In this document: piece after piece, positions 1 through 64,000 of the stretch
Position numbering within the stretch: the stretch's first letter is position 1
How the letters are laid out: the number at the start of each line of letters is the position of its first letter
IMG/VR virus record: IMGVR_UViG_3300028048_000105
DNA length: 64,000 nucleotides
From: a virus
Taxonomy: Duplodnaviria; Heunggongvirae; Uroviricota; Caudoviricetes
Reading direction: 5' to 3' (one strand)
Position numbers and translations under genes: made by a program
The notes under the pieces: generated by a model
The model's input: only the letters and a program-made list of their open reading frames with translations
Database searches by the model: none
Told to the model about the DNA's origin: nothing

Positions 1-76
1 GATTTTCCGGTATTTTTTAATTTTTCTTATTTCTTTCCGTCGTAAGCATTTCCCTCTGCTTTGCTGCAATAAATTT

Positions 77-718
77 TCAAAGGTTTGCATCCGCTCTCGT
101 TAGCCTGCACCCCACGTTTACCCGGCTTTTCCCCGCCGGGATCACCCTTAAGACGGTTCCTTTCAGCCGGAACAAAGTGGGCTGCGCGGACCATCCGACT
201 TTTGTCTTAAACTGGACCTCAAGATGCATTCCTCTTTCCAGTCCAAAACCTTCATCGCACATCAAGCCTACGCCAGATCTGGAAATATCCCGAATTATGG
301 CATCTTTTGTAGTTCCGTCCATTCCAATGATTGCATCTTCCATTAACGGCAGACGGTATTCCGACCGCCTGTTATACGGTTTGACATTACCTGTACTGAA
401 CGCTATGTAGCAGTTCCCGGAATCCGGAAGGTTGATAATGATAATTTTCACACGATCCCAGATGTATGGACGTCCATCGATCAGCGCGGTCACGGAACAC
501 ACCGCTGTTTTGCTCTCGAAATTAACAACATATTCCTGTTCATAGACGATTGCAATCGGAATGTGTGACAGATTAAACGAACGTGGACACACCTGTTTTA
601 AGTATTCCCTGTCTTTTTCTGTCACTTCCAAGACACTGCTCGCAAAAGACAGGTTCTTTGTGCCATCAGAGGTATCAATCGTTATATCCGTACCTGGTTT
701 TAAACATTCAATTTTCAT
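77..718 (-). CDS. PilZ domain protein (c-di-GMP binding)
   Basis: RxxxR-like 'RRSEYR' and 'DISRSGVGL' (D-x-S-x-x-G) motifs typical of PilZ; 213 aa ORF. Confidence 0.5.
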   Translation of the reverse strand: MKIECLKPGTDITIDTSDGTKNLSFASSVLEVTEKDREYLKQVCPRSFNLSHIPIAIVYEQEYVVNFESKTAVCSVTALIDGRPYIWDRVKIIIINLPDSGNCYIAFSTGNVKPYNRRSEYRLPLMEDAIIGMDGTTKDAIIRDISRSGVGLMCDEGFGLERGMHLEVQFKTKVGWSAQPTLFRLKGTVLRVIPAGKSRVNVGCRLTRADANL

Positions 719-910
719 ACGTTTCCTTTCTTTCTACGGAGAATATCTTAAATTGCCCTCCCCCATATTAATTTGTGTCACTGAAAGTACAACGATGATA
801 ATTCCGCAGATCAGAACAAACCATTCGAGCCCATTTTCTTCCCACGAGTTCCATTTTTCTGATACTTGGCACAGTTTTCTGTCAAGGTAAGGTATTTGTC
901 ATTGTATCTT

Positions 911-1942
911 TTATTTATCTTTTATCATTTTAACTTTATTGACCGCTTCGATTTTCTTGAAAAAGTTATTTGTTGCGACAGCCTCCGACCGGATCCGCGC
1001 TTCAAATTCGTATCTTGACCTTCTGGTAATATCTTCATCGTGATACCCGATATTTACAAAAAACTGGACAACCCTTCCATCAAAGTCGTACCCACATGGG
1101 GAAATGTCCCTTACCGGGCGGCACTGTGTAAATCCATTGTCATTTTTGATCCCTGAAAGGATTAACGGTAACACACCAAGTTTCTGCTCTTCTGCAATCC
1201 GTCTTGGAATCTCCAAAAGCATACTCTCTGTAAGCGAGATTGCGGAATAAGTAGAGTATTTCGGAAAAATAAATTCCTCAATACATTTATCAATTCCGTA
1301 ATTCTGTGATGCCAGTCCTTCAAGAACATCAAATGCCACCATTACTTTAATGTCACCGTTCTTCTCTATAAAATAAATGCAGCCTTTTTCAAACCAAAAT
1401 TGCAGGTTTTCTTTTGCATATTCTGCCCCACAAAATACCCCATGCTTTTTTAAAATTTCCACATAATACTCATACAGCTTATCCAGATCACAGTATTCCG
1501 CACGCTTTGCCGTATACTTTACCTGCACAGGCTTCTTGGAATACATCATGCTCCGGATAGGCACATATGCCGAAACTGTAAAGCTATCCAGTGCAAGGTA
1601 ATTATTCCGTGAAACGAAATTAAAGGATTTCACATAACTTTCATAATATCCTTTCAGCTGCTCCATTGGCTTTTCTTTCAAATATGGAAGATACTCTTCC
1701 GGTTCAAATATCTTGTCGTCTTTCTTTTTGTTACACTCCTTACACAATGGTACAAGATTATAGCTGCGGTTTACCCCTCCTTTTGTCAACGGAATGTAGT
1801 GATCAACCGAAAACTGGTAGCCAATATAAATCGGCTTCCCGCAGTGCGCACATATTCCCCTGCTTTTCTTTAAAACATCTTCTTTTTCCTCATTTGTAAA
1901 ATTTGCTCTTTCTACTATTTTTTCCCTGTTCAAAATTTTCAC
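911..1942 (-). CDS. HNH endonuclease domain protein (N-terminal HNH, C-terminal unknown domain); GTG start
   Basis: CAHCGKP...DHYIPLTKGG...N..PLCKECNKKK HNH motif; module A promoter about 25 nt upstream. Confidence 0.6.
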   Translation of the reverse strand: MKILNREKIVERANFTNEEKEDVLKKSRGICAHCGKPIYIGYQFSVDHYIPLTKGGVNRSYNLVPLCKECNKKKDDKIFEPEEYLPYLKEKPMEQLKGYYESYVKSFNFVSRNNYLALDSFTVSAYVPIRSMMYSKKPVQVKYTAKRAEYCDLDKLYEYYVEILKKHGVFCGAEYAKENLQFWFEKGCIYFIEKNGDIKVMVAFDVLEGLASQNYGIDKCIEEFIFPKYSTYSAISLTESMLLEIPRRIAEEQKLGVLPLILSGIKNDNGFTQCRPVRDISPCGYDFDGRVVQFFVNIGYHDEDITRRSRYEFEARIRSEAVATNNFFKKIEAVNKVKMIKDK

Positions 1943-1965
1943 TTCCCTTCACTTTGTATATTGCG

Positions 1966-1994
1966 CCATTTTGCAAATCGTCAAATAGAATCAG
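1966..1994 (-). promoter_or_regulatory. Module A conserved promoter copy (TTGACG-N18-TATACA on minus strand)
   Basis: ATATTGCGCCAT..AATCGTCAAA repeat; 10 copies in the window, all in the same orientation. Confidence 0.45.
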
Positions 1995-2080
1995 CTATTT
2001 TTAATATTTTTCGCGGAAACTTTTTTTATCTCATATTGAAAATGTGAACTAAAGAAAACGCATCGAAAGGAGAAAAATTT

Positions 2081-2386
2081 ATGGATACAGAAACAAACAA
2101 AAAAATAGAAGAGCTTAAAAAAGCCTTCTATGAAGCATATAATGAGTACCAAAATCTGGAGGAACATCCCGAACTCATACAGGACATCCGGGCACTGTAT
2201 GCATTAAAACGCAAGCTGACGGTATACAGCGTTCTGGCTGACCGCTTTGGACAGGGATTATTTACCATTCGTGTCCAGAATTCAACCTACAAATGTATCA
2301 AGTATTTCCTTGATACCGAAAAAAGCAAGGTAGACTCCTTCAAAACAATGATGGAACTCTTTCTTGAGGAAGAACAGGCGTGCTAA
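2081..2386 (+). CDS. hypothetical small protein (module B upstream)
   Basis: ORF preceded by CATATTGAAAATGTGAAC..ATCGAAAGGAGA module. Confidence 0.5.
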   Translation: MDTETNKKIEELKKAFYEAYNEYQNLEEHPELIQDIRALYALKRKLTVYSVLADRFGQGLFTIRVQNSTYKCIKYFLDTEKSKVDSFKTMMELFLEEEQAC

Positions 2387-2490
2387 CAGCCTGCTCTTTT
2401 TTTTATGCAAATTTCCTCTCTCAAAACAGGAATACATATTAATGATGTAACTGGCATACAAACCCATCAGGACCATCAGGAGGAAGAAAT

Positions 2491-3457
2491 TATGTTTTTT
2501 GGAATTGGAAATAAAAAGAAAAAGCAGGTACAGACCGGCGTGGGAAATCCGCTACCTTTCTCCACGTCTGCCGCACCGGATCGGAAATCAGTAATAAATG
2601 TATCAAACCTGCAGACGAGCATCCAAATTGATGAGACATTATTGGAATCTGCTCTGCAAAAACTTGACAAAATGACAGGGCTTTCATCCATCAAGCAGGA
2701 TGTGCGCAATCTTGTCCAGCTGCAGAAACTTAATATTGAACGGGAAAACCGTGGAATGAAAACAGCACAGATCTCAAACCATCTCATTTTCCTTGGAAAT
2801 CCCGGCACTGGAAAAACAACCGTTGCCCGGATTATTGCTGATATCTACAAAGCCTTAAATGTGGTCGAGCACGGGCAGTTGATCGAGACTGACCGTTCGG
2901 GACTTATCGGGCAGTATCAGGGACAGACTGAGCAGAAAACAAAACAGATCTTAAGTGAAGCTGACGGAGGAATCCTGTTTATTGATGAAGCATATTCCCT
3001 CGCGTCCGGAGAAAATGATTACGGACAGCGGGCAATCGAAATTATCCTGAAAGAGATGGAAGATAACAGGAATAACCTTGTTGTAATTGTGGCCGGATAC
3101 CCAAATGAGATGCAGCGTTTCTTAAACTCCAACCCCGGGCTTTCCTCCCGTTTCGGGAAAACCCTGCAGTTTGAAAATTACTCACCGGATGAAATGTATG
3201 TGATCTCGCAGTCCTACGCCATGGAAAGCGGCTACATTCTCGATAATAGCTGTTTCGATGTCCTTAACAATTATTATGCATCAGAATGTAAGAAGCCGGA
3301 TTTCGCCAACGGAAGACTTGCCAGAAAGACTGTGGAATCCTGCATTAAGGCGCAGGCAGTAAGACTCACCGGAAAAAGTCCCCTAATTGCATTTTCCGAC
3401 AGAGACTTAAACACCATTGAAAAAACTGACTGCCAGAAAGCTATCCAGATGTTGTAA
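2491..3457 (+). CDS. AAA+ ATPase, CbbX/SpoVK-like
   Basis: Walker A GNPGTGKTT, Walker B LFIDEAYSL; AGGAGG RBS before the ATG at 2491 (ORF-track start 2405 is probably too early). Confidence 0.75.
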
Positions 3458-3509
3458 TTTCCAATAGGATTATCACAAAGAAAAAGCTGCGCAAAATCGC
3501 GCAGCTTTC

Positions 3510-5186
3510 TTATTCAGCAGCCTCCACATACTCCGCATTAATCTGCAGGGATGTTTTGCCTTTATACGTATTTGTTGACAGTCTGCCTACAACATTCAGT
3601 TTTTTCGGTTTTCCCATCTCCTTGTACTTTTCAGAAGCATTAAACCACAGAACATCAATTCCCTCACAAAAGAGTTTCAGATGCTGTTTTTCAGAACCCA
3701 TCTCTCGGAATAAATCACCAAATTTGTTTTCCTTGAGTTCCAACCCTTTCAGGCAGACAACCGGTTCTTCGTTTCCAACCCCGTATGGACCATATTTCCG
3801 GACATCTTTGTAAAGCGCATATAAGGTATGCACATTTCCATCAATATCATAAAATACGACGTCATCTCCAGGCTCTTCCACTTTTTCAATCAGATCACAC
3901 ATCATTTGCCGGAGCGTATCGATGTTTTCAATCTGGATGGAAGCTCCGCACGCAGCCGGGTGCCCTCCGTACTGGAAGAACAATCCGCTGCATTTATCCA
4001 TTACGGCTTTCAGGTTACACCAGTCACGGCTGCGCCCGCTACCAACGCAAATACCATTTTCCGGAGCACCAAATACAATGCTTGGAACCTTGTATTTCTC
4101 TGTCAGGTTTCCCGCAATAATTCCGCAGATACCTTTCAGAAAACGGTCATCCTGAAGCACCAGTACAGAATTGTTCATCTGTCCGGTTTCCTCGACCATT
4201 TTCTCTGCCAGTTCCGTCAGTTCCTTGCAATACGTTTTCCGCTCATCATTCATCTGTTTAACGATCTGTGCGGCATTTTTCGCTCCGTCAGATTTCCGTC
4301 CGGTATAAGATAACAATGCGGCAACTTTGCGGCTGCCTTCATCCTCCAGACGTCCAAACGCATTGATAGCCGGTACAAGGGAATATGCAATGTCTTCTAC
4401 AGAAAGTGTATCGCTCAGCTTCATTTCTTCAAGAAGAAGAGCAAGCCCGGTGGAAACACGTTTCTGCTCGATTTGTTCCATTCCTCTTCTTACAAGGAAG
4501 CGGTTTTCAGCCTTCATTGTAACACTGTCACCGACGGTTCCGACTGCAGCAAGTGCAATCATGGAAGACATGATACCGTTTAAATCAGCAGGTCTTCTCT
4601 TCTTTGCGAAAACTTCTCGCATGAAACGGTATGCCAGCCCCGCACCGCAGTAATCCTCAAAATCAGCTTCTGTGATGTGAGGATCAATCATAACATCAGC
4701 TTCTGGAAGGAACTGCTCACCATTTAAGATACGGGCTTCATGGTGGTCAAGAATGATCACTTTCATACCCTTTTCTTTTGCGGTATCAACCGCTTCATTT
4801 GCTGCGATGCCGTTATCTACGGTAATCAGCAGTCCGGACGGATCCATGTTCTCAAGATTTTTTACCTTGATTCCATAGCCGTCTGTAAAACGGCGCGGAA
4901 TAATAATGTGCGGCTTAATCCCGATGGAATTGCACCCGATGGAAATAATACTTCCGGATGTGATTCCATCGCAGTCGTAATCACAGTAAACATAGACTGG
5001 ACTGTCAATCATTGACCAGAAGAGATCAACCGCTTTATCCAGCCCTGCTATGTTTAACACGTTTTTGCACTTTCCGGAAACTTCTCTCTCCAGTTCCTGC
5101 GGGGTAACTCCAAGCCGGGATGCGACCAATTCCATAACGGAATTCGTTTTGCTTCTTTTTACAATCCTTTTCTTTTCTGCACTCAT
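3510..5186 (-). CDS. recJ: RecJ-like ssDNA exonuclease (DHH/DHHA1 phosphoesterase)
   Basis: DHH family motifs VYCDYDCDGITSG and ILDHH; 558 aa. Confidence 0.7.
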   Translation of the reverse strand: MSAEKKRIVKRSKTNSVMELVASRLGVTPQELEREVSGKCKNVLNIAGLDKAVDLFWSMIDSPVYVYCDYDCDGITSGSIISIGCNSIGIKPHIIIPRRFTDGYGIKVKNLENMDPSGLLITVDNGIAANEAVDTAKEKGMKVIILDHHEARILNGEQFLPEADVMIDPHITEADFEDYCGAGLAYRFMREVFAKKRRPADLNGIMSSMIALAAVGTVGDSVTMKAENRFLVRRGMEQIEQKRVSTGLALLLEEMKLSDTLSVEDIAYSLVPAINAFGRLEDEGSRKVAALLSYTGRKSDGAKNAAQIVKQMNDERKTYCKELTELAEKMVEETGQMNNSVLVLQDDRFLKGICGIIAGNLTEKYKVPSIVFGAPENGICVGSGRSRDWCNLKAVMDKCSGLFFQYGGHPAACGASIQIENIDTLRQMMCDLIEKVEEPGDDVVFYDIDGNVHTLYALYKDVRKYGPYGVGNEEPVVCLKGLELKENKFGDLFREMGSEKQHLKLFCEGIDVLWFNASEKYKEMGKPKKLNVVGRLSTNTYKGKTSLQINAEYVEAAE

Positions 5187-5303
5187 TTGCTTCTCCTTTC
5201 AAACTGTAGCAATTTGTTTACACAATCAATATGAAATGAGAAAAGAACCACACAAAAAAAAGAGACGCCACATAAGCGGCATCTCTTTGTAAAATTCAAA
5301 ATA

Positions 5304-6947
5304 TTAAAATTCATCCGACAGATCAAAATCCTCGATATCATCCATAACCGGGCTCTCTTCTATATCCGGCTCTTCTTTTACCGGTCTGTTAATGTCATAG
5401 TCTGGATCATCGTTGAACCGGCTGCCGTAATCACCGTTACCATAGTCGACATCCTGCTCGCGGTCCTCAATCGTAATGTCTGCACGACCCTCATCGACCG
5501 CAGGTACTTCCATTTCATACATCTGTGAAGTAAGGGAAACGGAAGAAAGATCCGTGCGGACTTTATCAACAAATCCCTGCATGTTTGAAGAATCCATCTC
5601 GATATTATTGGTTAATGCCGTCACGGTGTTATCGCTGTCATTCGTGATATTCAAAATTCCAACTTCTTCCATCACACGATAACGCCCGGCTTCAATAATC
5701 CCGGCCATATATGAAGAATTTCCATTGTATTCCATCAACGAATCATTTTCCATGTTTCTGATTTCCATATATGGCTTCCGCTTTGAGTCCGGCTCCATAT
5801 GAAGCTTCAAATCCCCGTTTTCAAAAAGATGTTCCATGTAGTCTTTCTGGATCCCGTTCATCTGCTCAATTATAGATAAAGATACATACGGCTTTGCAAG
5901 TTCTCTTAATGAAAATTCCTGTATTCTTCCTTCTGTCGAAGCGGGACAGACATAGAAATGGAATGTATCCTGCAGCTCTTTGACACATTCCGGATTTGCA
6001 AAATTCAGTTCTTTTTCAATCGCCTGATTCTTATATACGATCGCTCCTCCCGTTCTGAGGACAATATAATTTTCCGGATGTGCGGAGTCATAAATCGTAA
6101 TGCCTTTTACTTTTTCGCCGTCCATGATCCGGCTAATCGGTTCGAACGCTTTCATATTGACAGCCTGAACCTGCTCCATCGCTTTGTAAAGCTTTGTTGT
6201 CTTCTGTAAAGCTACAACCCCGACCGCTTCATTGAAGATTTTTTCTTTTTCCGGAGAACCAATATCTTTTTCTGACACAAGGAAAAGGTTCTTGTTCGGG
6301 TCTTCCCTGATCCGGGAAGCAATTCCTTTTTCAGCGAGAATAAGCTGGACCTGTTGCATCTGTGGATAAGAAAGATTTTCCATCTGACGGACAAAGCTAT
6401 CATTCATGAGATCATTTGCCTTGTCTGCATCCATGAATAAGGACTGGCTTTCAAATTTTGCTGCGATATCCATGATCTGTTCCATGTTGTCGCCGGATAC
6501 CATATAGATCGAAGTGTAATCTTGTGCATGAACCGGCATCATGACGAATGGCATATGACCTGCCGCCATTTCCCTTTCAAAATTGAAGCAGTCCCTGTTG
6601 TCCAACTGTACGAATCCGATCGAGTCACCATATTTCTCAACCCAGTATTTATCGGCTTCTTTAATTGCAAGATCTTCCGCTTCTACAACGGACAACCCTG
6701 TCTCCCTCTGAATCTCATCCTGCTTGTCCTGTTTGAACGTTTCCACATCCATGCTCTGTTTCGCCAGTTTGTCCAGCAGGTCTTTATTTGCCATCTCTGC
6801 TTCCTGCAAAAGCATAGATAACTTCTGCACCATTGTTAAATGTCTTAAAAGTGTATCGACTGATCCTGTAACTGTCCCGACAATCACGCTTGCCATTGGA
6901 TCAAGAGTTTTTATTGTGTTGTTCACCACTTTGTTTGCTTCTTCCAT
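5304..6947 (-). CDS. hypothetical protein with acidic C-terminal tail
   Basis: 547 aa ORF; no motif recognised; D/E-rich C-terminus. Confidence 0.5.
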   Translation of the reverse strand: MEEANKVVNNTIKTLDPMASVIVGTVTGSVDTLLRHLTMVQKLSMLLQEAEMANKDLLDKLAKQSMDVETFKQDKQDEIQRETGLSVVEAEDLAIKEADKYWVEKYGDSIGFVQLDNRDCFNFEREMAAGHMPFVMMPVHAQDYTSIYMVSGDNMEQIMDIAAKFESQSLFMDADKANDLMNDSFVRQMENLSYPQMQQVQLILAEKGIASRIREDPNKNLFLVSEKDIGSPEKEKIFNEAVGVVALQKTTKLYKAMEQVQAVNMKAFEPISRIMDGEKVKGITIYDSAHPENYIVLRTGGAIVYKNQAIEKELNFANPECVKELQDTFHFYVCPASTEGRIQEFSLRELAKPYVSLSIIEQMNGIQKDYMEHLFENGDLKLHMEPDSKRKPYMEIRNMENDSLMEYNGNSSYMAGIIEAGRYRVMEEVGILNITNDSDNTVTALTNNIEMDSSNMQGFVDKVRTDLSSVSLTSQMYEMEVPAVDEGRADITIEDREQDVDYGNGDYGSRFNDDPDYDINRPVKEEPDIEESPVMDDIEDFDLSDEF

Positions 6948-7032
6948 CTGTCATTCCTCCTGTAATTTTCTCCGGATATCCGGATAACAACAATATGTAT
7001 TATTATTTCTTCCGCTTGACCAGTCTGCCACA

Positions 7033-8088
7033 TCAGGATCTGTCAAGATCTTCCGTAAAATCAAGTTCCTCCCGTCCTGTTTCCTCAAGATTACTTAAAA
7101 GTGAATGCAATTCTTCACGTATCGATTCCCCGTTTTTCTGCAACTCAATCCCTTTTTCGATGCATTTCCTTTTGTAGTCACGTTCCTTGATTTCCCGTTT
7201 TAATCTTTCATTCTCCTCCTGCATCTGCTTAAGAATTTTTCTCTGTTCATTTTTCTCTCTATAAGCATCATCTCTCTGCTTCACCAGCTCTTCTGGAATT
7301 TTATTCTTTTCCTCATTTACAACCGATCCATCACCGCCATCCATAAAATCATCTTCCGCGGTCCGTCCGTCATCAAGGATTATATTTTTCATATATTCCT
7401 GTCTCTGGTTTACTTCCTTCGTAAGCTTCTCTGCATACCGGGAATTCTTTTTCAGATGTTCCGTACTCTGCCGCCTTGGGGTTTCCCCTGTGTTAAATCT
7501 TACGTGGTACTTTTCGTTGCACAGCTTTTCAACTGCCTGGTTCATTTTCAGGATATTGGTCAGGGAAGAGAAATCCTTGTTGCTTAATTTTCCATTTACC
7601 TCCGGAACAACCTGAATGTGAATGTGAGGTCTGGATACTTTAATCATTCCGTCTTTCGCATCCGTGTAAGGAGCGATCTCATCAAAGTGGCTTGTTGCGC
7701 TGATGATATTCTCATCCCCGAATTTTTCCCGGCACATATCGTAAAAATCTTGAAACAACTCCTTTGCTTTTTCATTTGTCATTCCAAGCGGTACCGGCAT
7801 TTCCAGACTTGTCATTTCAATCCGGTCATCCCTTTTGTTTGTATTTGTTGTTCTATCCAGTTCCGCAAGACGTTTTTCCCATTTTTCCCTTGATTCCTTC
7901 CATGACATTCCTGTGAAGTTTTGGTTTTGATATGACTTTGACGGATCAATCTCGATATTGCTGTGCTGCTTTGTTGGATCAGCTCGGAACGTCTGATCAC
8001 AATGTTTTAAAAGATTTACTCCGCGGATATGATCTTTTTTGCTGCATTTTGCACTTCCGTGATTGCCGCCCCAGTTAACTGAAGACAT
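7033..8088 (-). CDS. mob: MobV-family relaxase (plasmid recombination/mobilization protein, Mob_Pre)
   Basis: SHFDE...RPHIHIQVVP..NGKLS motif like pMV158 MobM HxDE/HxH; coiled-coil C-terminus. Confidence 0.75.
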   Translation of the reverse strand: MSSVNWGGNHGSAKCSKKDHIRGVNLLKHCDQTFRADPTKQHSNIEIDPSKSYQNQNFTGMSWKESREKWEKRLAELDRTTNTNKRDDRIEMTSLEMPVPLGMTNEKAKELFQDFYDMCREKFGDENIISATSHFDEIAPYTDAKDGMIKVSRPHIHIQVVPEVNGKLSNKDFSSLTNILKMNQAVEKLCNEKYHVRFNTGETPRRQSTEHLKKNSRYAEKLTKEVNQRQEYMKNIILDDGRTAEDDFMDGGDGSVVNEEKNKIPEELVKQRDDAYREKNEQRKILKQMQEENERLKREIKERDYKRKCIEKGIELQKNGESIREELHSLLSNLEETGREELDFTEDLDRS

Positions 8089-8179
8089 ATTTTATTCTCC
8101 CTCCTTACCCCTGCAACCACAATATGAAATAAAAAAAAGTTTGCGACAGGACTTTGGCAAAGTATTAGGTGCTATAGGA

Positions 8180-8800
8180 CTTTGCCCCCAGTACTTTCTT
8201 GCTTTCTCGCCTTCTTGCTTTCCTCCCAATCCTCCACCCACACCTCTCATCTGCCATCTGCTCCACGGAACCCTGTTTCCACATCATCCTTCCTTTCTCA
8301 CATCTCACCCCACATTTATCCCCTCTTTTCTTCCACGAAGTCTTTCTTGCGCTCTTGCGTTTTCACGTTTTTACGTTTTAACACTCTTGCACTCTTGTGT
8401 TCACTCTGCCCGCGCTCCGCCCAGTACTTCCTGCACAATAAGTCCGCGCTAACCTCACACTGCACCACAGTCCACTTACCCGCGCTCAGTTATAAAACCA
8501 CCGTACATAAGTCCGCGCCCACACCACTCCACGCATCAAGAAGTTTATGGAACTATCCTCCACTTTCCCCCCTATATTTCCATCTTTTTCCCCACCTCTA
8601 TACATTTTCACACCGTACAGATAAAGTATTCCCTCCACTTTGGCATATTTCTCGCATTCTTGCATTCTCGCGTTCTGCCTGCAATCCACGCCCTCACACC
8701 TCACATCTGCTACCCACACTACAGGTTCCCTGCCCGCATTTTTTTCTTGCATTCTCGCGTTGTTCCCTTGTGCTGTACTCACGCTCTGTACGCCATGCAT
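8180..8800 (+). repeat. Polypyrimidine (C/T-rich) tract with short TCTTGC / CTTGCATTCTCGCGTT repeats
   Basis: Plus strand is almost purine-free over about 600 bp; repeated CTTGCATTCTCGCGTT at about 8655, 8740, 8960, 9365. Confidence 0.6.
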
Positions 8801-8819
8801 CGCGCTACGGAAACATACC

Positions 8820-10085
8820 ACCTTAGTGATACTATTTTACACATTCCAAGGTGGTTTCCCAGTACCATCCCTGATCTTCCTATGTCCTCCTGTATTTCCG
8901 GTACCAGTAACGGTATCACCTTACGGATACTAAATGATACCACCTTGGTGATACTATTTCTTGCATTCTTGCATTCTTGTGTTCTCGCGCCCCACACGTT
9001 TTGTCCGTACTGTCTTCTTGCACGTCCTTATGAACTTTTACGGTATTCTTTCTTACCTTTCCCTTTTCCTTCCCGCATTCACCCTTCTGCGGCGCCACAC
9101 AAGCACATTTGTACTGTATATGCGCCGCAAAGCATCAGTGTCTGTAGTATCATAAAGCGGTCTGGCCGGCTCTGCCCGGAATAAAAGCACCAGATGACCG
9201 CCGGGATACCCTGCTTCTTCCTTGTCTCTCCCACGTACTCCACACGTTTTCTCTGTCCTCTACCATGTATCATATCAGTAAGGTGATACTTTTGTTTTCT
9301 TTTTACTTCCCATCCCCTCCCCCTTATGTTCAAGGTGTATCCCTGTTTTGTCCTGTTATTCCTGCTTTCTCGCGTTCTTGCGGTAAGATTTGTATCAGTA
9401 AGGTGATACTACATAGTACCAACAAGATGATACAAAATGGATTGCCACGGTCGTTTCTGTATTCAGTACCATAAAGGTGATACTATTTAGTATCAGTAAG
9501 TTGATACTTTTGAACATAAAAAATACTCCCACCATCCCCTGCCTACCGCTTCCTATACTTATTTCACAGGCTTGCGCGGAACCAGGCGCGGAACCAGGGA
9601 GAAAATGGGAAAGAAAAAGAATACCATACGGGTGATACTACTTAGTATCAATAAGGTGATACTGTTTAATATCAGCAAGTTGATACGAAAGTGACAGGAT
9701 CTGTATGTTTTCATTTATTTAGTATCATACGTGTGATACTATATAGTACCAATAAGGTGATACTATCTAATACCACAAAGGTGATACTATTTGGACAGAT
9801 TTGTAAAGGAACAGTAGTATCACCCGGTTTTCTTGTATTTCCTATGCTTCTTCCCCAACCCTTACGGTATTTGCCTAACCCCCTCGAATTCGATGGGTTT
9901 AAAATAGTATCACTGAAAAATAGTATCAGTAGCAATCTGTCTTTATCCGGATATTTCCTTATCGGTATGTGGGAGCTGGTTTACTGAAACTATTTTTGAG
10001 ATGATACTATTTTCTGTTCTTCTAGTGATGCCATTTTTGTTGTTTTTCTTTACTCCGGCCTGCTTTACTGATACTATTTTCCACC
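8820..10085. repeat. Iteron array: about 20 copies of GGTGATACTA(T) in both orientations (candidate replication origin / Rep-binding region)
   Basis: Copies at about 8826, 8946, 9283, 9401, 9425, 9471, 9495, 9641, 9664, 9690, 9738, 9762, 9786, 9820, 9905, 9925, 9997, 10066; many form TAGTATCA..TGATACTA inverted pairs. Confidence 0.6.
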
Positions 10086-10191
10086 GAAAGGCTGCTCTCC
10101 TGCTGTACTCTTCTGGGGCTTTGGAAAGCTGGTATTGGAAAATTCTGCGTTGTTTTCTTAACAGAAGGGTTTTCTGTACGGAAGCTGGTTT

Positions 10192-10221
10192 CTAACTGAT
10201 CTGCACGCGAAGACGCGGCAG
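10192..10221 (+). repeat. IS200/IS605-type subterminal hairpin (LE), CTAACTGATCTGCACGCGAAGACGCGGCAG
   Basis: Imperfect palindrome CTGCACGCG-AAGA-CGCGGCAG; identical copy at 13284-13312 and inverted copy at 12652-12681. Confidence 0.55.
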
Positions 10222-10338
10222 AGGAAAGCGCCACCTACACCTACACTTCTTTTTATATCCATACATTCATTTCTTAAATATTTATAAATTCCCATTTTTA
10301 TAGTTTATAAACAATAGATTCAGTAGTATAATTCTATT

Positions 10339-10761
10339 ATGGAAAATAAAAGAGAAAACAATAAAAGTTATGAATATCATTCATCATCCCATTTAAAATA
10401 TTTATGCCGTTATCATGTGATCTTCTGTCCGAAATACAGAAGAAAGATCTTAGTTAATGGTATTGACGAACGGCTGAAAGAAGTGTTTACAGAAACAGCC
10501 AAAGAACACGACTTCAGCATCATAGAGATGGAAGTCATGCCGGATCATGTACATCTGCTTATTGACTGCAACCCCAGATATGGGATCATGCAGTGTATTA
10601 CAGACCTCAAGTATGGATCTGCACATGTACTCGGGCGGGAATTCCCGTCCATCCGGAAAAAGATCCCTTCCATTTGGACACGCAGCTGTTTTGTAGCAAC
10701 CGTAGGAAGTGTTTCCTTTGATGTTGTAAAACAGTACATAGAATCACAGAAAGGAAAATAA
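10339..10761 (+). CDS. tnpA: IS200/IS605 family transposase TnpA (Y1 HUH)
   Basis: HVHLLIDCNPRYG HuH motif; 140 aa; typical N-terminal YHV..P KYRR. Confidence 0.85.
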   Translation: MENKRENNKSYEYHSSSHLKYLCRYHVIFCPKYRRKILVNGIDERLKEVFTETAKEHDFSIIEMEVMPDHVHLLIDCNPRYGIMQCITDLKYGSAHVLGREFPSIRKKIPSIWTRSCFVATVGSVSFDVVKQYIESQKGK

Positions 10762-10764
10762 ACC

Positions 10765-12321
10765 ATGCCGAGTTACTGTCTCGAATTAAAGTTAAAAGTG
10801 AAGAAAGACTCCGACAGGAATTACCTACAGAACTACTTTAATGCGGTGGCAAAGCTCGGTAATGAAATACGCAGGTTCGCAATCAGACAACTCGGGCATC
10901 TGAAACAGGACAGGAACTACAATTCCCTGCTTGCGGAGTACGTAAAAGTCAAAGGGGACGAAGATTCCCCGGAGCGCGAACGTCTGTCAAAAGAACTGTC
11001 TGTCATCGTAGGTTCCTACGGGCTTACAAAGTACGGACTTCAGAAATCAGCCTGTGAAATGCGTAAACATCTGAAATACGTGCATTCTGATGTTTACCAG
11101 AAACTCAGTGACAGTATCTGGCGAAGCGTAGAGAAATACCTTTACGGCAACGGAAAACAGATCCACTTCAAGAAGTGGGATGATGTCATGAGTTTTGAAA
11201 ACAAGAAGAACTCCACCGGCATCATTTATGCGGATGGAAAGGTATACATCAACTGTACGCCAAAGAGACCCAAATGCGGGATTGCCCTTGACATCATCCT
11301 CCCGCGCAACAAAGAATCCGCCCACTACATGTATGAAACCACATGTCTTACTGACAGGACGAAATACTGCCGGATCGTAAGGAAGATGTTTCCATCCGGA
11401 TGGCGGTATTACGTACAGCTGGTACAGGAAGGGATTCCTCCGCAGAAACATGAGATCGGGAAAGGGCGCGTCGGTATTGATATCGGTACATCCACAATCG
11501 CTGCGGTATCAAAAGATGGCTGCATCCTCGAAGAACTTGGGGAGCCTGCTTCCTCTCCTGCTGAAGAATGCCTGCTCCAGCGGAAGCTTGACCGGAGCCG
11601 CCGTTCTATGAATCCGAACAATTACAAGGAGGATGGCTCCGTAAAGAAAGGCAAAAAGACCTGGAAGAAATCAAAAACTTACCAGGCTGTCCAGAACCGG
11701 CTGAAATCCCTCCGGAGACAGAAGGCTGCCCGCCTGAAACAATGGCAGGAAGCCGAAGCGAATAAGATCGCCGCAATGGGAAACAAGGTCTTTGTGGAAA
11801 CGATGGATTTTAAAGCTTTGCAGAAGCGTGCAAAAAATACCGAGCGACAGGAACAAACGTCCCTTGTAAAACAGAAGGATGGAACGGAAAAGGAAGTACA
11901 TAAATACAGGAAGAAGAAACGATTTGGCAGTTCCATCGGAATGCATGCCCCCGCTCAGTTCTTATCCATACTGGAACGGAAGCTGGCATACCACAAAGGC
12001 GGGCTTTGCAGAATCAATACCTGGAAATTCAAAGCCAGCCAATACAACCATGTGGATGACACCTATGAGAAGAAGAAGCTCTCAAAACGTTACAACACCA
12101 TAGACGGCCGGTGGGTGCAGCGTGACCTCTATAGTGCATTCCTGCTGATGTGTTCGGATGATACACTTGAACACGCAGACCGGAAACGGTGTACCAGAAA
12201 CTATAAACGTTTCCTTAAAAACCACGATGCCTGCATCAATGAAATCCTCGCAGATATCCAAAAGAACCAAAAGAAAGTCCCATCCTGTTTCGGAATCAAT
12301 GCAAAAATGGCTGCCCTCTAG
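10765..12321 (+). CDS. tnpB: TnpB-like RuvC nuclease (IS605 OrfB family) apparently lacking the zinc-finger
   Basis: RuvC-I GIDIGTSTIAAV, RuvC-II VFVETMDF, RuvC-III-like WVQRDLYSAFLL; no CxxC pairs between II and III; 518 aa. Confidence 0.65.
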   Translation: MPSYCLELKLKVKKDSDRNYLQNYFNAVAKLGNEIRRFAIRQLGHLKQDRNYNSLLAEYVKVKGDEDSPERERLSKELSVIVGSYGLTKYGLQKSACEMRKHLKYVHSDVYQKLSDSIWRSVEKYLYGNGKQIHFKKWDDVMSFENKKNSTGIIYADGKVYINCTPKRPKCGIALDIILPRNKESAHYMYETTCLTDRTKYCRIVRKMFPSGWRYYVQLVQEGIPPQKHEIGKGRVGIDIGTSTIAAVSKDGCILEELGEPASSPAEECLLQRKLDRSRRSMNPNNYKEDGSVKKGKKTWKKSKTYQAVQNRLKSLRRQKAARLKQWQEAEANKIAAMGNKVFVETMDFKALQKRAKNTERQEQTSLVKQKDGTEKEVHKYRKKKRFGSSIGMHAPAQFLSILERKLAYHKGGLCRINTWKFKASQYNHVDDTYEKKKLSKRYNTIDGRWVQRDLYSAFLLMCSDDTLEHADRKRCTRNYKRFLKNHDACINEILADIQKNQKKVPSCFGINAKMAAL

Positions 12322-12700
12322 GACAGCCATAGATACAAATGTAACTTTAAACAAACACTGATATAACCTTATAAATATAGATATACGGGATCAAACTGAG
12401 TCCCTGGGCCGCATCCTGAGCTGAGTACACAGCTGTTCTCCTGATGCATAAACCGCTTTGCCGGGAGGCCCTGAAAGTTAATCCCTTCTGTAGTACGCAG
12501 GAGTGGCTGCAGCAGCAACACCGCTGTGGAGATCATCCATAAGACTACAACAAAAAGTGCGTATCGTCATCATAGGCTGACGGAGGTTCCCAAAGGGAAA
12601 ATCCAGATGTCCGGCGTACGTTTCTCAAGTGATGTCTTCTGGACCTTAAACCTGCCGCGTCTTCGCGTGCAGATCAGTTAGCTCGAAACAAAGTCATCAC
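12322..12700 (+). ncRNA. Candidate TnpB ωRNA / structured right-end region
   Basis: GC-rich, no credible ORF, ends in inverted copy of the 30-bp hairpin (12652-12681); position 3' of tnpB as expected for ωRNA. Confidence 0.3.
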
Positions 12701-13430
12701 GCAAAGTAGTATCACTTCCTGGGACGGGACTGCGTTTTTTTGGGAAACAGTACTACTAAAACAGTACCACCCGCACGAAGCAGGAAACAGAGTAAAGAGC
12801 GGAGGCAAAAAGTATGGCAGGCAGCGGGGCAGAAACCCATAGGAAAATTGGGCGGAAAGTAAGAAAAACAGGATACGCGCCCCGTGCCCCGCGCCAGACG
12901 GCTTCAAAAATCGTACCACCCGCGCTTCCATTCTGTACAATTTCCCGCACAGGAAACTATGAAAGAAGCCGTGCGGCGCACAACAAAAAACCGTGGATCT
13001 GTAATTTTTATGAGAAAATGGAGGAAAATTTATATTTGATATGGATGGCAGTGAAGTCTCACACAACCAAGGTTGCGTGCTTCCATACCCGTTTTTCTGG
13101 GGCATGGACTCGCTGACTGAAGATACAGTGAACTGCGGACATCCGGTTCCCGGATGCGTTTTCGTGGAAGCTGAGGCAGAAGCTGGTAAACAGAAGCGAA
13201 GCACCATTGGATACCACAACACCTGATGCGCAACCGCGTGGTTGCATTCCCAATGTCGGGTCCACCCGATCAGGCATCCATCGCTAACTGATCTGCACGC
13301 GAAGACGCGGCATCTTCCAGCTTAGTTTTTCGTGACAAAAAGGGCGCAGCTCCGGCCGTGTCTTTTTTTGTTCCATATTAAAGATGTAAATAAAGATGTA
13401 AATAAAAACATATCTGAAAGGAGAAAATGC

Positions 13431-13628
13431 ATGATTACGAAAGAATATATGACATCTGTTGAAGAATTAAAAGAGGAATTCAAAATTGGTTCCGTGGTCG
13501 AACAAGACGGGAAACTTCTTAAAGTCGTGGAGATTAATAACGCTCTGCCAACAACCTGTTTTGCATCTTTCCCAAGCGTGACATTCGAAGAAGTGCAAAA
13601 AGTTTCCCAGTCTGGCACCACCAGGTAA
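13431..13628 (+). CDS. hypothetical small protein (module B upstream)
   Basis: CATATTAAAGATGTAAAT(x2)..GAAAGGAGAAAATGC ATG. Confidence 0.4.
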   Translation: MITKEYMTSVEELKEEFKIGSVVEQDGKLLKVVEINNALPTTCFASFPSVTFEEVQKVSQSGTTR

Positions 13629-13747
13629 TCCGGATAAAATCCATCACACTTACAAAATGAACTTATGGCACAGCTTTGGCTGTGTCTTTTTTTTGTTTCA
13701 TATTGAAGATGTAAACCGATTTTTTAAACATCGAAAGGAGAAAAACC

Positions 13748-14590
13748 ATGAAATACGCAAGATATGATATTATCCTCCAGGAAAAGGAAGTAAACGAGGA
13801 TCTTTTAATCAGAATTGACAACAGCGAGGCATCCGGTGCGATCCCGCTTGAGCTGCCGTCACATGACCGAAAGGAAAAAGTTTCCGGTTACATGAACTTT
13901 CAGGGAGCGAAAGCTCTCGGATACAACCTGTCAAACAAGGAGCTGCTTGACAAGCTGAGTTTTCTCATCTTCAACACCCGCTCCGATTCCAGGTGCAGCT
14001 CGTATGACGAATACGAGCTGGGAGATCTTAAGGTGCTGGTATTCCGCCATATGGATCCAGAGGAAATTCCGGAAGATATGAGGGCAACAGACTCTGTATC
14101 TGAGATTTTCCCGAACTGCATCTGGCACAAGTTCCCAGATGGGTCCGGGTATCTTGATGGACCACGGAAAGGCCAAAAGCTTATCCAAGGTTACGACCTC
14201 TCTACTAACGAATTCAAGTATCGCGGAAACTGGTACTTTTTCGCTGACACTGACTCTGGACACTATATTACCTGCCAGGAGGCGATCAGCCAGATGGAAG
14301 TCCTCTTGTATAAAACACCAGATACTTTCGTCCGGCTTTACATCAACTGGTATGGCTCCTGCAACGAGTATGCACTTGAAGCAGAAGCGGAAACCGGAGA
14401 AAATGCAGGTGCGCTTGCCCTCCAGAAATTCCTCGAAACCGCAAAGGAAGAGGAACTGGTTGGATACATGCTCTATTCAACAGGCGGCCGTCAGGATGAG
14501 ATGTTTGATTTCCTGATGACCGGGCTCCCTGGGGTATCCGGGAAGAAGAAGGAAAATATCAGAAAAATTATGGAGAAAATGTACGCTTAA
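13748..14590 (+). CDS. hypothetical protein (module B upstream)
   Basis: 280 aa ORF; TTTCATATTGAAGATGTAAAC..ATCGAAAGGAGAAAAACC ATG. Confidence 0.55.
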   Translation: MKYARYDIILQEKEVNEDLLIRIDNSEASGAIPLELPSHDRKEKVSGYMNFQGAKALGYNLSNKELLDKLSFLIFNTRSDSRCSSYDEYELGDLKVLVFRHMDPEEIPEDMRATDSVSEIFPNCIWHKFPDGSGYLDGPRKGQKLIQGYDLSTNEFKYRGNWYFFADTDSGHYITCQEAISQMEVLLYKTPDTFVRLYINWYGSCNEYALEAEAETGENAGALALQKFLETAKEEELVGYMLYSTGGRQDEMFDFLMTGLPGVSGKKKENIRKIMEKMYA

Positions 14591-14668
14591 CCGCGGACAC
14601 GCAAAAGAGCTGCAAAAATCTGCAGCTCTTTTTTACTGTCTGTCTTTTCCCACTTTTTTTCTGCAATT

Positions 14669-14757
14669 TCCATCCATGCGCCTCATAAGGCGCAACAAGC
14701 CGGTAGCATCCGCAGCCTGATTGCATTTTAACCCATACATCCCATAAGGGATGCAAC
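14669..14757 (-). CRISPR. Satellite mini-array: 2 repeats (degenerate TTTCCATCCATGCGCCTCATAAGGCGCAAC and TTTTAACCCATACATCCCATAAGGGATGCAAC) + 28-nt spacer
   Basis: Same family and orientation as the main array at 21722-22148; hairpin stems GCGCC/GGCGC and CATCCC/GGGATG. Confidence 0.5.
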
Positions 14758-14926
14758 TGTAAATATACTTACTACATAAAAGATAGGTGTTATTCTTTCG
14801 CTTTTTGGCTTTTCTTCTATTCATTTTTAATCATCCTCTTTAAATTCTTCTACGTTTTCCAACATGATCACTCTCGGTCTCACCAGTCCCGCCCACCGGC
14901 AGATATGTTCCAATTTATTTTATAAC

Positions 14927-15331
14927 CTATGTGTCTTTCTCTGAGGACTGTTTATTCAACTCTGCCTTAATCTTGTCTATAATTTCATTTATCGGTAATG
15001 CTGAAAAATACTCATCAAGTGTTATGCTGACTGCATCATTTCTTTTCCCGTAAAGTTGGAAAATAATATTTGTCTCTTTATCCATGTACTCTCCAAACTC
15101 TATAAGCTGATCTGAATACAGATAAACACACTCTTCGATTATGTATTGCTGCAGCTCATCATGTTCCTTTGGAATATTACTTTCCCACACGCATGATAAA
15201 GGACAATCCTGCGCATTGACTGGCTCATTATTGACTATCTTTTCATATAGTTCGGGCTCATTATCTCTTACGTTCGTAATTGTTTTATCCGATACAGTCC
15301 CATAAGTTTCATATTTCTTGAAAAGCCTCAT
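14927..15331 (-). CDS. hypothetical protein
   Basis: 134 aa ORF. Confidence 0.45.
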   Translation of the reverse strand: MRLFKKYETYGTVSDKTITNVRDNEPELYEKIVNNEPVNAQDCPLSCVWESNIPKEHDELQQYIIEECVYLYSDQLIEFGEYMDKETNIIFQLYGKRNDAVSITLDEYFSALPINEIIDKIKAELNKQSSEKDT

Positions 15332-15594
15332 ACTCCTTCAACAGTTTTTTCTGCTCAAAAATATCCTTGATAACAATTGACGCAAATACTACAAGAAGTA
15401 AAAGCGTTACGTTTGATGAATCCATAGCATATTTTTCTAATCCCGGTATAAGTCTTACTAACATAAAAATCTCCTTAAAACAATATTATACTCTCCAATT
15501 TGCAAATTTTAAATGAAAATCAAAATTAAAGGAATCAGAAATATCTTTTCAGCTAAGAAATATCAAAACACCCAAAAAAAGTTGCGGATATGTA

Positions 15595-16140
15595 TCAACC
15601 TCCAAGCTTTCCCAGTTCTTCTTCTATTTCTGCAATTTCTTTGCTAAAACTATTATAAATCTGTTCACTCACATCATCGTACTTTTGTAAATAATCCTGT
15701 AAATATATGAGTCGTTTTTCTAACCTTTCTCGTCTGCTGGAAGAATCTTGAACGGCATCTACAACCCCATCCCATTCAGCAGCTTTCTTTTCCATTTCAT
15801 TCAGCAAAGTCTGTTCAGACAATCTCTTCTCATATTCAGCGAATGCTTTCTTTATAATATCCGGAGAAAGAACAAATAACATCTGATTGCAACTAATATT
15901 ATGGAATGAAATGGATGGATCTATTACAGATTTAAAGTAGATTTCCCCTGCGTCGAACAGCCGTTTTCCAGAATGTCCAAACAAAATTGTTTTTTCCCTG
16001 TACTGGCATGTGTACACCTTAACGTACCCGGACACGACTCCATCTCTACCCCAAAGGAGATCAACAGCATACGCTTTTCCTTTCCACAACACCGGGTAAA
16101 ATGTATACCCATTGGGTATTTTTCTCTTTTGTATTCCCAT
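15595..16140 (-). CDS. hypothetical protein
   Basis: 181 aa ORF; coiled-coil C-terminus. Confidence 0.5.
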   Translation of the reverse strand: MGIQKRKIPNGYTFYPVLWKGKAYAVDLLWGRDGVVSGYVKVYTCQYREKTILFGHSGKRLFDAGEIYFKSVIDPSISFHNISCNQMLFVLSPDIIKKAFAEYEKRLSEQTLLNEMEKKAAEWDGVVDAVQDSSSRRERLEKRLIYLQDYLQKYDDVSEQIYNSFSKEIAEIEEELGKLGG

Positions 16141-16167
16141 TTTCTCTGATCCTTTCTTATTTTTGTT

Positions 16168-16389
16168 TTACGAATAATTGTATCCCAATATAATCGTTAA
16201 AACACCCCAAAAAAATGTGACAATACCGCCTATTAGACCAGCCCACCAAGAATCATCCTCATCGTCTTTAAGTTTAAATGAATTAACAACTAAAATAATT
16301 CCTAGAACAATTATGATGATTCCATGAACTGGCACTATGGAAGATAGGCAATTTTCTGCAAATTTATTGCATTTTTCGATTTGATTCAT
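16168..16389 (-). CDS. small membrane protein
   Basis: 73 aa, two hydrophobic segments. Confidence 0.4.
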   Translation of the reverse strand: MNQIEKCNKFAENCLSSIVPVHGIIIIVLGIILVVNSFKLKDDEDDSWWAGLIGGIVTFFWGVLTIILGYNYS

Positions 16390-16832
16390 TTTTCCGTTTT
16401 GACTCCTAATTCTTTACATTTTTCACAGGTTACCGCATTCAGACCTCTCCAAATTATATTCTCTGTTTGAAAATCTTCCCTATTTGAAGATCGCGAATAA
16501 CTCCATTTTTGACCACACAGGCATTCTGTCGCACACTTAGTTATATGTACAATCCCATTTAGTTTCACACATGGAATATCCCCGTAATATTTAGCCATCT
16601 TCCACCTCCAAATTTACTCAATGACAAAATCAAAATCAGTGCAGTTAAAGTCCGTTTCTTTTTCTGGAATCGGCATACATACTCCAACTGCATCTTTTAC
16701 ATATGGCACTCCGTTTATCTCAATAACTTCCATTGGATAATAACCGAAACGTCTTTTGTAACAATCAATCTTCTTGCCTACAAGTTCCTTTGCATTTCCT
16801 TGATATAATTTCACCCTGCACCTCCTAAATCA

Positions 16833-17444
16833 TCATGCTTCTGGTTTTTCGCACCGCTCAAATTCGATAACCCACACCCACGGATTTGCATCCCAACCAT
16901 ATGTATCAATGTCAGATTTCTTGACGGTGCTGTTCCAAAGAGTCGAAAACGCATATCTTTTTTCTTCTCCATTCAATGCATGAGGATATTCTACCTCTAC
17001 ACCCTCTCTGCAAATCTGCTCAGATGTAATATCCTGCAACCGCTCCACTCTCACACTCGTAACTTTAAGCCAGATACGCGCAGCTTCTTTCGGCATGTGG
17101 ATGGATGGGTGCCATATATGACTATCATTTTTAAAGCCACTTTCTGCTACTTCGTCCGCTCTAAAAACATACTGTTTATCTGAATTTAAAGCAATTGGAT
17201 ACCCCCAAGTTTCCCGGACATACAGGATATCGCCCGGCTCGCAAGGCAACTTAAAAAATTTCTCTCCATACCCATCTGCAAATGTACCTCTACACGATAT
17301 GTACCCTTTAGGTGTAAAAGCGGTATATCCCCATACTGCATCATCAGGAATAAAGCCTTTTACAATTCCTCTCGTTGCATCTTTTCTCCCGTCCAGAATC
17401 GCCCGAACCATTTCTGTATTGAATAAAATCGGTTTAATTGCCAC
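16833..17444 (-). CDS. ASCH domain protein
   Basis: N-terminal KPILFNTEMVRAILDGRKDATRG typical ASCH/PUA-like. Confidence 0.6.
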   Translation of the reverse strand: MAIKPILFNTEMVRAILDGRKDATRGIVKGFIPDDAVWGYTAFTPKGYISCRGTFADGYGEKFFKLPCEPGDILYVRETWGYPIALNSDKQYVFRADEVAESGFKNDSHIWHPSIHMPKEAARIWLKVTSVRVERLQDITSEQICREGVEVEYPHALNGEEKRYAFSTLWNSTVKKSDIDTYGWDANPWVWVIEFERCEKPEA

Positions 17445-17730
17445 CTATCACACCTGCCTTTCTTCTCGTTTCTGTCCTGTGTTTTGCATCATATCTGTTG
17501 TGGCATCTCTGGCATAACGCTCTAAGATTACTGTAATCGCAATTTTCCGGTGTATGGTCTAAATGCGCTATTGTCAGGACAACTTTTGAGCCATTTTCGC
17601 GAATAGCATAATTCTCAATTCCACAAAATTCACATTTATTATCTGCCCGCTTGAGAATGTCTTTTCGGATATCCTTCCAGTTTGCCGGATATCTTTTCCG
17701 ATTTTCTGGTTTAATTGGCATCCGATTCAC
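17434..17730 (-). CDS. HNH endonuclease
   Basis: CEFCG...HLDH...N..ALCQRCHNRYD. Confidence 0.7.
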   Translation of the reverse strand: MNRMPIKPENRKRYPANWKDIRKDILKRADNKCEFCGIENYAIRENGSKVVLTIAHLDHTPENCDYSNLRALCQRCHNRYDAKHRTETRRKAGVIGGN

Positions 17731-18094
17731 CTACTTTCTCAAAATAGAACTTAATCGGTTCTCTGTTTTCCTGCACCATACCGAATCTGACTGCGATATT
17801 GTATGTAGAAACATCTCTTTTCAGTCTGTCAGGTATCTTCTGCAACTCCTTTCTAAAGTCTTCTAAGTCCATCGTTGACTTATATCGATTGCATGAACCG
17901 CAGGACGGCATCAGGTTGCTTATGTCGTGTACGTCAATTCCGGTAAATTCTTCGGTGTACTCATAATTTCTAAGACAATGCAAATGATCTACATTAAAAC
18001 CTTTCTCCGGTATCTCACAGCCACAATAAGCGCAATGCCCATTGTATTTCGCATATACCTGTTTCCTTACGGTTTTAGGAATCGGTTTTCGCAT
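17711..18094 (-). CDS. HNH endonuclease
   Basis: CAYCGCEI...VDHLHC...CGSCNRYK. Confidence 0.7.
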   Translation of the reverse strand: MRKPIPKTVRKQVYAKYNGHCAYCGCEIPEKGFNVDHLHCLRNYEYTEEFTGIDVHDISNLMPSCGSCNRYKSTMDLEDFRKELQKIPDRLKRDVSTYNIAVRFGMVQENREPIKFYFEKVGESDAN

Positions 18095-18374
18095 CTACTC
18101 CACCGCCTTTCACAATCTCGATTGCTTCTTTCAGCACTTCAACAGCTTTTCTTTGCTGAAATTCTTCTGTTATCGTTCCGTTTTTCTTTTCATATTCAAT
18201 ACAACGTTCATGCGTCTGTATCCTCTTCTCCAACTGTTCTACAACCTTGTCTACATCATAGGCGGTTGGCATATTGTTAATCACATCTTTTACTGCATCA
18301 TAATCTTTCATGCTTTCAAGCCGTCCGCTTAAGTTGTCTAAAACCGGATCAGCGTCAATCAGTCTTCCCATCAT
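18075..18374 (-). CDS. hypothetical protein
   Basis: 99 aa ORF overlapping neighbours by a few nt (operon). Confidence 0.4.
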   Translation of the reverse strand: MMGRLIDADPVLDNLSGRLESMKDYDAVKDVINNMPTAYDVDKVVEQLEKRIQTHERCIEYEKKNGTITEEFQQRKAVEVLKEAIEIVKGGGVDAKTDS

Positions 18375-18570
18375 TCACCCTCCTGTTCCATGTTTCCTTT
18401 GCTTTTCCCTGCGCGTCCATCTTGTTAGGAAATTCTTTAATTTTTACATACGGACCAGCACATCCGCATTTACCGCATATAATCCTGTATCCTTCACTTC
18501 CCATTTTTCTTACACTCACTCTGCGGTCATGGCAGCCACAGAACGGGCATGACTTAAGTTCTTCGTTCAT
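18355..18570 (-). CDS. Lar-like restriction alleviation zinc-ribbon protein
   Basis: CPFCGCHD...CGKCGCAGP motif, 71 aa. Confidence 0.45.
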   Translation of the reverse strand: MNEELKSCPFCGCHDRRVSVRKMGSEGYRIICGKCGCAGPYVKIKEFPNKMDAQGKAKETWNRRVNDGKTD

Positions 18571-19031
18571 TCTTCATCACTCCAATTAAATTCAATTTCT
18601 TCTGCGCCATCAACACCTAACTGCTCGCACTTCGCTCTGGTAGATGTACCGCCGGAGTGGTTTGTGCCTAAAAGAAACAGTTCCTGTACAATGCGGAAGT
18701 ATGATTTTCTAAAACAAAACCTCTCTTCCTCGTCAAGTTCCTCAATCGCATCCTCTCCATGTTGCCATCTGTACCACTCTGCAAACTCATTAACCACTTC
18801 CTGCATAAGGCTAATACAGTATTCAAGAATGTGTTTTTCATCGTGACTTTCCAATTCCCTGTTGACGTTCTGTTTCTCCATTGCCGCCCGACATTCTTCC
18901 AGTGTGCCAATTGCACGGTACTGTTCAATTTCTTCAAGTGCATTGATTGCCATTTCAATCTCTTCTGGAAATGATGTTCCACTCTGTGCTCTGTAGCATT
19001 TCAAACATTCTATTGCTTCCTGCTCTGTCAT
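18567..19031 (-). CDS. hypothetical protein
   Basis: 154 aa ORF. Confidence 0.45.
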   Translation of the reverse strand: MTEQEAIECLKCYRAQSGTSFPEEIEMAINALEEIEQYRAIGTLEECRAAMEKQNVNRELESHDEKHILEYCISLMQEVVNEFAEWYRWQHGEDAIEELDEEERFCFRKSYFRIVQELFLLGTNHSGGTSTRAKCEQLGVDGAEEIEFNWSDEE

Positions 19032-19402
19032 TCTCCATCACCTACCTTTAACTGTTCTGCTATCTCATCAATGTCTTTAAACCTGATTACAGACAAATCT
19101 ACGATTAAATTTTTGACCGATTCTGCAAAATCATCAACCGCCTTGCAATATTCTTCTTTCAACATTTTCTGTGTCATATCTCCACTAAATACCGAAGCTC
19201 TGTATGATTTCAACTCTTCCAACCACTCCGCAAGCTGTTTCTCTTCTTTTTCCTTTGGAATGTAACTTTTCATGCCTAATTCTGAATTTTTTTTACTATC
19301 TTCTGCTCTTTTTTTAAATTCAGATATGGCTTCATCAATCGTCATCCTACACCTCCAACAGTTCCGAATTGTCAATTGCGTTTCCAATGGCAACAATTTC
19401 AT
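19028..19402 (-). CDS. hypothetical protein
   Basis: 124 aa ORF. Confidence 0.45.
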   Translation of the reverse strand: MKLLPLETQLTIRNCWRCRMTIDEAISEFKKRAEDSKKNSELGMKSYIPKEKEEKQLAEWLEELKSYRASVFSGDMTQKMLKEEYCKAVDDFAESVKNLIVDLSVIRFKDIDEIAEQLKVGDGE

Positions 19403-19742
19403 CTGGTCTGAATTCTCCTAAAGAAATACTTTCCGAGCTTCCAATCGCCCGTGCTTCCCAACAGAGTGAGTAATCGCACCATTCAATAACATATCTTTCA
19501 TCATCGCACTGAAAAATATCTTTTTCATAGATCCCCCTATACCCTGTGCATTGGCAGAAGGTTCCCGGAAATACCGGATAAAAAGCAATATCCTCTCCAT
19601 CCCATACCTCGATTTCTTCAATCTCGCCATCTTCATCGCAACTTGGCAAGCCTTCCACCCATTCGCCATTATCAATCCGCTTTCCGCGGAATAAATATCT
19701 ATTTTCCATGTTGTTCCTCCTTTTGACCGCAATCTGAGGCAT
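19347..19742 (-). CDS. YopX-like phage protein (start probably at the internal Met, about 19709)
   Basis: MENRYLFRGKRIDNGEWVEG N-terminus resembles YopX family. Confidence 0.4.
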   Translation of the reverse strand: MPQIAVKRRNNMENRYLFRGKRIDNGEWVEGLPSCDEDGEIEEIEVWDGEDIAFYPVFPGTFCQCTGYRGIYEKDIFQCDDERYVIEWCDYSLCWEARAIGSSESISLGEFRPDEIVAIGNAIDNSELLEV

Positions 19743-20184
19743 CTATGTTAATTCCAATTTTTTCAAAATAAAATTTAACCGGTTCAATATGTTCCCGTAT
19801 AAGTCCATACTTAATCGCCAGACGGTACTGAAATGTTTTTTGCAGGTTTCTCATTAGTGTGCTGGTTAATGCTTCACGGAAAGACTCCAGGTTACCACAT
19901 GACTTGTAGAAGTTACATTGCCGGCACGCAGGAAGCAGATTTTCTTCTGAATACATTTCCTTTTCTGTCATTGTATGACTGGCATCGGTATTAGCAAAAA
20001 CAGACTTAACATGATCCACCTGCATATCCTTGTATTCCAACTCACATCCACAGTATGCACACCGGTGGTTGCATTTTTCATACACCAGAAGCCGGATTTT
20101 CTTTGGTATCTTTTTATGTGCTGACATTATTTCACCACCCTTCATTTTTTGAATCCGTCCATCGAATTCGCTGACCGCATTCAA
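19699..20184 (-). CDS. HNH endonuclease
   Basis: CAYCGCEL...VDHVKS...CRQCNFYK. Confidence 0.7.
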   Translation of the reverse strand: MNAVSEFDGRIQKMKGGEIMSAHKKIPKKIRLLVYEKCNHRCAYCGCELEYKDMQVDHVKSVFANTDASHTMTEKEMYSEENLLPACRQCNFYKSCGNLESFREALTSTLMRNLQKTFQYRLAIKYGLIREHIEPVKFYFEKIGINIDASDCGQKEEQHGK

Positions 20185-20329
20185 TACAGATATCAGGATT
20201 GATCAAACGTGCCCCGCATGTCGGACAGGCATATACAGGCTGGGTCCACCCTATCCGATTTGCATATTTTGGAATTTCCTTATTTTTTCTTCTTTTTCCC
20301 ATTTTTATCTTTCCCCTCTGACCTGTCAA
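20132..20329 (-). CDS. zinc-ribbon protein
   Basis: CPTCGAR...CIECGQR. Confidence 0.4.
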   Translation of the reverse strand: MTGQRGKIKMGKRRKNKEIPKYANRIGWTQPVYACPTCGARLINPDICIECGQRIRWTDSKNEGW

Positions 20330-20561
20330 ATTTTATCCCGAATGTATTTTTTATAAGAATAACCATGCCATAAATTGCCAAAATGATAAGCATAACGGCA
20401 ATTATTCCGCAAAAACATATTGTTAAAAGTGCAGTAATAGCTATAAGGGCATCTATACCATATACAATAGAAAGAATAATTGACAAAATTAGAAAAATGA
20501 TGACAAAAATAAGAATCAGAAAATCTCCAAAGTTATTTTTATTCTTTATATAAATCCTCAA
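20280..20561 (-). CDS. small membrane protein
   Basis: 93 aa, hydrophobic I/L-rich. Confidence 0.4.
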   Translation of the reverse strand: MRIYIKNKNNFGDFLILIFVIIFLILSIILSIVYGIDALIAITALLTICFCGIIAVMLIILAIYGMVILIKNTFGIKFDRSEGKDKNGKKKKK

Positions 20562-20572
20562 GACCTGACCTC

Positions 20573-21295
20573 CTAATATTCCACGGTTCTTGTTTTGACA
20601 TTCTGGCTGACGGGGATTAAAATCTCACTCTTTACAGAAGTGGAATGGTATTTCTTATCGCCTGGAGCCTTGATGGCAAGATCATAAACAACTGATAAGC
20701 GTTCAGCATATGTCCCAACTTTAATAATATTGAGTTCTGTCAAACGTTTATAAGTACTGCTTACAGTTCCGAAATCTCCACATGCATACCCCCACAACTG
20801 GTAAAACTGGTCTGTGTATCCTTCTATTGCAAAAGTTCGGTAATAACTTGTTTTATTATCAATCACAAAACCGTCCTGGGTGTTTCCGTGGAAAGAATTA
20901 TCCATGGAATCCTGTGTAATACCGTTGATCTGCGGAGATGTACTTACAAGCGAGATGTCTGCATGCATATGCTCCACCATAACATCATACCCATCCGGTA
21001 AATTTTTGGTATGCACATTCATGTTAATCGACTTTGCATCCGTTACATGCCAGTTTTTCAAAGAATACTTTCCCGTATCATACTTACATATCAATGAGAA
21101 ATCTTCTCCATTTACAAGAAGATTCTGTGTTAAGTTTGGAATACTTACAGTGTCATTGCTGTTTTCGGTATTTTGTAAAACATCAGTCTGTGTATCTACT
21201 GGAACATATTCCTCCTCATAGGAACATCCTGTAAAAGCACCCGTCAAAAGTGCTGCAGAAAGTACCAATCCTATTAACTTTGTTCTTTTCTTCAT
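20573..21295 (-). CDS. lipoprotein (signal peptide + lipobox)
   Basis: MKKRTKLIGLVLSAALLTGAFTGCS; module A promoter at 21391-21420 upstream. Confidence 0.55.
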   Translation of the reverse strand: MKKRTKLIGLVLSAALLTGAFTGCSYEEEYVPVDTQTDVLQNTENSNDTVSIPNLTQNLLVNGEDFSLICKYDTGKYSLKNWHVTDAKSINMNVHTKNLPDGYDVMVEHMHADISLVSTSPQINGITQDSMDNSFHGNTQDGFVIDNKTSYYRTFAIEGYTDQFYQLWGYACGDFGTVSSTYKRLTELNIIKVGTYAERLSVVYDLAIKAPGDKKYHSTSVKSEILIPVSQNVKTRTVEY

Positions 21296-21506
21296 ATTTT
21301 TCCCTCCGTTACTGTTACTGTAATGTTTTTAAACATTGAGTTAACTAAATTAAGATTTAAAAGAACTCCATGTTTATCCATTACAATATACATATTGCGC
21401 CATCTTCCAAATCGTCAAAAGGCTTTGGAAACTTTTTTTATTTTTTTTCAAAAATTTTCCCACATACAAAAAAGCTGCCCCTGAAAGAGACAGCTTTTAC
21501 AGCGAG

Positions 21507-21692
21507 TTACTTTTGAATTTTTTGGATCAGCTCGTTAACATCCACAGTATACAGCTTCGGCTTTCCGTCCGGATCAAGTTCCTGGACCATGCTCTGCCCG
21601 ATACTGTCGGCATACACTCCGAAACAACTTTTGTACGACTGCATCCAGACCGTCTCATCCTCGCTAATAATCGGAAGATCATCCTTCAGCAA
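21507..21692 (-). CDS. truncated paralog of the C-terminal domain of lipoprotein 36119..36496
   Basis: shares ..VWMQSYKSC.G..A.SIGQSMVQELDPDGKPKLYT.D.NELI.K.QK with 36119..36496. Confidence 0.4.
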   Translation of the reverse strand: MLKDDLPIISEDETVWMQSYKSCFGVYADSIGQSMVQELDPDGKPKLYTVDVNELIQKIQK

Positions 21693-21721
21693 TTACTCAT
21701 TTTTTCTAATTTATTTTCCTT

Positions 21722-22148
21722 AATCCATATACCCCTCGCGGGGCGCGACTACCTTCCCCGAAGGTATGGATTTGTCACAATTTTTTCAACCCATGCACCC
21801 ATAAGGGATGCAACGTTTTACCATGGAGAAGATACAAAGGGCAGCAGTGATTTCAACCCATACATCCCATAAGGGATGTAACGAGTAACTCAAAAATGTT
21901 ATGATCATATTAAAAATATTTCAACCCATACATCCCATAAGGGATGTAACGAGGAGTACAAAAAACGCTCGATGCGGTATTCTCTATTTCAACCCATACA
22001 CCCCTTGTGGGGTGCAACTCGCGCTGTTTATGGATCTGCCACAGGAATTTCAACCCCTGTACCCCTCGTGGGGGTACAACGTGAAAAATATGGTGTTCCT
22101 CATTTTATATATTTGTTTCAACCCATGCGCCCCTCCACGGGGCGCCAC
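21722..22148 (-). CRISPR. CRISPR array, 7 repeats (one degenerate), type I-C-like repeat (minus strand GTTGCATCCCTTATGGGATGTATGGGTTGAAA)
   Basis: Repeats at 21722-21750 (degenerate), 21784-21814, 21851-21882, 21919-21950, 21987-22018, 22048-22080, 22116-22148; spacers 29-36 nt; repeat stems differ by compensatory changes. Confidence 0.8.
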
Positions 22149-22397
22149 TGTAAACGCGAACGGAAACCTGTTTTCCTGTCCGCCAAAATATTAAACAATT
22201 TTCCTAATTAACCCATCCACAACTGCCTCCCGTGGTTGGGATTCGCGCTCTCTTGTACATCTCGCCTTCTCTCCCCCGTGCGAACCTCCTCTGGAAACTA
22301 CGTACGTCTCCGGTTCGCACCTGGACCAGGCATCCCAATACAACCGGCAGGTGCAGCCCTCAAAAAACGGGCTGCTTTGTGGCTGCCGGAAGCACTT

Positions 22398-23309
22398 TTA
22401 AATCATGCGCGTCATCGTCACACCGCCCGGGATTGCATCCTCATGGATCTTTACGGTGTAATCAGAGTATTTGCGAGGAAACTCGACATCATCGTTCTTC
22501 TTGACATCAACTGCTTCAAATAGCTTGTAGGAAGGACAGTTGCCGAGTTCGCTGTCATGCCTGAATACAATCAGCTCACGTACCGCCATCTTCCCGCGTG
22601 CTGCGGAATGGTCATTTTCAAACATATTGATGATGGCTTTCCAGAGAAGATCCAGATCATCTTCGGAAAAACCGGTGGTCTTGCGGGCAAGGTTGGCAGA
22701 AACATATCCTTCCACGCGGTAGAGACCATAAGGGATAATGCTCTTTCTTCCCATCTCGGTGTTCTTCTTTTCCGCATCCTTTTCAGTTGTGATCGCAACT
22801 CTGGTTACGGTAATATCCTGGCTGAAAACAGGATCAATACTTTTTGCAAAGCCAATCTGTACCGGGCCGCGTACCTGTCCACAGTTTAATGCCGCCTTTG
22901 TAAAAGTGGTCATAACAGCACCGAATGTACGGATATCGTAGTAGTTGCTGCACATATAGTCACGGAGCTTAAGGTCTACGTTCTCATCGGTCTTTTTCAG
23001 TTTCTTGACATCCTCAAGTGCCTTCTTACTGTCATCAACATCAACACCAAGGTTTTCGATTGCCTTAAGATCGCTGCGGTTCAACGGAATACCCTCTTTG
23101 ATGTAGATCTTGAAACCGTCTGCATCCTCCTTTGCGGTTTCCACATAGTTGCGGATCTTTCGCTTTAAGCAGGCGTCTGTCACAAGACCGATGCCGGTCT
23201 CTGGATCAACCCTTGGCATGTTTGCGGCATCCGGATCGCCGTTTGGGTTTCCATTCTCTACGTCAAATAATACTACAAAATCATATCTGTTCTGAATCGG
23301 TTTGCTCAT
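22398..23309 (-). CDS. cas7: Cas7 (Csd2), type I-C
   Basis: MSKPIQNRYDFVVLFDVENGNPNGDPDA..VDPETGIGLVTDACLKRKIRNY is the Csd2 N-terminal signature; GGAGG RBS; ORF-track start 23468 is an upstream extension. Confidence 0.85.
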   Translation of the reverse strand: MSKPIQNRYDFVVLFDVENGNPNGDPDAANMPRVDPETGIGLVTDACLKRKIRNYVETAKEDADGFKIYIKEGIPLNRSDLKAIENLGVDVDDSKKALEDVKKLKKTDENVDLKLRDYMCSNYYDIRTFGAVMTTFTKAALNCGQVRGPVQIGFAKSIDPVFSQDITVTRVAITTEKDAEKKNTEMGRKSIIPYGLYRVEGYVSANLARKTTGFSEDDLDLLWKAIINMFENDHSAARGKMAVRELIVFRHDSELGNCPSYKLFEAVDVKKNDDVEFPRKYSDYTVKIHEDAIPGGVTMTRMI

Positions 23310-23310
23310 A

Positions 23311-25050
23311 TTAGTTTTCCTCCATCTTCTCTGCATTTGTCTGGTTGCTTTCAGGATCGCTGTCTTTTGACTTATTGCTTGTATATTCTGCCTGCATCTG
23401 GTGGTAATAACCAAGTGCGAATTTGCCCTGATCCTCATACGTGAAACGCTTCGGGAACCCCGGATCATCCGCTGTAACCGGAATCAGGCCCATCAAACTT
23501 TGGATCTTAGCCGCAAAATAATATCCTTTGCCCGGCTTTGTGCGTTTCAGCTTGCTTAAATGGCTGTTGGACAGTCTGATCAGCACCGGAAATACCGATC
23601 CTGGCGTTGTGCATGCGGAATTGTAAAACTTGTCACAGATCGTCTGGTTGATGTTATCAATTGCTTCCTTCTGTGTCCTTTCCATTACTGCAAACAGTCT
23701 GCCGAGGATATACGCACGGTCTCTGCAGTCTTCGTTTAATACTTCCATATTTTTTCCTTCCTCCCATTTATAGTTCTTTATTAAAAAAGCCTTGATGACC
23801 GCTGCTTTTCTGTAAGTAACGCCTTTGTGCTCGGCACGGATGCGGGACAGCACTCCTGCATACAGGCTCTGCGGATACTTGGTATCCGAAATGACCGACT
23901 GTAACGTCATCGCAGCCATATGCGGAACCGGGGTCCTGTCTGTAAGGTTCTGGTTTACCGTCTCCATAAGCATCTGCCAGATATTGATGAATTCCTGATC
24001 CTCAAACACCGGCTTTATGATCATCATCCGGCTGGCATGTTCCAACAGGTTCTTCCAGATCACTCCGATGGCATCTTCATAGAAGAACCGGACTGCAATT
24101 CTGCCGGCATTCGGTGCAAGACAGAGCACGTACAGTTTTTCATCCGGATCTGCAAGGACATGATCTTTTTCATTGGCGCTCCCCATCATCTTCCGCAGTC
24201 TGCTTACATCATCCACATCCCCGGAATCCGTCCAGAAGACCACCATGGAATCTCCTACCTTGCTGTGGTACCCGTCCGTGGAAAGCAGGTAATTTAATGC
24301 TGTCACATATGCATACGCCACATAGGTGCTGATCGGCGCGTTATAACTTTGTGTTTTCTCATAAGACTCAAGGGACGCGCCGTTAAAGGATACAAGCGCC
24401 GCACCGGATGACTGTGTTCCCGGCACTCCTTTGACCTTCCCATGTGTGCGGGCAATCTCTGCTTCCTTCCCGGTAACCAGGCATCTTCCTGTTACCATTT
24501 CATATGGTACGCTGCTGTAATCCAGCCATGCTCTGCGCACGGTCTCATTGTCATGCACATATTTGCCGTCTACCTCAAATACGAGGTTCCCGCCTTTATA
24601 AAACTTTTCCGCAAGCTTCGCAACTGCCGGGTGATCCAGTGCCTGTTCCGGATCCCATGAACGGAAAAAGCGGCACACTGCCTGTGCTGCCGACTCATCC
24701 ACGACATCAAGGATATCAAGATGTTTCTTCCTTGCTGCTTTAAAACAGTCCAGCGTACGCGGGCTCATCTTCTCATCAATTCCAAAGAGATACTTTGCAT
24801 TTTCGCAGAGAAAGCCGGAAGCAATGTTGTTACCCCGGGTGACCATCTCTGGAACCTGCATAACTGTCGGGATTTCAACAGTCTTTTTCCCTCTCTGTAT
24901 CTCCCGCTTTACGGAAACAATATCCTGGATTATCCCATCGTGGTTTAACACCACCGCATAGGATACCTTTGCATTGCACCAGCCGGGACGGGATACTTTC
25001 CCCTGGTCTGCAAGCGTTTCATATAATTTTACAAGTGACTGCAGGATCAT
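23311..25050 (-). CDS. cas8c: Cas8c (Csd1), type I-C large subunit
   Basis: MILQSLVKLYETLA N-terminus and 579 aa size match Csd1. Confidence 0.85.
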   Translation of the reverse strand: MILQSLVKLYETLADQGKVSRPGWCNAKVSYAVVLNHDGIIQDIVSVKREIQRGKKTVEIPTVMQVPEMVTRGNNIASGFLCENAKYLFGIDEKMSPRTLDCFKAARKKHLDILDVVDESAAQAVCRFFRSWDPEQALDHPAVAKLAEKFYKGGNLVFEVDGKYVHDNETVRRAWLDYSSVPYEMVTGRCLVTGKEAEIARTHGKVKGVPGTQSSGAALVSFNGASLESYEKTQSYNAPISTYVAYAYVTALNYLLSTDGYHSKVGDSMVVFWTDSGDVDDVSRLRKMMGSANEKDHVLADPDEKLYVLCLAPNAGRIAVRFFYEDAIGVIWKNLLEHASRMMIIKPVFEDQEFINIWQMLMETVNQNLTDRTPVPHMAAMTLQSVISDTKYPQSLYAGVLSRIRAEHKGVTYRKAAVIKAFLIKNYKWEEGKNMEVLNEDCRDRAYILGRLFAVMERTQKEAIDNINQTICDKFYNSACTTPGSVFPVLIRLSNSHLSKLKRTKPGKGYYFAAKIQSLMGLIPVTADDPGFPKRFTYEDQGKFALGYYHQMQAEYTSNKSKDSDPESNQTNAEKMEEN

Positions 25051-25706
25051 CGAAACACCTCACTGTTCCCGACATCAATGATGCCATTTTTCATAACTGC
25101 ATGGTAATACATTGGCTGGATATCTCTTCCGCAGGAATAATCCAGGTCATAAAGCATCAGCCCGAAATCCCTGTCCGGAAGTCCTTCATGGCAGGATGCG
25201 ATCTTTTCATCCCCCTCGCAGAGTTTAAAGTGCGCGGGGAATTCCCTTACCCCGAAATACGGCATCGAATAGCACGCCCCTTTTCTTGCCCTGTTATTAA
25301 AGATGCTGATAAATTTCGCCGGGCTGTCCGTCGGGCTCGCCTTGTCCGTCATTTCAAAATGTGCTTCAATCACGTAGCTGACATCACGGAGGATCACGGA
25401 TGCCCTCTGGATAATATCGTCTCTTGACGAATTATACAGCTTGACATCGCCGCCGTTATATGCCTGTAACATATTTGATTTCGGTATCTTGCTGAGAAGT
25501 TCATTCCTTCTTACGCTTGTAGTGGCAATCGGATTTAATACGTGGATTTTATCTACGTACCACCGTAATCCCGGATGCCAGTAGATGGATTCCAGAATCC
25601 CCCTAGCTGCCGACGGAGTCATCACATCATAGGTATACCGTTCTGTTTTCAGTTCCGGTCTAGTGAACAATGCATAATCTCCCCAGACTTTCAGTTTCAC
25701 TCCCAT
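25047..25706 (-). CDS. cas5: Cas5d (Cas5c) endoribonuclease, type I-C
   Basis: MGVKLKVWGDYALFTRPELKTERYTYDVMTPSAARGILESIYWHP; module A promoter at 25806-25838. Confidence 0.8.
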   Translation of the reverse strand: MGVKLKVWGDYALFTRPELKTERYTYDVMTPSAARGILESIYWHPGLRWYVDKIHVLNPIATTSVRRNELLSKIPKSNMLQAYNGGDVKLYNSSRDDIIQRASVILRDVSYVIEAHFEMTDKASPTDSPAKFISIFNNRARKGACYSMPYFGVREFPAHFKLCEGDEKIASCHEGLPDRDFGLMLYDLDYSCGRDIQPMYYHAVMKNGIIDVGNSEVFR

Positions 25707-25926
25707 TCTTCTTTTTCCATTCCTTTTCATCATCATCCATACATCCGAAGATGCAACTTCTGTAATTTCTGTTATCCGGCAAGACATACATCCTGCCCTT
25801 TCAATACACATATTGCGCCATTTAAAAAATCGTCAAAAGATTTTGAAAACTTTTTCAAAAAAAATTGCAAAAAACTGCAGCCAGTTAAACTGACTGCAGT
25901 TTTTTGCGATCTTAAAAATCAATATG

Positions 25927-25958
25927 TTTTACCCATGCACCCCATGTGGGGGCGCAAC
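25927..25958 (-). CRISPR. Solo CRISPR repeat (TTTTACCCATGCACCCCATGTGGGGGCGCAAC)
   Basis: Same family and orientation as main array; lies between 25966..26838 and the cas5 promoter, next to bidirectional terminator hairpin 25875-25906. Confidence 0.5.
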
Positions 25959-25965
25959 AATAGTC

Positions 25966-26838
25966 CTACCACTGGCACTTAATGGTGCTGGCATCCGCAA
26001 GTTCATCGGATGAAAACAGAAGGTAAATGTTGGACAGAATATCCGCATATTTTTTCTTATCAAAATCGGAGTTGACCTGGCGGTCCACCAGATTTCTCAG
26101 TTTATCCGAAAACTCTTCTGACAACTGGACATTTCTGACTGTTTTCACTTCACCAACAGAAGAGTCGATCAGAAGAAGATATAACGGGACTTCGTCTTTT
26201 GCCGTAAAGTCGAAATCCGACAAATCTTTTGCAAGTTTTGCATGGTACGGCGCATCCATCCATGACAGGTCACCGGCTTTTACAGTAAACAGACCGGTTC
26301 CGTTCATCTCCGTAAAACGGATTTCCAGTCTGGAATCCGGGGAAAACTGTGCAATCTCATTTTCTGTGGGATTCCTGAAAAATACACGGATCTGCACGTA
26401 ATCCTTAACGATATCAACAACTACTGCTTCTGCATGGTTTGCAAATTCCGGATAGCATTTCCCTTGCTTGTAAGGAAACTCTCCGGATACTGCTTTCTCT
26501 GTCTCACTGGCATCTGCAGAAATTATTGATGTCTCATAATATTCTTCCGGAATACGCACTCCCAGCTTCTCACTGTATGGAACCTGGCATATTACATGGT
26601 CTTTGTACAGCCGGTATCCATTCTTAAGAACATATGCCACCGGAACCGGGCACTCGTAGTCATCCAGTTTGTCCCCTTCTCCTTCTGCTTTCTCCAACGT
26701 ATGTTCCGGTACAGCCATGATGACATGACCGGTTTCTCCATCACTCACAAAATAGTTAAATTCTCTCAGTTCTTCCGGAAGCCCCGGATAATTATCTCTT
26801 TTTGCAAAATTTCCATAATCCCTTACGCTATCTCTCAT
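25966..26838 (-). CDS. hypothetical protein
   Basis: 290 aa ORF. Confidence 0.5.
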   Translation of the reverse strand: MRDSVRDYGNFAKRDNYPGLPEELREFNYFVSDGETGHVIMAVPEHTLEKAEGEGDKLDDYECPVPVAYVLKNGYRLYKDHVICQVPYSEKLGVRIPEEYYETSIISADASETEKAVSGEFPYKQGKCYPEFANHAEAVVVDIVKDYVQIRVFFRNPTENEIAQFSPDSRLEIRFTEMNGTGLFTVKAGDLSWMDAPYHAKLAKDLSDFDFTAKDEVPLYLLLIDSSVGEVKTVRNVQLSEEFSDKLRNLVDRQVNSDFDKKKYADILSNIYLLFSSDELADASTIKCQW

Positions 26839-27161
26839 TCTCTTGCCTTCTCCTTGAATATATCTTTTATACTTTTAGTATACCACAGGTTCGGCTACGT
26901 GTACACCTCCGCGTTTCAACTCTTACACCCTACAGGTCTCAACTCTTAATCCATGTATCCAACAGCGGCAAGCACTTCGCGATACGGTGTTTCCATGGTT
27001 TTTGTGCTGCCCCACTGCGAAAGCCTGCCGTTCAAACCTGTATTGTACGGTCTTACTGCCTCGCCTCGTACCCGCAGATCATATTGGTTCCCCGCAGAAA
27101 TGCAAGCCCCTCATGGCAGGCAAGTAGATCGTGCTGGTAGTCCTCATCCTTAACCCGGTAC

Positions 27162-27698
27162 TCATCGAACAATTCCTTGTATTTTTTCCACCCCAGAGGC
27201 CATTTCTGTATTCCGGGCATCATGGCAGACGTTCTTCCTAACGAGGACAATATGAGAAATATGCTCCTCATCCGCTCTCAAAACGGCATCTGAAGCGGCA
27301 ACGTCATAGTTTAAGTTGAAGGTGCAGAAAGCGTTCTTCCCCTTAAACTTATCCAGCTCAAAGGTCGCAATATTTGCTCTGACGAAGCCTCCGTTCACGG
27401 CCAGCCAGTCGATCTTGTGCATCCGTATATGTTCTGCAACATACACTACTTCTTTTTCCATTACTTTCCATCCTATGCTTAAAAAAAAGAACATCCGGGG
27501 AACGATCCCGGAATAGCCTGTGGCTATGCACCTGCTGTCCCACAGCCTCTCCATACAATGTACGCGATGCATGGAAAAGGCATGATAAATATGAAAGGAG
27601 TATTCCTGTGCGCCGATAGTTCCCACGCCAACGCACGCTGCTGTTAATCTGGCGGTTATCGTTATTTTTGGTTCAGCGGGAAATCCCACAGGCCGCAT
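27162..27698 (-). CDS. hypothetical protein (true start probably internal, about 27467)
   Basis: ORF follows module A + tRNA-like leader. Confidence 0.35.
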   Translation of the reverse strand: MRPVGFPAEPKITITARLTAACVGVGTIGAQEYSFHIYHAFSMHRVHCMERLWDSRCIATGYSGIVPRMFFFLSIGWKVMEKEVVYVAEHIRMHKIDWLAVNGGFVRANIATFELDKFKGKNAFCTFNLNYDVAASDAVLRADEEHISHIVLVRKNVCHDARNTEMASGVEKIQGIVR

Positions 27699-27735
27699 CC
27701 GGCTGAATTTGAGAAGACCGTATGAGGCAGTTGAA

Positions 27736-27882
27736 AGGGATATCCGGGAGTCGGACCCGGAAACAGCTTACGCTGCGTCCTCACTATCCCTTTTCCGGGT
27801 ATTGCCCGGAAGCGTAAACAAATATCGAAAGGATTTCTGCCAGCCGGTAACCCTGGCAGCTCGGTTTATGGCCTTTATATGA
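27736..27882 (-). ncRNA. tRNA-like structured leader element, copy 1
   Basis: minus strand: hairpins CTGCCAGCCGGTAACCCTGGCAG, CTTCCGGG-CAAU-ACCCGGAA, CAGC-GUAA-GCUG, T-arm mimic CCGGGUCCGACUCCCGG + acceptor-like GGGAUAG/AUAUCCC. Confidence 0.45.
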
Positions 27883-27883
27883 T

Positions 27884-27915
27884 ACATATTGCGCCATATG
27901 GGGATTCGTCAAGGG
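27884..27915 (-). promoter_or_regulatory. Module A promoter copy
   Basis: ATATTGCGCCAT..ATTCGTCAAG. Confidence 0.45.
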
Positions 27916-27966
27916 AATTTTGAAAGTTTTTGAAAAAATTTTGTTTCATGTTAAATGTGACTTTAG

Positions 27967-27996
27967 TTTCAACCCATGCACCGCATAGGGTACAAC
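27967..27996 (-). CRISPR. Solo CRISPR repeat (TTTCAACCCATGCACCGCATAGGGTACAAC), degenerate stem
   Basis: Immediately 3' of stop codon of 27996..28358 gene; preceded on plus strand by a module B variant TTTCATGTTAAATGTGAC. Confidence 0.45.
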
Positions 27997-28358
27997 TATT
28001 TTCTCTCAACTACATTGAACTTCTTTGTTTTCTCAAATCGCGGCATTTCATTCTCATGGTAATCCGCGGATACATTACAGAGCATATCCCGAAGATTAAT
28101 CCAGTTAATCTTAATCACAGTCATCTCGACCGCTTTTGAACCATCGGAAACCAGTATTTTCTCTCCAAATTTGATTACCGGCGTTTCCACATCTGCATCC
28201 ATACGGAAAGTTAACTCTGTCCGGACCATTTTCCCTCTTGGTTCTTCCTCGTAATGCAGGCAGTTCCTTACGTTCTCAAAACAGCGACCTCCCTGCGAAA
28301 AGTGTTTTTTGCAGGTCAAACATTCCATTTCGTGTTTCCTCCTTCTTTCATAACACAT
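27996..28358 (-). CDS. hypothetical protein
   Basis: 120 aa; module A variant promoter at 28355-28386. Confidence 0.5.
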   Translation of the reverse strand: MCYERRRKHEMECLTCKKHFSQGGRCFENVRNCLHYEEEPRGKMVRTELTFRMDADVETPVIKFGEKILVSDGSKAVEMTVIKINWINLRDMLCNVSADYHENEMPRFEKTKKFNVVERK

Positions 28359-28465
28359 ATTGAGCCTTTTACGACTTCGTCAAAAAGTTTCCGGAAACCT
28401 TTTAAATATTTTTGTCATTTCATATTAAGAATGTAAACAAAACCATTCACGAAGGGAGAAAAATC

Positions 28466-29086
28466 ATGAAAATACAAAGAAATTTCAAATGCAAGGAATG
28501 TGGCATCTTTACAGCAGCTTACGACACCAGGGACAAAAGACTTCTTAGAATATTCCCATGCAAATGCGGGAAAGTTGAGATCAGCGCAAGAGGTATGAAC
28601 TCTTTTGCTATTTTCAAAGGAGACGATTTCGTTGAAAAGCTTCCGATCGAAGAAATCAAGCCAACCGTGGAATACTATCCGGAAGATTACCTTACGATTC
28701 CAGAGGAAATTTATGACCTGATGGAAAAAGCGGAAGGACTTGGGAACAAAATCAACGATACCAATAAACCTGGCGAATATTATAGCGATATTTCCGAGGA
28801 AGATGCTACATTTGAATTGTCTGGATTGTCGGATAACGGCGAAAGTTTAAAAATCTCCGCTAAAGGGAAATTCTTCGATGCATACAGTTGGCATTCAAAA
28901 AATCCCGAGGAAGTCATCAACCGCTTTAAAGAATCTTTGGAACGGTTCATCATTCTTGAAGAAAAAGTGCTGGCAGATGAGATCAATCTGGACAATGTCC
29001 GCAGCATCTGGGACAACGAAGAGTTTGAGTGGTCCAGTGGAAACAGAACACCACTCGATCTATATGACTACGAATTAACATGTTAA
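28466..29086 (+). CDS. hypothetical protein with N-terminal zinc ribbon
   Basis: CKECG..CKCG; module B upstream (TTTCATATTAAGAATGTAAAC..GAAGGGAGAAAAATC ATG). Confidence 0.55.
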   Translation: MKIQRNFKCKECGIFTAAYDTRDKRLLRIFPCKCGKVEISARGMNSFAIFKGDDFVEKLPIEEIKPTVEYYPEDYLTIPEEIYDLMEKAEGLGNKINDTNKPGEYYSDISEEDATFELSGLSDNGESLKISAKGKFFDAYSWHSKNPEEVINRFKESLERFIILEEKVLADEINLDNVRSIWDNEEFEWSSGNRTPLDLYDYELTC

Positions 29087-29140
29087 TTTTTAAATATCCG
29101 TCTATTTTGACGGATATTTTTATTTTTCAAATTTCCTGTT

Positions 29141-29175
29141 GACACTTCACAATCCATATGGTATTATATGTGCAT
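29141..29175 (+). promoter_or_regulatory. sigma70-type promoter TTGACA-N17-TATTAT
   Basis: Consensus -35/-10 with 17-nt spacer. Confidence 0.5.
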
Positions 29176-29182
29176 GAGATAA

Positions 29183-29265
29183 AAGAAGTGCCTGTCTTTT
29201 AACTCAGAGCTTTTCGAATGCGTAGCTTTGAGTTAAGCGACGGGCTTTTTTTATTTATCCGGCAT
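29183..29265 (+). ncRNA. candidate small RNA ending in intrinsic terminator
   Basis: Long hairpin TTAACTCAGAGC..GCTTTGAGTTAA nested in GCCTGTC/GACGGGC followed by TTTTTTT. Confidence 0.3.
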
Positions 29266-29677
29266 AATTGATTAAAATGAAAGGAAAAGAAAACCATGTT
29301 AAAGATAATGAGTTGTAAAAATTTTAATAATGATTATAGAACATATGGCGATTTCAGCAATATGTTTACTTTCTCATGCTCAAAATCAGGAAAAACATGG
29401 GGACAGAACGATTACTATACACCTTCCCGCAGTCGATTTCGATTTTAAACCAGGCACTTAAAACCGAAATATTGCAAAGCGCAGATGGCCGCGGAGAGAA
29501 GAAATTTCTTGATGCGGCTTTTTTATTGTTGAAAAAGTCATGGACAGGTAGCTGAGATGGATTAGCGAGGGACTGAAAATCCTTACAGGGTGGATCATTA
29601 CCACTCCTGTCCACTCCGCAGCGATGCGGTAAAAAACTGAATGGATAAGAGAAAACAGGCACTTCTTTTATCCGTAT

Positions 29678-29749
29678 GCATGTGAAGTGTTGTTGGCGGC
29701 ACACCTGCCTTCCAAGCAGGACGGGCGGGTTCGAGACCCGTCACATGCT
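29678..29749 (+). tRNA. tRNA-Gly (anticodon TCC)
   Basis: Manual fold: acceptor GCATGTG/CACATGC, anticodon loop CTTCCAA, T-arm GCGGG-TTCGAGA-CCCGT. Confidence 0.65.
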
Positions 29750-29750
29750 C

Positions 29751-29822
29751 TGATCCGTAGCTCAATGGTAGAGCACCCGGCTGTTAACCGGGGCGTTGAG
29801 GGTTCGAGTCCCTCCGGATCAG
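29751..29822 (+). tRNA. tRNA-Asn (GTT)
   Basis: acceptor TGATCCG/CGGATCA, D-arm TAGCTCAATGGTAGAGC, anticodon loop CTGTTAA, T-loop TTCGAGT. Confidence 0.75.
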
Positions 29823-29827
29823 CTCAT

Positions 29828-29909
29828 GCGTTGGTAGTCCAGCGGCGAAGACAGCTGACTGTAAATCAGCCACAAAGAAACACCGGAGGTTCGAGTCCTC
29901 CCCAGCGCA
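29828..29909 (+). tRNA. tRNA-Tyr (GTA), long variable arm
   Basis: anticodon loop CTGTAAA, long variable arm, T-arm GGAGG-TTCGAGT-CCTCC. Confidence 0.7.
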
Positions 29910-29913
29910 CTAT

Positions 29914-29986
29914 ACTTCCGAGGACAAACAGCAGAGTCACCGCCCTGTCACGGCGGAGATAGCGGGGTCAGCACCCGTCGGAAGTG
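29914..29986 (+). tRNA. noncanonical tRNA-like, anticodon GTC (Asp); possible pseudogene
   Basis: Good acceptor (ACTTCCG/CGGAAGT) and anticodon arm (CCGCC-CTGTCAC-GGCGG) but D-loop lacks GG and T-loop is GTCAGCA. Confidence 0.4.
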
Positions 29987-29991
29987 TTCCT

Positions 29992-30064
29992 GCTCCTGTA
30001 GCACAACTGGCAGTGCATCTGATTTGTAATCAGAAGGTTTCCGGTTCGAAGCCGGACGGGAGCT
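29992..30064 (+). tRNA. tRNA-Thr (TGT)
   Basis: anticodon loop TTTGTAA, T-arm TCCGG-TTCGAAG-CCGGA, acceptor GCTCCTG/CGGGAGC (one G-U). Confidence 0.7.
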
Positions 30065-30068
30065 TTAT

Positions 30069-30140
30069 GGATCTGTAGTATAAAGGCTATTACACCCGGC
30101 TGTCTACCGGAAAACGAGGGTTCGATTCCCTCCTGATCCG
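30069..30140 (+). tRNA. tRNA-like, anticodon GTC (Asp) with several stem mismatches
   Basis: canonical T-arm GAGGG-TTCGATT-CCCTC; acceptor with one mismatch; anticodon loop CTGTCTA. Confidence 0.45.
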
Positions 30141-30145
30141 CTCAT

Positions 30146-30219
30146 GTGCCTGTAGCTCAGTTGGCAGAGCACGCGACTTTTAATCGCGGTGGCGTCGGGT
30201 TCAAGTCCCACCAGGCACA
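30146..30219 (+). tRNA. tRNA-Lys (TTT)
   Basis: D-arm TAGCTCAGTTGGCAGAGCA, anticodon loop CTTTTAA, acceptor GTGCCTG/CAGGCAC. Confidence 0.7.
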
Positions 30220-30462
30220 CTAAATATTGAAAAATTCAAGGAAAGGAAGGAAAAACAATGATGACAACAGAAATGAGACAGTGTCCACAGAGAAGTATCA
30301 GTCAGCCGCAGTCATGCAGCTGGCGCAGTTGTCGTGCTCGTAAATACCGTCTCAAATTGAAAGAAATGTGGTCATTGCCTGGGAATTTCTGGGAAAATGT
30401 TGGAAATACTTAAGAAAACGGGGCATACATCTTTCGATTGAGAGGTGTGTGCCTTTATTTTT

Positions 30463-30545
30463 GCTGTACTGGCTCAACCGGAAAAGCAGCGGTCTTAAAA
30501 CCGCCATTCCGAAAGGATATTAGGGTTCGAATCCCTGGCACAGCG
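30463..30545 (+). tRNA. tRNA-Leu (TAA), class II
   Basis: anticodon loop CTTAAAA, long variable arm, T-arm TAGGG-TTCGAAT-CCCTG. Confidence 0.65.
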
Positions 30546-30576
30546 CTCTCCTCCCTTATCAGGGGAACCCATATAT

Positions 30577-30648
30577 GGCATCATAGCCAAACGGCTAAGG
30601 CGTCCGGTTGCAACCCGGAAGGTGAGGGTTCGATTCCCTCCGATGCCT
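30577..30648 (+). tRNA. tRNA-Cys (GCA)
   Basis: anticodon loop TTGCAAC, T-arm GAGGG-TTCGATT-CCCTC. Confidence 0.65.
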
Positions 30649-30653
30649 CTTAT

Positions 30654-30743
30654 GCAGACATATAAAGGTAACTGGTACCCCTCCACACTGCTAATGTGGC
30701 ATGCGGCACAACCGCTGTCCGGGTTCGAACCCCGGTGTCTGCG
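30654..30743 (+). tRNA. tRNA-Ser (GCT), long variable arm
   Basis: acceptor GCAGACA/TGTCTGC, anticodon loop CTGCTAA, T-arm CCGGG-TTCGAAC-CCCGG. Confidence 0.7.
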
Positions 30744-30749
30744 CTATAT

Positions 30750-30817
30750 ACACCTGTCTGATGGACAGAAAGTGGTCTCCAAAACCGCCAACGAGGGTTC
30801 GATTCCTTCCGGGTGTG
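30750..30817 (+). tRNA. noncanonical tRNA-like, anticodon CCA (Trp), shortened D-arm
   Basis: anticodon loop CTCCAAA, T-arm GAGGG-TTCGATT-CCTTC; only 68 nt. Confidence 0.4.
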
Positions 30818-30902
30818 CTCCTTTGTTCTCTTTGCTCACGGGCACGAATCGTGTGGGCGACGCCAGACTTTTCTGTAATTTCATTTAAAAAAGGGATATC
30901 CG

Positions 30903-30985
30903 GGAGTCGAACCCGGAAACAGCTTACGCTGCGTCCTCACTATCCCTCCCGGGTATTACCCGGAAGCGTAAACAAATATCGAAAG
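30903..30985 (-). ncRNA. tRNA-like structured element, copy 2 (3' half only; T-loop GGTTCGACTCC)
   Basis: Same element as 27736-27882 but lacks the promoter-proximal part; abuts the tRNA cluster in opposite orientation. Confidence 0.4.
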
Positions 30986-31091
30986 AGCTTTTAAAAAACT
31001 TACACCGTGTCCTGCTTGAGCCTTTTCAAAGTAAAAGGGCATATACCCTGAGCAAATAAGCTCTAGTATATGCCTTAAATTACATATTCCG

Positions 31092-32876
31092 TTAAATCAG
31101 ATTACCGTCAGCCTGCTCCTGATTGGAGTTATCTGCCACAGAACGAATCGTCTCTGCATTCTCTTCCGCAAAGTCAGAATCAATGCCGGAATTTGCGGTT
31201 CCATTTTCGTCCGCTTCACTCTTTGATCCACCAGAAATTGTCACCATGTCATTAATGCCGGTCAAATTAACATTGCGGTTAACCTTCGCATCGTAAGACT
31301 CAGCATTAACAATGCTTGTCAGATCAATTCCAGTCGCTTCCTTAACGCTTTCAAAGACCTTTGCCATAACAACAGGTACATTTCCGGCAACCTGATCGAC
31401 ACCATTGCCGCCCTCGCCGCCTCCGATGATTGTAATCTTATCAATCTGTCCAAGCGGCTCGGCAACTTTGGCTGCAATCTCCGGAAGCACTTTAATCATC
31501 ATTTCCGCAACGGCAGCCTTATTGTATTTCGAATAAGCTTCCGCTTTCTTCTCCATCGCCTGTGCCTCTGCAAGACCCTTCGCCTCGATCGCTTCTGCTT
31601 CTGCCTTACCTACAGCGGCAATACCTTCCGCTTCAGCTCTCTTGACCGCAAGGATACCTTCCGCTTCTTTCTTCTTCGCTTCCTTGTCTGCCTCTGCCTT
31701 AATCTGCTGGATTTCTGCTTCTTTCTCCTGCTGATATTTTTCTGCATCGGCCTGACGGGATTTTTCAATCAGATTTGCTTCTGCAGCCTGCTGTCTGCTG
31801 TACTTATCTGCATCCGCCTGCTTCTTTACCGTCGCATTAAGTGTCTGTTCTGCAACCTGTGCTTCCTTTTCTCGAAGTTCAACAGTTCTTTCCTGCTCCG
31901 CAATATCTGCATTAACCTTTGATGTTTCAATCGCCTTACGCTGTTCCTGTTCCTGGATCTTGTATGCAGCATCCGCAATCGCCTTCTTTGTGTCAGAAAG
32001 CTGTTGCAACTCTGCCTTCTTGATTGCAAGGTCGTTCTGCTTCTCAGCAATTTCCGTGTCAGCGGCAACTTTTGCATCATTTGCTTCTCTTGCTGCCTTC
32101 GCTTGCGCAATTGCAACGTCTTTGTCTGCCTCTGCCTTTGCAATACTTGCACTCTTCTGAATGGCAGCCATGTTGTCCATACCAAGGGCATTGATCAGAT
32201 CCTGCTCGTCCTCAATACGCTGGATATTGCAGGACTCGATCCATACACCAAGGGCATTCATGTCCGGCTGTGCCTTACTCTGGACCTCATCACCAAAGGA
32301 TTTACGATCCTGGCACAAAGCGCGTAAAGTCTGCGTACCAACGATTTCGCGCATATTTCCCTGTAAGGAATCCTGTAATGCCTCGATAATGTTGGATTCT
32401 TTCATATTAAGGAAATTCCGCATTGCCGCACGCGCCATATCTTCTGTAATCTTGATTGTTACGGCCTCTGTATGAGTTGAATATTCCTTATCCCCATCTT
32501 TTGTATTGCTTCCGTCAGTAATCTCATCAACGATTGTTCTGGTATAGGTTTTCTCTTTGCCTACATCCTGCATGGAAATCAGACGGATTTTTGCAATCGC
32601 ATCAATATCAACACCAATGAAGTCTTTCGTTGGAACATAACCTCCGGTTTTAATATCAATACCGATCTGCTTCAACAGAAGTTCGTCTTTTCTTTCCAGA
32701 AAAGGAATCTTAATTCCCGCCCGGCCAATTAACACCTTTGGCACTTTCTTAAGTCCGGAAATGATGTACGCCTTGTCTGCTGGCGCTTTGACATACCCAC
32801 TGGCAAGTATGCAGATAAGGATCACAACAACAGCAACAACCGCAATAATAATAGGATCTAATGGTAAACCACTCAT
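31092..32876 (-). CDS. flotillin-like SPFH/Band-7 domain protein
   Basis: N-terminal TM then SPFH domain, long EA-rich coiled coil (flotillin repeats); 594 aa; module A promoter at 33026-33056. Confidence 0.75.
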   Translation of the reverse strand: MSGLPLDPIIIAVVAVVVILICILASGYVKAPADKAYIISGLKKVPKVLIGRAGIKIPFLERKDELLLKQIGIDIKTGGYVPTKDFIGVDIDAIAKIRLISMQDVGKEKTYTRTIVDEITDGSNTKDGDKEYSTHTEAVTIKITEDMARAAMRNFLNMKESNIIEALQDSLQGNMREIVGTQTLRALCQDRKSFGDEVQSKAQPDMNALGVWIESCNIQRIEDEQDLINALGMDNMAAIQKSASIAKAEADKDVAIAQAKAAREANDAKVAADTEIAEKQNDLAIKKAELQQLSDTKKAIADAAYKIQEQEQRKAIETSKVNADIAEQERTVELREKEAQVAEQTLNATVKKQADADKYSRQQAAEANLIEKSRQADAEKYQQEKEAEIQQIKAEADKEAKKKEAEGILAVKRAEAEGIAAVGKAEAEAIEAKGLAEAQAMEKKAEAYSKYNKAAVAEMMIKVLPEIAAKVAEPLGQIDKITIIGGGEGGNGVDQVAGNVPVVMAKVFESVKEATGIDLTSIVNAESYDAKVNRNVNLTGINDMVTISGGSKSEADENGTANSGIDSDFAEENAETIRSVADNSNQEQADGNLI

Positions 32877-33188
32877 ATATTTTCCCTCACATTCTTTATG
32901 AAATTTTTAAATTGCTATATACGTATATTTTTTAAAAATTAACACTCAATAAGCACCACTGCTCCTTTCAAAGCACAAACACTGACTATTGTGCTTCCAA
33001 AATTTTATTATTTCGTCTTCATTACGTATATTGCGCCATCTGTATAAACGTCAAAATTTTTTACATATTTTTGAAAATTTTTTTAAAATAAAAAAAGAAC
33101 CTCATCCAAAGGCTCTTTTCTTACGATAAAACTTACAAGAATGCTCGTATATTCAATATACGAGATGAATTGTGCGAAGCCACACACT

Positions 33189-34722
33189 CTACGCAACAAA
33201 TACAAGCCCCTCGTTGTGTCTTATGATCCGGCATTTCTTTGCCGGGTAGTTTGTTTTCTTATCACCATACACACGAAGATACTGACCGTTTGACAACTGC
33301 CCGGACAATACATGGTATTCACCCATGTATTCGAACAGGGCACCAGGCATCAGACGGTCCGGATTGTTGTAACGTCTTGTGCTCTTCTCAACGGTCAGCT
33401 GCGACCGCATCCGGTCTGCCTCTTTCCGGCCATGACATTTAACCTGTTCTTCATACCAGCCGGAAAGTGACGGGCACTTTTGTTCAAACCGCGGTCTGCG
33501 GTTCTTTGCAATGATCTTTCCATTGAGTCTGTATGTCCTCTCCCTCTGGTTATTGATAATTGCACGGTCATGTCTCCGGAACTGTACGATTTTATGTACA
33601 TAGGTAAACCCCGGGGCTGCCGCCGGTATCAAACCGGCACCAAGGCAGGCAATGCAGAAAGCATCTGCTTCGTGCATTTGGTTATCCTTTGTCTTTTCAT
33701 AGCCAAGGGACTGTCTTGCCATGGAAGTATCCCTGCCTGTGCAGGCATTCAGGTGTTCCGTGTCGACATGTTCTGAAAGGCTGCTCCAAATATACGGGAT
33801 TGCCTGGTTTAACACACTTAAGGCACCGTACTTTTTCAGGATACCGGCTTTCAGTTTCTCAAGCCGTGCTTTTGCATCAGGACTGGTATGTACCTTTCCG
33901 TGACAGCATTCACACAGCCCGGCGATGTTCTTTAAGGTATTGGAGCCGCCCTGTGACCGTGGCACGATATGATGGAAATGTCCGATATCGTTTCCACACA
34001 GAAGACATTTGCCGTGCTGCTGGTCATAAACTGCAGCATTGACATCCCCGTAGCCTTTCAGCGGTCCGTTCTGGAAATCAATGCCGGAAGTTTCCGGATC
34101 ATCCATTAATGCAAATGCAAAACGGTTGACTTCCAATGTCACATCCGTGACCGGAAGAAACTTCTGGATTTTTTTAATCACGTTAACATGGGTTTTCACA
34201 AGCTGTCCTGCGCTCGGGGTGAGCCATCCGGCTTCCCTTACCCGGTTGCAGAACCGTGCCTGTGTATTCCGGATAATCCTGCATGTGACGAACTTATCTG
34301 CAGCGTACTGTGGAAGTTTCCGCATGACCATGCCGGCTTTCAGCATGGTGCCAAAACGTCTGGCAAGCCGTTGGCGTGCCTTGCGTTCGCCATTGCGTGA
34401 CGCCCGGCGGTGTGCCCGGCGCTCATCGACCAGCTTTTTGATGTCCTTGTTGCGGGTTTCCACAACTGCCGAGAATACAGGTTCCGCATTTTCGTTGACC
34501 ACGCTTACGCCGATGTTGGTGCGTCCCGGGTCAATGCCTGCCATAAGTGGCTGCAGAACCGGCTCATTCTCATAAAGCAGCTGTATGGTGTAAGGAATGC
34601 GGCAGGCAATCCTTGCCTTACCAGCATCAAGCAGCTTTTTGATATATCTTTTCCTTTTTGTCGGCATCTGCGGTTTCCCGTCCCTGCCAAGCACATATAT
34701 GTAGTCTGTATCCGGCATGTGA
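33189..34722 (-). CDS. iscB: IscB (OMEGA RuvC-HNH RNA-guided nuclease)
   Basis: PLMP-like N-term, RuvC-I GIDPGRTNIGVSV, Arg-rich bridge helix, HNH CLLCG..HHIVPRSQGG..N..LCECCH; start at M-PDTDYIYVL with AAGGAGGG RBS (ORF-track 34919 start is an extension through the ωRNA). Confidence 0.85.
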
Positions 34723-34995
34723 TGCCCTCCTTTTTGTTTCATTAAATGTTGCGTGCAGTACCGCCGTCCAGCGTATCGGACAGCACCGGTTGTAAACCTG
34801 TGCACACCTTGTCGTACTGTTTCCCTAAGCTGGGTGGACACTCTGCATTGTGCCGGACTGGGAAAATCCGGCAGTGCCTGCCTTGTGACACGTATCCATC
34901 CATGCTTCTGCTCAACCACCAGTCAGACTGGATGATTCAGCAGCTCCGAAGAACCGCTTCCTCATGCTCGGTTATTCAATTGCCGAGTTTGGTTG
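34723..34995 (-). ncRNA. candidate IscB ωRNA #1
   Basis: about 270 nt structured noncoding region immediately 5' of iscB, beginning at the element-end hairpin; by analogy with described IscB ωRNAs. Confidence 0.5.
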
Positions 34996-35310
34996 ACTTT
35001 TCCCTGTCATGATCTCTTCGTAAAAATAATTTTGATTAAGTAACAGCTTTTTGCTTTTCTCAATATATGTAAGGATATCCTCCAATGAATAACCACATTC
35101 CATCAACTGGAATCCAAACGAATCCATTCCCCATCCTTCACCAGCTTTGATGATTGCATTAATTACAGAAGCAGAAACACCACGCTTCAGCAAAAAGTAA
35201 TAATAATCTAAAGTGCATAACATCTGATTGCCACGCAATACAGCCAGCTGTTCTTCTGTAAATCCTTCTTTTTCTGCTTTTTCCAGTAATTTAATCTGTC
35301 CTTTTCTCAA
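34972..35310 (-). CDS. hypothetical protein; 3' end formed by IscB element insertion
   Basis: 112 aa ORF whose last codons run into the IscB element end. Confidence 0.4.
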   Translation of the reverse strand: MRKGQIKLLEKAEKEGFTEEQLAVLRGNQMLCTLDYYYFLLKRGVSASVINAIIKAGEGWGMDSFGFQLMECGYSLEDILTYIEKSKKLLLNQNYFYEEIMTGKSQPNSAIE

Positions 35311-36104
35311 TTATGGTTAATCCTTTCTTTTGCAATTTTGAAATAGTTTTCTTCAAGTTCTATACCAATAAATTTACGGTTTAGAAGTTTGCATGCTACA
35401 CCAACCGTTCCAGATCCCATACAATTATCCAGGACAATATCACCTTCATTGGAAAATGTTTTGACAAGTGTCTCACATAAAAGCAATGGTTTTTGGGTTG
35501 GATGCAAATTTGAAGTCAGACAATCTCTTTGGAATTTCCAAACTTGCGTAGGGTAACGCCACCCAGTATCATTATACTCAATTACTTTTTTTTCATTTTC
35601 ATCTGTAAGTTTTCCGAGTTTACCATTTTTTACCCTGTTTTTCCTTAGTTTCCCTTCATGCTTAACCATTTGAGGATTATATGTACATTGTTTTTTATAA
35701 AATACAGATATTGTCTCTACAGTTTTCCCAACTCTCCGTTTAACCTGATTAATATTTGTTAACCGCTCTTTTTCCCAGTAAATATCATACTTGTAATCGC
35801 TGATATTGCTTACCCTTAATAAAGAAGAAAATGGCTCCTGTCCAAACAATACGATTGCAGCATTATCTTTTGCAATACGACTATATTGATCCCACATTGG
35901 TTTAAATGGTATTACGATATCCCATTTGCACTTAGTTGTCCCATATGGCAGATCACATAAAATCATATCTATTGATTTATCAGGAATAGATTTCATTAAT
36001 TCCAGACAATTTCCATTCCACAATTCATAACTGTATTTTTCCAACATATTTAAACCTCTGTGTATCCGTATTTGACGATAAGAAACTGCCCCGGCATGAG
36101 GCAA
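35307..36104 (-). CDS. DNA methyltransferase (N6-adenine/N4-cytosine family, DPPY-type)
   Basis: DLPYGTT catalytic motif and SAM-binding MGSGTVGVA motif; 265 aa. Confidence 0.7.
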   Translation of the reverse strand: MPHAGAVSYRQIRIHRGLNMLEKYSYELWNGNCLELMKSIPDKSIDMILCDLPYGTTKCKWDIVIPFKPMWDQYSRIAKDNAAIVLFGQEPFSSLLRVSNISDYKYDIYWEKERLTNINQVKRRVGKTVETISVFYKKQCTYNPQMVKHEGKLRKNRVKNGKLGKLTDENEKKVIEYNDTGWRYPTQVWKFQRDCLTSNLHPTQKPLLLCETLVKTFSNEGDIVLDNCMGSGTVGVACKLLNRKFIGIELEENYFKIAKERINHN

Positions 36105-36118
36105 CTTTGCGGATCTGA

Positions 36119-36496
36119 TTACTTTTGGAACTTCTTGATCAGCTCGTTAATATCCCCGGTATACAGCTTCGGCTTTCCATCCGGATCAAGTTCCTGGACC
36201 ATGCTCTGTCCAATACTGATGGCATACATTCCGGATCCGGAACAGCTTTTGTACGACTGCATCCACACCGTCTTATCTTTGATATTAACAAACTCCGTAA
36301 TCACCGTCGGATCTTCATCGTTGTTATCGACCTTCTGCTCGGAAATTGGAAGAAACGTAACATCCCCGCTTAATTTATATGATTCATCAGACAATAATGT
36401 CCCTTTCGCAATATCCGGCATCCGGCATCCGCCGATGAATAATCCGCTGCAGAAAATACATCCAATGACTGCAAACATCCCAATTCTTTTCCTCAT
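36119..36496 (-). CDS. lipoprotein
   Basis: signal peptide MRKRIGMFAVIGCIFCSGLFIGGC; C-terminal domain shared with 21507..21692. Confidence 0.5.
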   Translation of the reverse strand: MRKRIGMFAVIGCIFCSGLFIGGCRMPDIAKGTLLSDESYKLSGDVTFLPISEQKVDNNDEDPTVITEFVNIKDKTVWMQSYKSCSGSGMYAISIGQSMVQELDPDGKPKLYTGDINELIKKFQK

Positions 36497-36816
36497 CTGT
36501 TTTCTCCTCCTGTTTCTGATATTTTCCCGATTTTTTCCCGCATTACCCGATATTTCTCCGCAAACGACATATATCGTTTAATAAGATTTTCCCACGGCAC
36601 ATCCACGCAATGGCGATCCCTGTGTGCTTCCCATTTTCCTTTATCCAAGGCCATTACTTCTTTAATCGTACAAAAACCACGGATTTTCTGTGACCCGCTT
36701 TCGAGAAGCGCAATCTCTTCTCCTACATGGGAAGTCCTGCATCCGCGGATCTCCAGAGTCTTTTTTCCGGACATGATTAAATCCAGCCACTTTTTCTTAA
36801 TGATAAGACCATACAT
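36493..36816 (-). CDS. ASCH domain protein
   Basis: LIIKKKWLDLIMSGKKTLEIR motif. Confidence 0.5.
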   Translation of the reverse strand: MYGLIIKKKWLDLIMSGKKTLEIRGCRTSHVGEEIALLESGSQKIRGFCTIKEVMALDKGKWEAHRDRHCVDVPWENLIKRYMSFAEKYRVMREKIGKISETGGENR

Positions 36817-37253
36817 TACGTTTCACCTATTTCCGGTTCCTTAACCTCAATCTGCTTGAATACAGCTTCGCCATCTTCAATGTAAATCAAGGTAGGATCG
36901 TAAAATTCTTCATATCTCGTGTAGCCAATGAATCCAAAGGTACAGATATGTGGTGCCAGCCAGTCAATGAACTTTTTGATTTCGGAATCTTGATTTATTA
37001 AGTTAGCCCTGATATTGACTTTCCATGTATTCGAAATATTATCGAATTTCATTTTGCTGCAGGTTTTTCCACCAAAATAATAACTGTCACAGCATGCAAT
37101 ACCGAACCATCTGTCACATTTAAAAAAATCGTGATCCGGTAATTCTGTTGGCATTTCTGTGCCTTCAATAAGGTATTGCAGAATATTCACTATTTTCTCC
37201 GGTGTATTTTCAAACATATCAAAACATACGTTAATTTCCGTGTAATTTCCCAT
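36816..37253 (-). CDS. hypothetical protein
   Basis: 145 aa. Confidence 0.45.
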   Translation of the reverse strand: MGNYTEINVCFDMFENTPEKIVNILQYLIEGTEMPTELPDHDFFKCDRWFGIACCDSYYFGGKTCSKMKFDNISNTWKVNIRANLINQDSEIKKFIDWLAPHICTFGFIGYTRYEEFYDPTLIYIEDGEAVFKQIEVKEPEIGET

Positions 37254-37289
37254 TGTAAGTTACTCCTTTTCCGACAGCCGGGATGCCGG

Positions 37290-37826
37290 CTACCATATCG
37301 TTACAGCTTTTCTCTTTCCTGCCTTTTCTCCTGCCGGATGGTATTCTCTATCCTGTTTCGACCGCTCAAAACTTTCATGCACGCTTAAGGAGTTTCCTTT
37401 GCCATACGCAAATGTATTCCCCGCACCCGTCTGGCGTTTCTGCATGGCTGCACTCGGCCGCCAAACAGCCTGTACTGTTCTGGCAGTTTGTGGAAATGTT
37501 TCCGCAGTATCAGTTGATTTGGATGATAAGCCATGGGGTTCCCCAAAAAGACGGGTATGCTGGTATTCCTTAAACTCTTCTTCCGTAAGTACGGATTTTA
37601 TAAGTACCCGGTAGATAAAAGGATGTTCCGATTTAACTTCAATTTTCCCGTTTAAAACGAGTTCCCCAAGTATGCGTTTCATTCGTGCAGGATAACTTTT
37701 CATCTCTTCGCTTAATTTTTTATATGATATTTTCTTCCAGCTGATATTTTCTCCAGTCCCGGCGCTTTTCAGGTTGTGTTCAAGTACGTATACCATTGCT
37801 TCATAATCTTTTATTGTTTCCATCAT
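37290..37826 (-). CDS. hypothetical protein
   Basis: 178 aa. Confidence 0.45.
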   Translation of the reverse strand: MMETIKDYEAMVYVLEHNLKSAGTGENISWKKISYKKLSEEMKSYPARMKRILGELVLNGKIEVKSEHPFIYRVLIKSVLTEEEFKEYQHTRLFGEPHGLSSKSTDTAETFPQTARTVQAVWRPSAAMQKRQTGAGNTFAYGKGNSLSVHESFERSKQDREYHPAGEKAGKRKAVTIW

Positions 37827-37835
37827 ATATCCCTC

Positions 37836-38135
37836 CTACGGACGAATATGGAATCCGAACGAAAAACGTTCATTGATCTCTTTTCGGATCATGTCCATTA
37901 CTTTCGGGTCATTTGTGTAGAACATTGGAATCCCGGTACCATCCGGTTTGCATTCAATTCCTTTTTTTCGGATCTTTTCTATAATCTTTTCCTTTTCACT
38001 TGCCGGAGGGATATATGATGGCACCTCCGGTGTTTCTGATGCTTTCTTTGGCATATTATATCTCCTTGCTTTATATTTTATATTCTTTTCTGTCACCATC
38101 TTTTGTGGTACCAGACAATATTTCAACCCATACAT
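37836..38135 (-). CDS. hypothetical protein (start probably internal; ORF-track start lies inside a CRISPR repeat)
   Basis: 99 aa ORF. Confidence 0.35.
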   Translation of the reverse strand: MYGLKYCLVPQKMVTEKNIKYKARRYNMPKKASETPEVPSYIPPASEKEKIIEKIRKKGIECKPDGTGIPMFYTNDPKVMDMIRKEINERFSFGFHIRP

Positions 38136-38217
38136 CCCATAAGGGATGCAACTATATCTATGCAGGCAGCGACGATTCAGTATAATATTTCAACCCTGCA
38201 CCCTTGCGGGGTGCAAC
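38121..38217 (-). CRISPR. Satellite mini-array: 2 repeats (38121-38152, 38188-38217) + 35-nt spacer
   Basis: TTTCAACCCATACATCCCATAAGGGATGCAAC and TTTCAACCCTGCACCCTTGCGGGGTGCAAC; perfect hairpins; located between two co-oriented ORFs. Confidence 0.6.
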
Positions 38218-38256
38218 TATAACAGTAGCTTAAAGCTATTCACTAACTTTGTTTGC

Positions 38257-38598
38257 CTAGTATATCAGTTTTGTTCCGCATTTCGGACAATGATTTGGAC
38301 GCTGCTCACGGTAATCGTCGATCGTTGCAACCTCATATCCGCAGAATGGACATTCAATATAATCATCCGCATCGTGCCCCTGGTAATGGACATCCATTCC
38401 ATACATAAACCTCTGCTTTAGTTTTTCAACGGATTCTTTTGCTTCCTGCAAAACATCTGCAGAATTCTCGAGCAATTCCACGGCGCCCTCGACTTCCCGC
38501 CCTGTTGATTCTTTTTCGTATGCATCAGCATATGCCCGAAGTTTCCGGATCAACTCGTCCATCTTTTCCCCTCCATATTGTTTTTTCTGTAATTTCAT
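38257..38598 (-). CDS. zinc-ribbon protein
   Basis: CPFCG..CPKCG; preceded by tRNA-like leader copy 3 and module A. Confidence 0.5.
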   Translation of the reverse strand: MKLQKKQYGGEKMDELIRKLRAYADAYEKESTGREVEGAVELLENSADVLQEAKESVEKLKQRFMYGMDVHYQGHDADDYIECPFCGYEVATIDDYREQRPNHCPKCGTKLIY

Positions 38599-38606
38599 TT
38601 AAAAAA

Positions 38607-38750
38607 GGGATATCCGGGAGTCGGACCCGGAACAGCTTACGCTGCGTCCTCACTATCCCTTCCGGGTATTACCCGGAAGGGTAAACAAATATCGAAAGGA
38701 TTTCTGCCAGCCGGTAACCCTGACAGCCCGGTTTATGACCTTTACAATAC
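38607..38750 (-). ncRNA. tRNA-like structured leader element, copy 3 (ends CCGGGUCCGACUCCCGGAUAUCCCUUUUUU)
   Basis: Hairpin + U-run 35 nt upstream of the downstream start codon (intrinsic-terminator-like). Confidence 0.45.
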
Positions 38751-38782
38751 ACATATTGCGCCATCTTAAAAATCGTCAAAAT
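38750..38782 (-). promoter_or_regulatory. Module A promoter copy
   Basis: ATATTGCGCCAT..AATCGTCAAA. Confidence 0.45.
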
Positions 38783-38849
38783 TTTTTTAAAAAAATATTG
38801 TATTTATTTTTATACATAGTATCAACCTTTTATTTTTAATATAATATTA

Positions 38850-41153
38850 TTATCCCAATTCTTCTATTTTTTCGAACGGGACACAACATTTAATTTCTCT
38901 GGATGAAGTGTCCTTTAGTTTTAATACAACACTCATGATTGTATTTGGATTAAAATAAATTTTTTCCCCATATTTTATAAGGTCTACGTTACGATCTACA
39001 AGCGTTTTTAATATAGTAATATATACACTTGCCTCTTCTGCTCCCATTCCTATATAAGGAATTTTTTTATCAACAGCCACTCCTCTGGTTTTTAATTTAT
39101 CTTTTAAATTACCAAGAAATTTTATCTGCGCATCGCTTGCTGTTTTTTTTGAACTAAAAACAGCAATATTAACTGTAATCGCCCCATTTTCGAGCATTTC
39201 TTCTTCCAAAGGCTTTTGTTCCTTTAATTTCTCTTCGTCTTTTTTCTTTTTTTCTACCAAAGCAAAGATTTTTGACTGGAATTCTCCAAACTCACTACGT
39301 CCCTGCTCTTTTGCCCTCAGTTCCTTTTCGAGTGTCTCCTTAAACATTTTCTTTTTCTTATCAATTGTTTTATCCTGCATTCTTGGTGTAATAAGCATCA
39401 TTTTCCCCTCTGCCTTCATCTTCGAAATACGAGAGGCAAGATCAATTAGTCTGGATGCTTGAAGTTTGTTAATATCGCCTTTGTAAAACCCGTCATACTC
39501 ATGCATTAGACGTCCAATTTGATTTTCAGTCGCTTTTATTTTCCCCCATTCATCTTGTAATGCCACGTCCCAGGAATATTTCATATAATCTGGAGATATC
39601 ATACAAAAATCATGAACAAATGAAATTGCATCCTGCATTTTCATTTCACCGATATAATATTTCCCGACACTAGCAGTAAGATCAAACGTAACTGTTGTAT
39701 TTCCCATAACATCTGGATCAGCAAGGTAAATATAGTCATTCCATGTAGGTTTGATACAATAACGATGTTCCGTATCCGGCATAAGTGAGTAGTCCATTCC
39801 AAGGAAATCATAATCATTTTGGAATTCATCCATTTTCTTTGAATTATATTTATCTACTGCATGCGCAAGGTCGCTTAAATCTGCATGTGGTTTTTTCCGC
39901 GCAGAAGATATAATTTCTTCCTGCTCCTGCACAAAGCGATTAACCTGCTCCAACCGATATTCATACGCCTTTGTAAGTTCTGCAAATCGTCCTGCAATTT
40001 CATCGCTAATCTCAAGCGGATCAATCTCACCTTCAAGCATTCGAGACTGTTTCTTTCCAAGAAGTTTTGCATCTATACCAAAAAGAGTAAGAGCTGTACA
40101 CAGATTTCTTGTCCCGCTGCCATCATCTGGAAGAATATCAATGCATAAACAGTTTTCCTTACCTTCATAGAGCCGGGTTCCTCTTCCGATGATCTGCTGA
40201 TACAAAGACGCGTTGCACGTCGGCCGGAAGTTGATAATGGTATCCGCAATAGGAAGATCTGTACCTTCTGTTAAAACCATGCAGTTAATAATGGCGCGGA
40301 CACTCCCGTTCATAAAACCATCAAGCATATTTTTTCTATCTTCTTCCTGTGTTTTCCCTGATAAAACAGCAACACTGCCACGTTCTTTTTCCGGGAGCAG
40401 TTTGTCAACTACTGCCTTCAGGAAATTACAGGTTCTGACAGTAGTACAATAAATAAGAATATGCCGATTCTCCTGGAGACAGTCTGTAAGAACTTTTGCA
40501 ACACTTATTACAGCTTCTTCCGTAATACAACCGTCCAAATCGGATACATTAAAATCCCCCATAGATTTTTTTACGCCTTTCAGGGAATATTTTGCACGGA
40601 CCTCCCGGCAGTGCACCGGACTTAAATATTTATTTTTAATCCCCCAACGAAGATCCTTTGCATAAATAATCTCGTTAAAAACGTCATCTAACCGTACGTT
40701 GTCGCCACGCTTCGGAGTTGCCGTGACACCGATCACACGCTTAGCGCCGGAAAAGTAATTTAAGATCTTCTTATAGGATGGCGCGGCAGCGTGGTGCGCC
40801 TCATCAATGATGATCGTGTGGAAATCGTCCGGCTTATACTGCTTAAGACGGGAGTCATGGCTGAGTGTCTGAACACTCGCAGATACTACCTCTTCCCCAT
40901 TGGAATGGTTTTCTGCCTTTTCTACGCCAAAACTACAGTCGAAATACCGTCTCGGCTGGTTGACCAGTTCATCCCTGTGTGAAAGAATAAGCACCCTTCC
41001 GTATCTCTTAAAGTGGGAGAAGATCCATGTCTTCCCAAGCCCTGTTGCAAGAGCAATCAGGAATCTTCCTTCTTTTAAGCTATCTACCTTATCAATGCAT
41101 TCCTGCTGGTATGGTCTTGATTTTTTCTCTGCTATCTTCTTATTCTGATTCAT
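38850..41153 (-). CDS. SF2 DEAD/DEAH-box helicase family protein (res-subunit-like N-terminus) with long unknown C-terminal region
   Basis: Walker A ATGLGKT, DEAHH box, helicase C motifs QIIGRGTR; 767 aa. Confidence 0.7.
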   Translation of the reverse strand: MNQNKKIAEKKSRPYQQECIDKVDSLKEGRFLIALATGLGKTWIFSHFKRYGRVLILSHRDELVNQPRRYFDCSFGVEKAENHSNGEEVVSASVQTLSHDSRLKQYKPDDFHTIIIDEAHHAAAPSYKKILNYFSGAKRVIGVTATPKRGDNVRLDDVFNEIIYAKDLRWGIKNKYLSPVHCREVRAKYSLKGVKKSMGDFNVSDLDGCITEEAVISVAKVLTDCLQENRHILIYCTTVRTCNFLKAVVDKLLPEKERGSVAVLSGKTQEEDRKNMLDGFMNGSVRAIINCMVLTEGTDLPIADTIINFRPTCNASLYQQIIGRGTRLYEGKENCLCIDILPDDGSGTRNLCTALTLFGIDAKLLGKKQSRMLEGEIDPLEISDEIAGRFAELTKAYEYRLEQVNRFVQEQEEIISSARKKPHADLSDLAHAVDKYNSKKMDEFQNDYDFLGMDYSLMPDTEHRYCIKPTWNDYIYLADPDVMGNTTVTFDLTASVGKYYIGEMKMQDAISFVHDFCMISPDYMKYSWDVALQDEWGKIKATENQIGRLMHEYDGFYKGDINKLQASRLIDLASRISKMKAEGKMMLITPRMQDKTIDKKKKMFKETLEKELRAKEQGRSEFGEFQSKIFALVEKKKKDEEKLKEQKPLEEEMLENGAITVNIAVFSSKKTASDAQIKFLGNLKDKLKTRGVAVDKKIPYIGMGAEEASVYITILKTLVDRNVDLIKYGEKIYFNPNTIMSVVLKLKDTSSREIKCCVPFEKIEELG

Positions 41154-41220
41154 TTTTTAATCTCCCTGTATTTTGTCATGTTTATGTAGTTTTTGCGCCG
41201 CTTCGTGCGGTCTTGTAAAA

Positions 41221-41365
41221 GAAGCATCCGGGAATCGGACCCGGAAGCAGCATGTGCTGCTATCCTCCTGCTCCTTTCCGGGTTTTTCCCGGAAGCGTAA
41301 ACATTTTTCGAAAGGATTTCTGCCAGCCGGTAACCCTGGCAGCCCGGTTTATGACCTTTACATGA
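41221..41365 (-). ncRNA. tRNA-like structured leader element, copy 4
   Basis: Same hairpin series; T-arm mimic CCGGGUCCGAUUCCCGG. Confidence 0.4.
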
Positions 41366-41396
41366 TACATATTGCGCCATCTGGTAAATTGTCAAA
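41366..41396 (-). promoter_or_regulatory. Module A promoter copy (TTGACA variant)
   Basis: ATATTGCGCCAT..AATTGTCAAA. Confidence 0.45.
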
Positions 41397-41653
41397 GGAA
41401 TTTAGAAAGTTTTTTAAAAATATTTTTGCAACCGTATACTGGAAAACCTCATATTTTAATTTTTGAGATAAGCTGTACACATCGTCCGCTTGCAGGCAGA
41501 AAAAGAAGGAACGGTTTCCCATTCCCCCTTAAGTGATTTGTTGCTATCTTCTCTTATCCACAACTTCCTTCGGGACATCCCAGATTTTTTCGCTGATTTC
41601 CTTCTCGATTTCATAGTTTCAAGATAAATAGGCGAGGATTCTCGGTAATTCAA

Positions 41654-43063
41654 TTACCGAGAGGAATCGCCCAGTGGAGTCCTTTTGTAACTATACCGGT
41701 AGCCATCGCCGTACTGCTTAAGCTTGCAGTTTTTGTAATTAACGGTTATGCGTTCACCTTCTGTTGTTTTTATATCAAAGTATCCACTTGCTCTTGTTGA
41801 TACGCGACCGGTATGTTTTCCTTTATATTTTCCTTTGGGTACATCTGCCGTTACGATATCTCCGTTCTGGAAACCGAAGATACGTTTTGGCGTTTTCCCC
41901 AGCTTTTGTATGATGATTCCGCATTTATTGATCTTCCCACGGAAATGGGTGCCTCTTCCCATCGCTTCTGCATACAGGAAGTAGCCGTTTGTAAGGTCTT
42001 TAAATCCTTTTTTTGGTACGGTACCGACACACAACGCATCATAATGGTGGTCTTTCGGAAGGTTTAACTTTGTACGGTTGTATTTCGTCTTCCCGCCTGT
42101 GGAACACTCCACGTCATCAAAGATTGCAAACAGCCCATTCTCTTCATACCGGCGCAGGATGCCAGCCCATGCACTGTAGCGGTTACTGTTCTTCTGCACC
42201 TTGCCATTCATGACAGCCTTGATGCCTTTTAACCTCGCCTTGTCAAGCTTCGTTTTCTTAGGCTTTACATTGATGGACTCCAGCCATTCTTCCAGCTTCA
42301 TGGAACCTTTTTCCTGATTACAGGTATGGCAGGAAAGGGTGGCATTTTTTACACTGTCACTTCCTCCTCTGGAACGTGGGATGACATGCTCCCACTCCAT
42401 GATGCTGTCATTGGATTCCCCGCCGCAGTACTGGCAGGTATGGGCGTACTTTTCCAGAAGGTATTCACGGATCTCTGTACCCGCAAGGGTTCCCTGCTGG
42501 TACTGGACACCTTCGATATCCGGGTTATCCATCAGCTGGGAATCAAACCTTACTGCCTCGAAAGAACAGTCTGTGATGTTAAAGAGCTGCTTTAACCTTA
42601 TGACCCATGAGATGACGTTATCACCGATGGAACGCTGGGATGGTGGAAGCCATCCGTCAGGACGGGAACTGTCATACTGCGGTTTCTTCCCTTCCGGGAG
42701 CTGTTTGTTTCCCCACTTCGGCCTGCGATAGCGGGTCTCCCGGTTCCTGCGGTTCCTCCTGCACTGGCTTCTTGTCTGCAGGTTCTTTTTTACCTGATCC
42801 CCGCGGTGCTCAATCTGCTGAAAGAATACCACGGCGTTGTCCTCATTCCTTACTACGGCAATCCCTGTATACTTTGCACCCGGGTCGATCTTGACCCGGT
42901 AGGTACCTTCCGGTTTGATTTCCCTTGTGTCTTTATCCTTTAAGATGATCACAAACGGAAAGGTTTTGTATACGCATGCCCGCTTCTTTTCCAACAGAAT
43001 GCGTGCCCTCCGCTCAGTGCAGACACCAAGGGGACGCTTTCTTTTATCAAGTGTTATGACCAT
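41654..43063 (-). CDS. iscB: IscB (OMEGA RuvC-HNH RNA-guided nuclease)
   Basis: PLMP N-term MVITLDKRKRPLGVC, RuvC-I IDPGAKYTGIAV, bridge helix RRNRRNRETRYRR, HNH CQYCG..HVIPRSRGG..N..SCHTCN, C-terminal TI-like domain. Confidence 0.85.
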   Translation of the reverse strand: MVITLDKRKRPLGVCTERRARILLEKKRACVYKTFPFVIILKDKDTREIKPEGTYRVKIDPGAKYTGIAVVRNEDNAVVFFQQIEHRGDQVKKNLQTRSQCRRNRRNRETRYRRPKWGNKQLPEGKKPQYDSSRPDGWLPPSQRSIGDNVISWVIRLKQLFNITDCSFEAVRFDSQLMDNPDIEGVQYQQGTLAGTEIREYLLEKYAHTCQYCGGESNDSIMEWEHVIPRSRGGSDSVKNATLSCHTCNQEKGSMKLEEWLESINVKPKKTKLDKARLKGIKAVMNGKVQKNSNRYSAWAGILRRYEENGLFAIFDDVECSTGGKTKYNRTKLNLPKDHHYDALCVGTVPKKGFKDLTNGYFLYAEAMGRGTHFRGKINKCGIIIQKLGKTPKRIFGFQNGDIVTADVPKGKYKGKHTGRVSTRASGYFDIKTTEGERITVNYKNCKLKQYGDGYRYSYKRTPLGDSSR

Positions 43064-43335
43064 AGTTACTGTCTCCTTAAAAATCCAGTTACGGACTTGT
43101 ACTGCGGCTGGCACCACGATGGTGCTGTGGTAGCCAGCTGCTTCTTCTCGTTAATGTTGAGAATGGGTTACGCGGGCAGCGCACTGTCCGGTGTCTCGGA
43201 CCTGACGACTTAGCAACCGCCCATCGGCTTTCATGCTGAAGAAGCACATACCGCCGCCTCCATCCTAACGTAGTCCCGAAGGACTGAAACTGCTCAACCA
43301 TCTATCGGACAGCTTCGCATGCTCTCGCATGCTCG
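43064..43335 (-). ncRNA. candidate IscB ωRNA #2
   Basis: Structured 270-nt region 5' of iscB, begins right after a truncated module B. Confidence 0.5.
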
Positions 43336-43449
43336 GCTATTCAATAGCCGAGTAGTTGACTTCTCCTTTTAAATATGTTTTGTTTACACCCTTAATATGC
43401 AATAAAAAAAGAAGAGCCCGAAGACTCTCCTTAATGTTATCTGCAGGTG

Positions 43450-43746
43450 TCAGGCTTTAAACCGCAGGTTACTGTGTACCTCAAAACTGGTACCTCGCAG
43501 ATCTTTCTGCAGTCTGTCCTTGATTTTCCAACCAACCTGTTTCATATCCGGCAGCTCGTATGCGGTCTTTCCCCGCACAAGCCGGTACACCGGTTCCCCA
43601 AGTTTAAACGCAGATGTCGTATGCTGGGAACACCAGAGATCAACTTCCTCATCGTTTTCAAGGAAAAGATCAAGAATGACATAAGGAAACTCCGGATGTT
43701 CTTTGATATCTTTTACCAGCTGGTCGTAAGATATAAGTTCATGCAT
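43450..43746 (-). CDS. hypothetical small protein
   Basis: 98 aa, start overlaps stop of upstream gene (ATGA). Confidence 0.4.
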   Translation of the reverse strand: MHELISYDQLVKDIKEHPEFPYVILDLFLENDEEVDLWCSQHTTSAFKLGEPVYRLVRGKTAYELPDMKQVGWKIKDRLQKDLRGTSFEVHSNLRFKA

Positions 43747-43747
43747 G

Positions 43748-44614
43748 TTAATACACCTCCCCGTATCCGACGACTTCCGCCCATGTTGTCTTATGGTTGG
43801 AGCCTTCCTGAGCGTAAAGGATGCCGCCGTCCGGCTTCCGGAAAACTTCTTCGTAGCCGTCCATGGAGGCGCGTTCCGCAGACTGGTAGGTTGCCTCGGC
43901 TGTGACCGCGCCGGCAAGCTGCGGATACTTTGCCAGAATTTCCGGGAGGTCTTCCGTCTTTGCGTATGCGATCTTTCCCCAGTCATCCCCGCTTCCTTCC
44001 GGAAGGAAAATAGCGGTCTCATCTGCATTATCAAGCAGTCCACGATTGTTGTAGTATTCTTTTTTTGCAACAATCGTCTGGTTTTTTGAATCGTGATGGA
44101 GGCTGTCCCAGCCAGGGAAAACATTGGAAAACAGGGCGCTCCGGATAGGAATCTGCTTATTTCTTTCCCATTCTTTTTCAACTCTGTTCCATTCCTTCTT
44201 ACAGTTTTCGATGAAATCTGCCTCAAAAGCCGCATCAGGCGTGACCTCTTCTTTTGTCGTAAGCGGTACAAGGTACGTCTTTGCAACATACTCCTGCAAT
44301 TTACTTCGGAAAGAAGTTTTGCACATAAAATCGCGCTGTCCGATATCCGTGTAACCTGCAATCTGCTGCATTTTTTCGCACACTTTTCTTTCAATATCGT
44401 ACCAACGATTGCTCTTCAAAAACTGGTAATTCCCCGCAAGCACTTCCATCCAGAATTCCTTGCATTTTTCTGCAAAATCGGTAATTTTGGAATCCATCGG
44501 ATTGTACTCAAACCGCTCGTAGTAAAGCGGGCACGAACCGGAATCCGCACAGGTAACAAAAATCTGTCCGGTCGTTCTCTTAAAATTAATACTTCTCACT
44601 TTGTAATAGCTCAT
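43748..44614 (-). CDS. hypothetical protein (module B upstream)
   Basis: start MSYYKVRS after GAAAGGAGATATTACC; 288 aa. Confidence 0.5.
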   Translation of the reverse strand: MSYYKVRSINFKRTTGQIFVTCADSGSCPLYYERFEYNPMDSKITDFAEKCKEFWMEVLAGNYQFLKSNRWYDIERKVCEKMQQIAGYTDIGQRDFMCKTSFRSKLQEYVAKTYLVPLTTKEEVTPDAAFEADFIENCKKEWNRVEKEWERNKQIPIRSALFSNVFPGWDSLHHDSKNQTIVAKKEYYNNRGLLDNADETAIFLPEGSGDDWGKIAYAKTEDLPEILAKYPQLAGAVTAEATYQSAERASMDGYEEVFRKPDGGILYAQEGSNHKTTWAEVVGYGEVY

Positions 44615-44705
44615 GGTAATATCTCCTTTCGATGATGTTTTGTCTACATCAGGAATATGAAACAAAAAAAGAGCCTGCACCGCTGCAAGCCCTTCTTCGT
44701 TGTTG

Positions 44706-46625
44706 TTAAATGAGTTCTTTTGCCTTGAGATCTTCGATCATGTCATGGATTGCTGCATTGATCGCTTTGCGCTCTTCTCCACGCGGCATCGCATAAACAG
44801 GATTAAGGTTTTTATCCATGCCTACACAGCTTTCTGAGTGCCCGGATAAGTAATCGCTCTTGGCGCCCTTGGCTTTCAGCATATCGGTCAGGTAGCATGC
44901 ACCAGCGCGGGCAAACATCTCAACGGTGGATGACCAGTATCCAAACTTGTCTTTGGCAGTGCAGTCATCCATCTTTTTGGATTCCTTGTAGTATTCCGAT
45001 AACATCTGCATGTCATTATAGGAAGCAGTCACAGCCCTTTCGTATCTGTACCAGGTCCAGAACAGATCTTTTCTGGATTCCTTATTGATCACACGCCCAG
45101 TCACTTCTTTTTTGTAGGAAGAAAGTGCCTCGATTGCAGCTGTTGCCGTTCCATCAATGGATATAAGATGCTCCTCTTTATCTGCGAAGATATTCCTTAC
45201 CAGTTCCGCTCTCTTTTTGACCTGCGCATCTGTAAGACCGTCTGCCGGGAAAACAGAATCGATACATTTCTGAAGAAGTTTTTCTGTATTCCCGATTTTC
45301 TTTGCCTTCTCAGCTTCGATCTCTTCTTTTGTCGCCTTGCGGTACTGCATGGTAGAAATCACATTTCGCACGCTCTCCGGGATTTTATCTTTCTCAAATG
45401 ATTCTGTCATCATCTTAGTTAATCCCAGTTTTTTCGCTACAATGTCATCAAGCGCATGAAACATTTCATGACCGAGTGACCCGGCCCCTTTCATCTTCGT
45501 AATATTAATTACCTCACGAAGCGGCTCGTAATGTGCAACTGCGGAACCCTGTCCTCTTGCACCGAAAGCGATCGCAAGACGGCCTCCAAAAGACACAGAA
45601 GATAACGGGATGCCAAGGACATCTGCAAAGTCACAGAATGCTTCATATGCCATGTTCAGGCTTGACTGAGCATCATTTTCCGTCATCCAGTTTCCGAACT
45701 CTCCGCCACGGATATTGAAATCTTTAAGGAAATCTTCTCCTACGATATCCCGTCCATTCCGGACATCAGAAAGGCCAATACGCTCAATTCGTTTAAGCTG
45801 CTTTGGAGTTGCGGAAGCCTTACGCGGTTTCTTTGCTCTAAGCTGCTTTGCGTATTCCTGACACTTACAAAGAGCCTCCTCATAACTTGGAATATTCTTT
45901 TCAATCACGGAATACCCTTTGGAAACGATGTAAGTGTCTTTGATACATCCAACTCGGCTGCGGCTGTAAAAACCATCCGGGGAATATTTTTCAATCTTCC
46001 ATCCGGCAGGTATCTTATCTTCTTTCTTCACAGCAAACTGTTCTTTTTCTGCACAGTATGCGTAGTTAGTAGAGAAAGTCTGATGACCACAGCGGATCGC
46101 ACGCAAAAGCTTTGTCTGGAACAATCCGGTATATTCCGGTTTGGTAGAGATTCTGTACCGTGCGCTACGCTCCGGATCAACAATCTGATTGTAAACAACC
46201 TGCTGTTTCTCCATAAACTCTTCTTCAGAAGAAACACCCGACATGGTATCCCTGATCATGGTCACGAATTTGACGTAACACTCCATCCGGTATTTCACCT
46301 TCTCTGGATCGTCCTGCTCGAAATACGAAACATATGGCTTTGCTGGAATTGCATTGCGCACCTCTTTGATCGCGTAAGCGACTACCTTCGGAACGCCAGC
46401 TTCGACCATCTGCTCATAATCCGGTTTCTTCCAGATATTGTCTTTCTTTACGAATTTTGCTTTCTCAGCATCATTCATATCCAAAAGATCCTCAAGATTG
46501 ATGCCTCCAGCTGACCAGAGTTCCTTTCTCGCGCCTCCGATATGTTCTCCAAAATCTCTGGAAACCTTAAGTGCCGATGTTCCGGATACCTCCGGTGTAT
46601 TGAATAAACTCATCTGTCCTTCCAT
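44706..46625 (-). CDS. large protein with zincin-like HExxH motif (ArdC/ImmA-like metallopeptidase domain?)
   Basis: GSLGHEMFHALDD; 639 aa; module B upstream. Confidence 0.5.
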   Translation of the reverse strand: MEGQMSLFNTPEVSGTSALKVSRDFGEHIGGARKELWSAGGINLEDLLDMNDAEKAKFVKKDNIWKKPDYEQMVEAGVPKVVAYAIKEVRNAIPAKPYVSYFEQDDPEKVKYRMECYVKFVTMIRDTMSGVSSEEEFMEKQQVVYNQIVDPERSARYRISTKPEYTGLFQTKLLRAIRCGHQTFSTNYAYCAEKEQFAVKKEDKIPAGWKIEKYSPDGFYSRSRVGCIKDTYIVSKGYSVIEKNIPSYEEALCKCQEYAKQLRAKKPRKASATPKQLKRIERIGLSDVRNGRDIVGEDFLKDFNIRGGEFGNWMTENDAQSSLNMAYEAFCDFADVLGIPLSSVSFGGRLAIAFGARGQGSAVAHYEPLREVINITKMKGAGSLGHEMFHALDDIVAKKLGLTKMMTESFEKDKIPESVRNVISTMQYRKATKEEIEAEKAKKIGNTEKLLQKCIDSVFPADGLTDAQVKKRAELVRNIFADKEEHLISIDGTATAAIEALSSYKKEVTGRVINKESRKDLFWTWYRYERAVTASYNDMQMLSEYYKESKKMDDCTAKDKFGYWSSTVEMFARAGACYLTDMLKAKGAKSDYLSGHSESCVGMDKNLNPVYAMPRGEERKAINAAIHDMIEDLKAKELI

Positions 46626-47395
46626 AATAAATTATCTCCTTTCAATGATGTATTTGTTTACATCAGAAATATGAGATGAAAAAAAAGCTCCGTCCTGGAA
46701 GATTTGAGGATATGGTAGATGTCCGTGAGGACTACAACGACATCGACGAATACCTCTGATGCAGCCAAGGCATTCAATGTATACAAAAAGCAGTTTCTTT
46801 CCCAGAATTTCTGGGAACGAGAAACTGCTTGCTATTTTTGTGTTAACCAGTTTTGATCAATCAAAGTACATCCTTACACAATTCTTCCTCTTTTTTCAAC
46901 CACCGGGGCATACGCCTTGGATGAATACTGTCCATACGACATGCCTCGCGCACGCGCCTCATGATTAACCTCATTAAGTTTCTCATTCGTCTTTTTCTTT
47001 CTTCTTACCGAAGTATCACTTGTTTTCATATGTTATCCCAATCCTTTGTATATTTTAATGGGGAGAATCTTAAAGACGCTCCCCTCTTTAACCTTAATAT
47101 GGAATACTGGTTTGATATGGAAATATCAGCAGACAGAAACAATAATTGTTCGACTTTTATCTGTACTGACGGACCATACTTCTTTTTCCATGATTCTCAT
47201 TTTTTCTTCCTTCGAAATCTTCTTTTCTCTTAAAAATCCGGCTCTTTTTCTCATTTCATACACCAGTAAAAGCCCTCTTGGAGCATATACATATTCTTCT
47301 TTTTCATCCAAAATTTCAAGATTCGTTCTTCCTCTTTCTGCCAACTTACAAATTTCCGAAACGAGCATGACATTACCTCCCTTCTTATGTGTACC

Positions 47396-47914
47396 TTACA
47401 ATTTGATAACTCCAAAAGGTATATCATGAAACTGCTTTAAAACCGCCAACTTTCGTTTCTCATCCGAATCAAAACTTGGAGTCGGTGGAAACTGAATTTC
47501 TCCGTTCTTCTTATATTTTCCATTTTCATCACACTCGCAGAGAATATGCACCAAATATCTGCTCTCAACAATAATATCCGCGAATAAACGGCCTTCCCGA
47601 AATTCAATTCCTGCTACATAGCCAATCCCCTTCAAAGGATAGCCAAGACCTTTAATCTGACACGATTTAACCATTTCATCTGGAATTTCCATATACTCCG
47701 GCTGATTCATATCGGTGCTGGTGACAAATTCCTTGTCAGTGTTATATGTAAATTCCAAACCCTTACACGACCATTTAAACCATGATACACTCAATAATTT
47801 CAGACTTTTCCCCTTATACTCGAATGTTTCTCCAAACTTACACGGTAATGGAATTCTCATATACAATACCTCCAAATGATCCTTTAGCAAAAAATATCCA
47901 GATAATCCAATCAT
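47396..47914 (-). CDS. hypothetical protein
   Basis: 172 aa; long leader from module A at 48290-48322. Confidence 0.45.
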   Translation of the reverse strand: MIGLSGYFLLKDHLEVLYMRIPLPCKFGETFEYKGKSLKLLSVSWFKWSCKGLEFTYNTDKEFVTSTDMNQPEYMEIPDEMVKSCQIKGLGYPLKGIGYVAGIEFREGRLFADIIVESRYLVHILCECDENGKYKKNGEIQFPPTPSFDSDEKRKLAVLKQFHDIPFGVIKL

Positions 47915-48895
47915 TCACAAATTTTTTTGTTTTGAGTTATAAAATTGTGGCGAAAACCACAGGTTTTCCTGTGGGAATTAGTGAGTTTTCCTTAAATTGC
48001 TATATTCACAGATGCGTAAAATACGCTCTGATTCTTGAACGGTTCGGGTAACCCCTGCCCCACATATCCCAGTAATTTTCTCCCGCTTTCCTTGCACATG
48101 CAATGCTTGAAACATGAGATTTTCTGTCCATCTTACGCTTCTTGGAATACGAAAACAGGACTTTCTCTCCGTTTCCATACCGGTATAGATTTTCCCGCTG
48201 TTTCTTTATTTTCCTCCCTTTCCCTCTCATCCTCTTTTTACACATACGAATTTTCCTTTCGAACGAATGCCTATTTATGTTTTTCTAATACAAATATTGC
48301 GCCATTTGGGGAATCGTCAAAGGGATTCGGGGAAAATTTATAAAAAAAGAGAGGGAAAATTTTCCTCTCTCTCATGCGAAATTTGGATAGCCTAGAAGAA
48401 CATAAGGCACAGTGGAAGCACAAAGATTGCATATAGGACCACCGTCGCAGCCATGATCGATATACATTTTGCCTTGAAAATTTTAACGTCATGAAGGAAT
48501 GCGCCTGATGATGGGTACAGCTTCTTAACCTGGCCCGTAAATATTGACGATTCCTCTCCAGGTGCGGCAATATCAGCGAATAAATTCCATTTAGTAATTC
48601 TTGAATATTCACTACTCTCAAATGACCACCCCCATATGCCAAACAAGCGTGGAAGACCGCATGAAAAATCGTGAGGATGTTTTGTTTCTCTCAGAAAACA
48701 TTTCTTTTCTTCCGGGTATCCGAAAAAAGTGGTTGAATATCACTAATTCGGATACCTTTTCTTATGTCTGTTTGGTCGCAAAAAGTGGTTGAAAAGTATG
48801 GGCGATTGTAGCAAATATACCCGATAAAAATTGTAATTAAAAAGAGCCGCTTGTTATGACGGCTCTGGTTGAAAAATCTGAAATATTTACTGTGT

Positions 48896-50284
48896 CTAAA
48901 AATCATCATCCTGGTTGAAATCATCATCTGGTTCTGGAAACGGCTCATAGTCATCCTCGTCATCGTCGTCCTCATATTCTTTCGCACTGTCAAAGCGGAA
49001 TACAGGCTGATCTTCGGGAATGATAGGACCGACTTCAACAAGTCCATTTTCAAGTATTGCTCTAAGATTTGCGTTTCTGTACAGTGTCCTTGCTCTCAAC
49101 ACTTCAAAAGAATATCCTCTGCCACGCAGATTGTTTTCACGGATAAGTCTGTTCATACATTCTGTATATCCATTTGATATAGCAATCGGGCAGTCCCAAT
49201 AGGCAAATATCTGCTCATAAAAATTATGAACCGTACCTGAAAGTTCTCTGAATTTATCGTATAGTTTATCTTCAGGAATGGACTTTTCCCATTCTTCAAA
49301 AGCTTTCTGGGCGTTATCCTTTGAGGATGGATTTTTATCATAAATATTGAAAAAATCTTCCTTAAGATCAAATGCTATGGCAAGTGGCTCTGTGTCCGGG
49401 TTGTTCCTTGCTGCTTTTATCTTTGCCGCTTCTTCCGGATCAAGGTCATCAAGCCTGGTCTTGAGTGTATATGCAAGTCCCCGCTTAGTCTTAATGCGGT
49501 CTTTTTTAGTCATATCCTTCTGTATTTCACGCCTTACCGCATCAACAGCCTCATTTGCCTTCATAACTACGTGAAAGTGATCAATAGCCCACCTTGCATT
49601 AGGCATTGCATCCCCGATACTCTTCTCAAAAGGCCTGTACATGTCAGAGCACACCCACTTTACTTTTTCCCTGTCACGCAGTTCCATGAAATATTCTGTT
49701 AGGGATTTTTGATTTCTTCCCTGAAGGATATCATACAGTGTACGATGTTCTATGTCCGTAATGACTGTCAGCTCACCAAGTTTTTTGACTTTAATCTCGT
49801 CAATTCCTATAAACTCAGGAGTCCTAAACCGGAGATTTAGCTTGTTATCATTTAGAAAGTCTACAAATACATTTTTTACAGTATTAGCTGACAGAACAAA
49901 ATCCAGTGAAGCATCTTCAAAGGTGGTGCGCATTGAATGTTCTGTAAGGCTCATAAGCGCCCTGCGGGTCATCATGTGGTTTTCGTCAACATTGTATAGA
50001 TCTGGCTTCCAGACGTGTTTTTCACCTTCATTACGACATCTTTTACGAGGAATCTCAATATCAAGCACAACAGGACATCCCTGTAGTGGGGTATCATTTA
50101 CCTGTATCCGCCTTGAACCATGCTTATACATAGGACTGCCACATACCGGGCATATATCAGGGATTCCTCCGCTGTATTTTAGAGATATAACTTTGTAATG
50201 CTTTTTTTTGTCATACTTATCTTCAATGCTCTCAATATCATAGTCCTTGATACCAAGGAGCATTAAAGCCATGTTATTAGCCAT
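48896..50284 (-). CDS. ISL3-family transposase with acidic C-terminal tail
   Basis: N-terminal zf (CPVCGSP..C..C), DDE_Tnp_ISL3-like core; 462 aa. Confidence 0.75.
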   Translation of the reverse strand: MANNMALMLLGIKDYDIESIEDKYDKKKHYKVISLKYSGGIPDICPVCGSPMYKHGSRRIQVNDTPLQGCPVVLDIEIPRKRCRNEGEKHVWKPDLYNVDENHMMTRRALMSLTEHSMRTTFEDASLDFVLSANTVKNVFVDFLNDNKLNLRFRTPEFIGIDEIKVKKLGELTVITDIEHRTLYDILQGRNQKSLTEYFMELRDREKVKWVCSDMYRPFEKSIGDAMPNARWAIDHFHVVMKANEAVDAVRREIQKDMTKKDRIKTKRGLAYTLKTRLDDLDPEEAAKIKAARNNPDTEPLAIAFDLKEDFFNIYDKNPSSKDNAQKAFEEWEKSIPEDKLYDKFRELSGTVHNFYEQIFAYWDCPIAISNGYTECMNRLIRENNLRGRGYSFEVLRARTLYRNANLRAILENGLVEVGPIIPEDQPVFRFDSAKEYEDDDDEDDYEPFPEPDDDFNQDDDF

Positions 50285-50287
50285 ATT

Positions 50288-53200
50288 TTACTCCTTGTTG
50301 TGTGTGAACTCTGATATTTCCTCGATATCAAGATGCTTCTTCTTGTTTACAAGGTCATATATGAGCTCTGCAATAGGCCTGATTGCCTGCGGATCATCGA
50401 GGATCTGCGTGGCAAGCTGTCCAAGCTCATTGTTCTTAAGCGACAGGGCAGCGACCTTGATGATATTTTCAAGCCTTCCGTCAGCGATAATGGCTTCCTT
50501 GCTGTTTGTTGAGTTTCTTATCTGGATACGGCTTACGTCATCAGCTGATACTGAATCCACAATGGCATTGACCGCTCTTGCGCCTTCAACAGCAGGAACA
50601 TCTTCACCAAATGCTTCATTCAGCTTTTCTACAATTTCTTTCAGAGATGATCTCTTTTTCTTTGAGGTGCCGGAACCCGAGCCCATAGGACGAAGGATTG
50701 CCGGATCATCGTCACCGCCGGGAAGAGGTCTGTCTACTTCGCTTATGCGGTAATCGGACAGTACAAGGCTTGAAATATCAATCTCTTCAAGGGCTGTTCC
50801 GTCAAGCCTCTTTAATAGCAGCTTTGCGAAGCCATAGAAAATCTCAAGTTCAGGCTCACCAAGGTCTACTATCTGCGAAATAAAGGTATAGGAGGAACAG
50901 TATTTCTTAAGGTCTTTCTTGAAATCAAGAAGTTTTTCCTGTTCTTTTCCAATCTCTTCCAGTTTAGTTTCTGCCTGTGCCAGAAGATCGTTATTGCCCG
51001 TTCTCTTTGCTTCTTCCTTATTGGAACTCCATGTGGCAAAGGAGTTATGGTTAGCCTTGTAAGCATTGTTCCATCTCTCGGCAGGGGCAGATACAGCCTG
51101 ATACAGTTTCTTCCTGTATGCGTCCTTTACGGATGCAGAAATAGCGTCTATGGACTTGTAACGGACATCCCGATAAATATTTATCTCATCCTGTGTATAG
51201 ACATCACGTTCATCAAGACGCTTCTTTGTGTCATATACGATTTCAAGTTTCTGGGCATGTTCCATATGTGCGCCGCGGTCATACTTATTAAAGGCTCTTT
51301 CCACGGTCTCAGGATCATTTACGAAGTCCACCACGAATACGTGATCTTTTCCTGAGAATGTACGGTTAAGACGGGAATAGGTCTGCACGATCTCGATGTC
51401 GTTACAGAGCTTCTTGTCAATGTACATAGCGCAGAGCTTTGGCTGGTTAAAGCCCGTCTGGAACTTGTCACACACGATCATGATGCGATTTTCAGGCTTG
51501 TCAAAGGCAACTTCCACCTTCTGATAACCGATATTGTTGGAATTCTCTTCCGTGTAGTCATAGTCCCTGCGGATGGCAGCAAAAGGATTCTCCTTAAGGT
51601 ACTCAAACTCCGTGATTGTGTTCTCGTCCTCATCTGTGATAGCCATAGCGCCATTTACCTTGCCGGAGAATGCCACAAGGGGTTCGCCCGGTACCTGAAA
51701 ACGGATGGCATCTTTTACCTTTTCCCTGTCATATTCAGGGTGTGCGTTAAGATACGCTTCAATAGCATACTTATAGCGGATAACAGCGGGACGGGACGAT
51801 GCTACGATCATTGCCTTTGCCTGTCCGCCAAGCATCATGGAGACATTCTTTATGAAATGCTCGATGATAAACTGTGTTTTTTGCATTACATTGGTAGGAT
51901 GCAATGACTCCCACATGGCGATGGTTCGCATTGCAGCATGTTCATCCACAAGTTTGTCCGACACGATATCCTCTTTCAGCTTATATGCGGTCTTGTAAGG
52001 TATATAACCCTGTAAAACGTCAAGGATGTAACCTTCCTCAATAGCCTGTCTCATAGGATACAGATCAAATGATTCGGGAATAGGCCTGCCGGTCTTTTCA
52101 TCAATTTTATCAGAGTCACGCCCGAATAATGTCTTTGTTTCGGGTTTTGGAGTAGCGGTATAAGCAAAGAATGATACGTTCTCAGGCCATGTGCGGTCCC
52201 CCTGCTCATTCTTGAAATAGGCAAGTATCATTTCTTCATCAGTTACAGCAGCGTCAGGATCGCCAGTTTCCTTGGATTTGTCTTTTGACGCAAGTTTAAG
52301 GGCAGCTTTCATTTTTCCTGCAAACTGTCCCGTCTGGGAAGAATGTGCCTCGTCGATAAGAACAGCAAAGTTAGCGCCTTCGAGCATATCATCAGATGCT
52401 ATCTCTTCAAGGGCAAACGGGAATGTTTGGAGGGTAACAACAATGATCTCCCGTCTGTCATGTAGAGCTTTTGCGAGCTGTTTGTTCTTCGCTCCCTGCG
52501 AACGGGTACCCTCGTCACCACCGATCATTTCAATAAGGCCGGGAGTCTTTTTGAGCTGCTTTATCGTGCCCTTGATGTTGGAATCAAGCCCTACACGGTC
52601 TGTAACAACGATTACCGAAGAAAATACCTTTTCTCCGTCAGGCTTTCTGATATTGATAAGCTCATGGGCAGTCCATGAGATCGTCTCCGTCTTTCCAGAG
52701 CCTGCGGAATGCTCTATGAGGTAGCGTCTGCCAACACCGTTATCCTTTACATCGTTAAGGCACTTTGTAACACAGTTCCACTGATGAAAGCGTGGGAAAA
52801 GCTGTGTACGGACTTCCTTGAGCCTTCCCGTGGCATCTTCCTTCTTTGATACGCTCTCAAAGATGAAATCATGAAAAATGCGGAGCCAGTTTTCCTTCTG
52901 GCATATCTCGTTCCAGAAATAGCCTGTAGGATAATCATCAGCGCCATCTTTCATTGGATCATTGCCTGCGTGACCGTCAGAGGTCCCCTTGTTGAACGGA
53001 AGAAAATGCGGTTCATCCGGTTCAAGGTTGGTGCACATCCAGATCTCATCCTCTGAAATAGCAAAATGAACGACAGCACCACGTTTGTACATCAGAAGAG
53101 GGTTCTTTCTTCTTGTGCCGGGTTCAATAGGCTTTCTTTGGGTCTGATATTCTTCAATAGCATCCTGCACTGTCTGGGTAAGCTCTGTCTTTATTTCAGC

Positions 53201-53668
53201 AGTAGCAACAGGAATGCCATTGATGAAGAATACAAGGTCAAGCGATTTATTTCCTGCGGTCTGATAGTGTACCTGGTGCATCACCCTGAGAATATTAGCA
53301 TTATATTTCTGCTTGATATTGGGAATACGGGTATCGTCAGGGTAATGGCCTGAACACTCAATGGTCTGATAGCCCGCCATTACAAAACCGTTACGAAGTG
53401 TCTGCACGGTTCCGTCAACTTCAAGAGAATTGATAAGTGCCTTTTCAAGGTTTCCTTTCCAATTTGTTCCAAATCCTTTCTGCATCTTTTCGATCTTATC
53501 AGGTGATATGGCAGTAACATAGTCAATAAAATCATCAAGAACAAGAGCAGTATTAGCATCAAAACCTGCGTCATTCTTGCTGATCTGCCAGCCATTTTTT
53601 GACAGTTCTTCGAGCTTACGGCTGATATAGTGCTCAAAGTTTGTTTCCAGTCTGATGTCTTCAGGCAT
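50288..53668 (-). CDS. hsdR: Type I restriction enzyme R subunit HsdR
   Basis: SF2 helicase motifs SAGSGKT, DEAH (LIDEAHSS); 1126 aa. Confidence 0.85.
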   Translation of the reverse strand: MPEDIRLETNFEHYISRKLEELSKNGWQISKNDAGFDANTALVLDDFIDYVTAISPDKIEKMQKGFGTNWKGNLEKALINSLEVDGTVQTLRNGFVMAGYQTIECSGHYPDDTRIPNIKQKYNANILRVMHQVHYQTAGNKSLDLVFFINGIPVATAEIKTELTQTVQDAIEEYQTQRKPIEPGTRRKNPLLMYKRGAVVHFAISEDEIWMCTNLEPDEPHFLPFNKGTSDGHAGNDPMKDGADDYPTGYFWNEICQKENWLRIFHDFIFESVSKKEDATGRLKEVRTQLFPRFHQWNCVTKCLNDVKDNGVGRRYLIEHSAGSGKTETISWTAHELINIRKPDGEKVFSSVIVVTDRVGLDSNIKGTIKQLKKTPGLIEMIGGDEGTRSQGAKNKQLAKALHDRREIIVVTLQTFPFALEEIASDDMLEGANFAVLIDEAHSSQTGQFAGKMKAALKLASKDKSKETGDPDAAVTDEEMILAYFKNEQGDRTWPENVSFFAYTATPKPETKTLFGRDSDKIDEKTGRPIPESFDLYPMRQAIEEGYILDVLQGYIPYKTAYKLKEDIVSDKLVDEHAAMRTIAMWESLHPTNVMQKTQFIIEHFIKNVSMMLGGQAKAMIVASSRPAVIRYKYAIEAYLNAHPEYDREKVKDAIRFQVPGEPLVAFSGKVNGAMAITDEDENTITEFEYLKENPFAAIRRDYDYTEENSNNIGYQKVEVAFDKPENRIMIVCDKFQTGFNQPKLCAMYIDKKLCNDIEIVQTYSRLNRTFSGKDHVFVVDFVNDPETVERAFNKYDRGAHMEHAQKLEIVYDTKKRLDERDVYTQDEINIYRDVRYKSIDAISASVKDAYRKKLYQAVSAPAERWNNAYKANHNSFATWSSNKEEAKRTGNNDLLAQAETKLEEIGKEQEKLLDFKKDLKKYCSSYTFISQIVDLGEPELEIFYGFAKLLLKRLDGTALEEIDISSLVLSDYRISEVDRPLPGGDDDPAILRPMGSGSGTSKKKRSSLKEIVEKLNEAFGEDVPAVEGARAVNAIVDSVSADDVSRIQIRNSTNSKEAIIADGRLENIIKVAALSLKNNELGQLATQILDDPQAIRPIAELIYDLVNKKKHLDIEEISEFTHNKE

Positions 53669-53682
53669 TTTTATATCCTCCT

Positions 53683-55065
53683 TTATCTGAGATAATAGGC
53701 AGCCTGTCTGCCAAGATTAAGTGTAAGTGCTTCTTCAAATCCTCTTGATACATCACTCTGTCTGCTCGAAGCATGAGTACATTCATGTATCAGGGTTCCT
53801 GCAAAGGCTTCAATAGATGAAAGCTGAGAGCGCTTTATCCATACAATGCCTTTCTTTGCATCCCATAATCCGAGTGTCTGTGATTTCTGTTCATCAGAGT
53901 ACAGCTCCTCAGATATTTTTATGCTTGAAACAACGCCCGGTAGTCCGCCCATGAAAGCTAATATTTCGGGCATTTTGTTGTAAACGTCCTGCTCGGCTTT
54001 TGTAAGCGCAGATATATCTATTGCGTCACCAGAGAAGGATTCGTTTTTCTTCTGGTTGTATTTTCCTATTGTTGTTACACTTCGGATGGAAGTAGCTTTT
54101 TCTTTGAGCTTGTCAGGAATGATAAATACCTGGTATCCGTCATCCTGAGCATCGGATATCTCCATGCGCCGATTCACCGCTTCCTCGCCCGTAACAAACA
54201 GAAGCTTGTTATTGATGCGGGATAGCTGTTCTATAACATACATCTGAACATCAATCCAGTTCATTTCATCGTGTCCGCCGCCCTTTACGACCATTTCAAG
54301 GTCTTTCATAAGAGATTTAAGAACATCCTCATTTTCGGCGCTTTTAACGATATTTTTAACGGAATCTGTATAAGCAGCACGACCCACGTTATCACGCTCC
54401 CTGTTAAGAGCTTTTCGGAGTTTTGTCGGGAGGTTTGTGATGTTGTAGGAATAGAGGAAATTGCTTTCCTCAGCTACTTTTACGCCATGGATATAGATGT
54501 TTGCAGGCTTACGAAGTGGTTTATCAAGTATCTGCCCGAAACCTGTGGATTCCAATACTATTTCATCTGAAAAGCACAGGAACAGCCTCTTTGCTGTTTC
54601 GATATCTTCATCACTACACCCCTCAAGAGAGAAGTCTGTACCGACCATTTCAGCGTCATCAGGATCAGATATCTCAGCATGAAGCGTAGTTACATCATCA
54701 AATCCTTCCTTCTGAAGCTGTTTAAGCCTAATAGTGCCATATTTTGAACGGATAACCACCTTTATGTCATGACGAAAGAACACCGCAAGGGAATCCTTTA
54801 AACCGACACCAAACTTACCGATAAGACCGTCTGCGGAGAGCTTTTCGTCATTCTCATTCTGCGTGAGATGATGATAATTAAGCCCCCTGCCATAGTCGGT
54901 AATATGCCAGATGCCATTTTCTTTATGGATACTGATATCAGCTGTTCTTGTCAGTTTCTGTTCATCGAGCGCATTTGCGATAACTTCTCTGACAGCATGG
55001 TAAACTTCCCAGTTTTCCAGTATCTTTTCTATATTGAGATCAAATTCTTTAACCATAGGTATCAA
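53683..55065 (-). CDS. GHKL (Bergerat-fold) ATPase fused to C-terminal HExxH region
   Basis: N-box EVIANALDE, G1 box DYGRGL, C-terminal LIHECTHA. Confidence 0.55.
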   Translation of the reverse strand: MIPMVKEFDLNIEKILENWEVYHAVREVIANALDEQKLTRTADISIHKENGIWHITDYGRGLNYHHLTQNENDEKLSADGLIGKFGVGLKDSLAVFFRHDIKVVIRSKYGTIRLKQLQKEGFDDVTTLHAEISDPDDAEMVGTDFSLEGCSDEDIETAKRLFLCFSDEIVLESTGFGQILDKPLRKPANIYIHGVKVAEESNFLYSYNITNLPTKLRKALNRERDNVGRAAYTDSVKNIVKSAENEDVLKSLMKDLEMVVKGGGHDEMNWIDVQMYVIEQLSRINNKLLFVTGEEAVNRRMEISDAQDDGYQVFIIPDKLKEKATSIRSVTTIGKYNQKKNESFSGDAIDISALTKAEQDVYNKMPEILAFMGGLPGVVSSIKISEELYSDEQKSQTLGLWDAKKGIVWIKRSQLSSIEAFAGTLIHECTHASSRQSDVSRGFEEALTLNLGRQAAYYLR

Positions 55066-55673
55066 AACACCTTCTGCATTCGTTGTAATGCTTCATCCCT
55101 GTTATCGCTATGGAACACTTCTTTATCAAATGTATCAAGCTGAACTTTCTTATATTCGTCAGCGTGATTGTAGTATTCAATAGCGTTACTGCATAGAGCA
55201 TAAATAAGGACACCCATATTAACAACAGGTCTGCCAAATTGCCATTTACCATCAACAAATGATTGTGATTGAATGGGATATTCAGCATTGGAATACGCCA
55301 TATCAAACAGATAATGTTCACCTTTCATATCACCTTCATGAGTGAGATTGTTTCTCAACCCGTAAAGTCTGTTTGCAAGATGCTCCATTCCGTCAGTATA
55401 CGCACTGTCTTGGGTCGGGCAGTTGTCCTTGCATACATTCATTTCTGAATTCAGATTATGACAATTCAAACAAGAGATAGTGGCCTCTATTGGGCATACG
55501 CCTTTCAGAAAATCTTTTGTCCATTGCTTATAGTGGTGTCCCACCCCTGTGTTTGGATATTCCACCTTGCCACATATATCAGGTAATGATATAGCAGCAG
55601 GAAGAACAACACGCCCAAACCCTTGCTTTCTCGCCTTTTCAATTTCTTCGCAATACTCTATGAAATGACTCAT
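55062..55673 (-). CDS. hypothetical Cys-rich protein, partner of the GHKL ATPase
   Basis: 203 aa, overlaps both neighbours by 4 nt. Confidence 0.45.
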   Translation of the reverse strand: MSHFIEYCEEIEKARKQGFGRVVLPAAISLPDICGKVEYPNTGVGHHYKQWTKDFLKGVCPIEATISCLNCHNLNSEMNVCKDNCPTQDSAYTDGMEHLANRLYGLRNNLTHEGDMKGEHYLFDMAYSNAEYPIQSQSFVDGKWQFGRPVVNMGVLIYALCSNAIEYYNHADEYKKVQLDTFDKEVFHSDNRDEALQRMQKVF

Positions 55674-56929
55674 ACAACCTCATTTCTGCAATCAATTTTG
55701 CCTGTAACAGCGTAGTAAATAAGGGATTTTTTGTATTCTTCCCATTTGTTTATAGCCTCTTGCTTTTTAGCAATAAGAGAATCAACAGAAGCGCATTTCT
55801 TATGAATGTAGTTCACAATATCCGTCTGTTCTTGCTCCGAAGGGACAAGCACATAAGTCCTAACAAAGTCCCAGTAATCAAGGCTTTGGCGCAAGCCACC
55901 ACCCATACTATAAAATACCTTTTCTATGTCATAGCAATGGAGCAGATAATGATAATATTCTGAGTTCACACCTGCCTTGGGTTTTAATGTCATATATGCC
56001 GATGTGATGATGCCGCGTTCTTTTACAAGTCCGGTTCTAAGACTTCTATGGTCATTTTGAAGATCCGTACCACGAATAACAATATCATCGGCTTCAACAA
56101 TGTTGTATCCGTCAAATGATTCCGGAAGAAGTCCCTCTTTGGTATCAATGTTTTTACGAATAATGTTTCCATAGCTGAGCGATAAAAGGTTCTTTTCCTG
56201 CAAATACTTATTTTTATTGAGTCTGCGAGAATAAAACTTGCGGAGCTGTTTAACCCCCCACATCTCCGGCACCTCACCAATCCACTCAACCCCCGAATCT
56301 TTCATCATCGTATCCGGATCAAGCCCCTTTGTCACAGCCTTTGTAATGACAGCCTTCTTGTATTCTTCCAGTTTCTCAATGGATTTCTTTGTCTTTTCGA
56401 TTGCTGTGTCGATGGCTGAGCACTTGCGGTCAAGGAAACTAGCAATCTGGCGCTGTTCATGTAATTCTGGGAATACAATATAAGAATTATTCATTATCCC
56501 CATGGTAATGAAGCCCATGGTTGTCTCATGGATTTCTGCTTTTAATGCTTCAGTAATGGTAGATAAATAATAAAAGGCAAATTTTTTATCAATGTTGTTT
56601 GAAAGAATTGCTTTCCAAATATGGTAGTGGAATATAACCTTATCCCCCGACCATATAAATGGTGCATACGACATAGACCAAGCATAAAGCAAGTCACCAT
56701 TACAACAGTATTTTTCAGGTTCCAATTCCAAACTTGATGTATACCATGTGGGATTTGTAAAAAGGTTTCCAACTCTTAATACTCGGTATTTCCCGTTTTC
56801 TTCAAACTCGGAATCTTTATACGCTCTTCCATTAAGAAGCTGTATTTCATATTTCTGTTTGCAACAATTCCAATCAGAAGGAATTTGACCTATCCATTTG
56901 ATTCCTGAATCTTTCAGCTCTCTGCTCAT
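55670..56929 (-). CDS. hsdS: Type I R-M specificity subunit HsdS (two TRDs)
   Basis: Two target-recognition repeats each beginning ..W.GQIPSDW / ..WIGEVPEMW; 419 aa. Confidence 0.8.
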   Translation of the reverse strand: MSRELKDSGIKWIGQIPSDWNCCKQKYEIQLLNGRAYKDSEFEENGKYRVLRVGNLFTNPTWYTSSLELEPEKYCCNGDLLYAWSMSYAPFIWSGDKVIFHYHIWKAILSNNIDKKFAFYYLSTITEALKAEIHETTMGFITMGIMNNSYIVFPELHEQRQIASFLDRKCSAIDTAIEKTKKSIEKLEEYKKAVITKAVTKGLDPDTMMKDSGVEWIGEVPEMWGVKQLRKFYSRRLNKNKYLQEKNLLSLSYGNIIRKNIDTKEGLLPESFDGYNIVEADDIVIRGTDLQNDHRSLRTGLVKERGIITSAYMTLKPKAGVNSEYYHYLLHCYDIEKVFYSMGGGLRQSLDYWDFVRTYVLVPSEQEQTDIVNYIHKKCASVDSLIAKKQEAINKWEEYKKSLIYYAVTGKIDCRNEVV

Positions 56930-58983
56930 ACAAACACTCCCTTCAGAGCCTCTTCAATCTCAGGCTCAAGAGCTTCCAGTTCTGCCATTATCTCTGCCGG
57001 ATCACGGGGAGCTTCATAATGGTAGAAGTATTTGTCAAAGGATATCTGCGTTCCGACAACGCCTGTCTTTTGGTCGCCCATTACTCCTGTATCAATAACA
57101 GTGTCATCAACCCATGCATCGGGCACGTAAGGATATACTTCTTTCTCCATGTATTCGTTGATGTCCTGCTCAAAAGGTACTTTTTCGACATCCTTAAGAT
57201 CAGGATCGGGTACGGGCTTGCCGTTCTTGTCGTAAACAATATCCTCATCATCCTCAGTCTTTACCCCAAATACCTTAATAAAGGCATCCTGAAGCTGCTT
57301 ATTTGTTATCTCGGGCTTATCAAGTTTATCCCTGAAATCAGATGAGTGACTGATGAACCAGTTATACTTAACAGTCTGACCGTCCATGGCTGCTACAGCA
57401 CGCTTTAATGTATCCTTGTTGGTCTCGGATAGTTTCTGCATAGCTTTTATCTCAAACAGTTCATCCCACTTTTCAAGGTCAAATGTAACCACCTGTTTAA
57501 GTGGTCTCTGTACAGTAACAGCACGGTACATGAACTCTTCAACAGGAAGAAGCTCTGACTTGCCGCCGTTATGTCCGTCAATATAGGTCTGGATGATCCA
57601 TTGCATTTTTGCATCCGGAATATCCTTACGCTTATTTCCAAGAGACTTCCTGCGAAGCTCGCCGCAATCAGAAGCATCAATGAGCTGTATCTTGCCTTTG
57701 CGGTTATCATCTTTCTTTGTGCTCAGAATCCACAGATAGGTGTTGATGCCAGTTCGGAAAAAGATATCCGTTGGAAGTTTTACTACGCAGTCAACGAGAT
57801 CGTTCCTAAAGAGCCATCTTCTTATATCAGAAGGGCCCGAACCTGCATCACCATTAAAGAGAGGAGATGCAGAAAGGACGATACCCGCCTTTGCGCCACC
57901 TTCTTCTTCAGTCTTCATGTGAGCGACCATATTCTGAATAAAGAGCATAGAGCCGTCGCTTATTGACGGAAGACCGGCTCCAAAGCGTCCTGCAAATCCA
58001 TGGTTCGCCTCGGCACGGACTTCCTCTGCCTCTTTTTCCCATTTTTTACCGTAAGGCGGATTTGAAACACAGTAGTCGAAGTGCATATCTTCGAATTGGT
58101 CGTCCGAAAGTGTATCAGCGTTCAGGATATGAGCTGACAAATCTTTTGTCTGATCGTATACATCTTTCTCCGTATCAGAAACATTTCTGATAAGAAGATT
58201 GGCCTTACCCATAGCCCATGTAACGCCGGATAGCTCCTGTCCGTAAGGGACAATGACAGCAGGAGCTTTCATCTGCTTGTTTTCATGCCATTCATTAAGA
58301 AGATCCAGAGCATCAGTAATAAACCCGCCTGTACCGCATGTCTGATCATAAAGAGTTCTTACGATACCTGTATCAGAGCTCATAAGCTCATCATCATTGG
58401 CAAAGATCATACCTATAGCGAGCCTTACAATATCCTTGGGGGTCATGAAATCTTCGGCGTCCTCAGCAATCTCATCGCCGTAACGCTGTATAAGGTGTTC
58501 ATATATATCCGACATATCCCTGTCGGTAACTGTATCTGAATCAAAGGGTAAAGCAGAGAACTTCTGACATACGGAATAGAGCATACCGTTATCATGCAGC
58601 TTCTTGCAGGTATTCTCCATTTCAAATTTAAGTAAGATATCACGGGCATTTGGTGAAAAGCCGTTGATATAAGAATCAAGAGCAGCGTAGGTATCTGATG
58701 CTCCGAGATTGTTAAGCCTGAATCCGGTCACGTTATAAAACGCCTTGCCGGAATACTGACAGTAGTTGTCGGACTCACGCCCCCAGTCATCCTCATGCTC
58801 TTCAAGTGCAGCACATACGGCAGCTCTTGTTGGTTCAAGAGCGCACTCAAGCCTTCTGAGAAGTGCAAAAGGCAGGACTACCTTGTTATAGTCTGCCCTG
58901 GATATTACATCCCTAACGTAGTCTGCGATGTTCCAAATCTCATTAACATAGTCCAGATTTGTTTTCTTTTGTTCTTCAGCCAT
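56926..58983 (-). CDS. hsdM: Type I R-M N6-adenine methyltransferase HsdM
   Basis: HsdM_N signature IWNIADYVRDVI, catalytic NPPYG, SAM-binding motifs; 685 aa. Confidence 0.85.
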   Translation of the reverse strand: MAEEQKKTNLDYVNEIWNIADYVRDVISRADYNKVVLPFALLRRLECALEPTRAAVCAALEEHEDDWGRESDNYCQYSGKAFYNVTGFRLNNLGASDTYAALDSYINGFSPNARDILLKFEMENTCKKLHDNGMLYSVCQKFSALPFDSDTVTDRDMSDIYEHLIQRYGDEIAEDAEDFMTPKDIVRLAIGMIFANDDELMSSDTGIVRTLYDQTCGTGGFITDALDLLNEWHENKQMKAPAVIVPYGQELSGVTWAMGKANLLIRNVSDTEKDVYDQTKDLSAHILNADTLSDDQFEDMHFDYCVSNPPYGKKWEKEAEEVRAEANHGFAGRFGAGLPSISDGSMLFIQNMVAHMKTEEEGGAKAGIVLSASPLFNGDAGSGPSDIRRWLFRNDLVDCVVKLPTDIFFRTGINTYLWILSTKKDDNRKGKIQLIDASDCGELRRKSLGNKRKDIPDAKMQWIIQTYIDGHNGGKSELLPVEEFMYRAVTVQRPLKQVVTFDLEKWDELFEIKAMQKLSETNKDTLKRAVAAMDGQTVKYNWFISHSSDFRDKLDKPEITNKQLQDAFIKVFGVKTEDDEDIVYDKNGKPVPDPDLKDVEKVPFEQDINEYMEKEVYPYVPDAWVDDTVIDTGVMGDQKTGVVGTQISFDKYFYHYEAPRDPAEIMAELEALEPEIEEALKGVFV

Positions 58984-59205
58984 TAGTTACTCCTTTATAT
59001 TAAATGTTATTTTCAACCACTTTTTGAGGAAACACCCCTATTAAAATATATCACACATACACGTACGTTTCAACCACTTTTTGAGGAAACACTACTTATA
59101 TTATGGTAATAAAAATAGCCAGGTAGAACAATGTCTACCTGACTATATGCTTTTGATATTTCAACCACAGAGGGTTATATATTTTGCTTATTCAGATATA
59201 GGTTT

Positions 59206-59652
59206 TCAACCACTTTTTGCGGTTAGCCTTTCTTCCATTGTATCACCTGGAACCATTCCGTATCCAACATCCTTACTGAAAGCTTTGTAATACTGTCCGA
59301 TACATTCACACAGCTTCTCAAAATTTTCAACACGGCATTTCTTCCCATCGTTAGCGAAATCATACTGTAATTCGTTACATTGATTACTTGCATTGACATA
59401 CTCTTCCGCAATCATATACATTTCCTTTAATTTCTTTGAAGCAAACCCGGCTTTGAAGACACCATGGTAAAATACCAGTACAGGTCCTGCAACCAACAGA
59501 ACAATTCCTACAAGATACAAAAATCCAAGCCCAATAACAAGAAACTCATATCCAACTGCCTGAAAATATTCAGCTGCTCCAGCCCCGGTCTTTCCGACAC
59601 TCGTCATCGCCTCCGTCGCATGCTGCAACAAATCAAGATACTTGTTTAACAT
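59206..59652 (-). CDS. membrane protein, hypothetical
   Basis: 148 aa with central hydrophobic helices. Confidence 0.4.
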   Translation of the reverse strand: MLNKYLDLLQHATEAMTSVGKTGAGAAEYFQAVGYEFLVIGLGFLYLVGIVLLVAGPVLVFYHGVFKAGFASKKLKEMYMIAEEYVNASNQCNELQYDFANDGKKCRVENFEKLCECIGQYYKAFSKDVGYGMVPGDTMEERLTAKSG

Positions 59653-59775
59653 CTTCTTTTTTCCTCCTTAAATCACAAACAATTTACAATTATGCTGCAA
59701 AAACAAAAGCATGGACTGGCCACACATTTCTCATACCGCCTCTTCCTTTCTGCGGGTTTCCAGCTTTTCCACGGT

Positions 59776-60000
59776 TCAGAGAATATGCTGGCAGACAAGT
59801 CCGCGCTCTAAGATGTTGTATTCAAAATCCGTCGAGGTTCCAAATTCCGGGAAATACTGAGAACCGTGGATATAGGGAATTCCCTTCCATTTCCCGGACG
59901 TATCACACTTGATGATGCCGTAAGAGTTGAGGTCCGGGCACCACACGGGCTGCCCTTGCATGTTTTTCAATTCTTCCAAAGTTAATGCTTCTTTGCTCAT
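59776..60000 (-). CDS. small hypothetical protein
   Basis: 74 aa, preceded by tRNA-like leader variant and module A. Confidence 0.4.
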   Translation of the reverse strand: MSKEALTLEELKNMQGQPVWCPDLNSYGIIKCDTSGKWKGIPYIHGSQYFPEFGTSTDFEYNILERGLVCQHIL

Positions 60001-60002
60001 TC

Positions 60003-60224
60003 TTTTTCCCCTTTCTTCTTATACGAAAGGAATCCTCCGGACTCGAACCGGATGAACAGCCACTTTGTGTCCAGTGCTGGCAAAGCTCTGTGGACTCCTC
60101 CTGTACTGCCCCGTAACAGGAGGACAGCGCAGTCATAGATATACATTTAAAATTCGGAGGTCTGTGGAGAGACGAATCTCCACAGGAAAAGGCAGGACCA
60201 TGAATCCTTTTATGCCTTTTCAAT
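60003..60224 (-). ncRNA. tRNA-like structured leader element, copy 5 (divergent; T-arm CCGGUUCGAGUCCGG, acceptor GGAGUCC/GGAUUCC)
   Basis: Between module A (60225-60258) and the 59776..60000 start. Confidence 0.35.
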
Positions 60225-60402
60225 ACACATATTGCGCCATTTGAAAAATCGTCAAAGGATTTCGGAAACTTTTTAATTTTTTTTCAAAGTTTTTGAGAAA
60301 ATCTTTGGAAAAGAGAAAATATAGGAAAAATTGCCACGAAGGTTGCCATAAAAAAGAGCCCGTCATCAGACGAACCCTTTCATTTCATTTCATTTTATTC
60401 CA

Positions 60403-61899
60403 TTATGCAAATTTCACTATTTTCCCATCCATGTTCAAGGCTTGTAACACATACTTTTTAACAAATTTTCCAATTGCCTGGGTTACACCGTTTCCAATCT
60501 GCTGTTGTTTCGCGTTTAAGGTTGATCCGAAAACTTTGAATTCCTTTGGGAGTCCCATAAGCGCTGCCGCCTCGGATACATTAAGAATACGGTTTTCCTC
60601 TGGATGTGTGAGGTTGATTTTCCTCCAGTTTACCAGGGTAGGCGACGGCTGATCCCATGCAAGGCGTTGGTAAATATCAGAGTGCGTTGCCGGTCCAAAT
60701 TTATGGATTTCCGGAGGAACATCTTTCCAGTTACCTCCCTGCGGAACGTAGCTCATTGTCAACCGGGTGGACTCTCTTGGGAGAGTCACATCGTCCCAGG
60801 TCAACCATGTACTATCCACGTCTTTTAATGCATCCCTTACGGTTTTTACCGTTTGAAATGTTACATCTGGGAGCACAATCTCGCCAATTCTGCTTCCGAT
60901 AACAATCGCTCTTTTCCGGGTTGTGTACCCGCCAACCGATGAATCACACACAACTTTCGTTGTAATCTTATACTCCGGGAGAAAATTAAATACCTTATTG
61001 ATATACATTCCGTGTTCCTTTGTAAGAAGCTGTGGTACATTTTCAATTACAAAGACCTTCGGCTGCTTACACTTGACGATCCGGATGTAATCTTCAATCA
61101 ACAGGCGTTTCTTTTCTGCATCCTCACTTTTCTCATTTCTTCTGTTTGCCGAAGAATACGCCTGGCAGCATGGGCCACCGATAACAACATCGGCGTCTGG
61201 CACGTCTTTTGCATCAACGTTCCTGATATCATCGCACATGATATGATTTCCGATATTATTCCGGTACGTTTCACATGCATCCTTATCGAAATCGATGCCA
61301 TATACAAATCGGAACTGCGGATCTTTAAACGCATAATCTAAAAGACCTGCCCCGGAGAAAAGAGAAACAACATCATATACTTTCTGGATCTCTTTTCTTG
61401 CCTTTCTGGAAACTGTTCCAGAAGAAGCGCTACCCTTACAGTTACTGCCACAAAGATACAAAAAATACGCATCATCGCTTAATGTTGGCTTGCCAAAAAG
61501 TTTCTGCGGATAATTCGATCCCACCGCACAATCCAGAACAATTTCTCCAGTGTATCGTCCAATAACATCCTCAATTTTTACAAGATTACTCCGATGGATG
61601 ATTTCCTTTTCTGAAACCTTCTTGATTGTATGAACAACAATCTTATTTTTGCAGACCTCAACTTCCAGGTAGTCACACGCACAAACGATTTTTCGAACTT
61701 CCTTTGAACGGATATCGAAAAGTGGCTTGTAAGCATTGCCGGATTTCTTTCTGCTCACCGTCATATTTCCGTTTTTGTCCGGAATAATAAGGATTTCCTT
61801 ATTTGCCTTATCGACAATATACCGGTACTTTTCTCCGATACCAAACAGCTTTTCCCTGATTGAGAATGTAAGTCCTCTTTTTAATCTCTTTATTTTCAT
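60403..61899 (-). CDS. dcm: DNA (cytosine-5)-methyltransferase with N-terminal extension
   Basis: Motif I FSGAGLLDYAF, motif IV PCCQAYS, motif VI ENVPQL; module B upstream. Confidence 0.8.
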   Translation of the reverse strand: MKIKRLKRGLTFSIREKLFGIGEKYRYIVDKANKEILIIPDKNGNMTVSRKKSGNAYKPLFDIRSKEVRKIVCACDYLEVEVCKNKIVVHTIKKVSEKEIIHRSNLVKIEDVIGRYTGEIVLDCAVGSNYPQKLFGKPTLSDDAYFLYLCGSNCKGSASSGTVSRKARKEIQKVYDVVSLFSGAGLLDYAFKDPQFRFVYGIDFDKDACETYRNNIGNHIMCDDIRNVDAKDVPDADVVIGGPCCQAYSSANRRNEKSEDAEKKRLLIEDYIRIVKCKQPKVFVIENVPQLLTKEHGMYINKVFNFLPEYKITTKVVCDSSVGGYTTRKRAIVIGSRIGEIVLPDVTFQTVKTVRDALKDVDSTWLTWDDVTLPRESTRLTMSYVPQGGNWKDVPPEIHKFGPATHSDIYQRLAWDQPSPTLVNWRKINLTHPEENRILNVSEAAALMGLPKEFKVFGSTLNAKQQQIGNGVTQAIGKFVKKYVLQALNMDGKIVKFA

Positions 61900-61999
61900 G
61901 ATTTTTCTCCTTTCAATTGATAAAAATGTTTACACAGAAAATATGAGATAAAAAAAAAGAGCCTGCCACAGTCAGACTCTTTTATACATTTGTTTCAGT

Positions 62000-62854
62000 T
62001 TACGATTCCACTTCTCGCATTGTATAAAGCATTGTGAGAAGCCCCGCTTCGCCAATGCTGTCGCTATGGGAAATGATACCTTCAAGCTCGTTTAAAAATG
62101 GATCTCCATCCCCATGATCTTTCTGTGGGCATCTCTTAACCATTTCCGGCATCTTGACCTCAATGATGTCGTGGTCTCCCATGCCATCCACGCTTTTGTC
62201 ATCCCCACGTCCAAGAGCTACTTTTTTGCCATAGGTGATCGCTTCCTCGCGCTGCAAAGCGTTGAAGTAGTTTTGGGCTGAAATATTGTCATTATAAAAA
62301 TATTCAATAAAAAATCCAGTCCCACCATGGTTGTGTCCAAGACCAAATGTATTTATAACATACATCGGTTCTCCACAAGTTTCCCAGATGACACCGTCAC
62401 ATACAATATAAACCTCGGCCCTTTTATTCGCGGAATTCATTTTCTCATTAAAATTGCTTTCCTTAATAATGGATTCTTCTGAATAATCCTCTCCGCCTTT
62501 CCAGTATGGAGCCTGTTCCTGCAGCTTATATTTTAAAGTATCCAATGGCTCAAAGTTTGTGCTAATTGCTGCACCATGCGTAACTCGTACCGGCATATAC
62601 AATTTCCCGTCATATGTTCTGATCTCCTCTGGAAACATCTTGTACTCTCCGTTTCCGTCAAAATCGCTATATGACTTTGCCCCTTCATACACACACTTAT
62701 AGTCGTGTATTATAAAAGCAACCGGAAATTCTTCCTTACTGACTTCGCGAATATCAATATCAACATCTTTGCTGACGGCACACTCTCTTAATTTACGGCA
62801 TCTTTTATTTGGCAGATATTTTTCCTCATACCACAGTTTAATCGTCACTTTCAT
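62000..62854 (-). CDS. hypothetical protein (module B upstream)
   Basis: 284 aa. Confidence 0.5.
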   Translation of the reverse strand: MKVTIKLWYEEKYLPNKRCRKLRECAVSKDVDIDIREVSKEEFPVAFIIHDYKCVYEGAKSYSDFDGNGEYKMFPEEIRTYDGKLYMPVRVTHGAAISTNFEPLDTLKYKLQEQAPYWKGGEDYSEESIIKESNFNEKMNSANKRAEVYIVCDGVIWETCGEPMYVINTFGLGHNHGGTGFFIEYFYNDNISAQNYFNALQREEAITYGKKVALGRGDDKSVDGMGDHDIIEVKMPEMVKRCPQKDHGDGDPFLNELEGIISHSDSIGEAGLLTMLYTMREVES

Positions 62855-62983
62855 AGATTCTTTCTCCTTTCAACTTTGTAAAAATGTTTACATAAGGAAT
62901 ATGAAATGAAATTTCTTCTCATTTCTCACACCCACACACAAAAAAAGCCATGCGAATATGCACAGCTTTTTCTTCTTTTTCAA

Positions 62984-63787
62984 CTATCTGGCAATCAGGA
63001 TTTCCTGCGTCCAGCTTCCATAATTTCCTGCAGAGGCCATATCCAGCGGGAATTCCTCCTGACTGTACATGTACGCACAATTCAAATAACCAGGAGTTAC
63101 ATCTGGGTGAACACCACGAAAAGTTTGATTTGCTCGTTTTGCATCAGTAGCAAGCACCTCTGTCCAGCCACTCTGGAAAGGAAACTGGTTACTGCTTCCG
63201 TATGTGTAAAACCATTTACGATATCTAGCACGCATTAAAGCAGACGTTGTTTCAATGCGCGATACAGGGCTCTCCTCATCCAGTCCAAGTTTTTCCATTA
63301 CCCTTTTCATAATTGTGAAAGGATTGTCTCCACAAACATCCGCATATCCATCCACTGGATTCATTTCATGGTTGAATACAAGGCATTTGAAGGAAGGTTT
63401 CTCCTTATGTGGAACAACAACGTACGGGCACAAAACAAAAGACTTTTCATTAATCGAGAACGCATCCATTACCTGTCCTCCAGACATCTCAAACATATAT
63501 TTTCCGCTGAAAAGAACTTCATAGTCATCCATCGTCATATCCATCGGATGCAGAGTTAATATCTCGCCAGCTTCAAACCGTTTTTGATCCTCCGGCAAAT
63601 GAATCGTACCATATTTTTTGTCTGCATCCATACTGTAAAAGTATTGCACAACCCCAGAATCATCTTTCTCTTTCAAACCAAGAAGCAGTAAATTGGTTTC
63701 AAAGAAAACGGTGTGAACAATATCCTCATAATCGTACTCATCCTTTTTGAACTGTATTGTTCCATCTGCTGATTTCTTTACTTTCAT
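62984..63787 (-). CDS. hypothetical protein (module B upstream)
   Basis: 267 aa. Confidence 0.5.
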   Translation of the reverse strand: MKVKKSADGTIQFKKDEYDYEDIVHTVFFETNLLLLGLKEKDDSGVVQYFYSMDADKKYGTIHLPEDQKRFEAGEILTLHPMDMTMDDYEVLFSGKYMFEMSGGQVMDAFSINEKSFVLCPYVVVPHKEKPSFKCLVFNHEMNPVDGYADVCGDNPFTIMKRVMEKLGLDEESPVSRIETTSALMRARYRKWFYTYGSSNQFPFQSGWTEVLATDAKRANQTFRGVHPDVTPGYLNCAYMYSQEEFPLDMASAGNYGSWTQEILIAR

Positions 63788-63925
63788 CTTATTTTCTCCT
63801 TTCTAATTTACAAAATTACTTACATAAGGAATATGAAATAAAAAAAACACTCACAGGACGAAACTTTTTATTCCATATTAAAGACGTAAACCAAAAAATT
63901 TCATTATCGAAAGGAGATACAAAAT

Positions 63926-64000
63926 ATGAGTATGAACTCAATCATTTACTGCGGCATTGGATTTAACTGCGATTGTAAGCCAAAAAAATTCAAAGAATTT
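63926..64000 (+). CDS. hypothetical protein, 5' fragment (runs off window)
   Basis: module B + GAAAGGAGATACAAAAT ATG. Confidence 0.35.
   Translation, partial: MSMNSIIYCGIGFNCDCKPKKFKEF

What the first reader, a model, noticed from the sequence alone, without database searches (positions are those of the whole stretch)
10192..13312. IS200/IS605 TnpA + zinc-finger-less TnpB-like nuclease, three copies of a 30-bp hairpin (one inverted) and a 1-kb structured noncoding tail
TnpB-like ORF (518 aa) has RuvC-I/II/III-like motifs but no CxxC...CxxC between RuvC-II and III. The 30-mer CTAACTGATCTGCACGCGAAGACGCGGCAG occurs at 10192 (before tnpA), as a reverse complement at 12652, and again forward at 13284. 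The segment 12322-13312 is GC-rich and non-coding. Either the ωRNA/right end is unusually long, or a second hairpin-bounded MITE-like derivative is nested at the right end.
Basis: seen in the sequence. Interest (0 to 1): 0.55.

Follow-up and report, generated by a model that had tools for sequence, protein, structure and literature searches.

The report
IS200/IS605 copy with damaged left end

Summary
The sequence observation is confirmed: the 30-mer occurs three times against 0 expected, tnpA is a Y1 transposase, and the 518-aa ORF has a TnpB/Cas12f fold with no CxxC pairs.

- **Element limits.** Other copies at 11 sites and six IS-free "empty-site" contigs show the IS is 10222-12681. It inserted after TCAC and ends in TTAG.
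- **Flank.** 12682-13283 is backbone, 96% identical in IS-free contigs. It is not an IS tail.
- **The outer 30-mers.** The copies at 10192 and 13284 belong to two single-hairpin "solo" derivatives, oppositely oriented. Each consists of the left arm, the hairpin and the right tail. Both predate the insertion.
- **Left end.** The window copy then lost 93 nt of host DNA, the 19-nt left arm and one hairpin, so it lacks its left cleavage site.
- **Real structured tail.** It is 12389-12681, a covariation-supported omega-RNA-like scaffold (94% paired; 23 of 42 pairs compensatory).
- **Protein family.** It is a discrete zinc-finger-less clade of about 3,900 clusters at 50% identity. It falls under Pfam and NCBIfam cut-offs and keeps an invariant D-E-D triad.

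This is a new member of a known kind, of modest interest.

The parts
10192..10221 (-). Remnant of solo element Y: right-end tail CTAACTGAT (reverse complement of ATCAGTTAG, 10192-10200) plus the 21-nt hairpin (10201-10221). It is host-resident and predates the IS.
   Evidence: Six IS-free contigs (L007, L032, L049, L064, L040, L054) have this 30-mer followed by CTCCCAACTTAGTTTTCTTGTGA, which completes a solo element.
10222..12681 (+). The IS200/IS605-family copy itself (2460 bp). It lacks the canonical left end: the TCAC cleavage/target site, the 19-nt arm AAAAAAACTAAGCTGGAAG and the left hairpin.
   Evidence: Homology with the 97%-identical copy in a different context (L001) runs over about 10222-12682 only. 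The canonical left end is seen in 17 copies. The right end stops at TTAG with 11 distinct flanks.
10339..10761 (+). tnpA, a Y1 (HUH) single-strand transposase of 140 aa.
   Evidence: Pfam Y1_Tnp 5.6e-39; NCBIfam transpos_IS200 at 140.7 bits against a cut-off of 55. The HVH motif and a C-terminal Tyr are visible in the translation.
10765..12321 (+). Zinc-finger-less TnpB-like RuvC protein, 518 aa.
   Evidence: AF2 model with pLDDT 90. Foldseek hits Cas12p 1.6e-12, ISFba1 TnpB 2.2e-12, Cas12f, and ISDra2 TnpB about 1e-10. D239, E345 and D454 are invariant. No CxxC in 0 of 239 homologs. Pfam OrfB_IS605 scores only 15.6 bits, below the 30.5 cut-off.
12389..12681 (+). Omega-RNA (reRNA)-like structured scaffold. 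A closing helix pairs 12394-12399 (AACTGA) with 12674-12679 (TCAGTT), and there are two lineage-specific expansions at 12419-12440 and 12497-12539.
   Evidence: In alignment A2 of 10 elements, 42 pairs are 94.3% paired against 27-39% when slid. 23 pairs carry compensatory changes against at most 8 when slid, and 0 of 500 shuffles reach this. No Rfam family matches.
12652..12681 (+). Right end: TnpA-binding imperfect hairpin CTGCCGCGTCTTCGCGTGCAG (12652-12672) plus tail ATCAGTTAG. Cleavage is predicted after TTAG at 12681.
   Evidence: Identical in all copies with variable DNA after TTAG. The hairpin stem covaries between related IS species and matches each element's own left hairpin.
12682..12701 (+). 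Predicted guide portion of the omega-RNA, i.e. the first 20 nt of flank (CTCGAAACAAAGTCATCACG). The guide length is assumed.
   Evidence: In IS-free contigs this sequence lies directly after TCAC (AGTATCAC|CTCGAAAC...), which is TAM plus target as the TnpB homing model requires. Guide use is inferred, not shown.
12682..13283 (.). Backbone flank of the host replicon, not part of the IS.
   Evidence: 96% identical and contiguous in IS-free contigs. It folds no better than shuffles, z = -0.78.
13284..13335 (-). Solo element X: right tail, hairpin and 18-nt left arm (13284-13331), followed by GTGA, the reverse complement of the TCAC target (13332-13335).
   Evidence: The same element with the same flanks is present in IS-free contigs. 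The same element type (TCAC, then arm, hairpin, ATCAGTTAG) occurs at about 12 distinct sites.

Best explanation
The window holds one copy (10222-12681) of a multicopy IS200/IS605-family insertion sequence from gut Lachnospiraceae.

**Canonical element.** Read on the top strand it is:
- the target TCAC, then
- a 19-nt arm, AAAAAAACTAAGCTGGAAG;
- the hairpin CTGCCGCGTCTTCGCGTGCAG;
- tnpA, a Y1 transposase;
- tnpB-like, a RuvC nuclease without the C4 zinc finger;
- a 215-290-nt structured RNA scaffold;
- the same hairpin again;
- the tail ATCAGTTAG, then flank.

**Predicted mechanism (inferred).** TnpA should excise and insert the top strand 3' of TCAC, using the IS608-type guide/cleavage-site geometry. 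The TnpB-like protein, loaded with an RNA made of the scaffold plus flank-derived guide, should cut IS-free alleles at TCAC plus guide match, so that the element is copied back.

**History of this copy.**
1. The IS inserted canonically after AGTATCAC and before CTCGAAAC. That site lay 70 nt from an older, oppositely oriented 48-49-nt solo relic of the same IS.
2. The solo and the new left end formed a 44-nt inverted repeat.
3. A deletion with GCAG microhomology at the hairpin feet removed 93 nt of host DNA, the 19-nt left arm and one hairpin.
4. The solo's hairpin now abuts the IS interior, giving the misleading appearance of 30-bp terminal inverted repeats.

The copy keeps intact tnpA, tnpB and scaffold. 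It lacks its left cleavage site, so it is predicted to be unable to excise. The third 30-mer (13284) is a second pre-existing solo relic. Solos are best explained as collapse of full copies by recombination between the two identical 21-nt direct-repeat hairpins.
For: **Shown**
- **Boundaries.** They come from 11 right flanks and at least 4 left flanks.
- **Empty sites.** Six contigs show TCAC|CTCGAAAC, the two solos, and the 93 nt that is missing in the window.
- **Target conservation.** TCAC precedes the left end in 9 related IS species, and the left and right hairpins covary within each.
- **Geometry.** TCAC lies 19 nt 5' of the left hairpin foot and TTAG ends 9 nt 3' of the right foot. IS608 has 19 and 10 nt (PMC3201880).
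- **Guide/cleavage code.** AAAC lies immediately 5' of the right hairpin and pairs with TTAG by the same rule as IS608 AAAG with TTAC.
- **Transposase.** tnpA passes the curated IS200 threshold.
- **Nuclease fold and triad.** TnpB/Cas12f fold with an invariant D-E-D triad.
- **tnpA linkage.** A Y1 tnpA lies directly upstream in 6 of the 7 relative loci where upstream sequence is available.
- **Scaffold.** Covariation supports the structure.
- **Solo collapse.** A full IS and a solo share the same right flank (L016 and L055).

**Inferred**
- RNA expression and guide use.
- Nuclease activity.
- The deletion mechanism.
- Immobility of this copy.
Against: - No transcript or activity data exist.
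- The canonical intermediate (an intact left end at this site) was not found in any contig. The two-step history is therefore a reconstruction from the empty site plus canonical copies elsewhere.
- The truncated junction was seen only in this contig's own assembly (the window and L005, which are the same record). A second contig was reported by the look-up but not shown.
- The covariance model of the scaffold finds nothing in family members at 30-40% identity. The RNA is documented only for the close clade, at 52% protein identity or more.
- The pairing of the left guide GAAG with TCAC rests on my memory of the IS608 right-end pair and was not verified in a paper.
Confidence: 0.8

Rival explanations
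1. One reading: the element runs to 13312, either with an unusually long (about 1 kb) omega-RNA or right end, or with a hairpin-bounded MITE (12652-13313) nested at its right end.
For: Two inverted 30-mers bracket a 600-nt segment for which no gene was supported.
Against: IS-free contigs carry 12682-13335 contiguously at 96% identity, including the 13284 hairpin. All other IS copies end at TTAG with unrelated flanks. 12682-13283 has no excess folding. The scaffold model stops at 12681.
Confidence: 0.03
2. 10192-12681 is a unit bounded by functional 30-bp terminal inverted repeats, for example an invertible or DDE-type mobile segment.
For: There is a perfect 30-bp inverted repeat at both edges (I5).
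Against: The left repeat is present in the empty site with no IS. 17 other copies have a direct-repeat hairpin arrangement instead. No invertase or DDE transposase is present. The arrangement is unique to this contig.
Confidence: 0.03
3. The single-hairpin solo elements are not collapse scars. They are mobile, REP-like mini-elements that TnpA spreads in trans, and the window's aberrant left junction arose from TnpA acting on a solo rather than from a replication or repair deletion.
For: About 12 solo sites against 11 full-IS sites. All solos are preceded by TCAC, and several occur per genome contig (OODT01000034.1). Each solo keeps the TCAC site, the GAAG guide and a hairpin, i.e. a complete left-end-like TnpA substrate.
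Against: A solo has only one hairpin and lacks the AAAC guide needed for cleavage at TTAG. TnpA falls well below the curated RAYT threshold, at 31.6 against 80 bits. One solo shares its site with a full copy. The deletion endpoints in the window lie at the hairpin feet, not at the TCAC or TTAG cleavage sites.
Confidence: 0.2
4. The zinc-finger-less TnpB-like protein is not a nuclease but a domesticated or regulatory RNA-guided binder, in the manner of TldR.
For: Loss of the zinc finger, sub-threshold Pfam score, and some family members without an adjacent tnpA (pXO1, L070, L153).
Against: The D-E-D triad is invariant across 26 sequences at 40-64% identity. The gene sits inside a recently mobile IS with tnpA. 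The scaffold ends exactly at the transposon boundary, as in active TnpB systems.
Confidence: 0.1

Closest known systems
IS608 (Helicobacter pylori) and ISDra2 (Deinococcus radiodurans), IS200/IS605 family, IS605 group (tnpA + tnpB)
   Same: - Y1 HUH transposase followed by tnpB.
- No terminal inverted repeats and no target duplication.
- Identical subterminal imperfect hairpins in direct orientation.
- Insertion 3' of a tetranucleotide that lies 19 nt 5' of the left hairpin foot.
- The right cleavage site lies 9-10 nt 3' of the right hairpin foot.
- A 4-nt guide sits 5' of the hairpin foot (AAAC for TTAG here; AAAG for TTAC in IS608, PMC3201880).
- A structured RNA ends at the right boundary.
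   Different: - The target is TCAC rather than TTAC or TTGAT.
- TnpB is larger (518 aa) and has no C4 zinc finger. It shares about 12% identity with solved TnpBs and is found only by fold.
- The scaffold RNA has no Rfam family, and its 5' end pairs with the right-end tail.
- The window copy has lost its left end.
Zinc-finger-less branches of the TnpB tree (Altae-Tran et al. 2023, PNAS, PMC10691335), e.g. RIIIr-4
   Same: [quoted passage not shown] It also notes that plasmid- and virus-borne branches exist.
   Different: RIIIr-4 is defined by replacement of the RuvC-III Asp by His and by MazE association. This family keeps an invariant Asp (QRDLYSAF) and is Y1-associated. I could not map it to a named branch.
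PATEs/MITEs of IS200/IS605 and REP elements with RAYT transposases
   Same: Short non-coding derivatives carrying TnpA-type hairpins, scattered in intergenic DNA next to a conserved tetranucleotide.
   Different: Solos here have a single hairpin flanked by the left arm and the right tail of one specific IS, so they look like a recombination product. From my own knowledge, PATEs keep both ends. TnpA here is a standard IS200 equivalog, not a RAYT (31.6 bits against an 80-bit cut-off).

Membership tests
IS200/IS605 family | Y1 HUH tyrosine transposase (TnpA) | tested here: met
   Pfam PF01797 at 5.6e-39; NCBIfam NF033573 at 140.7 bits against a cut-off of 55.
IS200/IS605 family | Subterminal imperfect hairpins at both ends in the same orientation, with no terminal inverted repeats | tested here: met
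   Met for the canonical element: the same 21-nt hairpin is at the left and right ends in 17 copies and in 8 related species, with covarying stems. Not met for the window copy itself, whose left hairpin was lost and replaced by an inverted solo hairpin.
IS200/IS605 family | Insertion 3' of a specific tetranucleotide without target-site duplication | tested here: met
   The empty site reads AGTATCAC|CTCGAAAC and the filled site reads ...TTAG|CTCGAAAC. TCAC precedes every left end and there is no duplication.
IS200/IS605 family | Cleavage sites read by 4-nt guides 5' of the hairpin feet, with IS608-like spacing | tested here: inconclusive
   Spacing of 19 nt and 9 nt matches IS608's 19 and 10. 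AAAC/TTAG fits the AAAG/TTAC rule by inspection. The GAAG/TCAC fit rests on memory. No biochemical test was possible.
TnpB (OMEGA RNA-guided nuclease) | RuvC fold with D-E-D triad and WED/REC-like N-terminus | tested here: met
   Foldseek probability 1.00 to ISFba1 and ISDra2 TnpB, Cas12f and Cas12p. D239, E345 and D454 are invariant.
TnpB (OMEGA RNA-guided nuclease) | Curated sequence models (Pfam OrfB_IS605 / OrfB_Zn_ribbon, NCBIfam TnpB) | tested here: not met
   PF01385 scores 15.6 bits against a cut-off of 30.5. No Zn-ribbon hit and no NCBIfam hit at E<=1. The family profile finds no TnpB or Cas12 sequence in the PDB. PHROG 506 'transposase' matches at 7.3e-31.
TnpB (OMEGA RNA-guided nuclease) | C4 zinc finger between RuvC-II and RuvC-III | tested here: not met
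   0 of 239 homologs have CxxC in the 60 residues before RuvC-III. The position reads ASQYNH...IDGxWVQRD.
TnpB (OMEGA RNA-guided nuclease) | Structured omega-RNA encoded at the 3' end, terminating at the right transposon boundary | tested here: met
   Covariation-supported structure ending at TTAG. Transcription was not tested.
TnpB (OMEGA RNA-guided nuclease) | RNA-guided, TAM-dependent DNA cleavage | not testable with these tools
   The only available support is the TCAC + guide-match arrangement of the empty site.
TnpB clade RIIIr-4 (PMC10691335) | RuvC-III Asp replaced by His; no zinc finger; MazE association | tested here: not met
   The zinc finger is absent, but Asp454 is invariant and the neighbour is Y1 tnpA, not MazE.
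REP/RAYT system | RAYT-type TnpA | tested here: not met
   NF047646 scores 31.6 bits against a cut-off of 80.

The most novel reading that the evidence does not exclude
The protein may represent a discrete, so far uncharacterised zinc-finger-less, Y1-linked TnpB clade. It has about 3,900 clusters at 50% identity, occurs in gut Lachnospiraceae and on plasmids of Bacillus (including B. anthracis pXO1), Clostridium and Finegoldia, and is mostly annotated 'hypothetical protein'. It has its own scaffold RNA, closed by pairing between its 5' end and the transposon's right tail, and a TCAC TAM. Its single-hairpin 48-49-nt relics might behave as REP-like elements that TnpA still recognises.
Probability: 0.3. 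Interest if true: 0.45.

Novelty: new member of a known kind. Interest (0 to 1): 0.3.

Why it matters
- **Annotation.** This is a clean worked example in which apparent 30-bp terminal inverted repeats and a '1-kb tail' dissolve once empty sites are compared.
- **An under-annotated TnpB clade.** It documents a large TnpB-fold family that Pfam, NCBIfam and PGAP miss. For that family it provides defined ends, a predicted TAM (TCAC) and a covariation-supported scaffold. That is enough to design a cleavage test of whether a TnpB can work without its zinc finger.
- **Transposon decay.** It shows how IS200/IS605 copies decay, into single-hairpin solos or by palindrome-provoked loss of the left end, while keeping their genes intact.

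Tried and rejected
- **Known RNA families.** Rfam at E-value and gathering thresholds gave nothing for the tail.
- **Single-sequence folding.** 12322-12702 (z = -0.91) and 12682-13283 (z = -0.78) were uninformative. Only comparative analysis showed structure.
- **DNA similarity.** Megablast of the element against phage and plasmid collections found no match. The hairpin scan of viral contigs found 0.
- **Protein against PDB sequences.** Neither the sequence nor the family profile hit any TnpB or Cas12; the link needed a fold search.
- **Fold library.** The afdb50 library was unavailable.
- **Scaffold model.** Covariance model R1 found no scaffold in members at 30-40% identity.
- **Inversion models.** I considered inversions, either between hairpins or of the whole interior, for the aberrant left end. 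They predict a left arm at one junction, which is not observed.
- **RIIIr-4 membership.** Rejected because the RuvC-III Asp is retained.
- **Branch naming.** The literature search did not give a named branch for this clade.
Full report
**1. Observation**

The 30-mer CTAACTGATCTGCACGCGAAGACGCGGCAG is at 10192 (+), 12652 (-) and 13284 (+, last base differs). Dinucleotide shuffles expect 0.00 matches. It contains an imperfect hairpin: CTGC-CGCG-loop-CGCG-bulge-GCAG.

- The ORF at 10339-10761 is an IS200-type Y1 transposase (Pfam 5.6e-39; NCBIfam equivalog at 140.7 bits against a cut-off of 55).
- The ORF at 10765-12321 (518 aa) scores only 15.6 bits on Pfam OrfB_IS605, below the 30.5 cut-off. It has no NCBIfam hit and no PDB sequence hit.

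**2. True limits of the element**

A 97%-identical protein (P0001) lies in a different context in L001-L004. DNA homology to the window is confined to about 10222-12682.

A metagenome scan with the hairpin returned 58 loci. Sorting the hairpin's flanks gave two classes.

- **Class A, the IS right end.** It reads ...GGACCTTAAAC-hairpin-ATCAGTTAG and is followed by 11 unrelated flanks. The element therefore ends at TTAG, window position 12681.
- **Class B, solo elements.** These are 48-49 nt and read TCAC|AAAAAAACTAAGCTGGAAG-hairpin-ATCAGTTAG, with variable DNA on both sides, at about 12 sites.

Extracting left ends showed that canonical copies begin TCAC|AAAAAAACTAAGCTGGAAG-CTGCCGCGTCTTCGCGTGCAG-AGGAAAG.... 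The same hairpin thus sits at both ends in direct orientation, as expected for IS200/IS605. Solos equal left arm + hairpin + right tail.

**3. The insertion site in the window**

Six contigs are IS-free versions of this locus: L007, L032, L049, L064, L040 and L054.

- They align at 96% to 9918-10221 and to 12682 onwards.
- Between those two blocks they carry 93 nt in place of the IS. This is CTCCCAACTTAGTTTTCTTGTGA (the rest of a minus-strand solo, Y) followed by 70 nt ending AGTATCAC.
- The right junction (TTAG|CTCGAAAC) and the empty site (TCAC|CTCGAAAC) are those of a canonical insertion after TCAC.
- The left junction is not canonical. The window lacks the 93 nt, the 19-nt left arm and one hairpin, and Y's inverted hairpin is fused to AGGAAAG.

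Y and the incoming left end would have formed a 44-nt inverted repeat with a 66-nt spacer. Both deletion endpoints end in GCAG. I infer a palindrome-provoked, microhomology-mediated deletion; the mechanism is not shown.

The 30-mer at 13284 belongs to a second solo, X (13284-13331, plus GTGA at 13332-13335), which is also present in the IS-free contigs. Hence 12682-13283 is backbone. It does not fold better than shuffles (z = -0.78), and its GC content (0.48-0.52) is unremarkable.

**4. TnpA substrate logic**

| Feature | This IS | IS608 (PMC3201880) |
|---|---|---|
| Left cleavage/target site | TCAC, 19 nt 5' of the left hairpin foot | TTAC, 19 nt 5' of the foot |
| Right cleavage site | TTAG, ending 9 nt 3' of the right hairpin foot | TCAA, 10 nt 3' of the foot |
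| 4 nt 5' of the hairpin foot | AAAC at the right end, GAAG at the left end | AAAG at the left end |

- AAAC matches TTAG by the same rule as IS608 AAAG with TTAC.
- GAAG paired with TCAC resembles IS608's right-end pair. That comparison is from my memory and was not verified in a paper.
- TCAC precedes the left end in nine related IS species.
- Each species' left and right hairpins match each other while differing between species: CGCG/CGCG, CACC/GGTG, CGCC/GGCG.
- The window copy lacks TCAC, GAAG and a correctly oriented left hairpin. It is therefore predicted to be unable to excise (inference).

**5. The protein**

- **Conserved residues.** A 26-sequence alignment (40-64% identity) has invariant D239 (GIDIGT), E345 (VYVExM) and R453-D454 (QRDLYSAFLL). 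It reads ASQYNH...G.WVQRD where TnpBs carry CxxC...CxxC. None of 239 homologs has a CxxC there.
- **Fold.** AlphaFold2 gave pLDDT 90 and pTM 0.81. Foldseek against the PDB returned Cas12p (1.6e-12), ISFba1 TnpB (2.2e-12), Cas12f, ISDra2 TnpB (about 1e-10), Cas12m and Fanzor2, all at about 10-13% identity.
- **Family size.** The family profile finds 3,880 50%-identity clusters at E<=1e-3 and 1,253 at E<=1e-30. It does not reach solved TnpBs by sequence.
- **Other library hits.** 15 of 26 members hit PF01385, best E = 3.7e-7. PHROG 506 'transposase' matches at 7.3e-31.
- **Distribution.** Relatives lie on 146 plasmid records, mainly Bacillus (98, including B. anthracis pXO1), Clostridium (19) and a few Finegoldia. 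They are mostly annotated 'hypothetical protein'.
- **tnpA linkage.** A Y1 tnpA sits immediately upstream in L065, L066, L069, L150, L154 and L156, but not in L153. L157 has no upstream sequence.

**6. The RNA**

The region from about 20-70 nt after the tnpB stop codon to TTAG is alignable across 10 elements.

- RNAalifold predicts 42 pairs in 8 helices.
- 94.3% of cells are paired, against 27-39% with slid partners.
- 23 pairs have double changes, against at most 8 when slid. 0 of 500 shuffles reach any measure.
- A closing helix pairs AACTGA (12394-12399) with TCAGTT of the right tail (12674-12679), with a compensatory change in L150.
- The last helix is the TnpA hairpin.
- The window and L001 version carries two expansions, 12419-12440 and 12497-12539.

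This is the expected anatomy of an omega-RNA/reRNA scaffold. Its guide would start at 12682, and the empty site offers TCAC plus exactly that sequence. Expression and cleavage are inferred. Model R1 detects only the close clade.

**7. Comparison with what is known, and verdict**

The element is an IS605-group member in every tested respect. Its TnpB belongs to the superfamily by fold and catalytic triad, but it fails the curated sequence models and lacks the zinc finger.

Loss of the zinc finger in 'some large TnpB branches' is already reported. The named zinc-finger-less clade RIIIr-4 differs, with RuvC-III Asp replaced by His (PMC10691335). I could not assign this family to a named branch.

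Solos are most simply explained as collapse products of recombination between the two 21-nt direct hairpins, and one solo shares its site with a full copy (L055 and L016). A REP-like mobile status is not excluded.

Overall this is an ordinary, decaying copy of a known kind of transposon, carrying a poorly annotated TnpB clade with well-defined, testable parameters.

Noticed in passing
window 8100-10100: Dense array of iteron-like repeats (GTGATACTA / TATCAnTAAGGTGATAC, often 24 nt apart, in both orientations) plus TTCTTGCATTCT repeats. It lies just downstream of a Mob_Pre-family gene (7033-8088, minus strand). The same AGTATCAC motif recurs at 12703-12716 and supplies the TCAC target the IS used. 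This looks like a replication-origin or partition region of a plasmid-like replicon.
   Followed up: partly
window 29542-30818: Cluster of 10 tRNA genes on the + strand (Phe, Gly, Asn, Tyr, Thr, Asp, Lys, Cys, Trp). One at 30463-30546 has an undetermined anticodon. It sits in a region otherwise coding on the minus strand.
   Followed up: no
window 13343-13390 and 13667-13715: Duplicated terminator-plus-promoter-like module (GGCxCAGCTxxGGCxGTGTCTTTTTTTGTTxCATATTxAAGATGTAAA) in front of successive small genes. Similar pieces occur elsewhere in the window and in L001/L002.
   Followed up: no
L001-L004, L014, L028, L037, L048 (left end): A subfamily of the IS has a 30-nt insert, CATGTGGTACATTTTCAATGTATCACAATT, directly after the left hairpin, replacing the last two stem bases. 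The insert itself contains TCAC.
   Followed up: no
window 10765-12321, residues about 356-385: The window's TnpB-like protein has a long beta-hairpin insertion after RuvC-II (QEQTSLVKQKDGTEKEVHKYRKKK). Only a few family members (P0060, P0081, P0119) share it.
   Followed up: no
L033, L038: L033 joins the left flank of one solo site (the L030/L042 type) to the right flank of another (the L006 type), suggesting recombination between solos. L038 has two solos 1.66 kb apart with near-identical flanks, i.e. a segmental duplication.
   Followed up: no
L159 (B. anthracis pXO1, 26782-28278 in NZ_CP029806.1); L070; L153: Family members occur without an adjacent tnpA (IS1341-like). The conserved pXO1 copy is annotated as a hypothetical protein and lies next to a site-specific integrase.
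   Followed up: no
window 33189-34919, 38850-41153, 50288-53668, 56926-61899: The surrounding replicon encodes an HNH endonuclease, two large helicase-like proteins and DNA methyltransferases (PHROG hits), plus RecJ and Mob_Pre. No capsid or terminase genes turned up among the ten proteins checked. It is probably a plasmid-like or phage-plasmid-like element.
   Followed up: partly

Follow-up and report, generated by a model that had tools for sequence, protein, structure and literature searches.

The 64-kb window, the whole stretch of DNA analysed here, belongs to a large mobile element of human-gut Lachnospiraceae whose type I-C Cascade is accompanied by neither Cas3 nor adaptation genes. Repeats were located with R1, a covariance model built from 13 repeat copies, against which every position of the window was scored. 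The cas operon and its main array comprise the following features:

25808-25836, minus strand, cas operon promoter, one of ten copies of the element promoter
25730-25757, minus strand, degenerate repeat hairpin in the cas5 5'UTR (GTTGCATCTTCGGATGTATGGATGATGA), seen in the sequence
25047-25706, minus strand, cas5c, Pfam and NCBIfam matches above cut-off
23311-25050, minus strand, cas8c, Pfam and NCBIfam matches above cut-off
22398-23309, minus strand, cas7, Pfam and NCBIfam matches above cut-off
21720-22148, minus strand, main array of seven non-identical repeats and six spacers
22115-22148, 22047-22080, 21986-22018 and 21918-21950, minus strand, first four main-array repeats (R1)
21850-21882, 21783-21814 and 21720-21749, minus strand, last three main-array repeats (R1)

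Cas5 resembles solved I-C chains described as 'pre-crRNA processing endonuclease' (E 2e-66), and Cas7 and Cas5 are 77% and 63% identical to Roseburia proteins. The main-array spacers measure 34, 28, 35, 35, 35 and 33 nt. No terminator was predicted between cas7 and the downstream array, 3' of which the nearest terminator-like site is 21498-21470. No cas3, cas1, cas2 or cas4 was found in the window, in most of the remainder of the 81.5-kb contig or in flanking sequence from about ten relatives, and tblastn with Roseburia Cas proteins returned cas5, cas8c and cas7 only. For Cas3, whose absence the earlier note reported, the ground covered beyond the window was about 14 kb of that contig; the element is perhaps 138-199 kb long, so that Cas3 may lie elsewhere on it. 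An inverted repeat known from Roseburia I-C leaders (GTGCGAA...TTCGCAC) is retained downstream of cas7, which suggests that the locus descended from a complete one.

R1 has 13 matches in the window, all on the minus strand: the seven main-array repeats and six satellites outside the array. The satellites score E = 1e-8 to 1e-13, and the next minus-strand match (E 0.83) is the weak one at 25732-25757, in the cas5 5'UTR hairpin. A search with the consensus pattern, allowing up to three mismatches, gave four matches, against 0.00 expected from shuffles. The satellites are true members of the mobile element's own type I-C repeat family: the four sites listed in the earlier note are real, with coordinates right to within 1-3 nt, and the R1 significance agrees with its statement that they share a family with the array beside cas5-cas8c-cas7. 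Two degenerate copies had been missed, the 5'UTR hairpin and a relic at ~26870-26943. The family is confined to 14.6-38.2 kb, with no repeat elsewhere in the contig. The satellite sites are, from the highest coordinate down:

38187-38217, minus strand, first repeat of a mini-array (GTTGCACCCCGCAAGGGTGCAGGGTTGAAAT; R1 37.5 bits, E 6e-9)
38153-38186, minus strand, spacer of this mini-array, 34 nt (ATTATACTGAATCGTCGCTGCCTGCATAGATATA), the canonical I-C length
38120-38152, minus strand, second repeat of this mini-array (R1 51.1 bits, E 3e-13)
27966-27996, minus strand, solo repeat (R1 38.5 bits)
~26870-26943, minus strand, relic of a decayed two-repeat mini-array, upstream of a 290-aa ORF
25926-25958, minus strand, solo repeat (R1 35.9 bits), 7 nt past the stop of the 290-aa ORF (25966-26838)
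14725-14757, minus strand, first repeat of a second mini-array (R1 49.4 bits)
14697-14724, minus strand, spacer of the second mini-array, 28 nt, i.e., 34 minus 6 (GCAATCAGGCTGCGGATGCTACCGGCTT)
14666-14696, minus strand, second repeat of the second mini-array (R1 36.8 bits; 7-bp hairpin)

As had been claimed, the satellites read in the sense direction of protein-coding transcription units, within them or at their ends. Common orientation is weak evidence by itself, because nearly all genes at 14.6-38.2 kb are on the minus strand. In a pattern search the element promoter, TTGACGA-N10-GGCGCAATATGT, matched ten times on the minus strand and nowhere on the plus strand (0.05 expected), and consecutive transcription units that each open with this promoter carry sense-oriented satellites at their 3' ends. 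There are two exceptions: one copy is internal to a unit, and another occupies the cas5 5'UTR. The mini-array at 38120-38217 is indeed flanked by same-strand ORFs of 101 aa (38257-38562) and 72 aa (37836-38054), and the only promoter of the family near it is upstream, at 38751-38779. The solo repeat at 27966-27996 stands at the end of a one-gene unit (promoter 28355-28383) and directly follows a stop codon, sharing 1 nt with the TAG of a 110-aa ORF (27996-28328). The terminator reported beside 25926-25958 was recovered by a terminator scan as a strong terminator-like hairpin (25907-25867, 19 pairs and a T run). The second mini-array, 14666-14757, follows the final gene of a 15-gene minus-strand operon and precedes a terminator-like hairpin, read from the sequence at ~14603-14634, some 34 nt past repeat 14666-14696. 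The ORFs upstream of the solo repeats matched no known family.

The six satellites fold as perfect hairpins of 6-8 bp with differing stem sequences; that of repeat 38187-38217 has 8 bp and -12.6 kcal/mol. Among 48 distinct repeat variants, 95.9% of cells are paired, 6/7 pairs have changed on both sides and 36 cells are compensatory, a level of covariation reached in 0/500 shuffles. Since compensatory changes preserve the hairpin, the RNA structure is under selection. In the window the 5'UTR hairpin is weak (-5.8 kcal/mol, z -0.19), and its orthologue in a sister lineage scores 27.7 bits with a completely different stem that still pairs. In the relic the hairpin is gone (R1 10.6 bits, E 2), and the site can be aligned to an intact mini-array in a related locus (L022, 6930-7034).

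In the sister lineage, with 88% identity in Cas8c, the corresponding intergenic sites hold arrays of two, two and four repeats; these and the 5'UTR element occur in eight independent contigs. This lineage carries two repeats and a 38-nt spacer at the junction of 27966-27996, and four repeats with three spacers at the site of 25926-25958. Its mini-arrays are identical in at least seven independent samples, while the leader end of its main array turns over, and lineages with 85% DNA identity both keep stop codon and repeat overlapping by 1 nt. Two sites are conserved in all close relatives and bear arrays of 2-4 repeats in the Cas8c-88% lineage, which speaks against the fossil fragments, unconserved among relatives, that the earlier note had named as grounds for refutation. 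These are the solo repeats, of which 27966-27996 is kept in the close relatives L001-L005 and L019, and 25926-25958 is found in L001-L005, L007-L010 and L019. Of the two mini-arrays, the 14666-14757 unit was seen in this contig and L010 only. The 38120-38217 site was seen here and in contig L037, which breaks off within repeat 38120-38152, and nowhere else; the variant L035 is without it. Repeat 38120-38152 is the same as a main-array repeat of L019 (13162-13194) and also occurs in L026 (6687-6719).

Satellites arise, shrink and trade content with the main array through repeat-repeat recombination. In L010, recombination between an array repeat and satellite repeat 14725-14757 deleted 7.1 kb and left a hybrid repeat, which takes its GTTACA... 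from the array repeat at 21850 and its ...TTAAAAT from 14725-14757. Homology between lineages stops exactly at repeat 27967 and restarts immediately after it. Spacer TCAATAGAAACAG... is in a satellite in L022, L024, L025 and L027, and in the main array, with three changes, in L026. Copy number per satellite site ranges from 0 to 4 across lineages. The solo repeats differ from those of L019 by about 1 nt in 31-33, which is no less than the 3.7% background, and therefore give no sign of added constraint. Sites expand and collapse, one (26870-26943) has decayed and one was involved in the L010 deletion, a pattern that fits recombinational birth and death better than a designed processing network.

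The reading we prefer, to which we give roughly an even chance of being correct, is that the satellites are recombination-born auxiliary arrays, spread over about 24 kb around the Cas3-less, adaptation-less cas5-cas8c-cas7 operon. The two-repeat units are probably guide units and the solo repeats probably collapsed arrays. We infer the transcription, cleavage and loading of satellites as follows. Having no promoter of their own, they would be transcribed by read-through, and the element's Cas5c would cleave each hairpin at its 3' base. Units 38120-38217 and 14666-14757 would then yield one crRNA apiece, loaded into the element's Cascade, which could act without a nuclease of its own as a DNA-binding repressor or borrow a host Cas3. 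Solo repeats 27966 and 25926 would be arrays that have lost all spacers, still cut or bound but guide-free, and any cleavage of host mRNAs would be a side effect and not the purpose. The one-spacer guide units proposed earlier fit the two-repeat sites, as with the canonical 34-nt spacer 38153-38186 between foldable repeats, and the recurrence of a sister-lineage satellite spacer in another relative's main array favours them as well. Missing targets weigh against them: searches with the satellite spacers, a check that the earlier note had proposed, found no protospacer in the window, in related loci totalling 675 kb, or in GenBank phages, PLSDB and IMG/VR. Several satellite 3' handles are also off consensus (TAAAAC, TTAAAAT, TGGAAAT), which could impair recognition by Cas5 or Cascade and weighs against auxiliary arrays. 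The few contigs with either mini-array and the background-level divergence of the solo repeats count against this reading too.

The satellites might instead be neutral, decaying scars of array fragmentation and repeat-mediated rearrangement. We consider this unlikely, even though the relic site is already decayed, solo repeats resemble collapsed arrays and diverge at the background rate, the databases and loci searched yielded no spacer targets, and L035 lacks the 38120 site. Such debris is hard to reconcile with six perfect hairpins of differing stems, covariation far above that of shuffles, sister-lineage mini-arrays that stay identical despite turnover at the main-array leader end, or the maintained stop/repeat overlap. 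It is less probable still that Cas5d cuts or binds the embedded repeats and so processes or regulates operon mRNAs, with the cas5 5'UTR hairpin as an autoregulatory element. Most copies lie past the last gene of their unit, with a terminator or the next promoter close behind, where cutting would change little; the number of repeats per site varies between lineages, and the window's 5'UTR hairpin is weak. On the other side, every copy is sense-oriented within transcription units, 38120-38217 sits between two co-transcribed ORFs, a repeat-derived hairpin is kept about 25 nt upstream of the cas5 start in both lineages with its stem wholly changed, and Cas5 is closely homologous to solved pre-crRNA endonucleases.

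Solo repeats co-transcribed with small ORFs could be Racr-like decoys that sequester Cas5 and Cas7 of a complete host I-C system. A solo repeat that directly follows a small ORF, within a unit driven by its own promoter, parallels the acrIC5-racrIC1 bicistron, in which a solo I-C repeat just after a small ORF is co-transcribed with it (PMC10651486). Lachnospiraceae with complete I-C loci are likely hosts, the host repeat handle TGGATTGAAAT is one base from the element's TGGGTTGAAAT, and the Cas7 and Cas5 identities to Roseburia proteins point the same way. We nevertheless find decoys improbable: the solo repeats match the element's array variants and not the host repeat, the sister lineage has spacer-bearing arrays at those sites, the upstream ORFs have no match among known families, and the copies adjoin the element's cas genes, whereas Racr/SRU definitions exclude cas-associated copies. 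Equally doubtful are guides of the CreR/CreA type, whose mini-array spacers would pair partially with element or host promoters and make Cascade a repressor. Repression would suit a Cascade without Cas3, two spacers have the 28-nt length (34 minus 6) frequent in such guides, and a conserved sister-lineage main-array spacer matches the element promoter family, the cas promoter included, over 15 contiguous PAM-proximal nt and 25/35 overall (PAM TTT; shuffle mean 22.1, maximum 24). That spacer, however, sits in the main array of another lineage and not in a satellite, and its source may be a rival element whose promoter has diverged. Comparing window spacers and the sequences after solo repeats with the ten promoters gave no seed match above shuffled controls, and none of them has a partial match anywhere in the window or L022.

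The satellites are a variant of the known standalone-repeat and mini-array phenomenon and not a new kind of system. The earlier note overstated the case in calling the arrangement unusual, as standalone repeats, mini-arrays, Cas3-less phage I-C systems and the acrIC5-racrIC1 layout had all been described. Medvedeva and co-workers reportedly found in 2019 that virus-borne mini-CRISPR arrays act in inter-virus conflicts, with spacers that match related viruses. The units described here likewise carry one or two spacers and lie on a mobile element (such arrays are cited in PMC10120712), but no protospacer was found for the window's satellite spacers. In I-C loci, standalone repeat-like sequences occur in 34% and mini-arrays in 7%, and the Discussion of the 2023 study that reports these figures gives the recombination tendency of repeats as the origin of standalone ones (PMC10120712). 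Those units share with ours the combination of repeat-like copies and two-repeat units near a type I cas operon, an often degenerate distal repeat and conservation in related loci. Ours differ in occupying at least 6-8 sites over 24 kb, at the 3' ends of unrelated operons, in belonging to a mobile element whose system is without Cas3 and Cas1/2/4, and in that no partial match to a cas promoter was found for the units of the window.

RacrIC1 and the viral solitary repeat units (Camara-Wilpert et al., 2023; PMC10651486) are also solo I-C repeats after a small ORF on mobile elements. Here, in contrast, the element has its own cas5-8-7 and arrays, which the solo repeats match instead of the host's, equivalent sites hold spacers in the sister lineage, and no acr gene was recognised. 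As here, Cracr arrays (Liu et al., bioRxiv 10.1101/2024.10.29.618823) are short mobile-element arrays, some of whose spacers are shortened, and their described layouts include a single repeat followed by spacer-like sequence and a terminator. They are defined by at least nine PAM-proximal matches to host cas or creT promoters (10.1101/2024.10.29.618823); the one Roseburia-type I-C locus (three copies) and the further host-type loci that were checked yielded none. It is the host's Cas proteins that Cracrs hijack, whereas this element encodes its own Cascade. Huge phages have a type I-C variant that lacks Cas1, Cas2 and Cas3 (Al-Shayeb et al., 2020; PMC7162821). It resembles our system in a Cas5d-based, mobile-element-borne Cascade without adaptation genes or Cas3 and in compact arrays, and it has been proposed to repress without cleaving or to use host proteins. 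Dispersed satellites go unmentioned in the passages of PMC7162821 matched by term search. In the huge-phage variant a helicase replaces Cas3 beside the cas genes; here the nearest helicase, RadD-like or type-I-restriction-like, is 13 kb off, at 38850-41153.

The satellites, that is, the I-C-like repeats outside the main array of this window, appear to fit best a reading as auxiliary arrays that repeat-repeat recombination has produced and reshaped around an I-C locus lacking Cas3. Minus-strand copies read GTTGC, a GC-rich hairpin and then ATGGGTTGAAAT, like a type I-C repeat (the Roseburia I-C repeat used for comparison is GTCGCTCCCCTTGTGGGAGCGTGGATTGAAAT), and the consensus has four matches in the window at three or fewer mismatches versus 0.00 expected. 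An alignment of the 13 copies (A1) was turned into a covariance model, R1, with which every window position was scored with filters off. The search returned exactly 13 copies, 13/13 on the minus strand, with E-values of 1e-8 to 1e-13 for the satellites and 0.83 for the next minus-strand match; no extra repeats were found in those parts of the contig that lie beyond the window (record positions 1-3849 and 67850-77797) or in co-fetched related contigs. The four sites and the uniform orientation claimed in the earlier note are confirmed, each site holding the described repeats on inspection of its sequence:

21720-22148 (-), main array, seven of the 13 R1 matches
38187-38217 and 38120-38152 (-), mini-array of two repeats, R1
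27966-27996 (-), solo repeat, R1
25926-25958 (-), solo repeat, R1
14725-14757 and 14666-14696 (-), mini-array of two repeats, R1

With a length of ~32-33 nt, a GC-rich hairpin of 6-8 bp and an 11-nt handle ending in TTGAAA(T/C), the family has the form of an I-C repeat (A1, R1 and a wider alignment, A2). The mini-array spacers measure 34 nt (38153-38186) and 28 nt (14697-14724) versus ~33-35 nt typical of I-C, and the solo repeats at 27966 and 25926 flank no spacer. All copies are confined to ~24 kb around the cas operon, the satellites lying 0.05-13 kb from cas5c-cas8c-cas7 and thus linked to it; solo repeat 25926 is 220 nt upstream of cas5. The repeat pattern had no match in IMG/VR and a single exact one among GTDB representative genomes, at the end of a Faecalimonas MAG contig (CAYLRF010000017.1, L045 4639-4671). 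This is a weak hint that Faecalimonas might be the host genus; the rest of that contig has nothing in common with the window.

The cas genes were located by tblastn with the proteins of a complete Roseburia-type I-C locus (L016), and Cas5c, Cas8c/Csd1 and Cas7/Csd2 all score above cut-off in Pfam and NCBIfam:

25047-25706 (-), cas5, 63% identical to the Roseburia protein
23311-25050 (-), cas8c, 49% identical to the Roseburia protein
22398-23309 (-), cas7, 77% identical to the Roseburia protein

By homology, Cas5 matches solved pre-crRNA endonucleases (E 2e-66), and we infer that transcripts would be cut by Cas5 at the hairpin base and loaded into Cascade. The proposal of a nuclease-less Cascade held for the sequence covered: tblastn with Roseburia Cas3, Cas4, Cas1 and Cas2 gave no match in the window, in the ±10-kb flanks of 10 relatives or in the fetched rest of the contig. 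Two possible substitutes for Cas3 were rejected. The helicase at 38850-41153 is RadD-like or type-I-restriction-like and scores just 26 bits against a "possible alternative Cas3" model, and a 337-aa HD protein elsewhere on the contig has no similarity to host Cas3. The 250 nt downstream of cas7 retain the GTGCGAA...TTCGCAC inverted repeat of Roseburia I-C leaders. Because this inverted repeat is kept while those genes were not found, the locus looks like what remains of a complete I-C locus after loss of cas4, cas1 and cas2 and separation from cas3. The closest chromosomal Cas8c proteins, ~50% identical, are from Roseburia, Eubacterium and other Lachnospiraceae. A Cas8c search of IMG/VR gave no relative. 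The element is common in human-gut metagenomes; an identical Cas8c occurs in 33 blocks of the collection searched, and the Cas8c cluster counts roughly 366 members.

The satellites follow the transcriptional layout of the element. A pattern search of the window for the promoter-like motif TTGACGA-N10-GGCGCAATATGT gave 10 copies, all on the minus strand, versus 0.05 expected, and its conserved GGCGCAATATGT box suggests a putative element-specific sigma factor or regulator. Around several copies, homology reaches 60-200 bp. Units were read from the motif copies and predicted terminators:

60227-60255 (-), promoter-like motif
48292-48320 (-), promoter-like motif
41367-41395 (-), promoter-like motif
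38751-38779 (-), promoter-like motif; unit of a 101-aa ORF, mini-array 38217-38120, a 72-aa ORF and further genes
33026-33054 (-), promoter-like motif
28355-28383 (-), promoter-like motif; unit of a 110-aa ORF, ending with solo repeat 27966-27996, which overlaps the TAG stop by 1 nt
27884-27912 (-), promoter-like motif; unit of a 178-aa ORF, a decayed relic (~26943-26870) and a 290-aa ORF, ending with solo repeat 25926-25958 and terminator 25907-25867
25808-25836 (-), promoter-like motif; unit of a degenerate 5'UTR hairpin (25730-25757) and cas5-cas8c-cas7, ending with the main array and terminator 21498-21470
21390-21418 (-), promoter-like motif; unit of ~15 small ORFs, ending with mini-array 14757-14666 and a terminator-like hairpin (~14603-14634)
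1956-1984 (-), promoter-like motif

Repeats thus end four consecutive units and in one unit follow the first gene; no satellite has a promoter of this family of its own. After the last repeat of the 14666 unit (14603-14665 (-)) come ~34 nt and then the terminator hairpin, a layout that would mimic a crRNA with the terminator as its 3' hairpin, and after solo repeat 25926 (25867-25925 (-)) a terminator follows at ~18 nt. Both resemble the "repeat, spacer-like sequence, terminator" order of viral type V-A crRNA-like RNAs. Behind the same solo repeat, overlapping the terminator stem, 18 nt (25895-25912 (-)) are identical to Roseburia cas1 (L016-L018 13639-13656; blastn-short E 9e-5), and the flanks do not match (22/36). 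The 110-aa and 290-aa ORFs upstream of the solo repeats have no family in Pfam, NCBIfam, PADLOC or PDB; in PHROGs the former has no match and the latter matches one family of unknown function. The idea that the 290-aa ORF encodes a cryptic Cas accessory was rejected, its sole distant homologue (L052, 38% identical) having neither repeats nor cas genes nearby.

Recombination between array and satellite is recorded in a relative, L010, which lacks window positions 14758-21849 (7.1 kb, ~15 small ORFs; L010 4286-4445 compared with window 14666-21882). There the array joins the 14698 spacer through a hybrid repeat with the 5' end of array repeat 21850 and the 3' end of satellite 14725; the deletion is a product of array repeat-satellite repeat recombination. 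Contigs with identical Cas8c keep both solo repeats wherever they reach the sites, and internal main-array spacers differ in three relatives (L006, L019 and L026). A sister lineage with Cas8c 88% identical, known from independent samples (L011, L021-L025, L027 and L028), is syntenic with the window. The intergenic sites that it shares with the window hold two repeats behind the 110-aa ORF, two ahead of the 290-aa ORF and four behind it; the lineage also has a 5'UTR hairpin, and its main array numbers 11-13 repeats. The relic at ~26870-26943 aligns to its intact second mini-array, and homology with the window is lost precisely where the 27966 repeat begins and returns directly behind that repeat. 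The four-repeat satellite of this lineage contains the spacer TCAATAGAAACAGATGCATTCGAAGGCGTTACAA, which recurs with three changes in the main array of L026. Its satellites are identical between samples. The cas7-side end of its main array is polymorphic, and only the cas7-adjacent repeats are identical (L022 12904-13615), which suggests that spacer acquisition may be ongoing, presumably in trans by host Cas1/Cas2. The 38120-38217 site is less widespread: this contig has it, as does L037 at its broken end, and the variant L035, whose upstream genes differ, lacks it.

In spite of their divergence, the repeats keep their fold. In an alignment of 131 hits with 48 distinct repeat variants (A2), 95.9% of cells are standard pairs, a value somewhat biased by the fitting of the alignment to the model; two-sided changes occur in 6/7 pairs, with 36 compensatory cells in this model-fitted alignment. 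The observed pairing values were reached by 0/500 shuffles, and slid registers collapse. The canonical 7-8-bp hairpin is the minimum-energy structure in 5/6 satellites. For the 27966 repeat the minimum-energy and centroid predictions both give other folds, and a canonical 6-bp stem was read by eye, in which a U-G pair corresponds to U-A in L019. The hairpin in the cas5 5'UTR has unlike stems in the two lineages (GCATC/GATGT versus GTGCCCC/GGGGTGC) and is paired in both. Repeats within single arrays are strongly heterogeneous (window 21720-22148; L022 12904-13615; A2); this is unusual for an array and fits long retention without homogenising by acquisition.

It is reasonable to think that the satellites would be expressed by read-through. 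The two-repeat units possess the parts of a crRNA (handle, a 34- or 28-nt spacer and 3' hairpin), and the solo repeats look like arrays shrunk to one repeat. Cutting of host mRNAs at these sites by Cas5c would come as a consequence; a regulatory purpose is not required, because most sites come after the last gene of their unit. A possible alternative is a Racr-like decoy, the solo repeats mimicking the host repeat, and their handle is one base off the host-type handle, with stems that match the element's own array variants. Racr and solitary units are further marked by neighbouring acr genes and inhibition of interference. However, they are defined by a lack of cas association, whereas all copies here lie within 13 kb of cas5-8-7. 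The satellites might also be regulatory guides of the CreR/Cracr type, and the two mini-arrays (14666-14757 and 38120-38217) have the CreR/CreA layout of two repeat-like sequences around a spacer-like one near a cas locus. Against this, no PAM-proximal partial match to a cas or cargo promoter rose above shuffles at the ten promoters, in the window or in L022.

The search for self-targets used full-length identity of at least 64-67%, a seed scan ignoring every sixth base and a promoter scan with shuffled controls. PAM-proximal seed matches of window spacers to the ten promoters did not exceed the controls, and self-targeting or CreR-like regulation by window spacers was rejected, the satellites never rising above chance (window, L022, ten promoters). 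Mini-arrays on mobile elements may also serve inter-element conflict, but the targets sought for the satellite spacers, like those of the array spacers, did not appear. Neither the window, nor the related and host-type loci compared (675 kb), nor GenBank phages, nor PLSDB contain a protospacer, nor does IMG/VR for the four spacers searched there; the databases may lack the targets. Decoy and guide roles may still apply, but each departs from at least one of its defining features, and recombined auxiliary arrays stay the best-fitting reading.

Main-array spacers gave the partial matches that were seen. A conserved spacer of the sister lineage, beginning ACCAAAATCTTTTGAC, matches the element's promoter family, including the cas promoter, with 15 contiguous nt and 25/35 overall (shuffle mean 22.1, sd 0.7, maximum 24) and a TTT PAM. 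This spacer (L022 13143-13177) covers the -35 region at window 25813-25847 and 60232-60266 and at L011 4799-4833 and 1599-1633, with TTT or GTT as PAM. It could mean CreR-like self-regulation, or capture from a competing element whose promoter has diverged. Two others are marginal versus shuffles at ~68-69% ungapped identity: spacer 21816-21849 with the cas5/cas8c junction (25076-25110 (+)), and L026 spacer 6788-6824 with window 23737-23773 (-), an RBS and ATG inside cas8c that is possibly an internal Cas11 start. All three best partial matches lie inside the cas operon, and none involves a satellite.

The strongest candidate for genuine regulation in cis is the hairpin conserved in the cas5 leader. 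In a bolder reading, which we consider improbable, the element would have put its CRISPR repeats to use in organising its genome and controlling RNA. Operon-end and cas5-leader hairpins would be cut or bound by its Cas5/Cas7, tuning mRNA fate and autoregulating Cascade, and the repeats, with the ten-copy promoter at operon starts, would act as portable homology blocks through which recombination could delete or exchange whole operons, the 7.1-kb loss of L010 being an example. If true, a Cas3-less Cascade would have a post-transcriptional and recombinational role beyond guiding.

The arrangement had been called unusual, which applies to the combination and not to its components. Standalone repeats have been reported from 34% of I-C loci and mini-arrays from 7%, and a recombinational origin has been proposed (PMC10120712). 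A solo I-C repeat 11 nt after acrIC5, co-transcribed with it, has been proven to act as an RNA anti-CRISPR (PMC10651486). Viral crRNA-like arrays are known, as is the single repeat with spacer-like sequence and terminator (bioRxiv 10.1101/2024.10.29.618823), and phage I-C variants that lack Cas1, Cas2 and Cas3 have been described (PMC7162821). What is new is finding together many satellites at operon 3' ends, a Cascade-only mobile element, strongly diverged repeats with the hairpin kept, and array-satellite recombination and exchange of spacers for which there is direct evidence. This makes the element a good natural system for the role of nuclease-less Cascades on mobile elements. It also illustrates how arrays evolve without adaptation machinery: repeats diverge and the hairpin stays, and arrays fragment, collapse to solo repeats and swap spacers by recombination. 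It gives a clear view of the birth of standalone repeats, from which RNAs of the Racr, CreR and Cracr types can arise.

The window belongs to a metagenome contig of 81.5 kb (ERZ27252073 k141_1291562) and has no close relatives among GenBank phages or in PLSDB. Its genes include a type I restriction-modification system, a C5 methyltransferase, RecJ and a Mob_Pre relaxase, the element has two transposases, and no phage structural genes were seen; we class it as a large mobile element whose type is uncertain. Human-gut contigs as long as 138 kb carry relatives, and a 199-kb contig encodes an 86% homologue of the 290-aa gene. Three blocks of iteron-like 24-bp tandem repeats (9460-9790 and 7033-8088) adjoin the Mob_Pre gene and with it may form a plasmid-type origin, which bears on the choice between plasmid and phage. 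Two IscB genes, encoding RNA-guided OMEGA endonucleases, lie at 41654-43117 (-) and 33189-34919 (-) (NCBIfam guided_IscB, 327.7 and 210.1 bits versus a cut-off of 175), both with RRXRR and HNH domains. At gathering thresholds Rfam reports tRNAs only; they form a cluster of ten genes (29542-30818 (+); also L048 1536-2918), and for that at 30463-30546 the ARAGORN anticodon call is anomalous and the Rfam tRNA score is still 34.9 bits. Another part of the contig encodes a CCA-adding enzyme, and the related L050 and L051 encode an NAD-dependent DNA ligase. Finally, 21511-21659, which separates the terminator from the last array repeat, is similar to the 3' end of a 125/130-aa gene (36119-36496) and looks like a putative gene fragment left from an earlier rearrangement; the support is indirect (L035 versus window 21511-21659, 86%; the L019 post-array stretch versus window 36119-36288, 83%).

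Follow-up and report, generated by a model that had tools for sequence, protein, structure and literature searches.

What can a CRISPR-Cas locus do for a mobile element when it encodes the whole type I-C Cascade and neither the nuclease nor the adaptation proteins of canonical systems? The question is raised by a 64-kb stretch of DNA (64,000 nt, hereafter the window) whose carrier is a large phage-like mobile element from Lachnospiraceae of the human gut. An earlier note had described here a cas5-cas8c-cas7 operon with its own array behind a promoter. Pfam identifies all three genes, and they share the minus strand with a seven-repeat array, behind a promoter-like module:

25808..25836, minus strand: promoter-like module TTGACG-N9-ATGGCGCAATATGT, ~100 nt upstream of cas5d
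25725..25757, minus strand: degenerate repeat-like hairpin GTTGCATC-TTCG-GATGT-ATGGATGATGA, in the cas5d 5'UTR
25047..25706, minus strand: cas5d (219 aa), pre-crRNA endonuclease and Cascade subunit (Pfam Cas_Cas5d, 2.4e-38)
23311..25050, minus strand: cas8c/csd1 (579 aa), large subunit (Pfam Cas_Csd1, 9.5e-160)
23311..23748, minus strand: internal cas11 frame (145 aa) within cas8c, with an in-frame ATG at Cas8c residue 435
22398..23309, minus strand: cas7/csd2 (303 aa), backbone subunit (Pfam Cas_Cas7, 1.7e-106)
22149..22397, minus strand: main-array leader, conserved in the sister lineage L011
21717..22148, minus strand: main CRISPR array, 7 repeats (31-34 nt) and 6 spacers (28-35 nt), the last repeat degenerate

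The Cascade gene set is complete for type I-C, with proteins of normal length and no inserted nuclease domain. Identity to the Roseburia proteins is 63% for Cas5d, 49.5% for Cas8c and 76.6% for Cas7, and homology supports the gene starts (cas5d 25706, cas8c 25050, cas7 23309). In the PDB, Cas5d matches the Desulfovibrio vulgaris Cas5c/pre-crRNA endonuclease (1.7e-66), and Cas8c the I-C Cas8 of D. vulgaris and N. lactamica. The cas11 ATG is preceded, 9 nt upstream, by a Shine-Dalgarno sequence (GGGAGGAAGGA), an arrangement identical in Roseburia, and PDB Cas11 chains align to Cas8c residues 443-561; by the mechanism known from type I-C, Cas11 is probably translated from this internal start. The upstream module occurs 10 times in the window, always on the minus strand, against 0 copies expected by chance; it matches the sigma-70 -10 element poorly, and it may act as a promoter. 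The hairpin in the cas5d 5'UTR is a weak match to the covariance model of the repeat (13.4 bits, E = 0.38). In L011 an unmistakable repeat (27.8 bits) occupies the equivalent site, ~25 nt before the cas5 ATG, and the hairpin of the window may have a role. The array leader contains an AT-rich -10-like block, whose spacing from repeat 1 equals that of the block in the Roseburia leader.

The genes for degradation and adaptation are missing from the window, as the earlier note had stated. No cas3, cas4, cas1 or cas2 was found in the 64-kb window by Pfam (ORFs of at least 150 aa and concatenated small ORFs), tblastn with the Roseburia proteins gave only E > 0.02, and no match at E <= 0.1 came from iterated I-C profiles of 16-21 sequences, with which the Cas7 control had 15 matches. 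The three methods were equally negative in ~78 kb of the 81.5-kb source contig, so that a canonical block elsewhere on the replicon, which would make this an ordinary split locus, did not come to light there, nor did it in 346 kb (redundant) of sister and family loci. These searches covered less than half of a probable genome of ~200 kb; since relatives of the element reach 147-212 kb, cas3, cas1 or cas2 could still lie elsewhere on the replicon. The surroundings have the mobile-element character previously described, with HNH genes, two RRXRR+HNH IscB-like genes, an IS200/IS605 pair, an ISL3 transposase, a type I restriction-modification system and methyltransferases.

The seven-repeat array had been recognised correctly, but six further repeats of the same family, all on the same strand, had been overlooked. 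They form two mini-arrays and two solitary repeats (scores from the covariance model, CM):

14666..14757, minus strand: mini-array of 2 repeats and one 28-nt spacer (CM 44.4 and 37.9 bits)
25926..25958, minus strand: solitary repeat (CM 37 bits), 8 nt past the stop of a 290-aa ORF
27966..27996, minus strand: solitary repeat (CM 39.2 bits), overlapping the stop codon of a 120-aa ORF
38120..38217, minus strand: mini-array of 2 repeats and one 34-nt spacer (CM 45.7 and 37.1 bits)

The mini-array at 14666..14757 is followed by a terminator-like hairpin, and in one sample (L010) it has recombined with repeat 5 of the main array, with the deletion of 7 kb. The one at 38120..38217 lies downstream of a promoter module (38779) and a 113-aa ORF, and recurs with 4-5 repeats in relatives on contigs of 147 kb and 212 kb. 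The solitary repeat at 25926..25958 is followed by a terminator (25907-25867); its equivalent in L011 is a 4-repeat array, and that of the repeat at 27966..27996 is a 2-repeat mini-array. Repeats vary from copy to copy (6 of the 7 in the main array differ from one another, and 46 copies comprise 34 distinct sequences), and compensatory changes nonetheless preserve their hairpin: 95.9% of stem cells are paired, and such changes occur in 5 of the 6 pairs.

The locus is maintained under purifying selection. A second lineage, with a Cas8c 88% identical, carries the same Cas3-less operon, and the comparison with L011 gives dN/dS values of 0.033 (cas5d), 0.080 (cas8c) and 0.043 (cas7), with dS between lineages of 0.74-0.96. 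The exact Cas8c is recorded in 33 blocks of the assembly collection, and the reading frames are intact across dozens of samples. From sample to sample the main array hardly changes, and two variants of it occur. The lineages carry different sets of spacers, with one spacer in common, and in L011 the three leader-proximal repeats are identical while the fourth differs at two positions. Spacers are thus exchanged although no adaptation genes were found on the element, and host adaptation proteins may act in trans.

The proposed search against phage and plasmid databases gave nothing for the window's own 8 spacers (0/8 in INPHARED and PLSDB), and the window itself contained no target. Seed patterns in IMG/VR gave no target for spacers 1, 3, 5 and 6, and the mini-array spacer at 38153-38186 had none in JGI metagenomes. 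A target was found for a spacer of a sister genome (L006) whose Cas8c is identical to that of the window. This spacer, TATATAAAAATGATGAATATGTAAAAATAAAAGA, also present in L011, L071 and L072 with a 3-nt insertion in its A-run (the first 27 nt being identical), matches 34/34 positions in a 323-aa gene, next to a 5'-TTC PAM and with no flanking repeats. The match lies within the coding region and not at a promoter, and protospacer variants differ at the PAM and seed. Homologues of the target gene lie on a Lachnospiraceae integrative element, alongside ImmA/ImmR-like genes and genes for recombinases and integrases; judged from this match, targeting between mobile elements is favoured.

We therefore weighed several readings of the locus. 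We tentatively prefer the one in which the locus encodes a functional, effector-only type I-C Cascade that serves in conflicts among mobile elements, by binding and silencing. The operon would supply Cas5d, Cas8c, Cas11 and Cas7; RNAs transcribed from the main array and from the mini-arrays would be cut by Cas5d at the foot of each repeat hairpin, and the resulting crRNAs would assemble into Cascades that bind TTC-flanked matching DNA on rival elements in the same host. Because there is neither Cas3 nor a nuclease fused to Cascade, the default outcome would be stable R-loop binding, which would block transcription or replication of the rival, like natural CRISPRi or plasmid-borne type IV-A systems. 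Uptake of new spacers would be rare, and would depend on host I-C Cas1-Cas2-Cas4 working in trans or on recombination among related elements. Both nuclease-free interference and spacer acquisition in trans have been described for type IV-A3 (10.1101/2023.06.23.546257, PMC11519345). The main rival, possible though rather unlikely in our estimate, is that the R-loops formed by the element's Cascade and crRNAs on rival DNA recruit the Cas3 of a host I-C system, leading to degradation (an element so served saves 2 kb of its own). These were the two roles envisaged by the earlier note; both remain the leading explanations, and the target of the sister spacer favours targeting between mobile elements. 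For a borrowed Cas3 speak the closest relatives of all three proteins, which belong to canonical, Cas3-bearing Roseburia/Eubacterium I-C systems very common in the same habitat, as well as the shared PAM and an 11-nt 5' handle that differs by at most one base (and is identical in the L011 main array). Cas8c retains 18/18 of the columns at least 90% conserved in Cas3-linked Cas8c, its divergence relative to Cas7 shows no excess over Cas3-linked systems, and residues of the Cas3-recruitment loop are conserved among I-C (Hu et al., 10.1101/2023.08.05.552134); as no conserved positions are lost, the docking surface for Cas3 may be retained. Spacer turnover, moreover, already implies the use of host adaptation proteins. 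Yet with a compatible host system arrays alone would be enough, as in many viruses (PMC11656645), and the element's own cas5-8-7 suggests independence from the host. Co-evolved contacts between Cas8c and Cas3 may not fit, because no host Cas8c more than 51% identical exists among 5.8 billion proteins. The other cleaving phage-borne loci also keep their own nuclease: 10 phage-borne I-C loci in IMG/VR without adaptation genes retain cas3 beside cas5-8-7, and the loss of cas3 here thus looks like a distinct, stable state.

A cas3, or another nuclease or helicase working with this Cascade, could instead be encoded outside the sampled part of the ~200-kb genome or by unannotated genes, which we regard as improbable. 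Room for it is left by the ~78 kb of contiguous sequence covered, set against relatives of up to 212 kb, and candidates exist: a RadD-like SF2 helicase (38850-41153), 630 nt upstream of a mini-array and 13 kb from the operon, and a generic HD-domain protein encoded 5 kb beyond the window. A helicase replaces Cas3 in the I-C variant of Al-Shayeb et al. (PMC7162821), and in a Cas3-less IMG/VR locus (L055) a 1609-aa Pfam-less ORF directly follows cas7. However, besides the empty profile searches in the family loci, the helicase resembles RadD and restriction-type helicases, with Cas3 in 0/30 PDB matches and only a generic match to an 'alt Cas3' model (6.8e-7), the HD protein matches only the generic PF01966 and nothing in the PDB, and a related 186-kb element carries the conserved 290-aa upstream gene too, without nearby cas genes or repeats. 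Still less probable is counter-defence, in which the solitary repeats would be RNA anti-CRISPRs and the element's Cas proteins would form decoy or mixed complexes with host crRNAs, unable to call Cas3, against host I-C immunity. The solitary repeats directly past small-ORF stop codons do have the layout of the acrIC5-racrIC1 operon (PMC10651486) and element repeats resemble the host repeat; a review calls Cas-protein-based inhibitors conspicuously rare (PMC11656645). But at both sites the sister lineage carries arrays with genuine spacers, which makes the solitary repeats look like the remains of collapsed arrays; spacers are of ordinary length, one has a PAM-flanked target, none matches the Roseburia cas loci examined, and the neighbouring ORFs match no Acr of solved structure. 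That the locus is a functionless, decaying remnant of a captured host I-C system, as the missing cas3 and adaptation genes, degenerate terminal repeat and heterogeneous repeats might suggest, is very improbable: dN/dS of 0.03-0.08 at dS ~0.8 in all three genes largely refutes it, and the frames intact in dozens of samples, the compensatory changes that keep the hairpin and the conserved cas11 start all speak against it.

The supposition that a Cas3-free I-C on such an element is undescribed finds no support, because partial phage CRISPR systems, including I-C without Cas1/2 or Cas3, have been published; the locus adds a clean new example to these and does not represent a novel type. Al-Shayeb et al. 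2020 (PMC7162821) reported a huge-phage I-C variant without Cas1/Cas2 and with a helicase in place of Cas3, and proposed both use of host Cas proteins and nuclease-free repression. Altae-Tran et al. 2023 (PMC10910872) listed an incomplete I-C without Cas3 as a probable DNA binder, and I-C CASTs without Cas3 are known (PMC12669027, PMC11656645). The huge-phage variant is likewise phage-borne, with Cas5d-type processing, compact arrays and no Cas1/Cas2/Cas3; it adds the helicase and a second, CasPhi system, whereas the operon of the element has no helicase, the nearest being the RadD-like gene 13 kb away, and its proteins are close to ordinary bacterial I-C, which sets it apart from that variant as described. 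Like type IV-A3, the locus provides a mobile element with a class 1 effector that lacks adaptation module and nuclease. Type IV-A3 targets rival elements, silences them and acquires spacers in trans from host type I systems, a mechanism that the element may share by analogy; it is built of Csf proteins and a DinG helicase, and the element has different protein families and no evident helicase partner. Type I CASTs, including those of I-C, also kept Cascade and lost Cas3 and adaptation genes; unlike them, the window has no Tn7-like tnsA/B/C or tniQ, its sole transposases (ISL3 and IS200/IS605) being unlinked to the operon. One-spacer arrays and single repeats, some past small ORFs, recall viral mini-arrays, solitary repeats and RNA anti-CRISPRs (PMC10651486, PMC11656645), but the element has its own Cascade genes, its repeats differ from the host repeat, and the sister lineage carries full arrays at the same sites. 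With canonical Roseburia/Eubacterium I-C (cas3-DUF3990-orf-cas5d-cas8c-cas7-cas4-cas1-cas2-array) the locus shares protein lengths, the internal cas11 start, a 32-34 nt hairpin repeat ending in ...TGGNTTGAAAT and, from the one known protospacer, the TTC PAM; it differs in having no cas3, cas4, cas1 or cas2 and in its small arrays (1-6 spacers), scattered over ~24 kb, in which nearly every repeat differs, compared with ~40 identical copies in the host array.

The operon, main array and promoter that the earlier note had described were borne out, coordinates included, by Pfam, by gene starts fixed from homology and from gene calls on identical contigs, and by a repeat scan. Its account of the repeats was right for the 7-repeat array but missed six further repeats on the same strand, in two mini-arrays and two solitary copies. 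A covariance model of the repeat returned 13 window copies, all on the minus strand (seven in the main array and six elsewhere). A leader of 250 nt separates cas7 from the main array.

Cas genes and repeats of the element
25706-25047, minus strand: cas5d, 219 aa (Pfam Cas_Cas5d, 2.4e-38)
25050-23311, minus strand: cas8c, 579 aa (Pfam Cas_Csd1, 9.5e-160)
23309-22398, minus strand: cas7, 303 aa (Pfam Cas_Cas7, 1.7e-106)
22148-21717, minus strand: main array, 7 repeats of 31-34 nt and 6 spacers of 28-35 nt, terminal repeat degenerate
14757-14666, minus strand: two-repeat mini-array (covariance model)
38217-38120, minus strand: two-repeat mini-array (covariance model)
27996-27966, minus strand: solitary repeat overlapping the stop codon of a 120-aa ORF
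25958-25926, minus strand: solitary repeat 8 nt past the stop codon of a 290-aa ORF, closely followed by a strong terminator and the module of the cas promoter

In type I-C systems, a Cas5d-type Cas5 takes the place of Cas6 as pre-crRNA endonuclease, and Cas11 is typically produced from an internal start inside cas8c. The window protein matches the Desulfovibrio vulgaris pre-crRNA processing endonuclease in the PDB (1.7e-66) and no Pfam scan of the window ORFs returned a Cas6 family; Cas5d is thus the predicted Cas6-replacing endonuclease. Cas8c/Csd1 and Cas7/Csd2 are both present, and Cas8c also matches type I-C Cas8 chains in the PDB. An in-frame ATG at cas8c residue 435 (window 23748) is preceded by GGGAGGAAGGA, with a Shine-Dalgarno of the GGAGG type, the cas8c of Roseburia has the same arrangement, and solved Cas11 chains align with residues 443-561 of the window's Cas8c. 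These observations indicate that a hidden cas11 is present inside cas8c, with a predicted internal start.

The promoter module, TTGACG-N9-ATGGCGCAATATGT, lies about 100 nt 5' of cas5d. Ten copies of it occur in the window (chance expectation, 0), every one on the minus strand; they span 1956-60255, upstream of many operons including cas5d and the unit of the 38-kb mini-array. Since its -10 region is a poor match to sigma-70, the module is possibly an element-specific promoter or regulator site. Some 25 nt ahead of its start codon, cas5d has a repeat-like hairpin in the 5'UTR (25725-25757, minus strand). The window copy is degenerate, with a UUCG loop and 13.4 bits, and the copy in L011, a locus of the sister lineage, is clear (5152-5183, 27.8 bits). 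Cas5d or Cascade could act through it on its own mRNA, or it could be an empty array made of a leader and one repeat.

The interference enzyme of type I-C is the helicase-nuclease Cas3, and Cas4-Cas1-Cas2 form the adaptation module. Neither was found in the window, the contig flanks or the sister loci, in agreement with the earlier note, which had reported none of these genes in the window. Pfam returned none of the four among all non-overlapping ORFs of at least 150 aa and 38 smaller ORFs joined as pseudo-proteins, and no tblastn match to the Cas3, Cas4, Cas1 or Cas2 encoded by the nearest canonical locus was better than E = 0.025. Type I-C profiles iterated on 16-21 diverse sequences found no match to the four at E <= 0.1 in the window and 346 kb (redundant) of element-family loci, where a control profile for Cas7 gave 15 matches. 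By the earlier note, the locus would prove to be ordinary and merely split if a cas block lay just outside the window or elsewhere on the replicon. The window maps to ~3850-67850 of a metagenomic contig of 81,560 bp, whose flanks, covered up to its last 3.7 kb, contain no cas gene; they encode a CCA-adding enzyme, a generic HD protein, an integrase and RadC. No such block was found in the family loci either.

These absences cover the examined sequence. Relatives on contigs of 147 kb and 212 kb (OODT01000034.1 and ERZ841120 NODE-36) have 63-69% of their fetched loci in common with the window, at 90-94% nucleotide identity, and a 199-kb contig carries a homologue of a neighbouring gene. The examined sequence therefore probably amounts to well under half of the replicon. 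A partner protein, or a cas3, encoded elsewhere in the genome would account for the operon, and we regard this as quite unlikely.

The operon itself encodes, as far as its domains can tell, nothing that can cut DNA: its subunits are as long as those of the host, i.e., the canonical Roseburia/Eubacterium locus, and none carries a fused nuclease domain. Three other genes were considered as substitutes for Cas3, partners or effectors, and were rejected. The SF2 helicase is RadD-/restriction-like and is not matched by the Cas3 profile; it is encoded at 38850-41153 (minus strand, 767 aa, of which ~430 C-terminal residues have no family match), 630 nt upstream of the 38-kb mini-array, with a promoter module and a zinc-ribbon ORF in between. 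The HD protein beyond the window gives a generic HD match only, which does not identify it as Cas3''. For the 290-aa gene upstream of cas5, neither the PDB nor Pfam gave a match. It is not tied to cas: a 38%-identical homologue, found in a relative of 186 kb, has neither cas genes nor repeats within 10 kb. Taken together, these results lead us to favour, tentatively, a Cascade that binds without cleaving: Cas5-Cas8c/Cas11-Cas7 would sit on the DNA of rival elements and silence or block them. Binding without cleavage is the established model for plasmid type IV-A3 systems, whose spacers are acquired in trans (10.1101/2023.06.23.546257, PMC11519345).

The main rival, which we consider somewhat unlikely, is that the element's Cascade recruits the Cas3 of a host type I-C system. 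The state of Cas8c agrees with it: the protein keeps 18 of the 18 columns that are conserved at >=90% in 18 Cas3-linked Cas8c proteins, and breaks 11 of the 81 columns conserved at >=70% (leave-one-out range for canonical proteins, 2-52). Its divergence relative to Cas7 gives a ratio of 0.57-0.65, against 0.59-0.62 in canonical pairs once one apparently recombinant pair at 1.22 is set aside. An accelerated or degenerate Cas8c is thus not seen. However, an element relying on a compatible host system would need arrays only, and ten adaptation-less type I-C loci on IMG/VR viral contigs have kept their own cas3 beside cas5-8-7. If Cas3 is borrowed, a Cascade encoded by an element would be serving a nuclease of the host, for which no documented example is known to us.

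An extended form of the binding model, unlikely as a whole, is a self-contained, nuclease-free and RNA-guided repression in which Cas5-Cas8c/Cas11-Cas7 would silence genes of resident prophages or integrative elements, possibly including genes for their defence. Hairpins of the repeat type that are dispersed among the element's operons, the one in the cas5 5'UTR among them, would double as sites of Cas5d cleavage and binding that tune its own transcripts, and spacers would be topped up in trans by host type I-C Cas1-Cas2-Cas4. In a bolder version, the Cas3-blind Cascade would also capture host crRNAs and act as a protein-based anti-CRISPR. Counter-defence against the host type I-C system is, as a reading of its own, very improbable. 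The operon could also be a decaying remnant, and this is the least credible reading. The exact Cas8c sequence is recorded in 33 blocks of the assembly collection, with an unchanged gene context on those contigs that were read, and a sister lineage (L011, L071, L072), with an 88%-identical Cas8c, has the same cas5-cas8c-cas7 and no cas3 within 10 kb. Between the lineages, dS is 0.74-0.96 and dN/dS is 0.033 (cas5d), 0.080 (cas8c) and 0.043 (cas7). Such low ratios at this dS largely refute decay.

The type I-C repeat is about 32 nt long and forms a stem-loop, its 11-nt 3' part becomes the 5' handle, and the canonical PAM is 5'-TTC. In the window and sister loci, 46 repeat copies represent 34 distinct sequences, nearly all copies being different, whereas the Roseburia array has ~40 identical repeats. 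The hairpin is maintained with covariation: stem positions are paired in 95.9% of cases, against 20-63% in slid controls, with changes on both sides in five of the six pairs (figures that are somewhat inflated, the alignment being fitted to the covariance model). The 3' end reads TGGGTTGAAAT in most window repeats and TGGATTGAAAT in the host; the main array of L011 has the host version.

The sister lineage has ~18 repeats in five arrays, including arrays at both sites where the window has solitary repeats, which are most simply explained as collapsed arrays. One sample, L010, has a 7-kb deletion whose junction (L010 4286-4445, window 21882-14666) joins repeat 5 of the main array to the repeat at 14757, the first of the 14.7-kb mini-array. 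Recombination between scattered repeats is directly shown by this junction. We infer that the repeats may have drifted, with the hairpin kept, to avoid recombination. The heterogeneous repeats and this repeat-to-repeat deletion illustrate how arrays evolve without adaptation machinery to homogenise them.

Between a promoter module and the 290-aa gene lies an ORF-poor stretch of ~1 kb (26850-27880, minus strand) that ends in a degenerate repeat-like pair (26963-26913) and the motif GCTTGCCGCTGTTGG..TAC. Because this motif is found directly 5' of repeats at two L011 sites, the stretch may be an alternative leader or a non-coding RNA. A search of 21300-28500 against Rfam returned only spurious microRNA matches at the terminator hairpin. 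A 61-aa ORF (21507-21692, minus strand) starts right after the degenerate last repeat and is missing from the equivalent position in the sister lineage; its paralogue lies 14 kb away (36122-36577, minus strand; phmmer 1.6e-23).

The earlier note had suggested comparing the spacers with phage and plasmid databases and with the element itself. None of the window's eight spacers had a target in INPHARED, PLSDB or the window's own sequence, and the seed patterns of spacers 1, 3, 5 and 6 had none in IMG/VR. The spacer of the 38-kb mini-array matched only the element's own array in relatives in a metagenome scan. Among the arrays homologous to 38120-38217 (L023-L037, L011 and L025, loci of relatives), this spacer reads TCAATAGAAACAGATGCATT[C/T]G[G/A]AGG[T/C]GTTACAA, lineages differing at positions 21, 23 and 27; either different target alleles were sampled or the spacer is drifting, and no target was found for it. 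Sister-lineage spacers gave only chance-level matches in INPHARED (E >= 0.05, unrelated hosts) and a conserved one had no match in IMG/VR. Conversely, 80 Roseburia spacers had no target in the window; one shows a 19/20 partial match inside the first IscB-like gene (33189-34919).

The sole target found belongs to a spacer of L006, a sample of the element whose Cas8c is identical to that of the window, and not to the window's own array. This spacer matches 34/34 positions in two Lachnospiraceae/Clostridium genome bins, without flanking repeats, and in one of them, the only perfect protospacer with the canonical PAM, the 5' flank is TTC. In the divergent lineage the spacer has a 3-nt insertion in an A-run, its first 27 nt being identical. 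The protospacer lies inside a 323-aa gene without assigned function, homologues of which (88-90% identical) are found in an integrative element with ImmA/ImmR-like regulators, a Y-family polymerase, a serine recombinase and integrases. From this one sister-genome spacer, the element family appears to aim at least one guide at a rival mobile element. Variants of the site are TTC with 34/34 matches, ATC with 34/34, CTC with 32/34 and TTC with 29/34. Across the loci with copies of the gene (L022 1000-1033, L021, L073-L075), the PAM (TTC, ATC, CTC) and seed position 2 vary, the copies being otherwise 88-96% identical. Such variation would fit escape from targeting, although it is not proof of it.

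The spacer sets of the two lineages are almost wholly different, with one spacer in common; between L006 and the window, two internal spacers are different. The three repeats nearest the leader in L011 are identical and a fourth has two changed positions, as expected after recent insertions. Since the element has no adaptation genes, we infer that its spacers likely come from recombination between relatives and from occasional use of host Cas1-Cas2-Cas4.

The operon was also compared with several known systems. In type I-C CASTs, Tn7-like tnsA/tnsB/tnsC/tniQ genes accompany a Cas3-less Cascade; no rve/TnsB or TniQ was found in the window ORFs, the sole related signal being a TniB score below threshold for a generic AAA ATPase encoded 20 kb away, and the CAST reading was rejected. 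The variants I-E2 and I-F4 have an HNH nuclease fused to Cas5 or Cas8. Here neither Cas5d (219 aa) nor Cas8c (579 aa) gives an HNH match, both resemble their host counterparts in length, and the HNH genes of the window are separate ORFs; the HNH-fusion reading was rejected as well. RNA anti-CRISPRs (Racr) are lone transcribed repeats, often in an operon with an acr gene, on elements without matching cas genes. Two solitary repeats directly follow ORF stop codons here; however, cas genes that match them are present on the element, and both sites hold arrays in the sister lineage. Finally, CreR/CreA guides combine a degenerate repeat with partial complementarity to a cas or toxin promoter next to a PAM. 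The best ungapped self-matches of all real and pseudo-spacers cover 17-25 positions of guides of 28-40 nt and lack a TTC PAM, except for spacer 5 (20/35, next to TTC), which is no better than other chance matches; no convincing self-regulatory target of this kind emerged. The sequence after the 25958 repeat shows only a gapped resemblance to the promoter module.

The earlier note had regarded a Cas3-free type I-C operon on such an element as an undescribed configuration, a claim that published work does not support. Al-Shayeb et al. (2020) described in huge phages a variant without Cas1/2 in which a helicase replaces Cas3, and proposed use of host Cas proteins and repression without cleavage (PMC7162821). 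The published description places a helicase gene in the locus; the window operon has none, and the RadD-like one lies 13 kb away next to a mini-array. Altae-Tran et al. (2023) listed an incomplete type I-C without Cas3, a likely DNA binder (PMC10910872), and type I-C CASTs without Cas3 exist (PMC12669027, PMC11656645). Two more Cas3-less and adaptation-less operons turned up in IMG/VR, namely L043 and, on a contig of 124 kb, L055. The configuration thus belongs to a class already known. In L055 (6816-15849, IMG/VR 3300035158_000293), cas5-cas8c-cas7 is directly followed by a 1609-aa ORF without Pfam match, a candidate partner protein.

Outside its own cluster, the nearest relatives of the operon are canonical systems of Roseburia and Eubacterium, with the order cas3-DUF3990-orf-cas5d-cas8c-cas7-cas4-cas1-cas2-array. 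Identities to the Roseburia proteins are 63% (Cas5d), 49.5% (Cas8c) and 76.6% (Cas7). Among 5.8 billion proteins the next-best Cas8c reaches 51% identity, so none of the sampled host systems is close. INPHARED gave weak matches only (unannotated 'Bacteriophage sp.' contigs of human-faecal origin that are ~69% identical over the cas genes, and a match of 54 nt in the helicase), PLSDB gave no relative for window 36001-44000, and this element lineage was not found in IMG/VR.

If binding alone is the function, this would be a natural and compact (~3.3 kb) type I-C CRISPRi module that selection has fitted to work without Cas3, and it would have uses as a tool. The plasmid systems of type IV-A would then have a counterpart in type I, and nuclease loss would be a repeated route when mobile elements adopt CRISPR.

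The element may be a phage or may be plasmid-like. In favour of a phage are its cluster of 10 tRNAs, a CCA-adding enzyme and the YopX, Lar and HNH genes; it also encodes a Mob_Pre relaxase and an integrase. The tRNA cluster (Phe, Gly, Asn, Tyr, Thr, Asp, Lys, Cys, Trp; 29542-30818, plus strand) includes one tRNA with an irregular anticodon loop (30463-30546), and the CCA-adding enzyme is encoded just past the window. The window also carries two RRXRR+HNH (IscB-like) genes (33189-34919 and 41654-43117, minus strand) and an IS200/IS605 pair (10339-12321, plus strand) made of a Y1 transposase and a 518-aa TnpB-like ORF. Its type I R-M operon (hsdM-hsdS-...-hsdR; 50288-58983, minus strand) has two extra genes between hsdS and hsdR, a 203-aa ORF and one for a 460-aa HATPase/MPN635_N-like protein.
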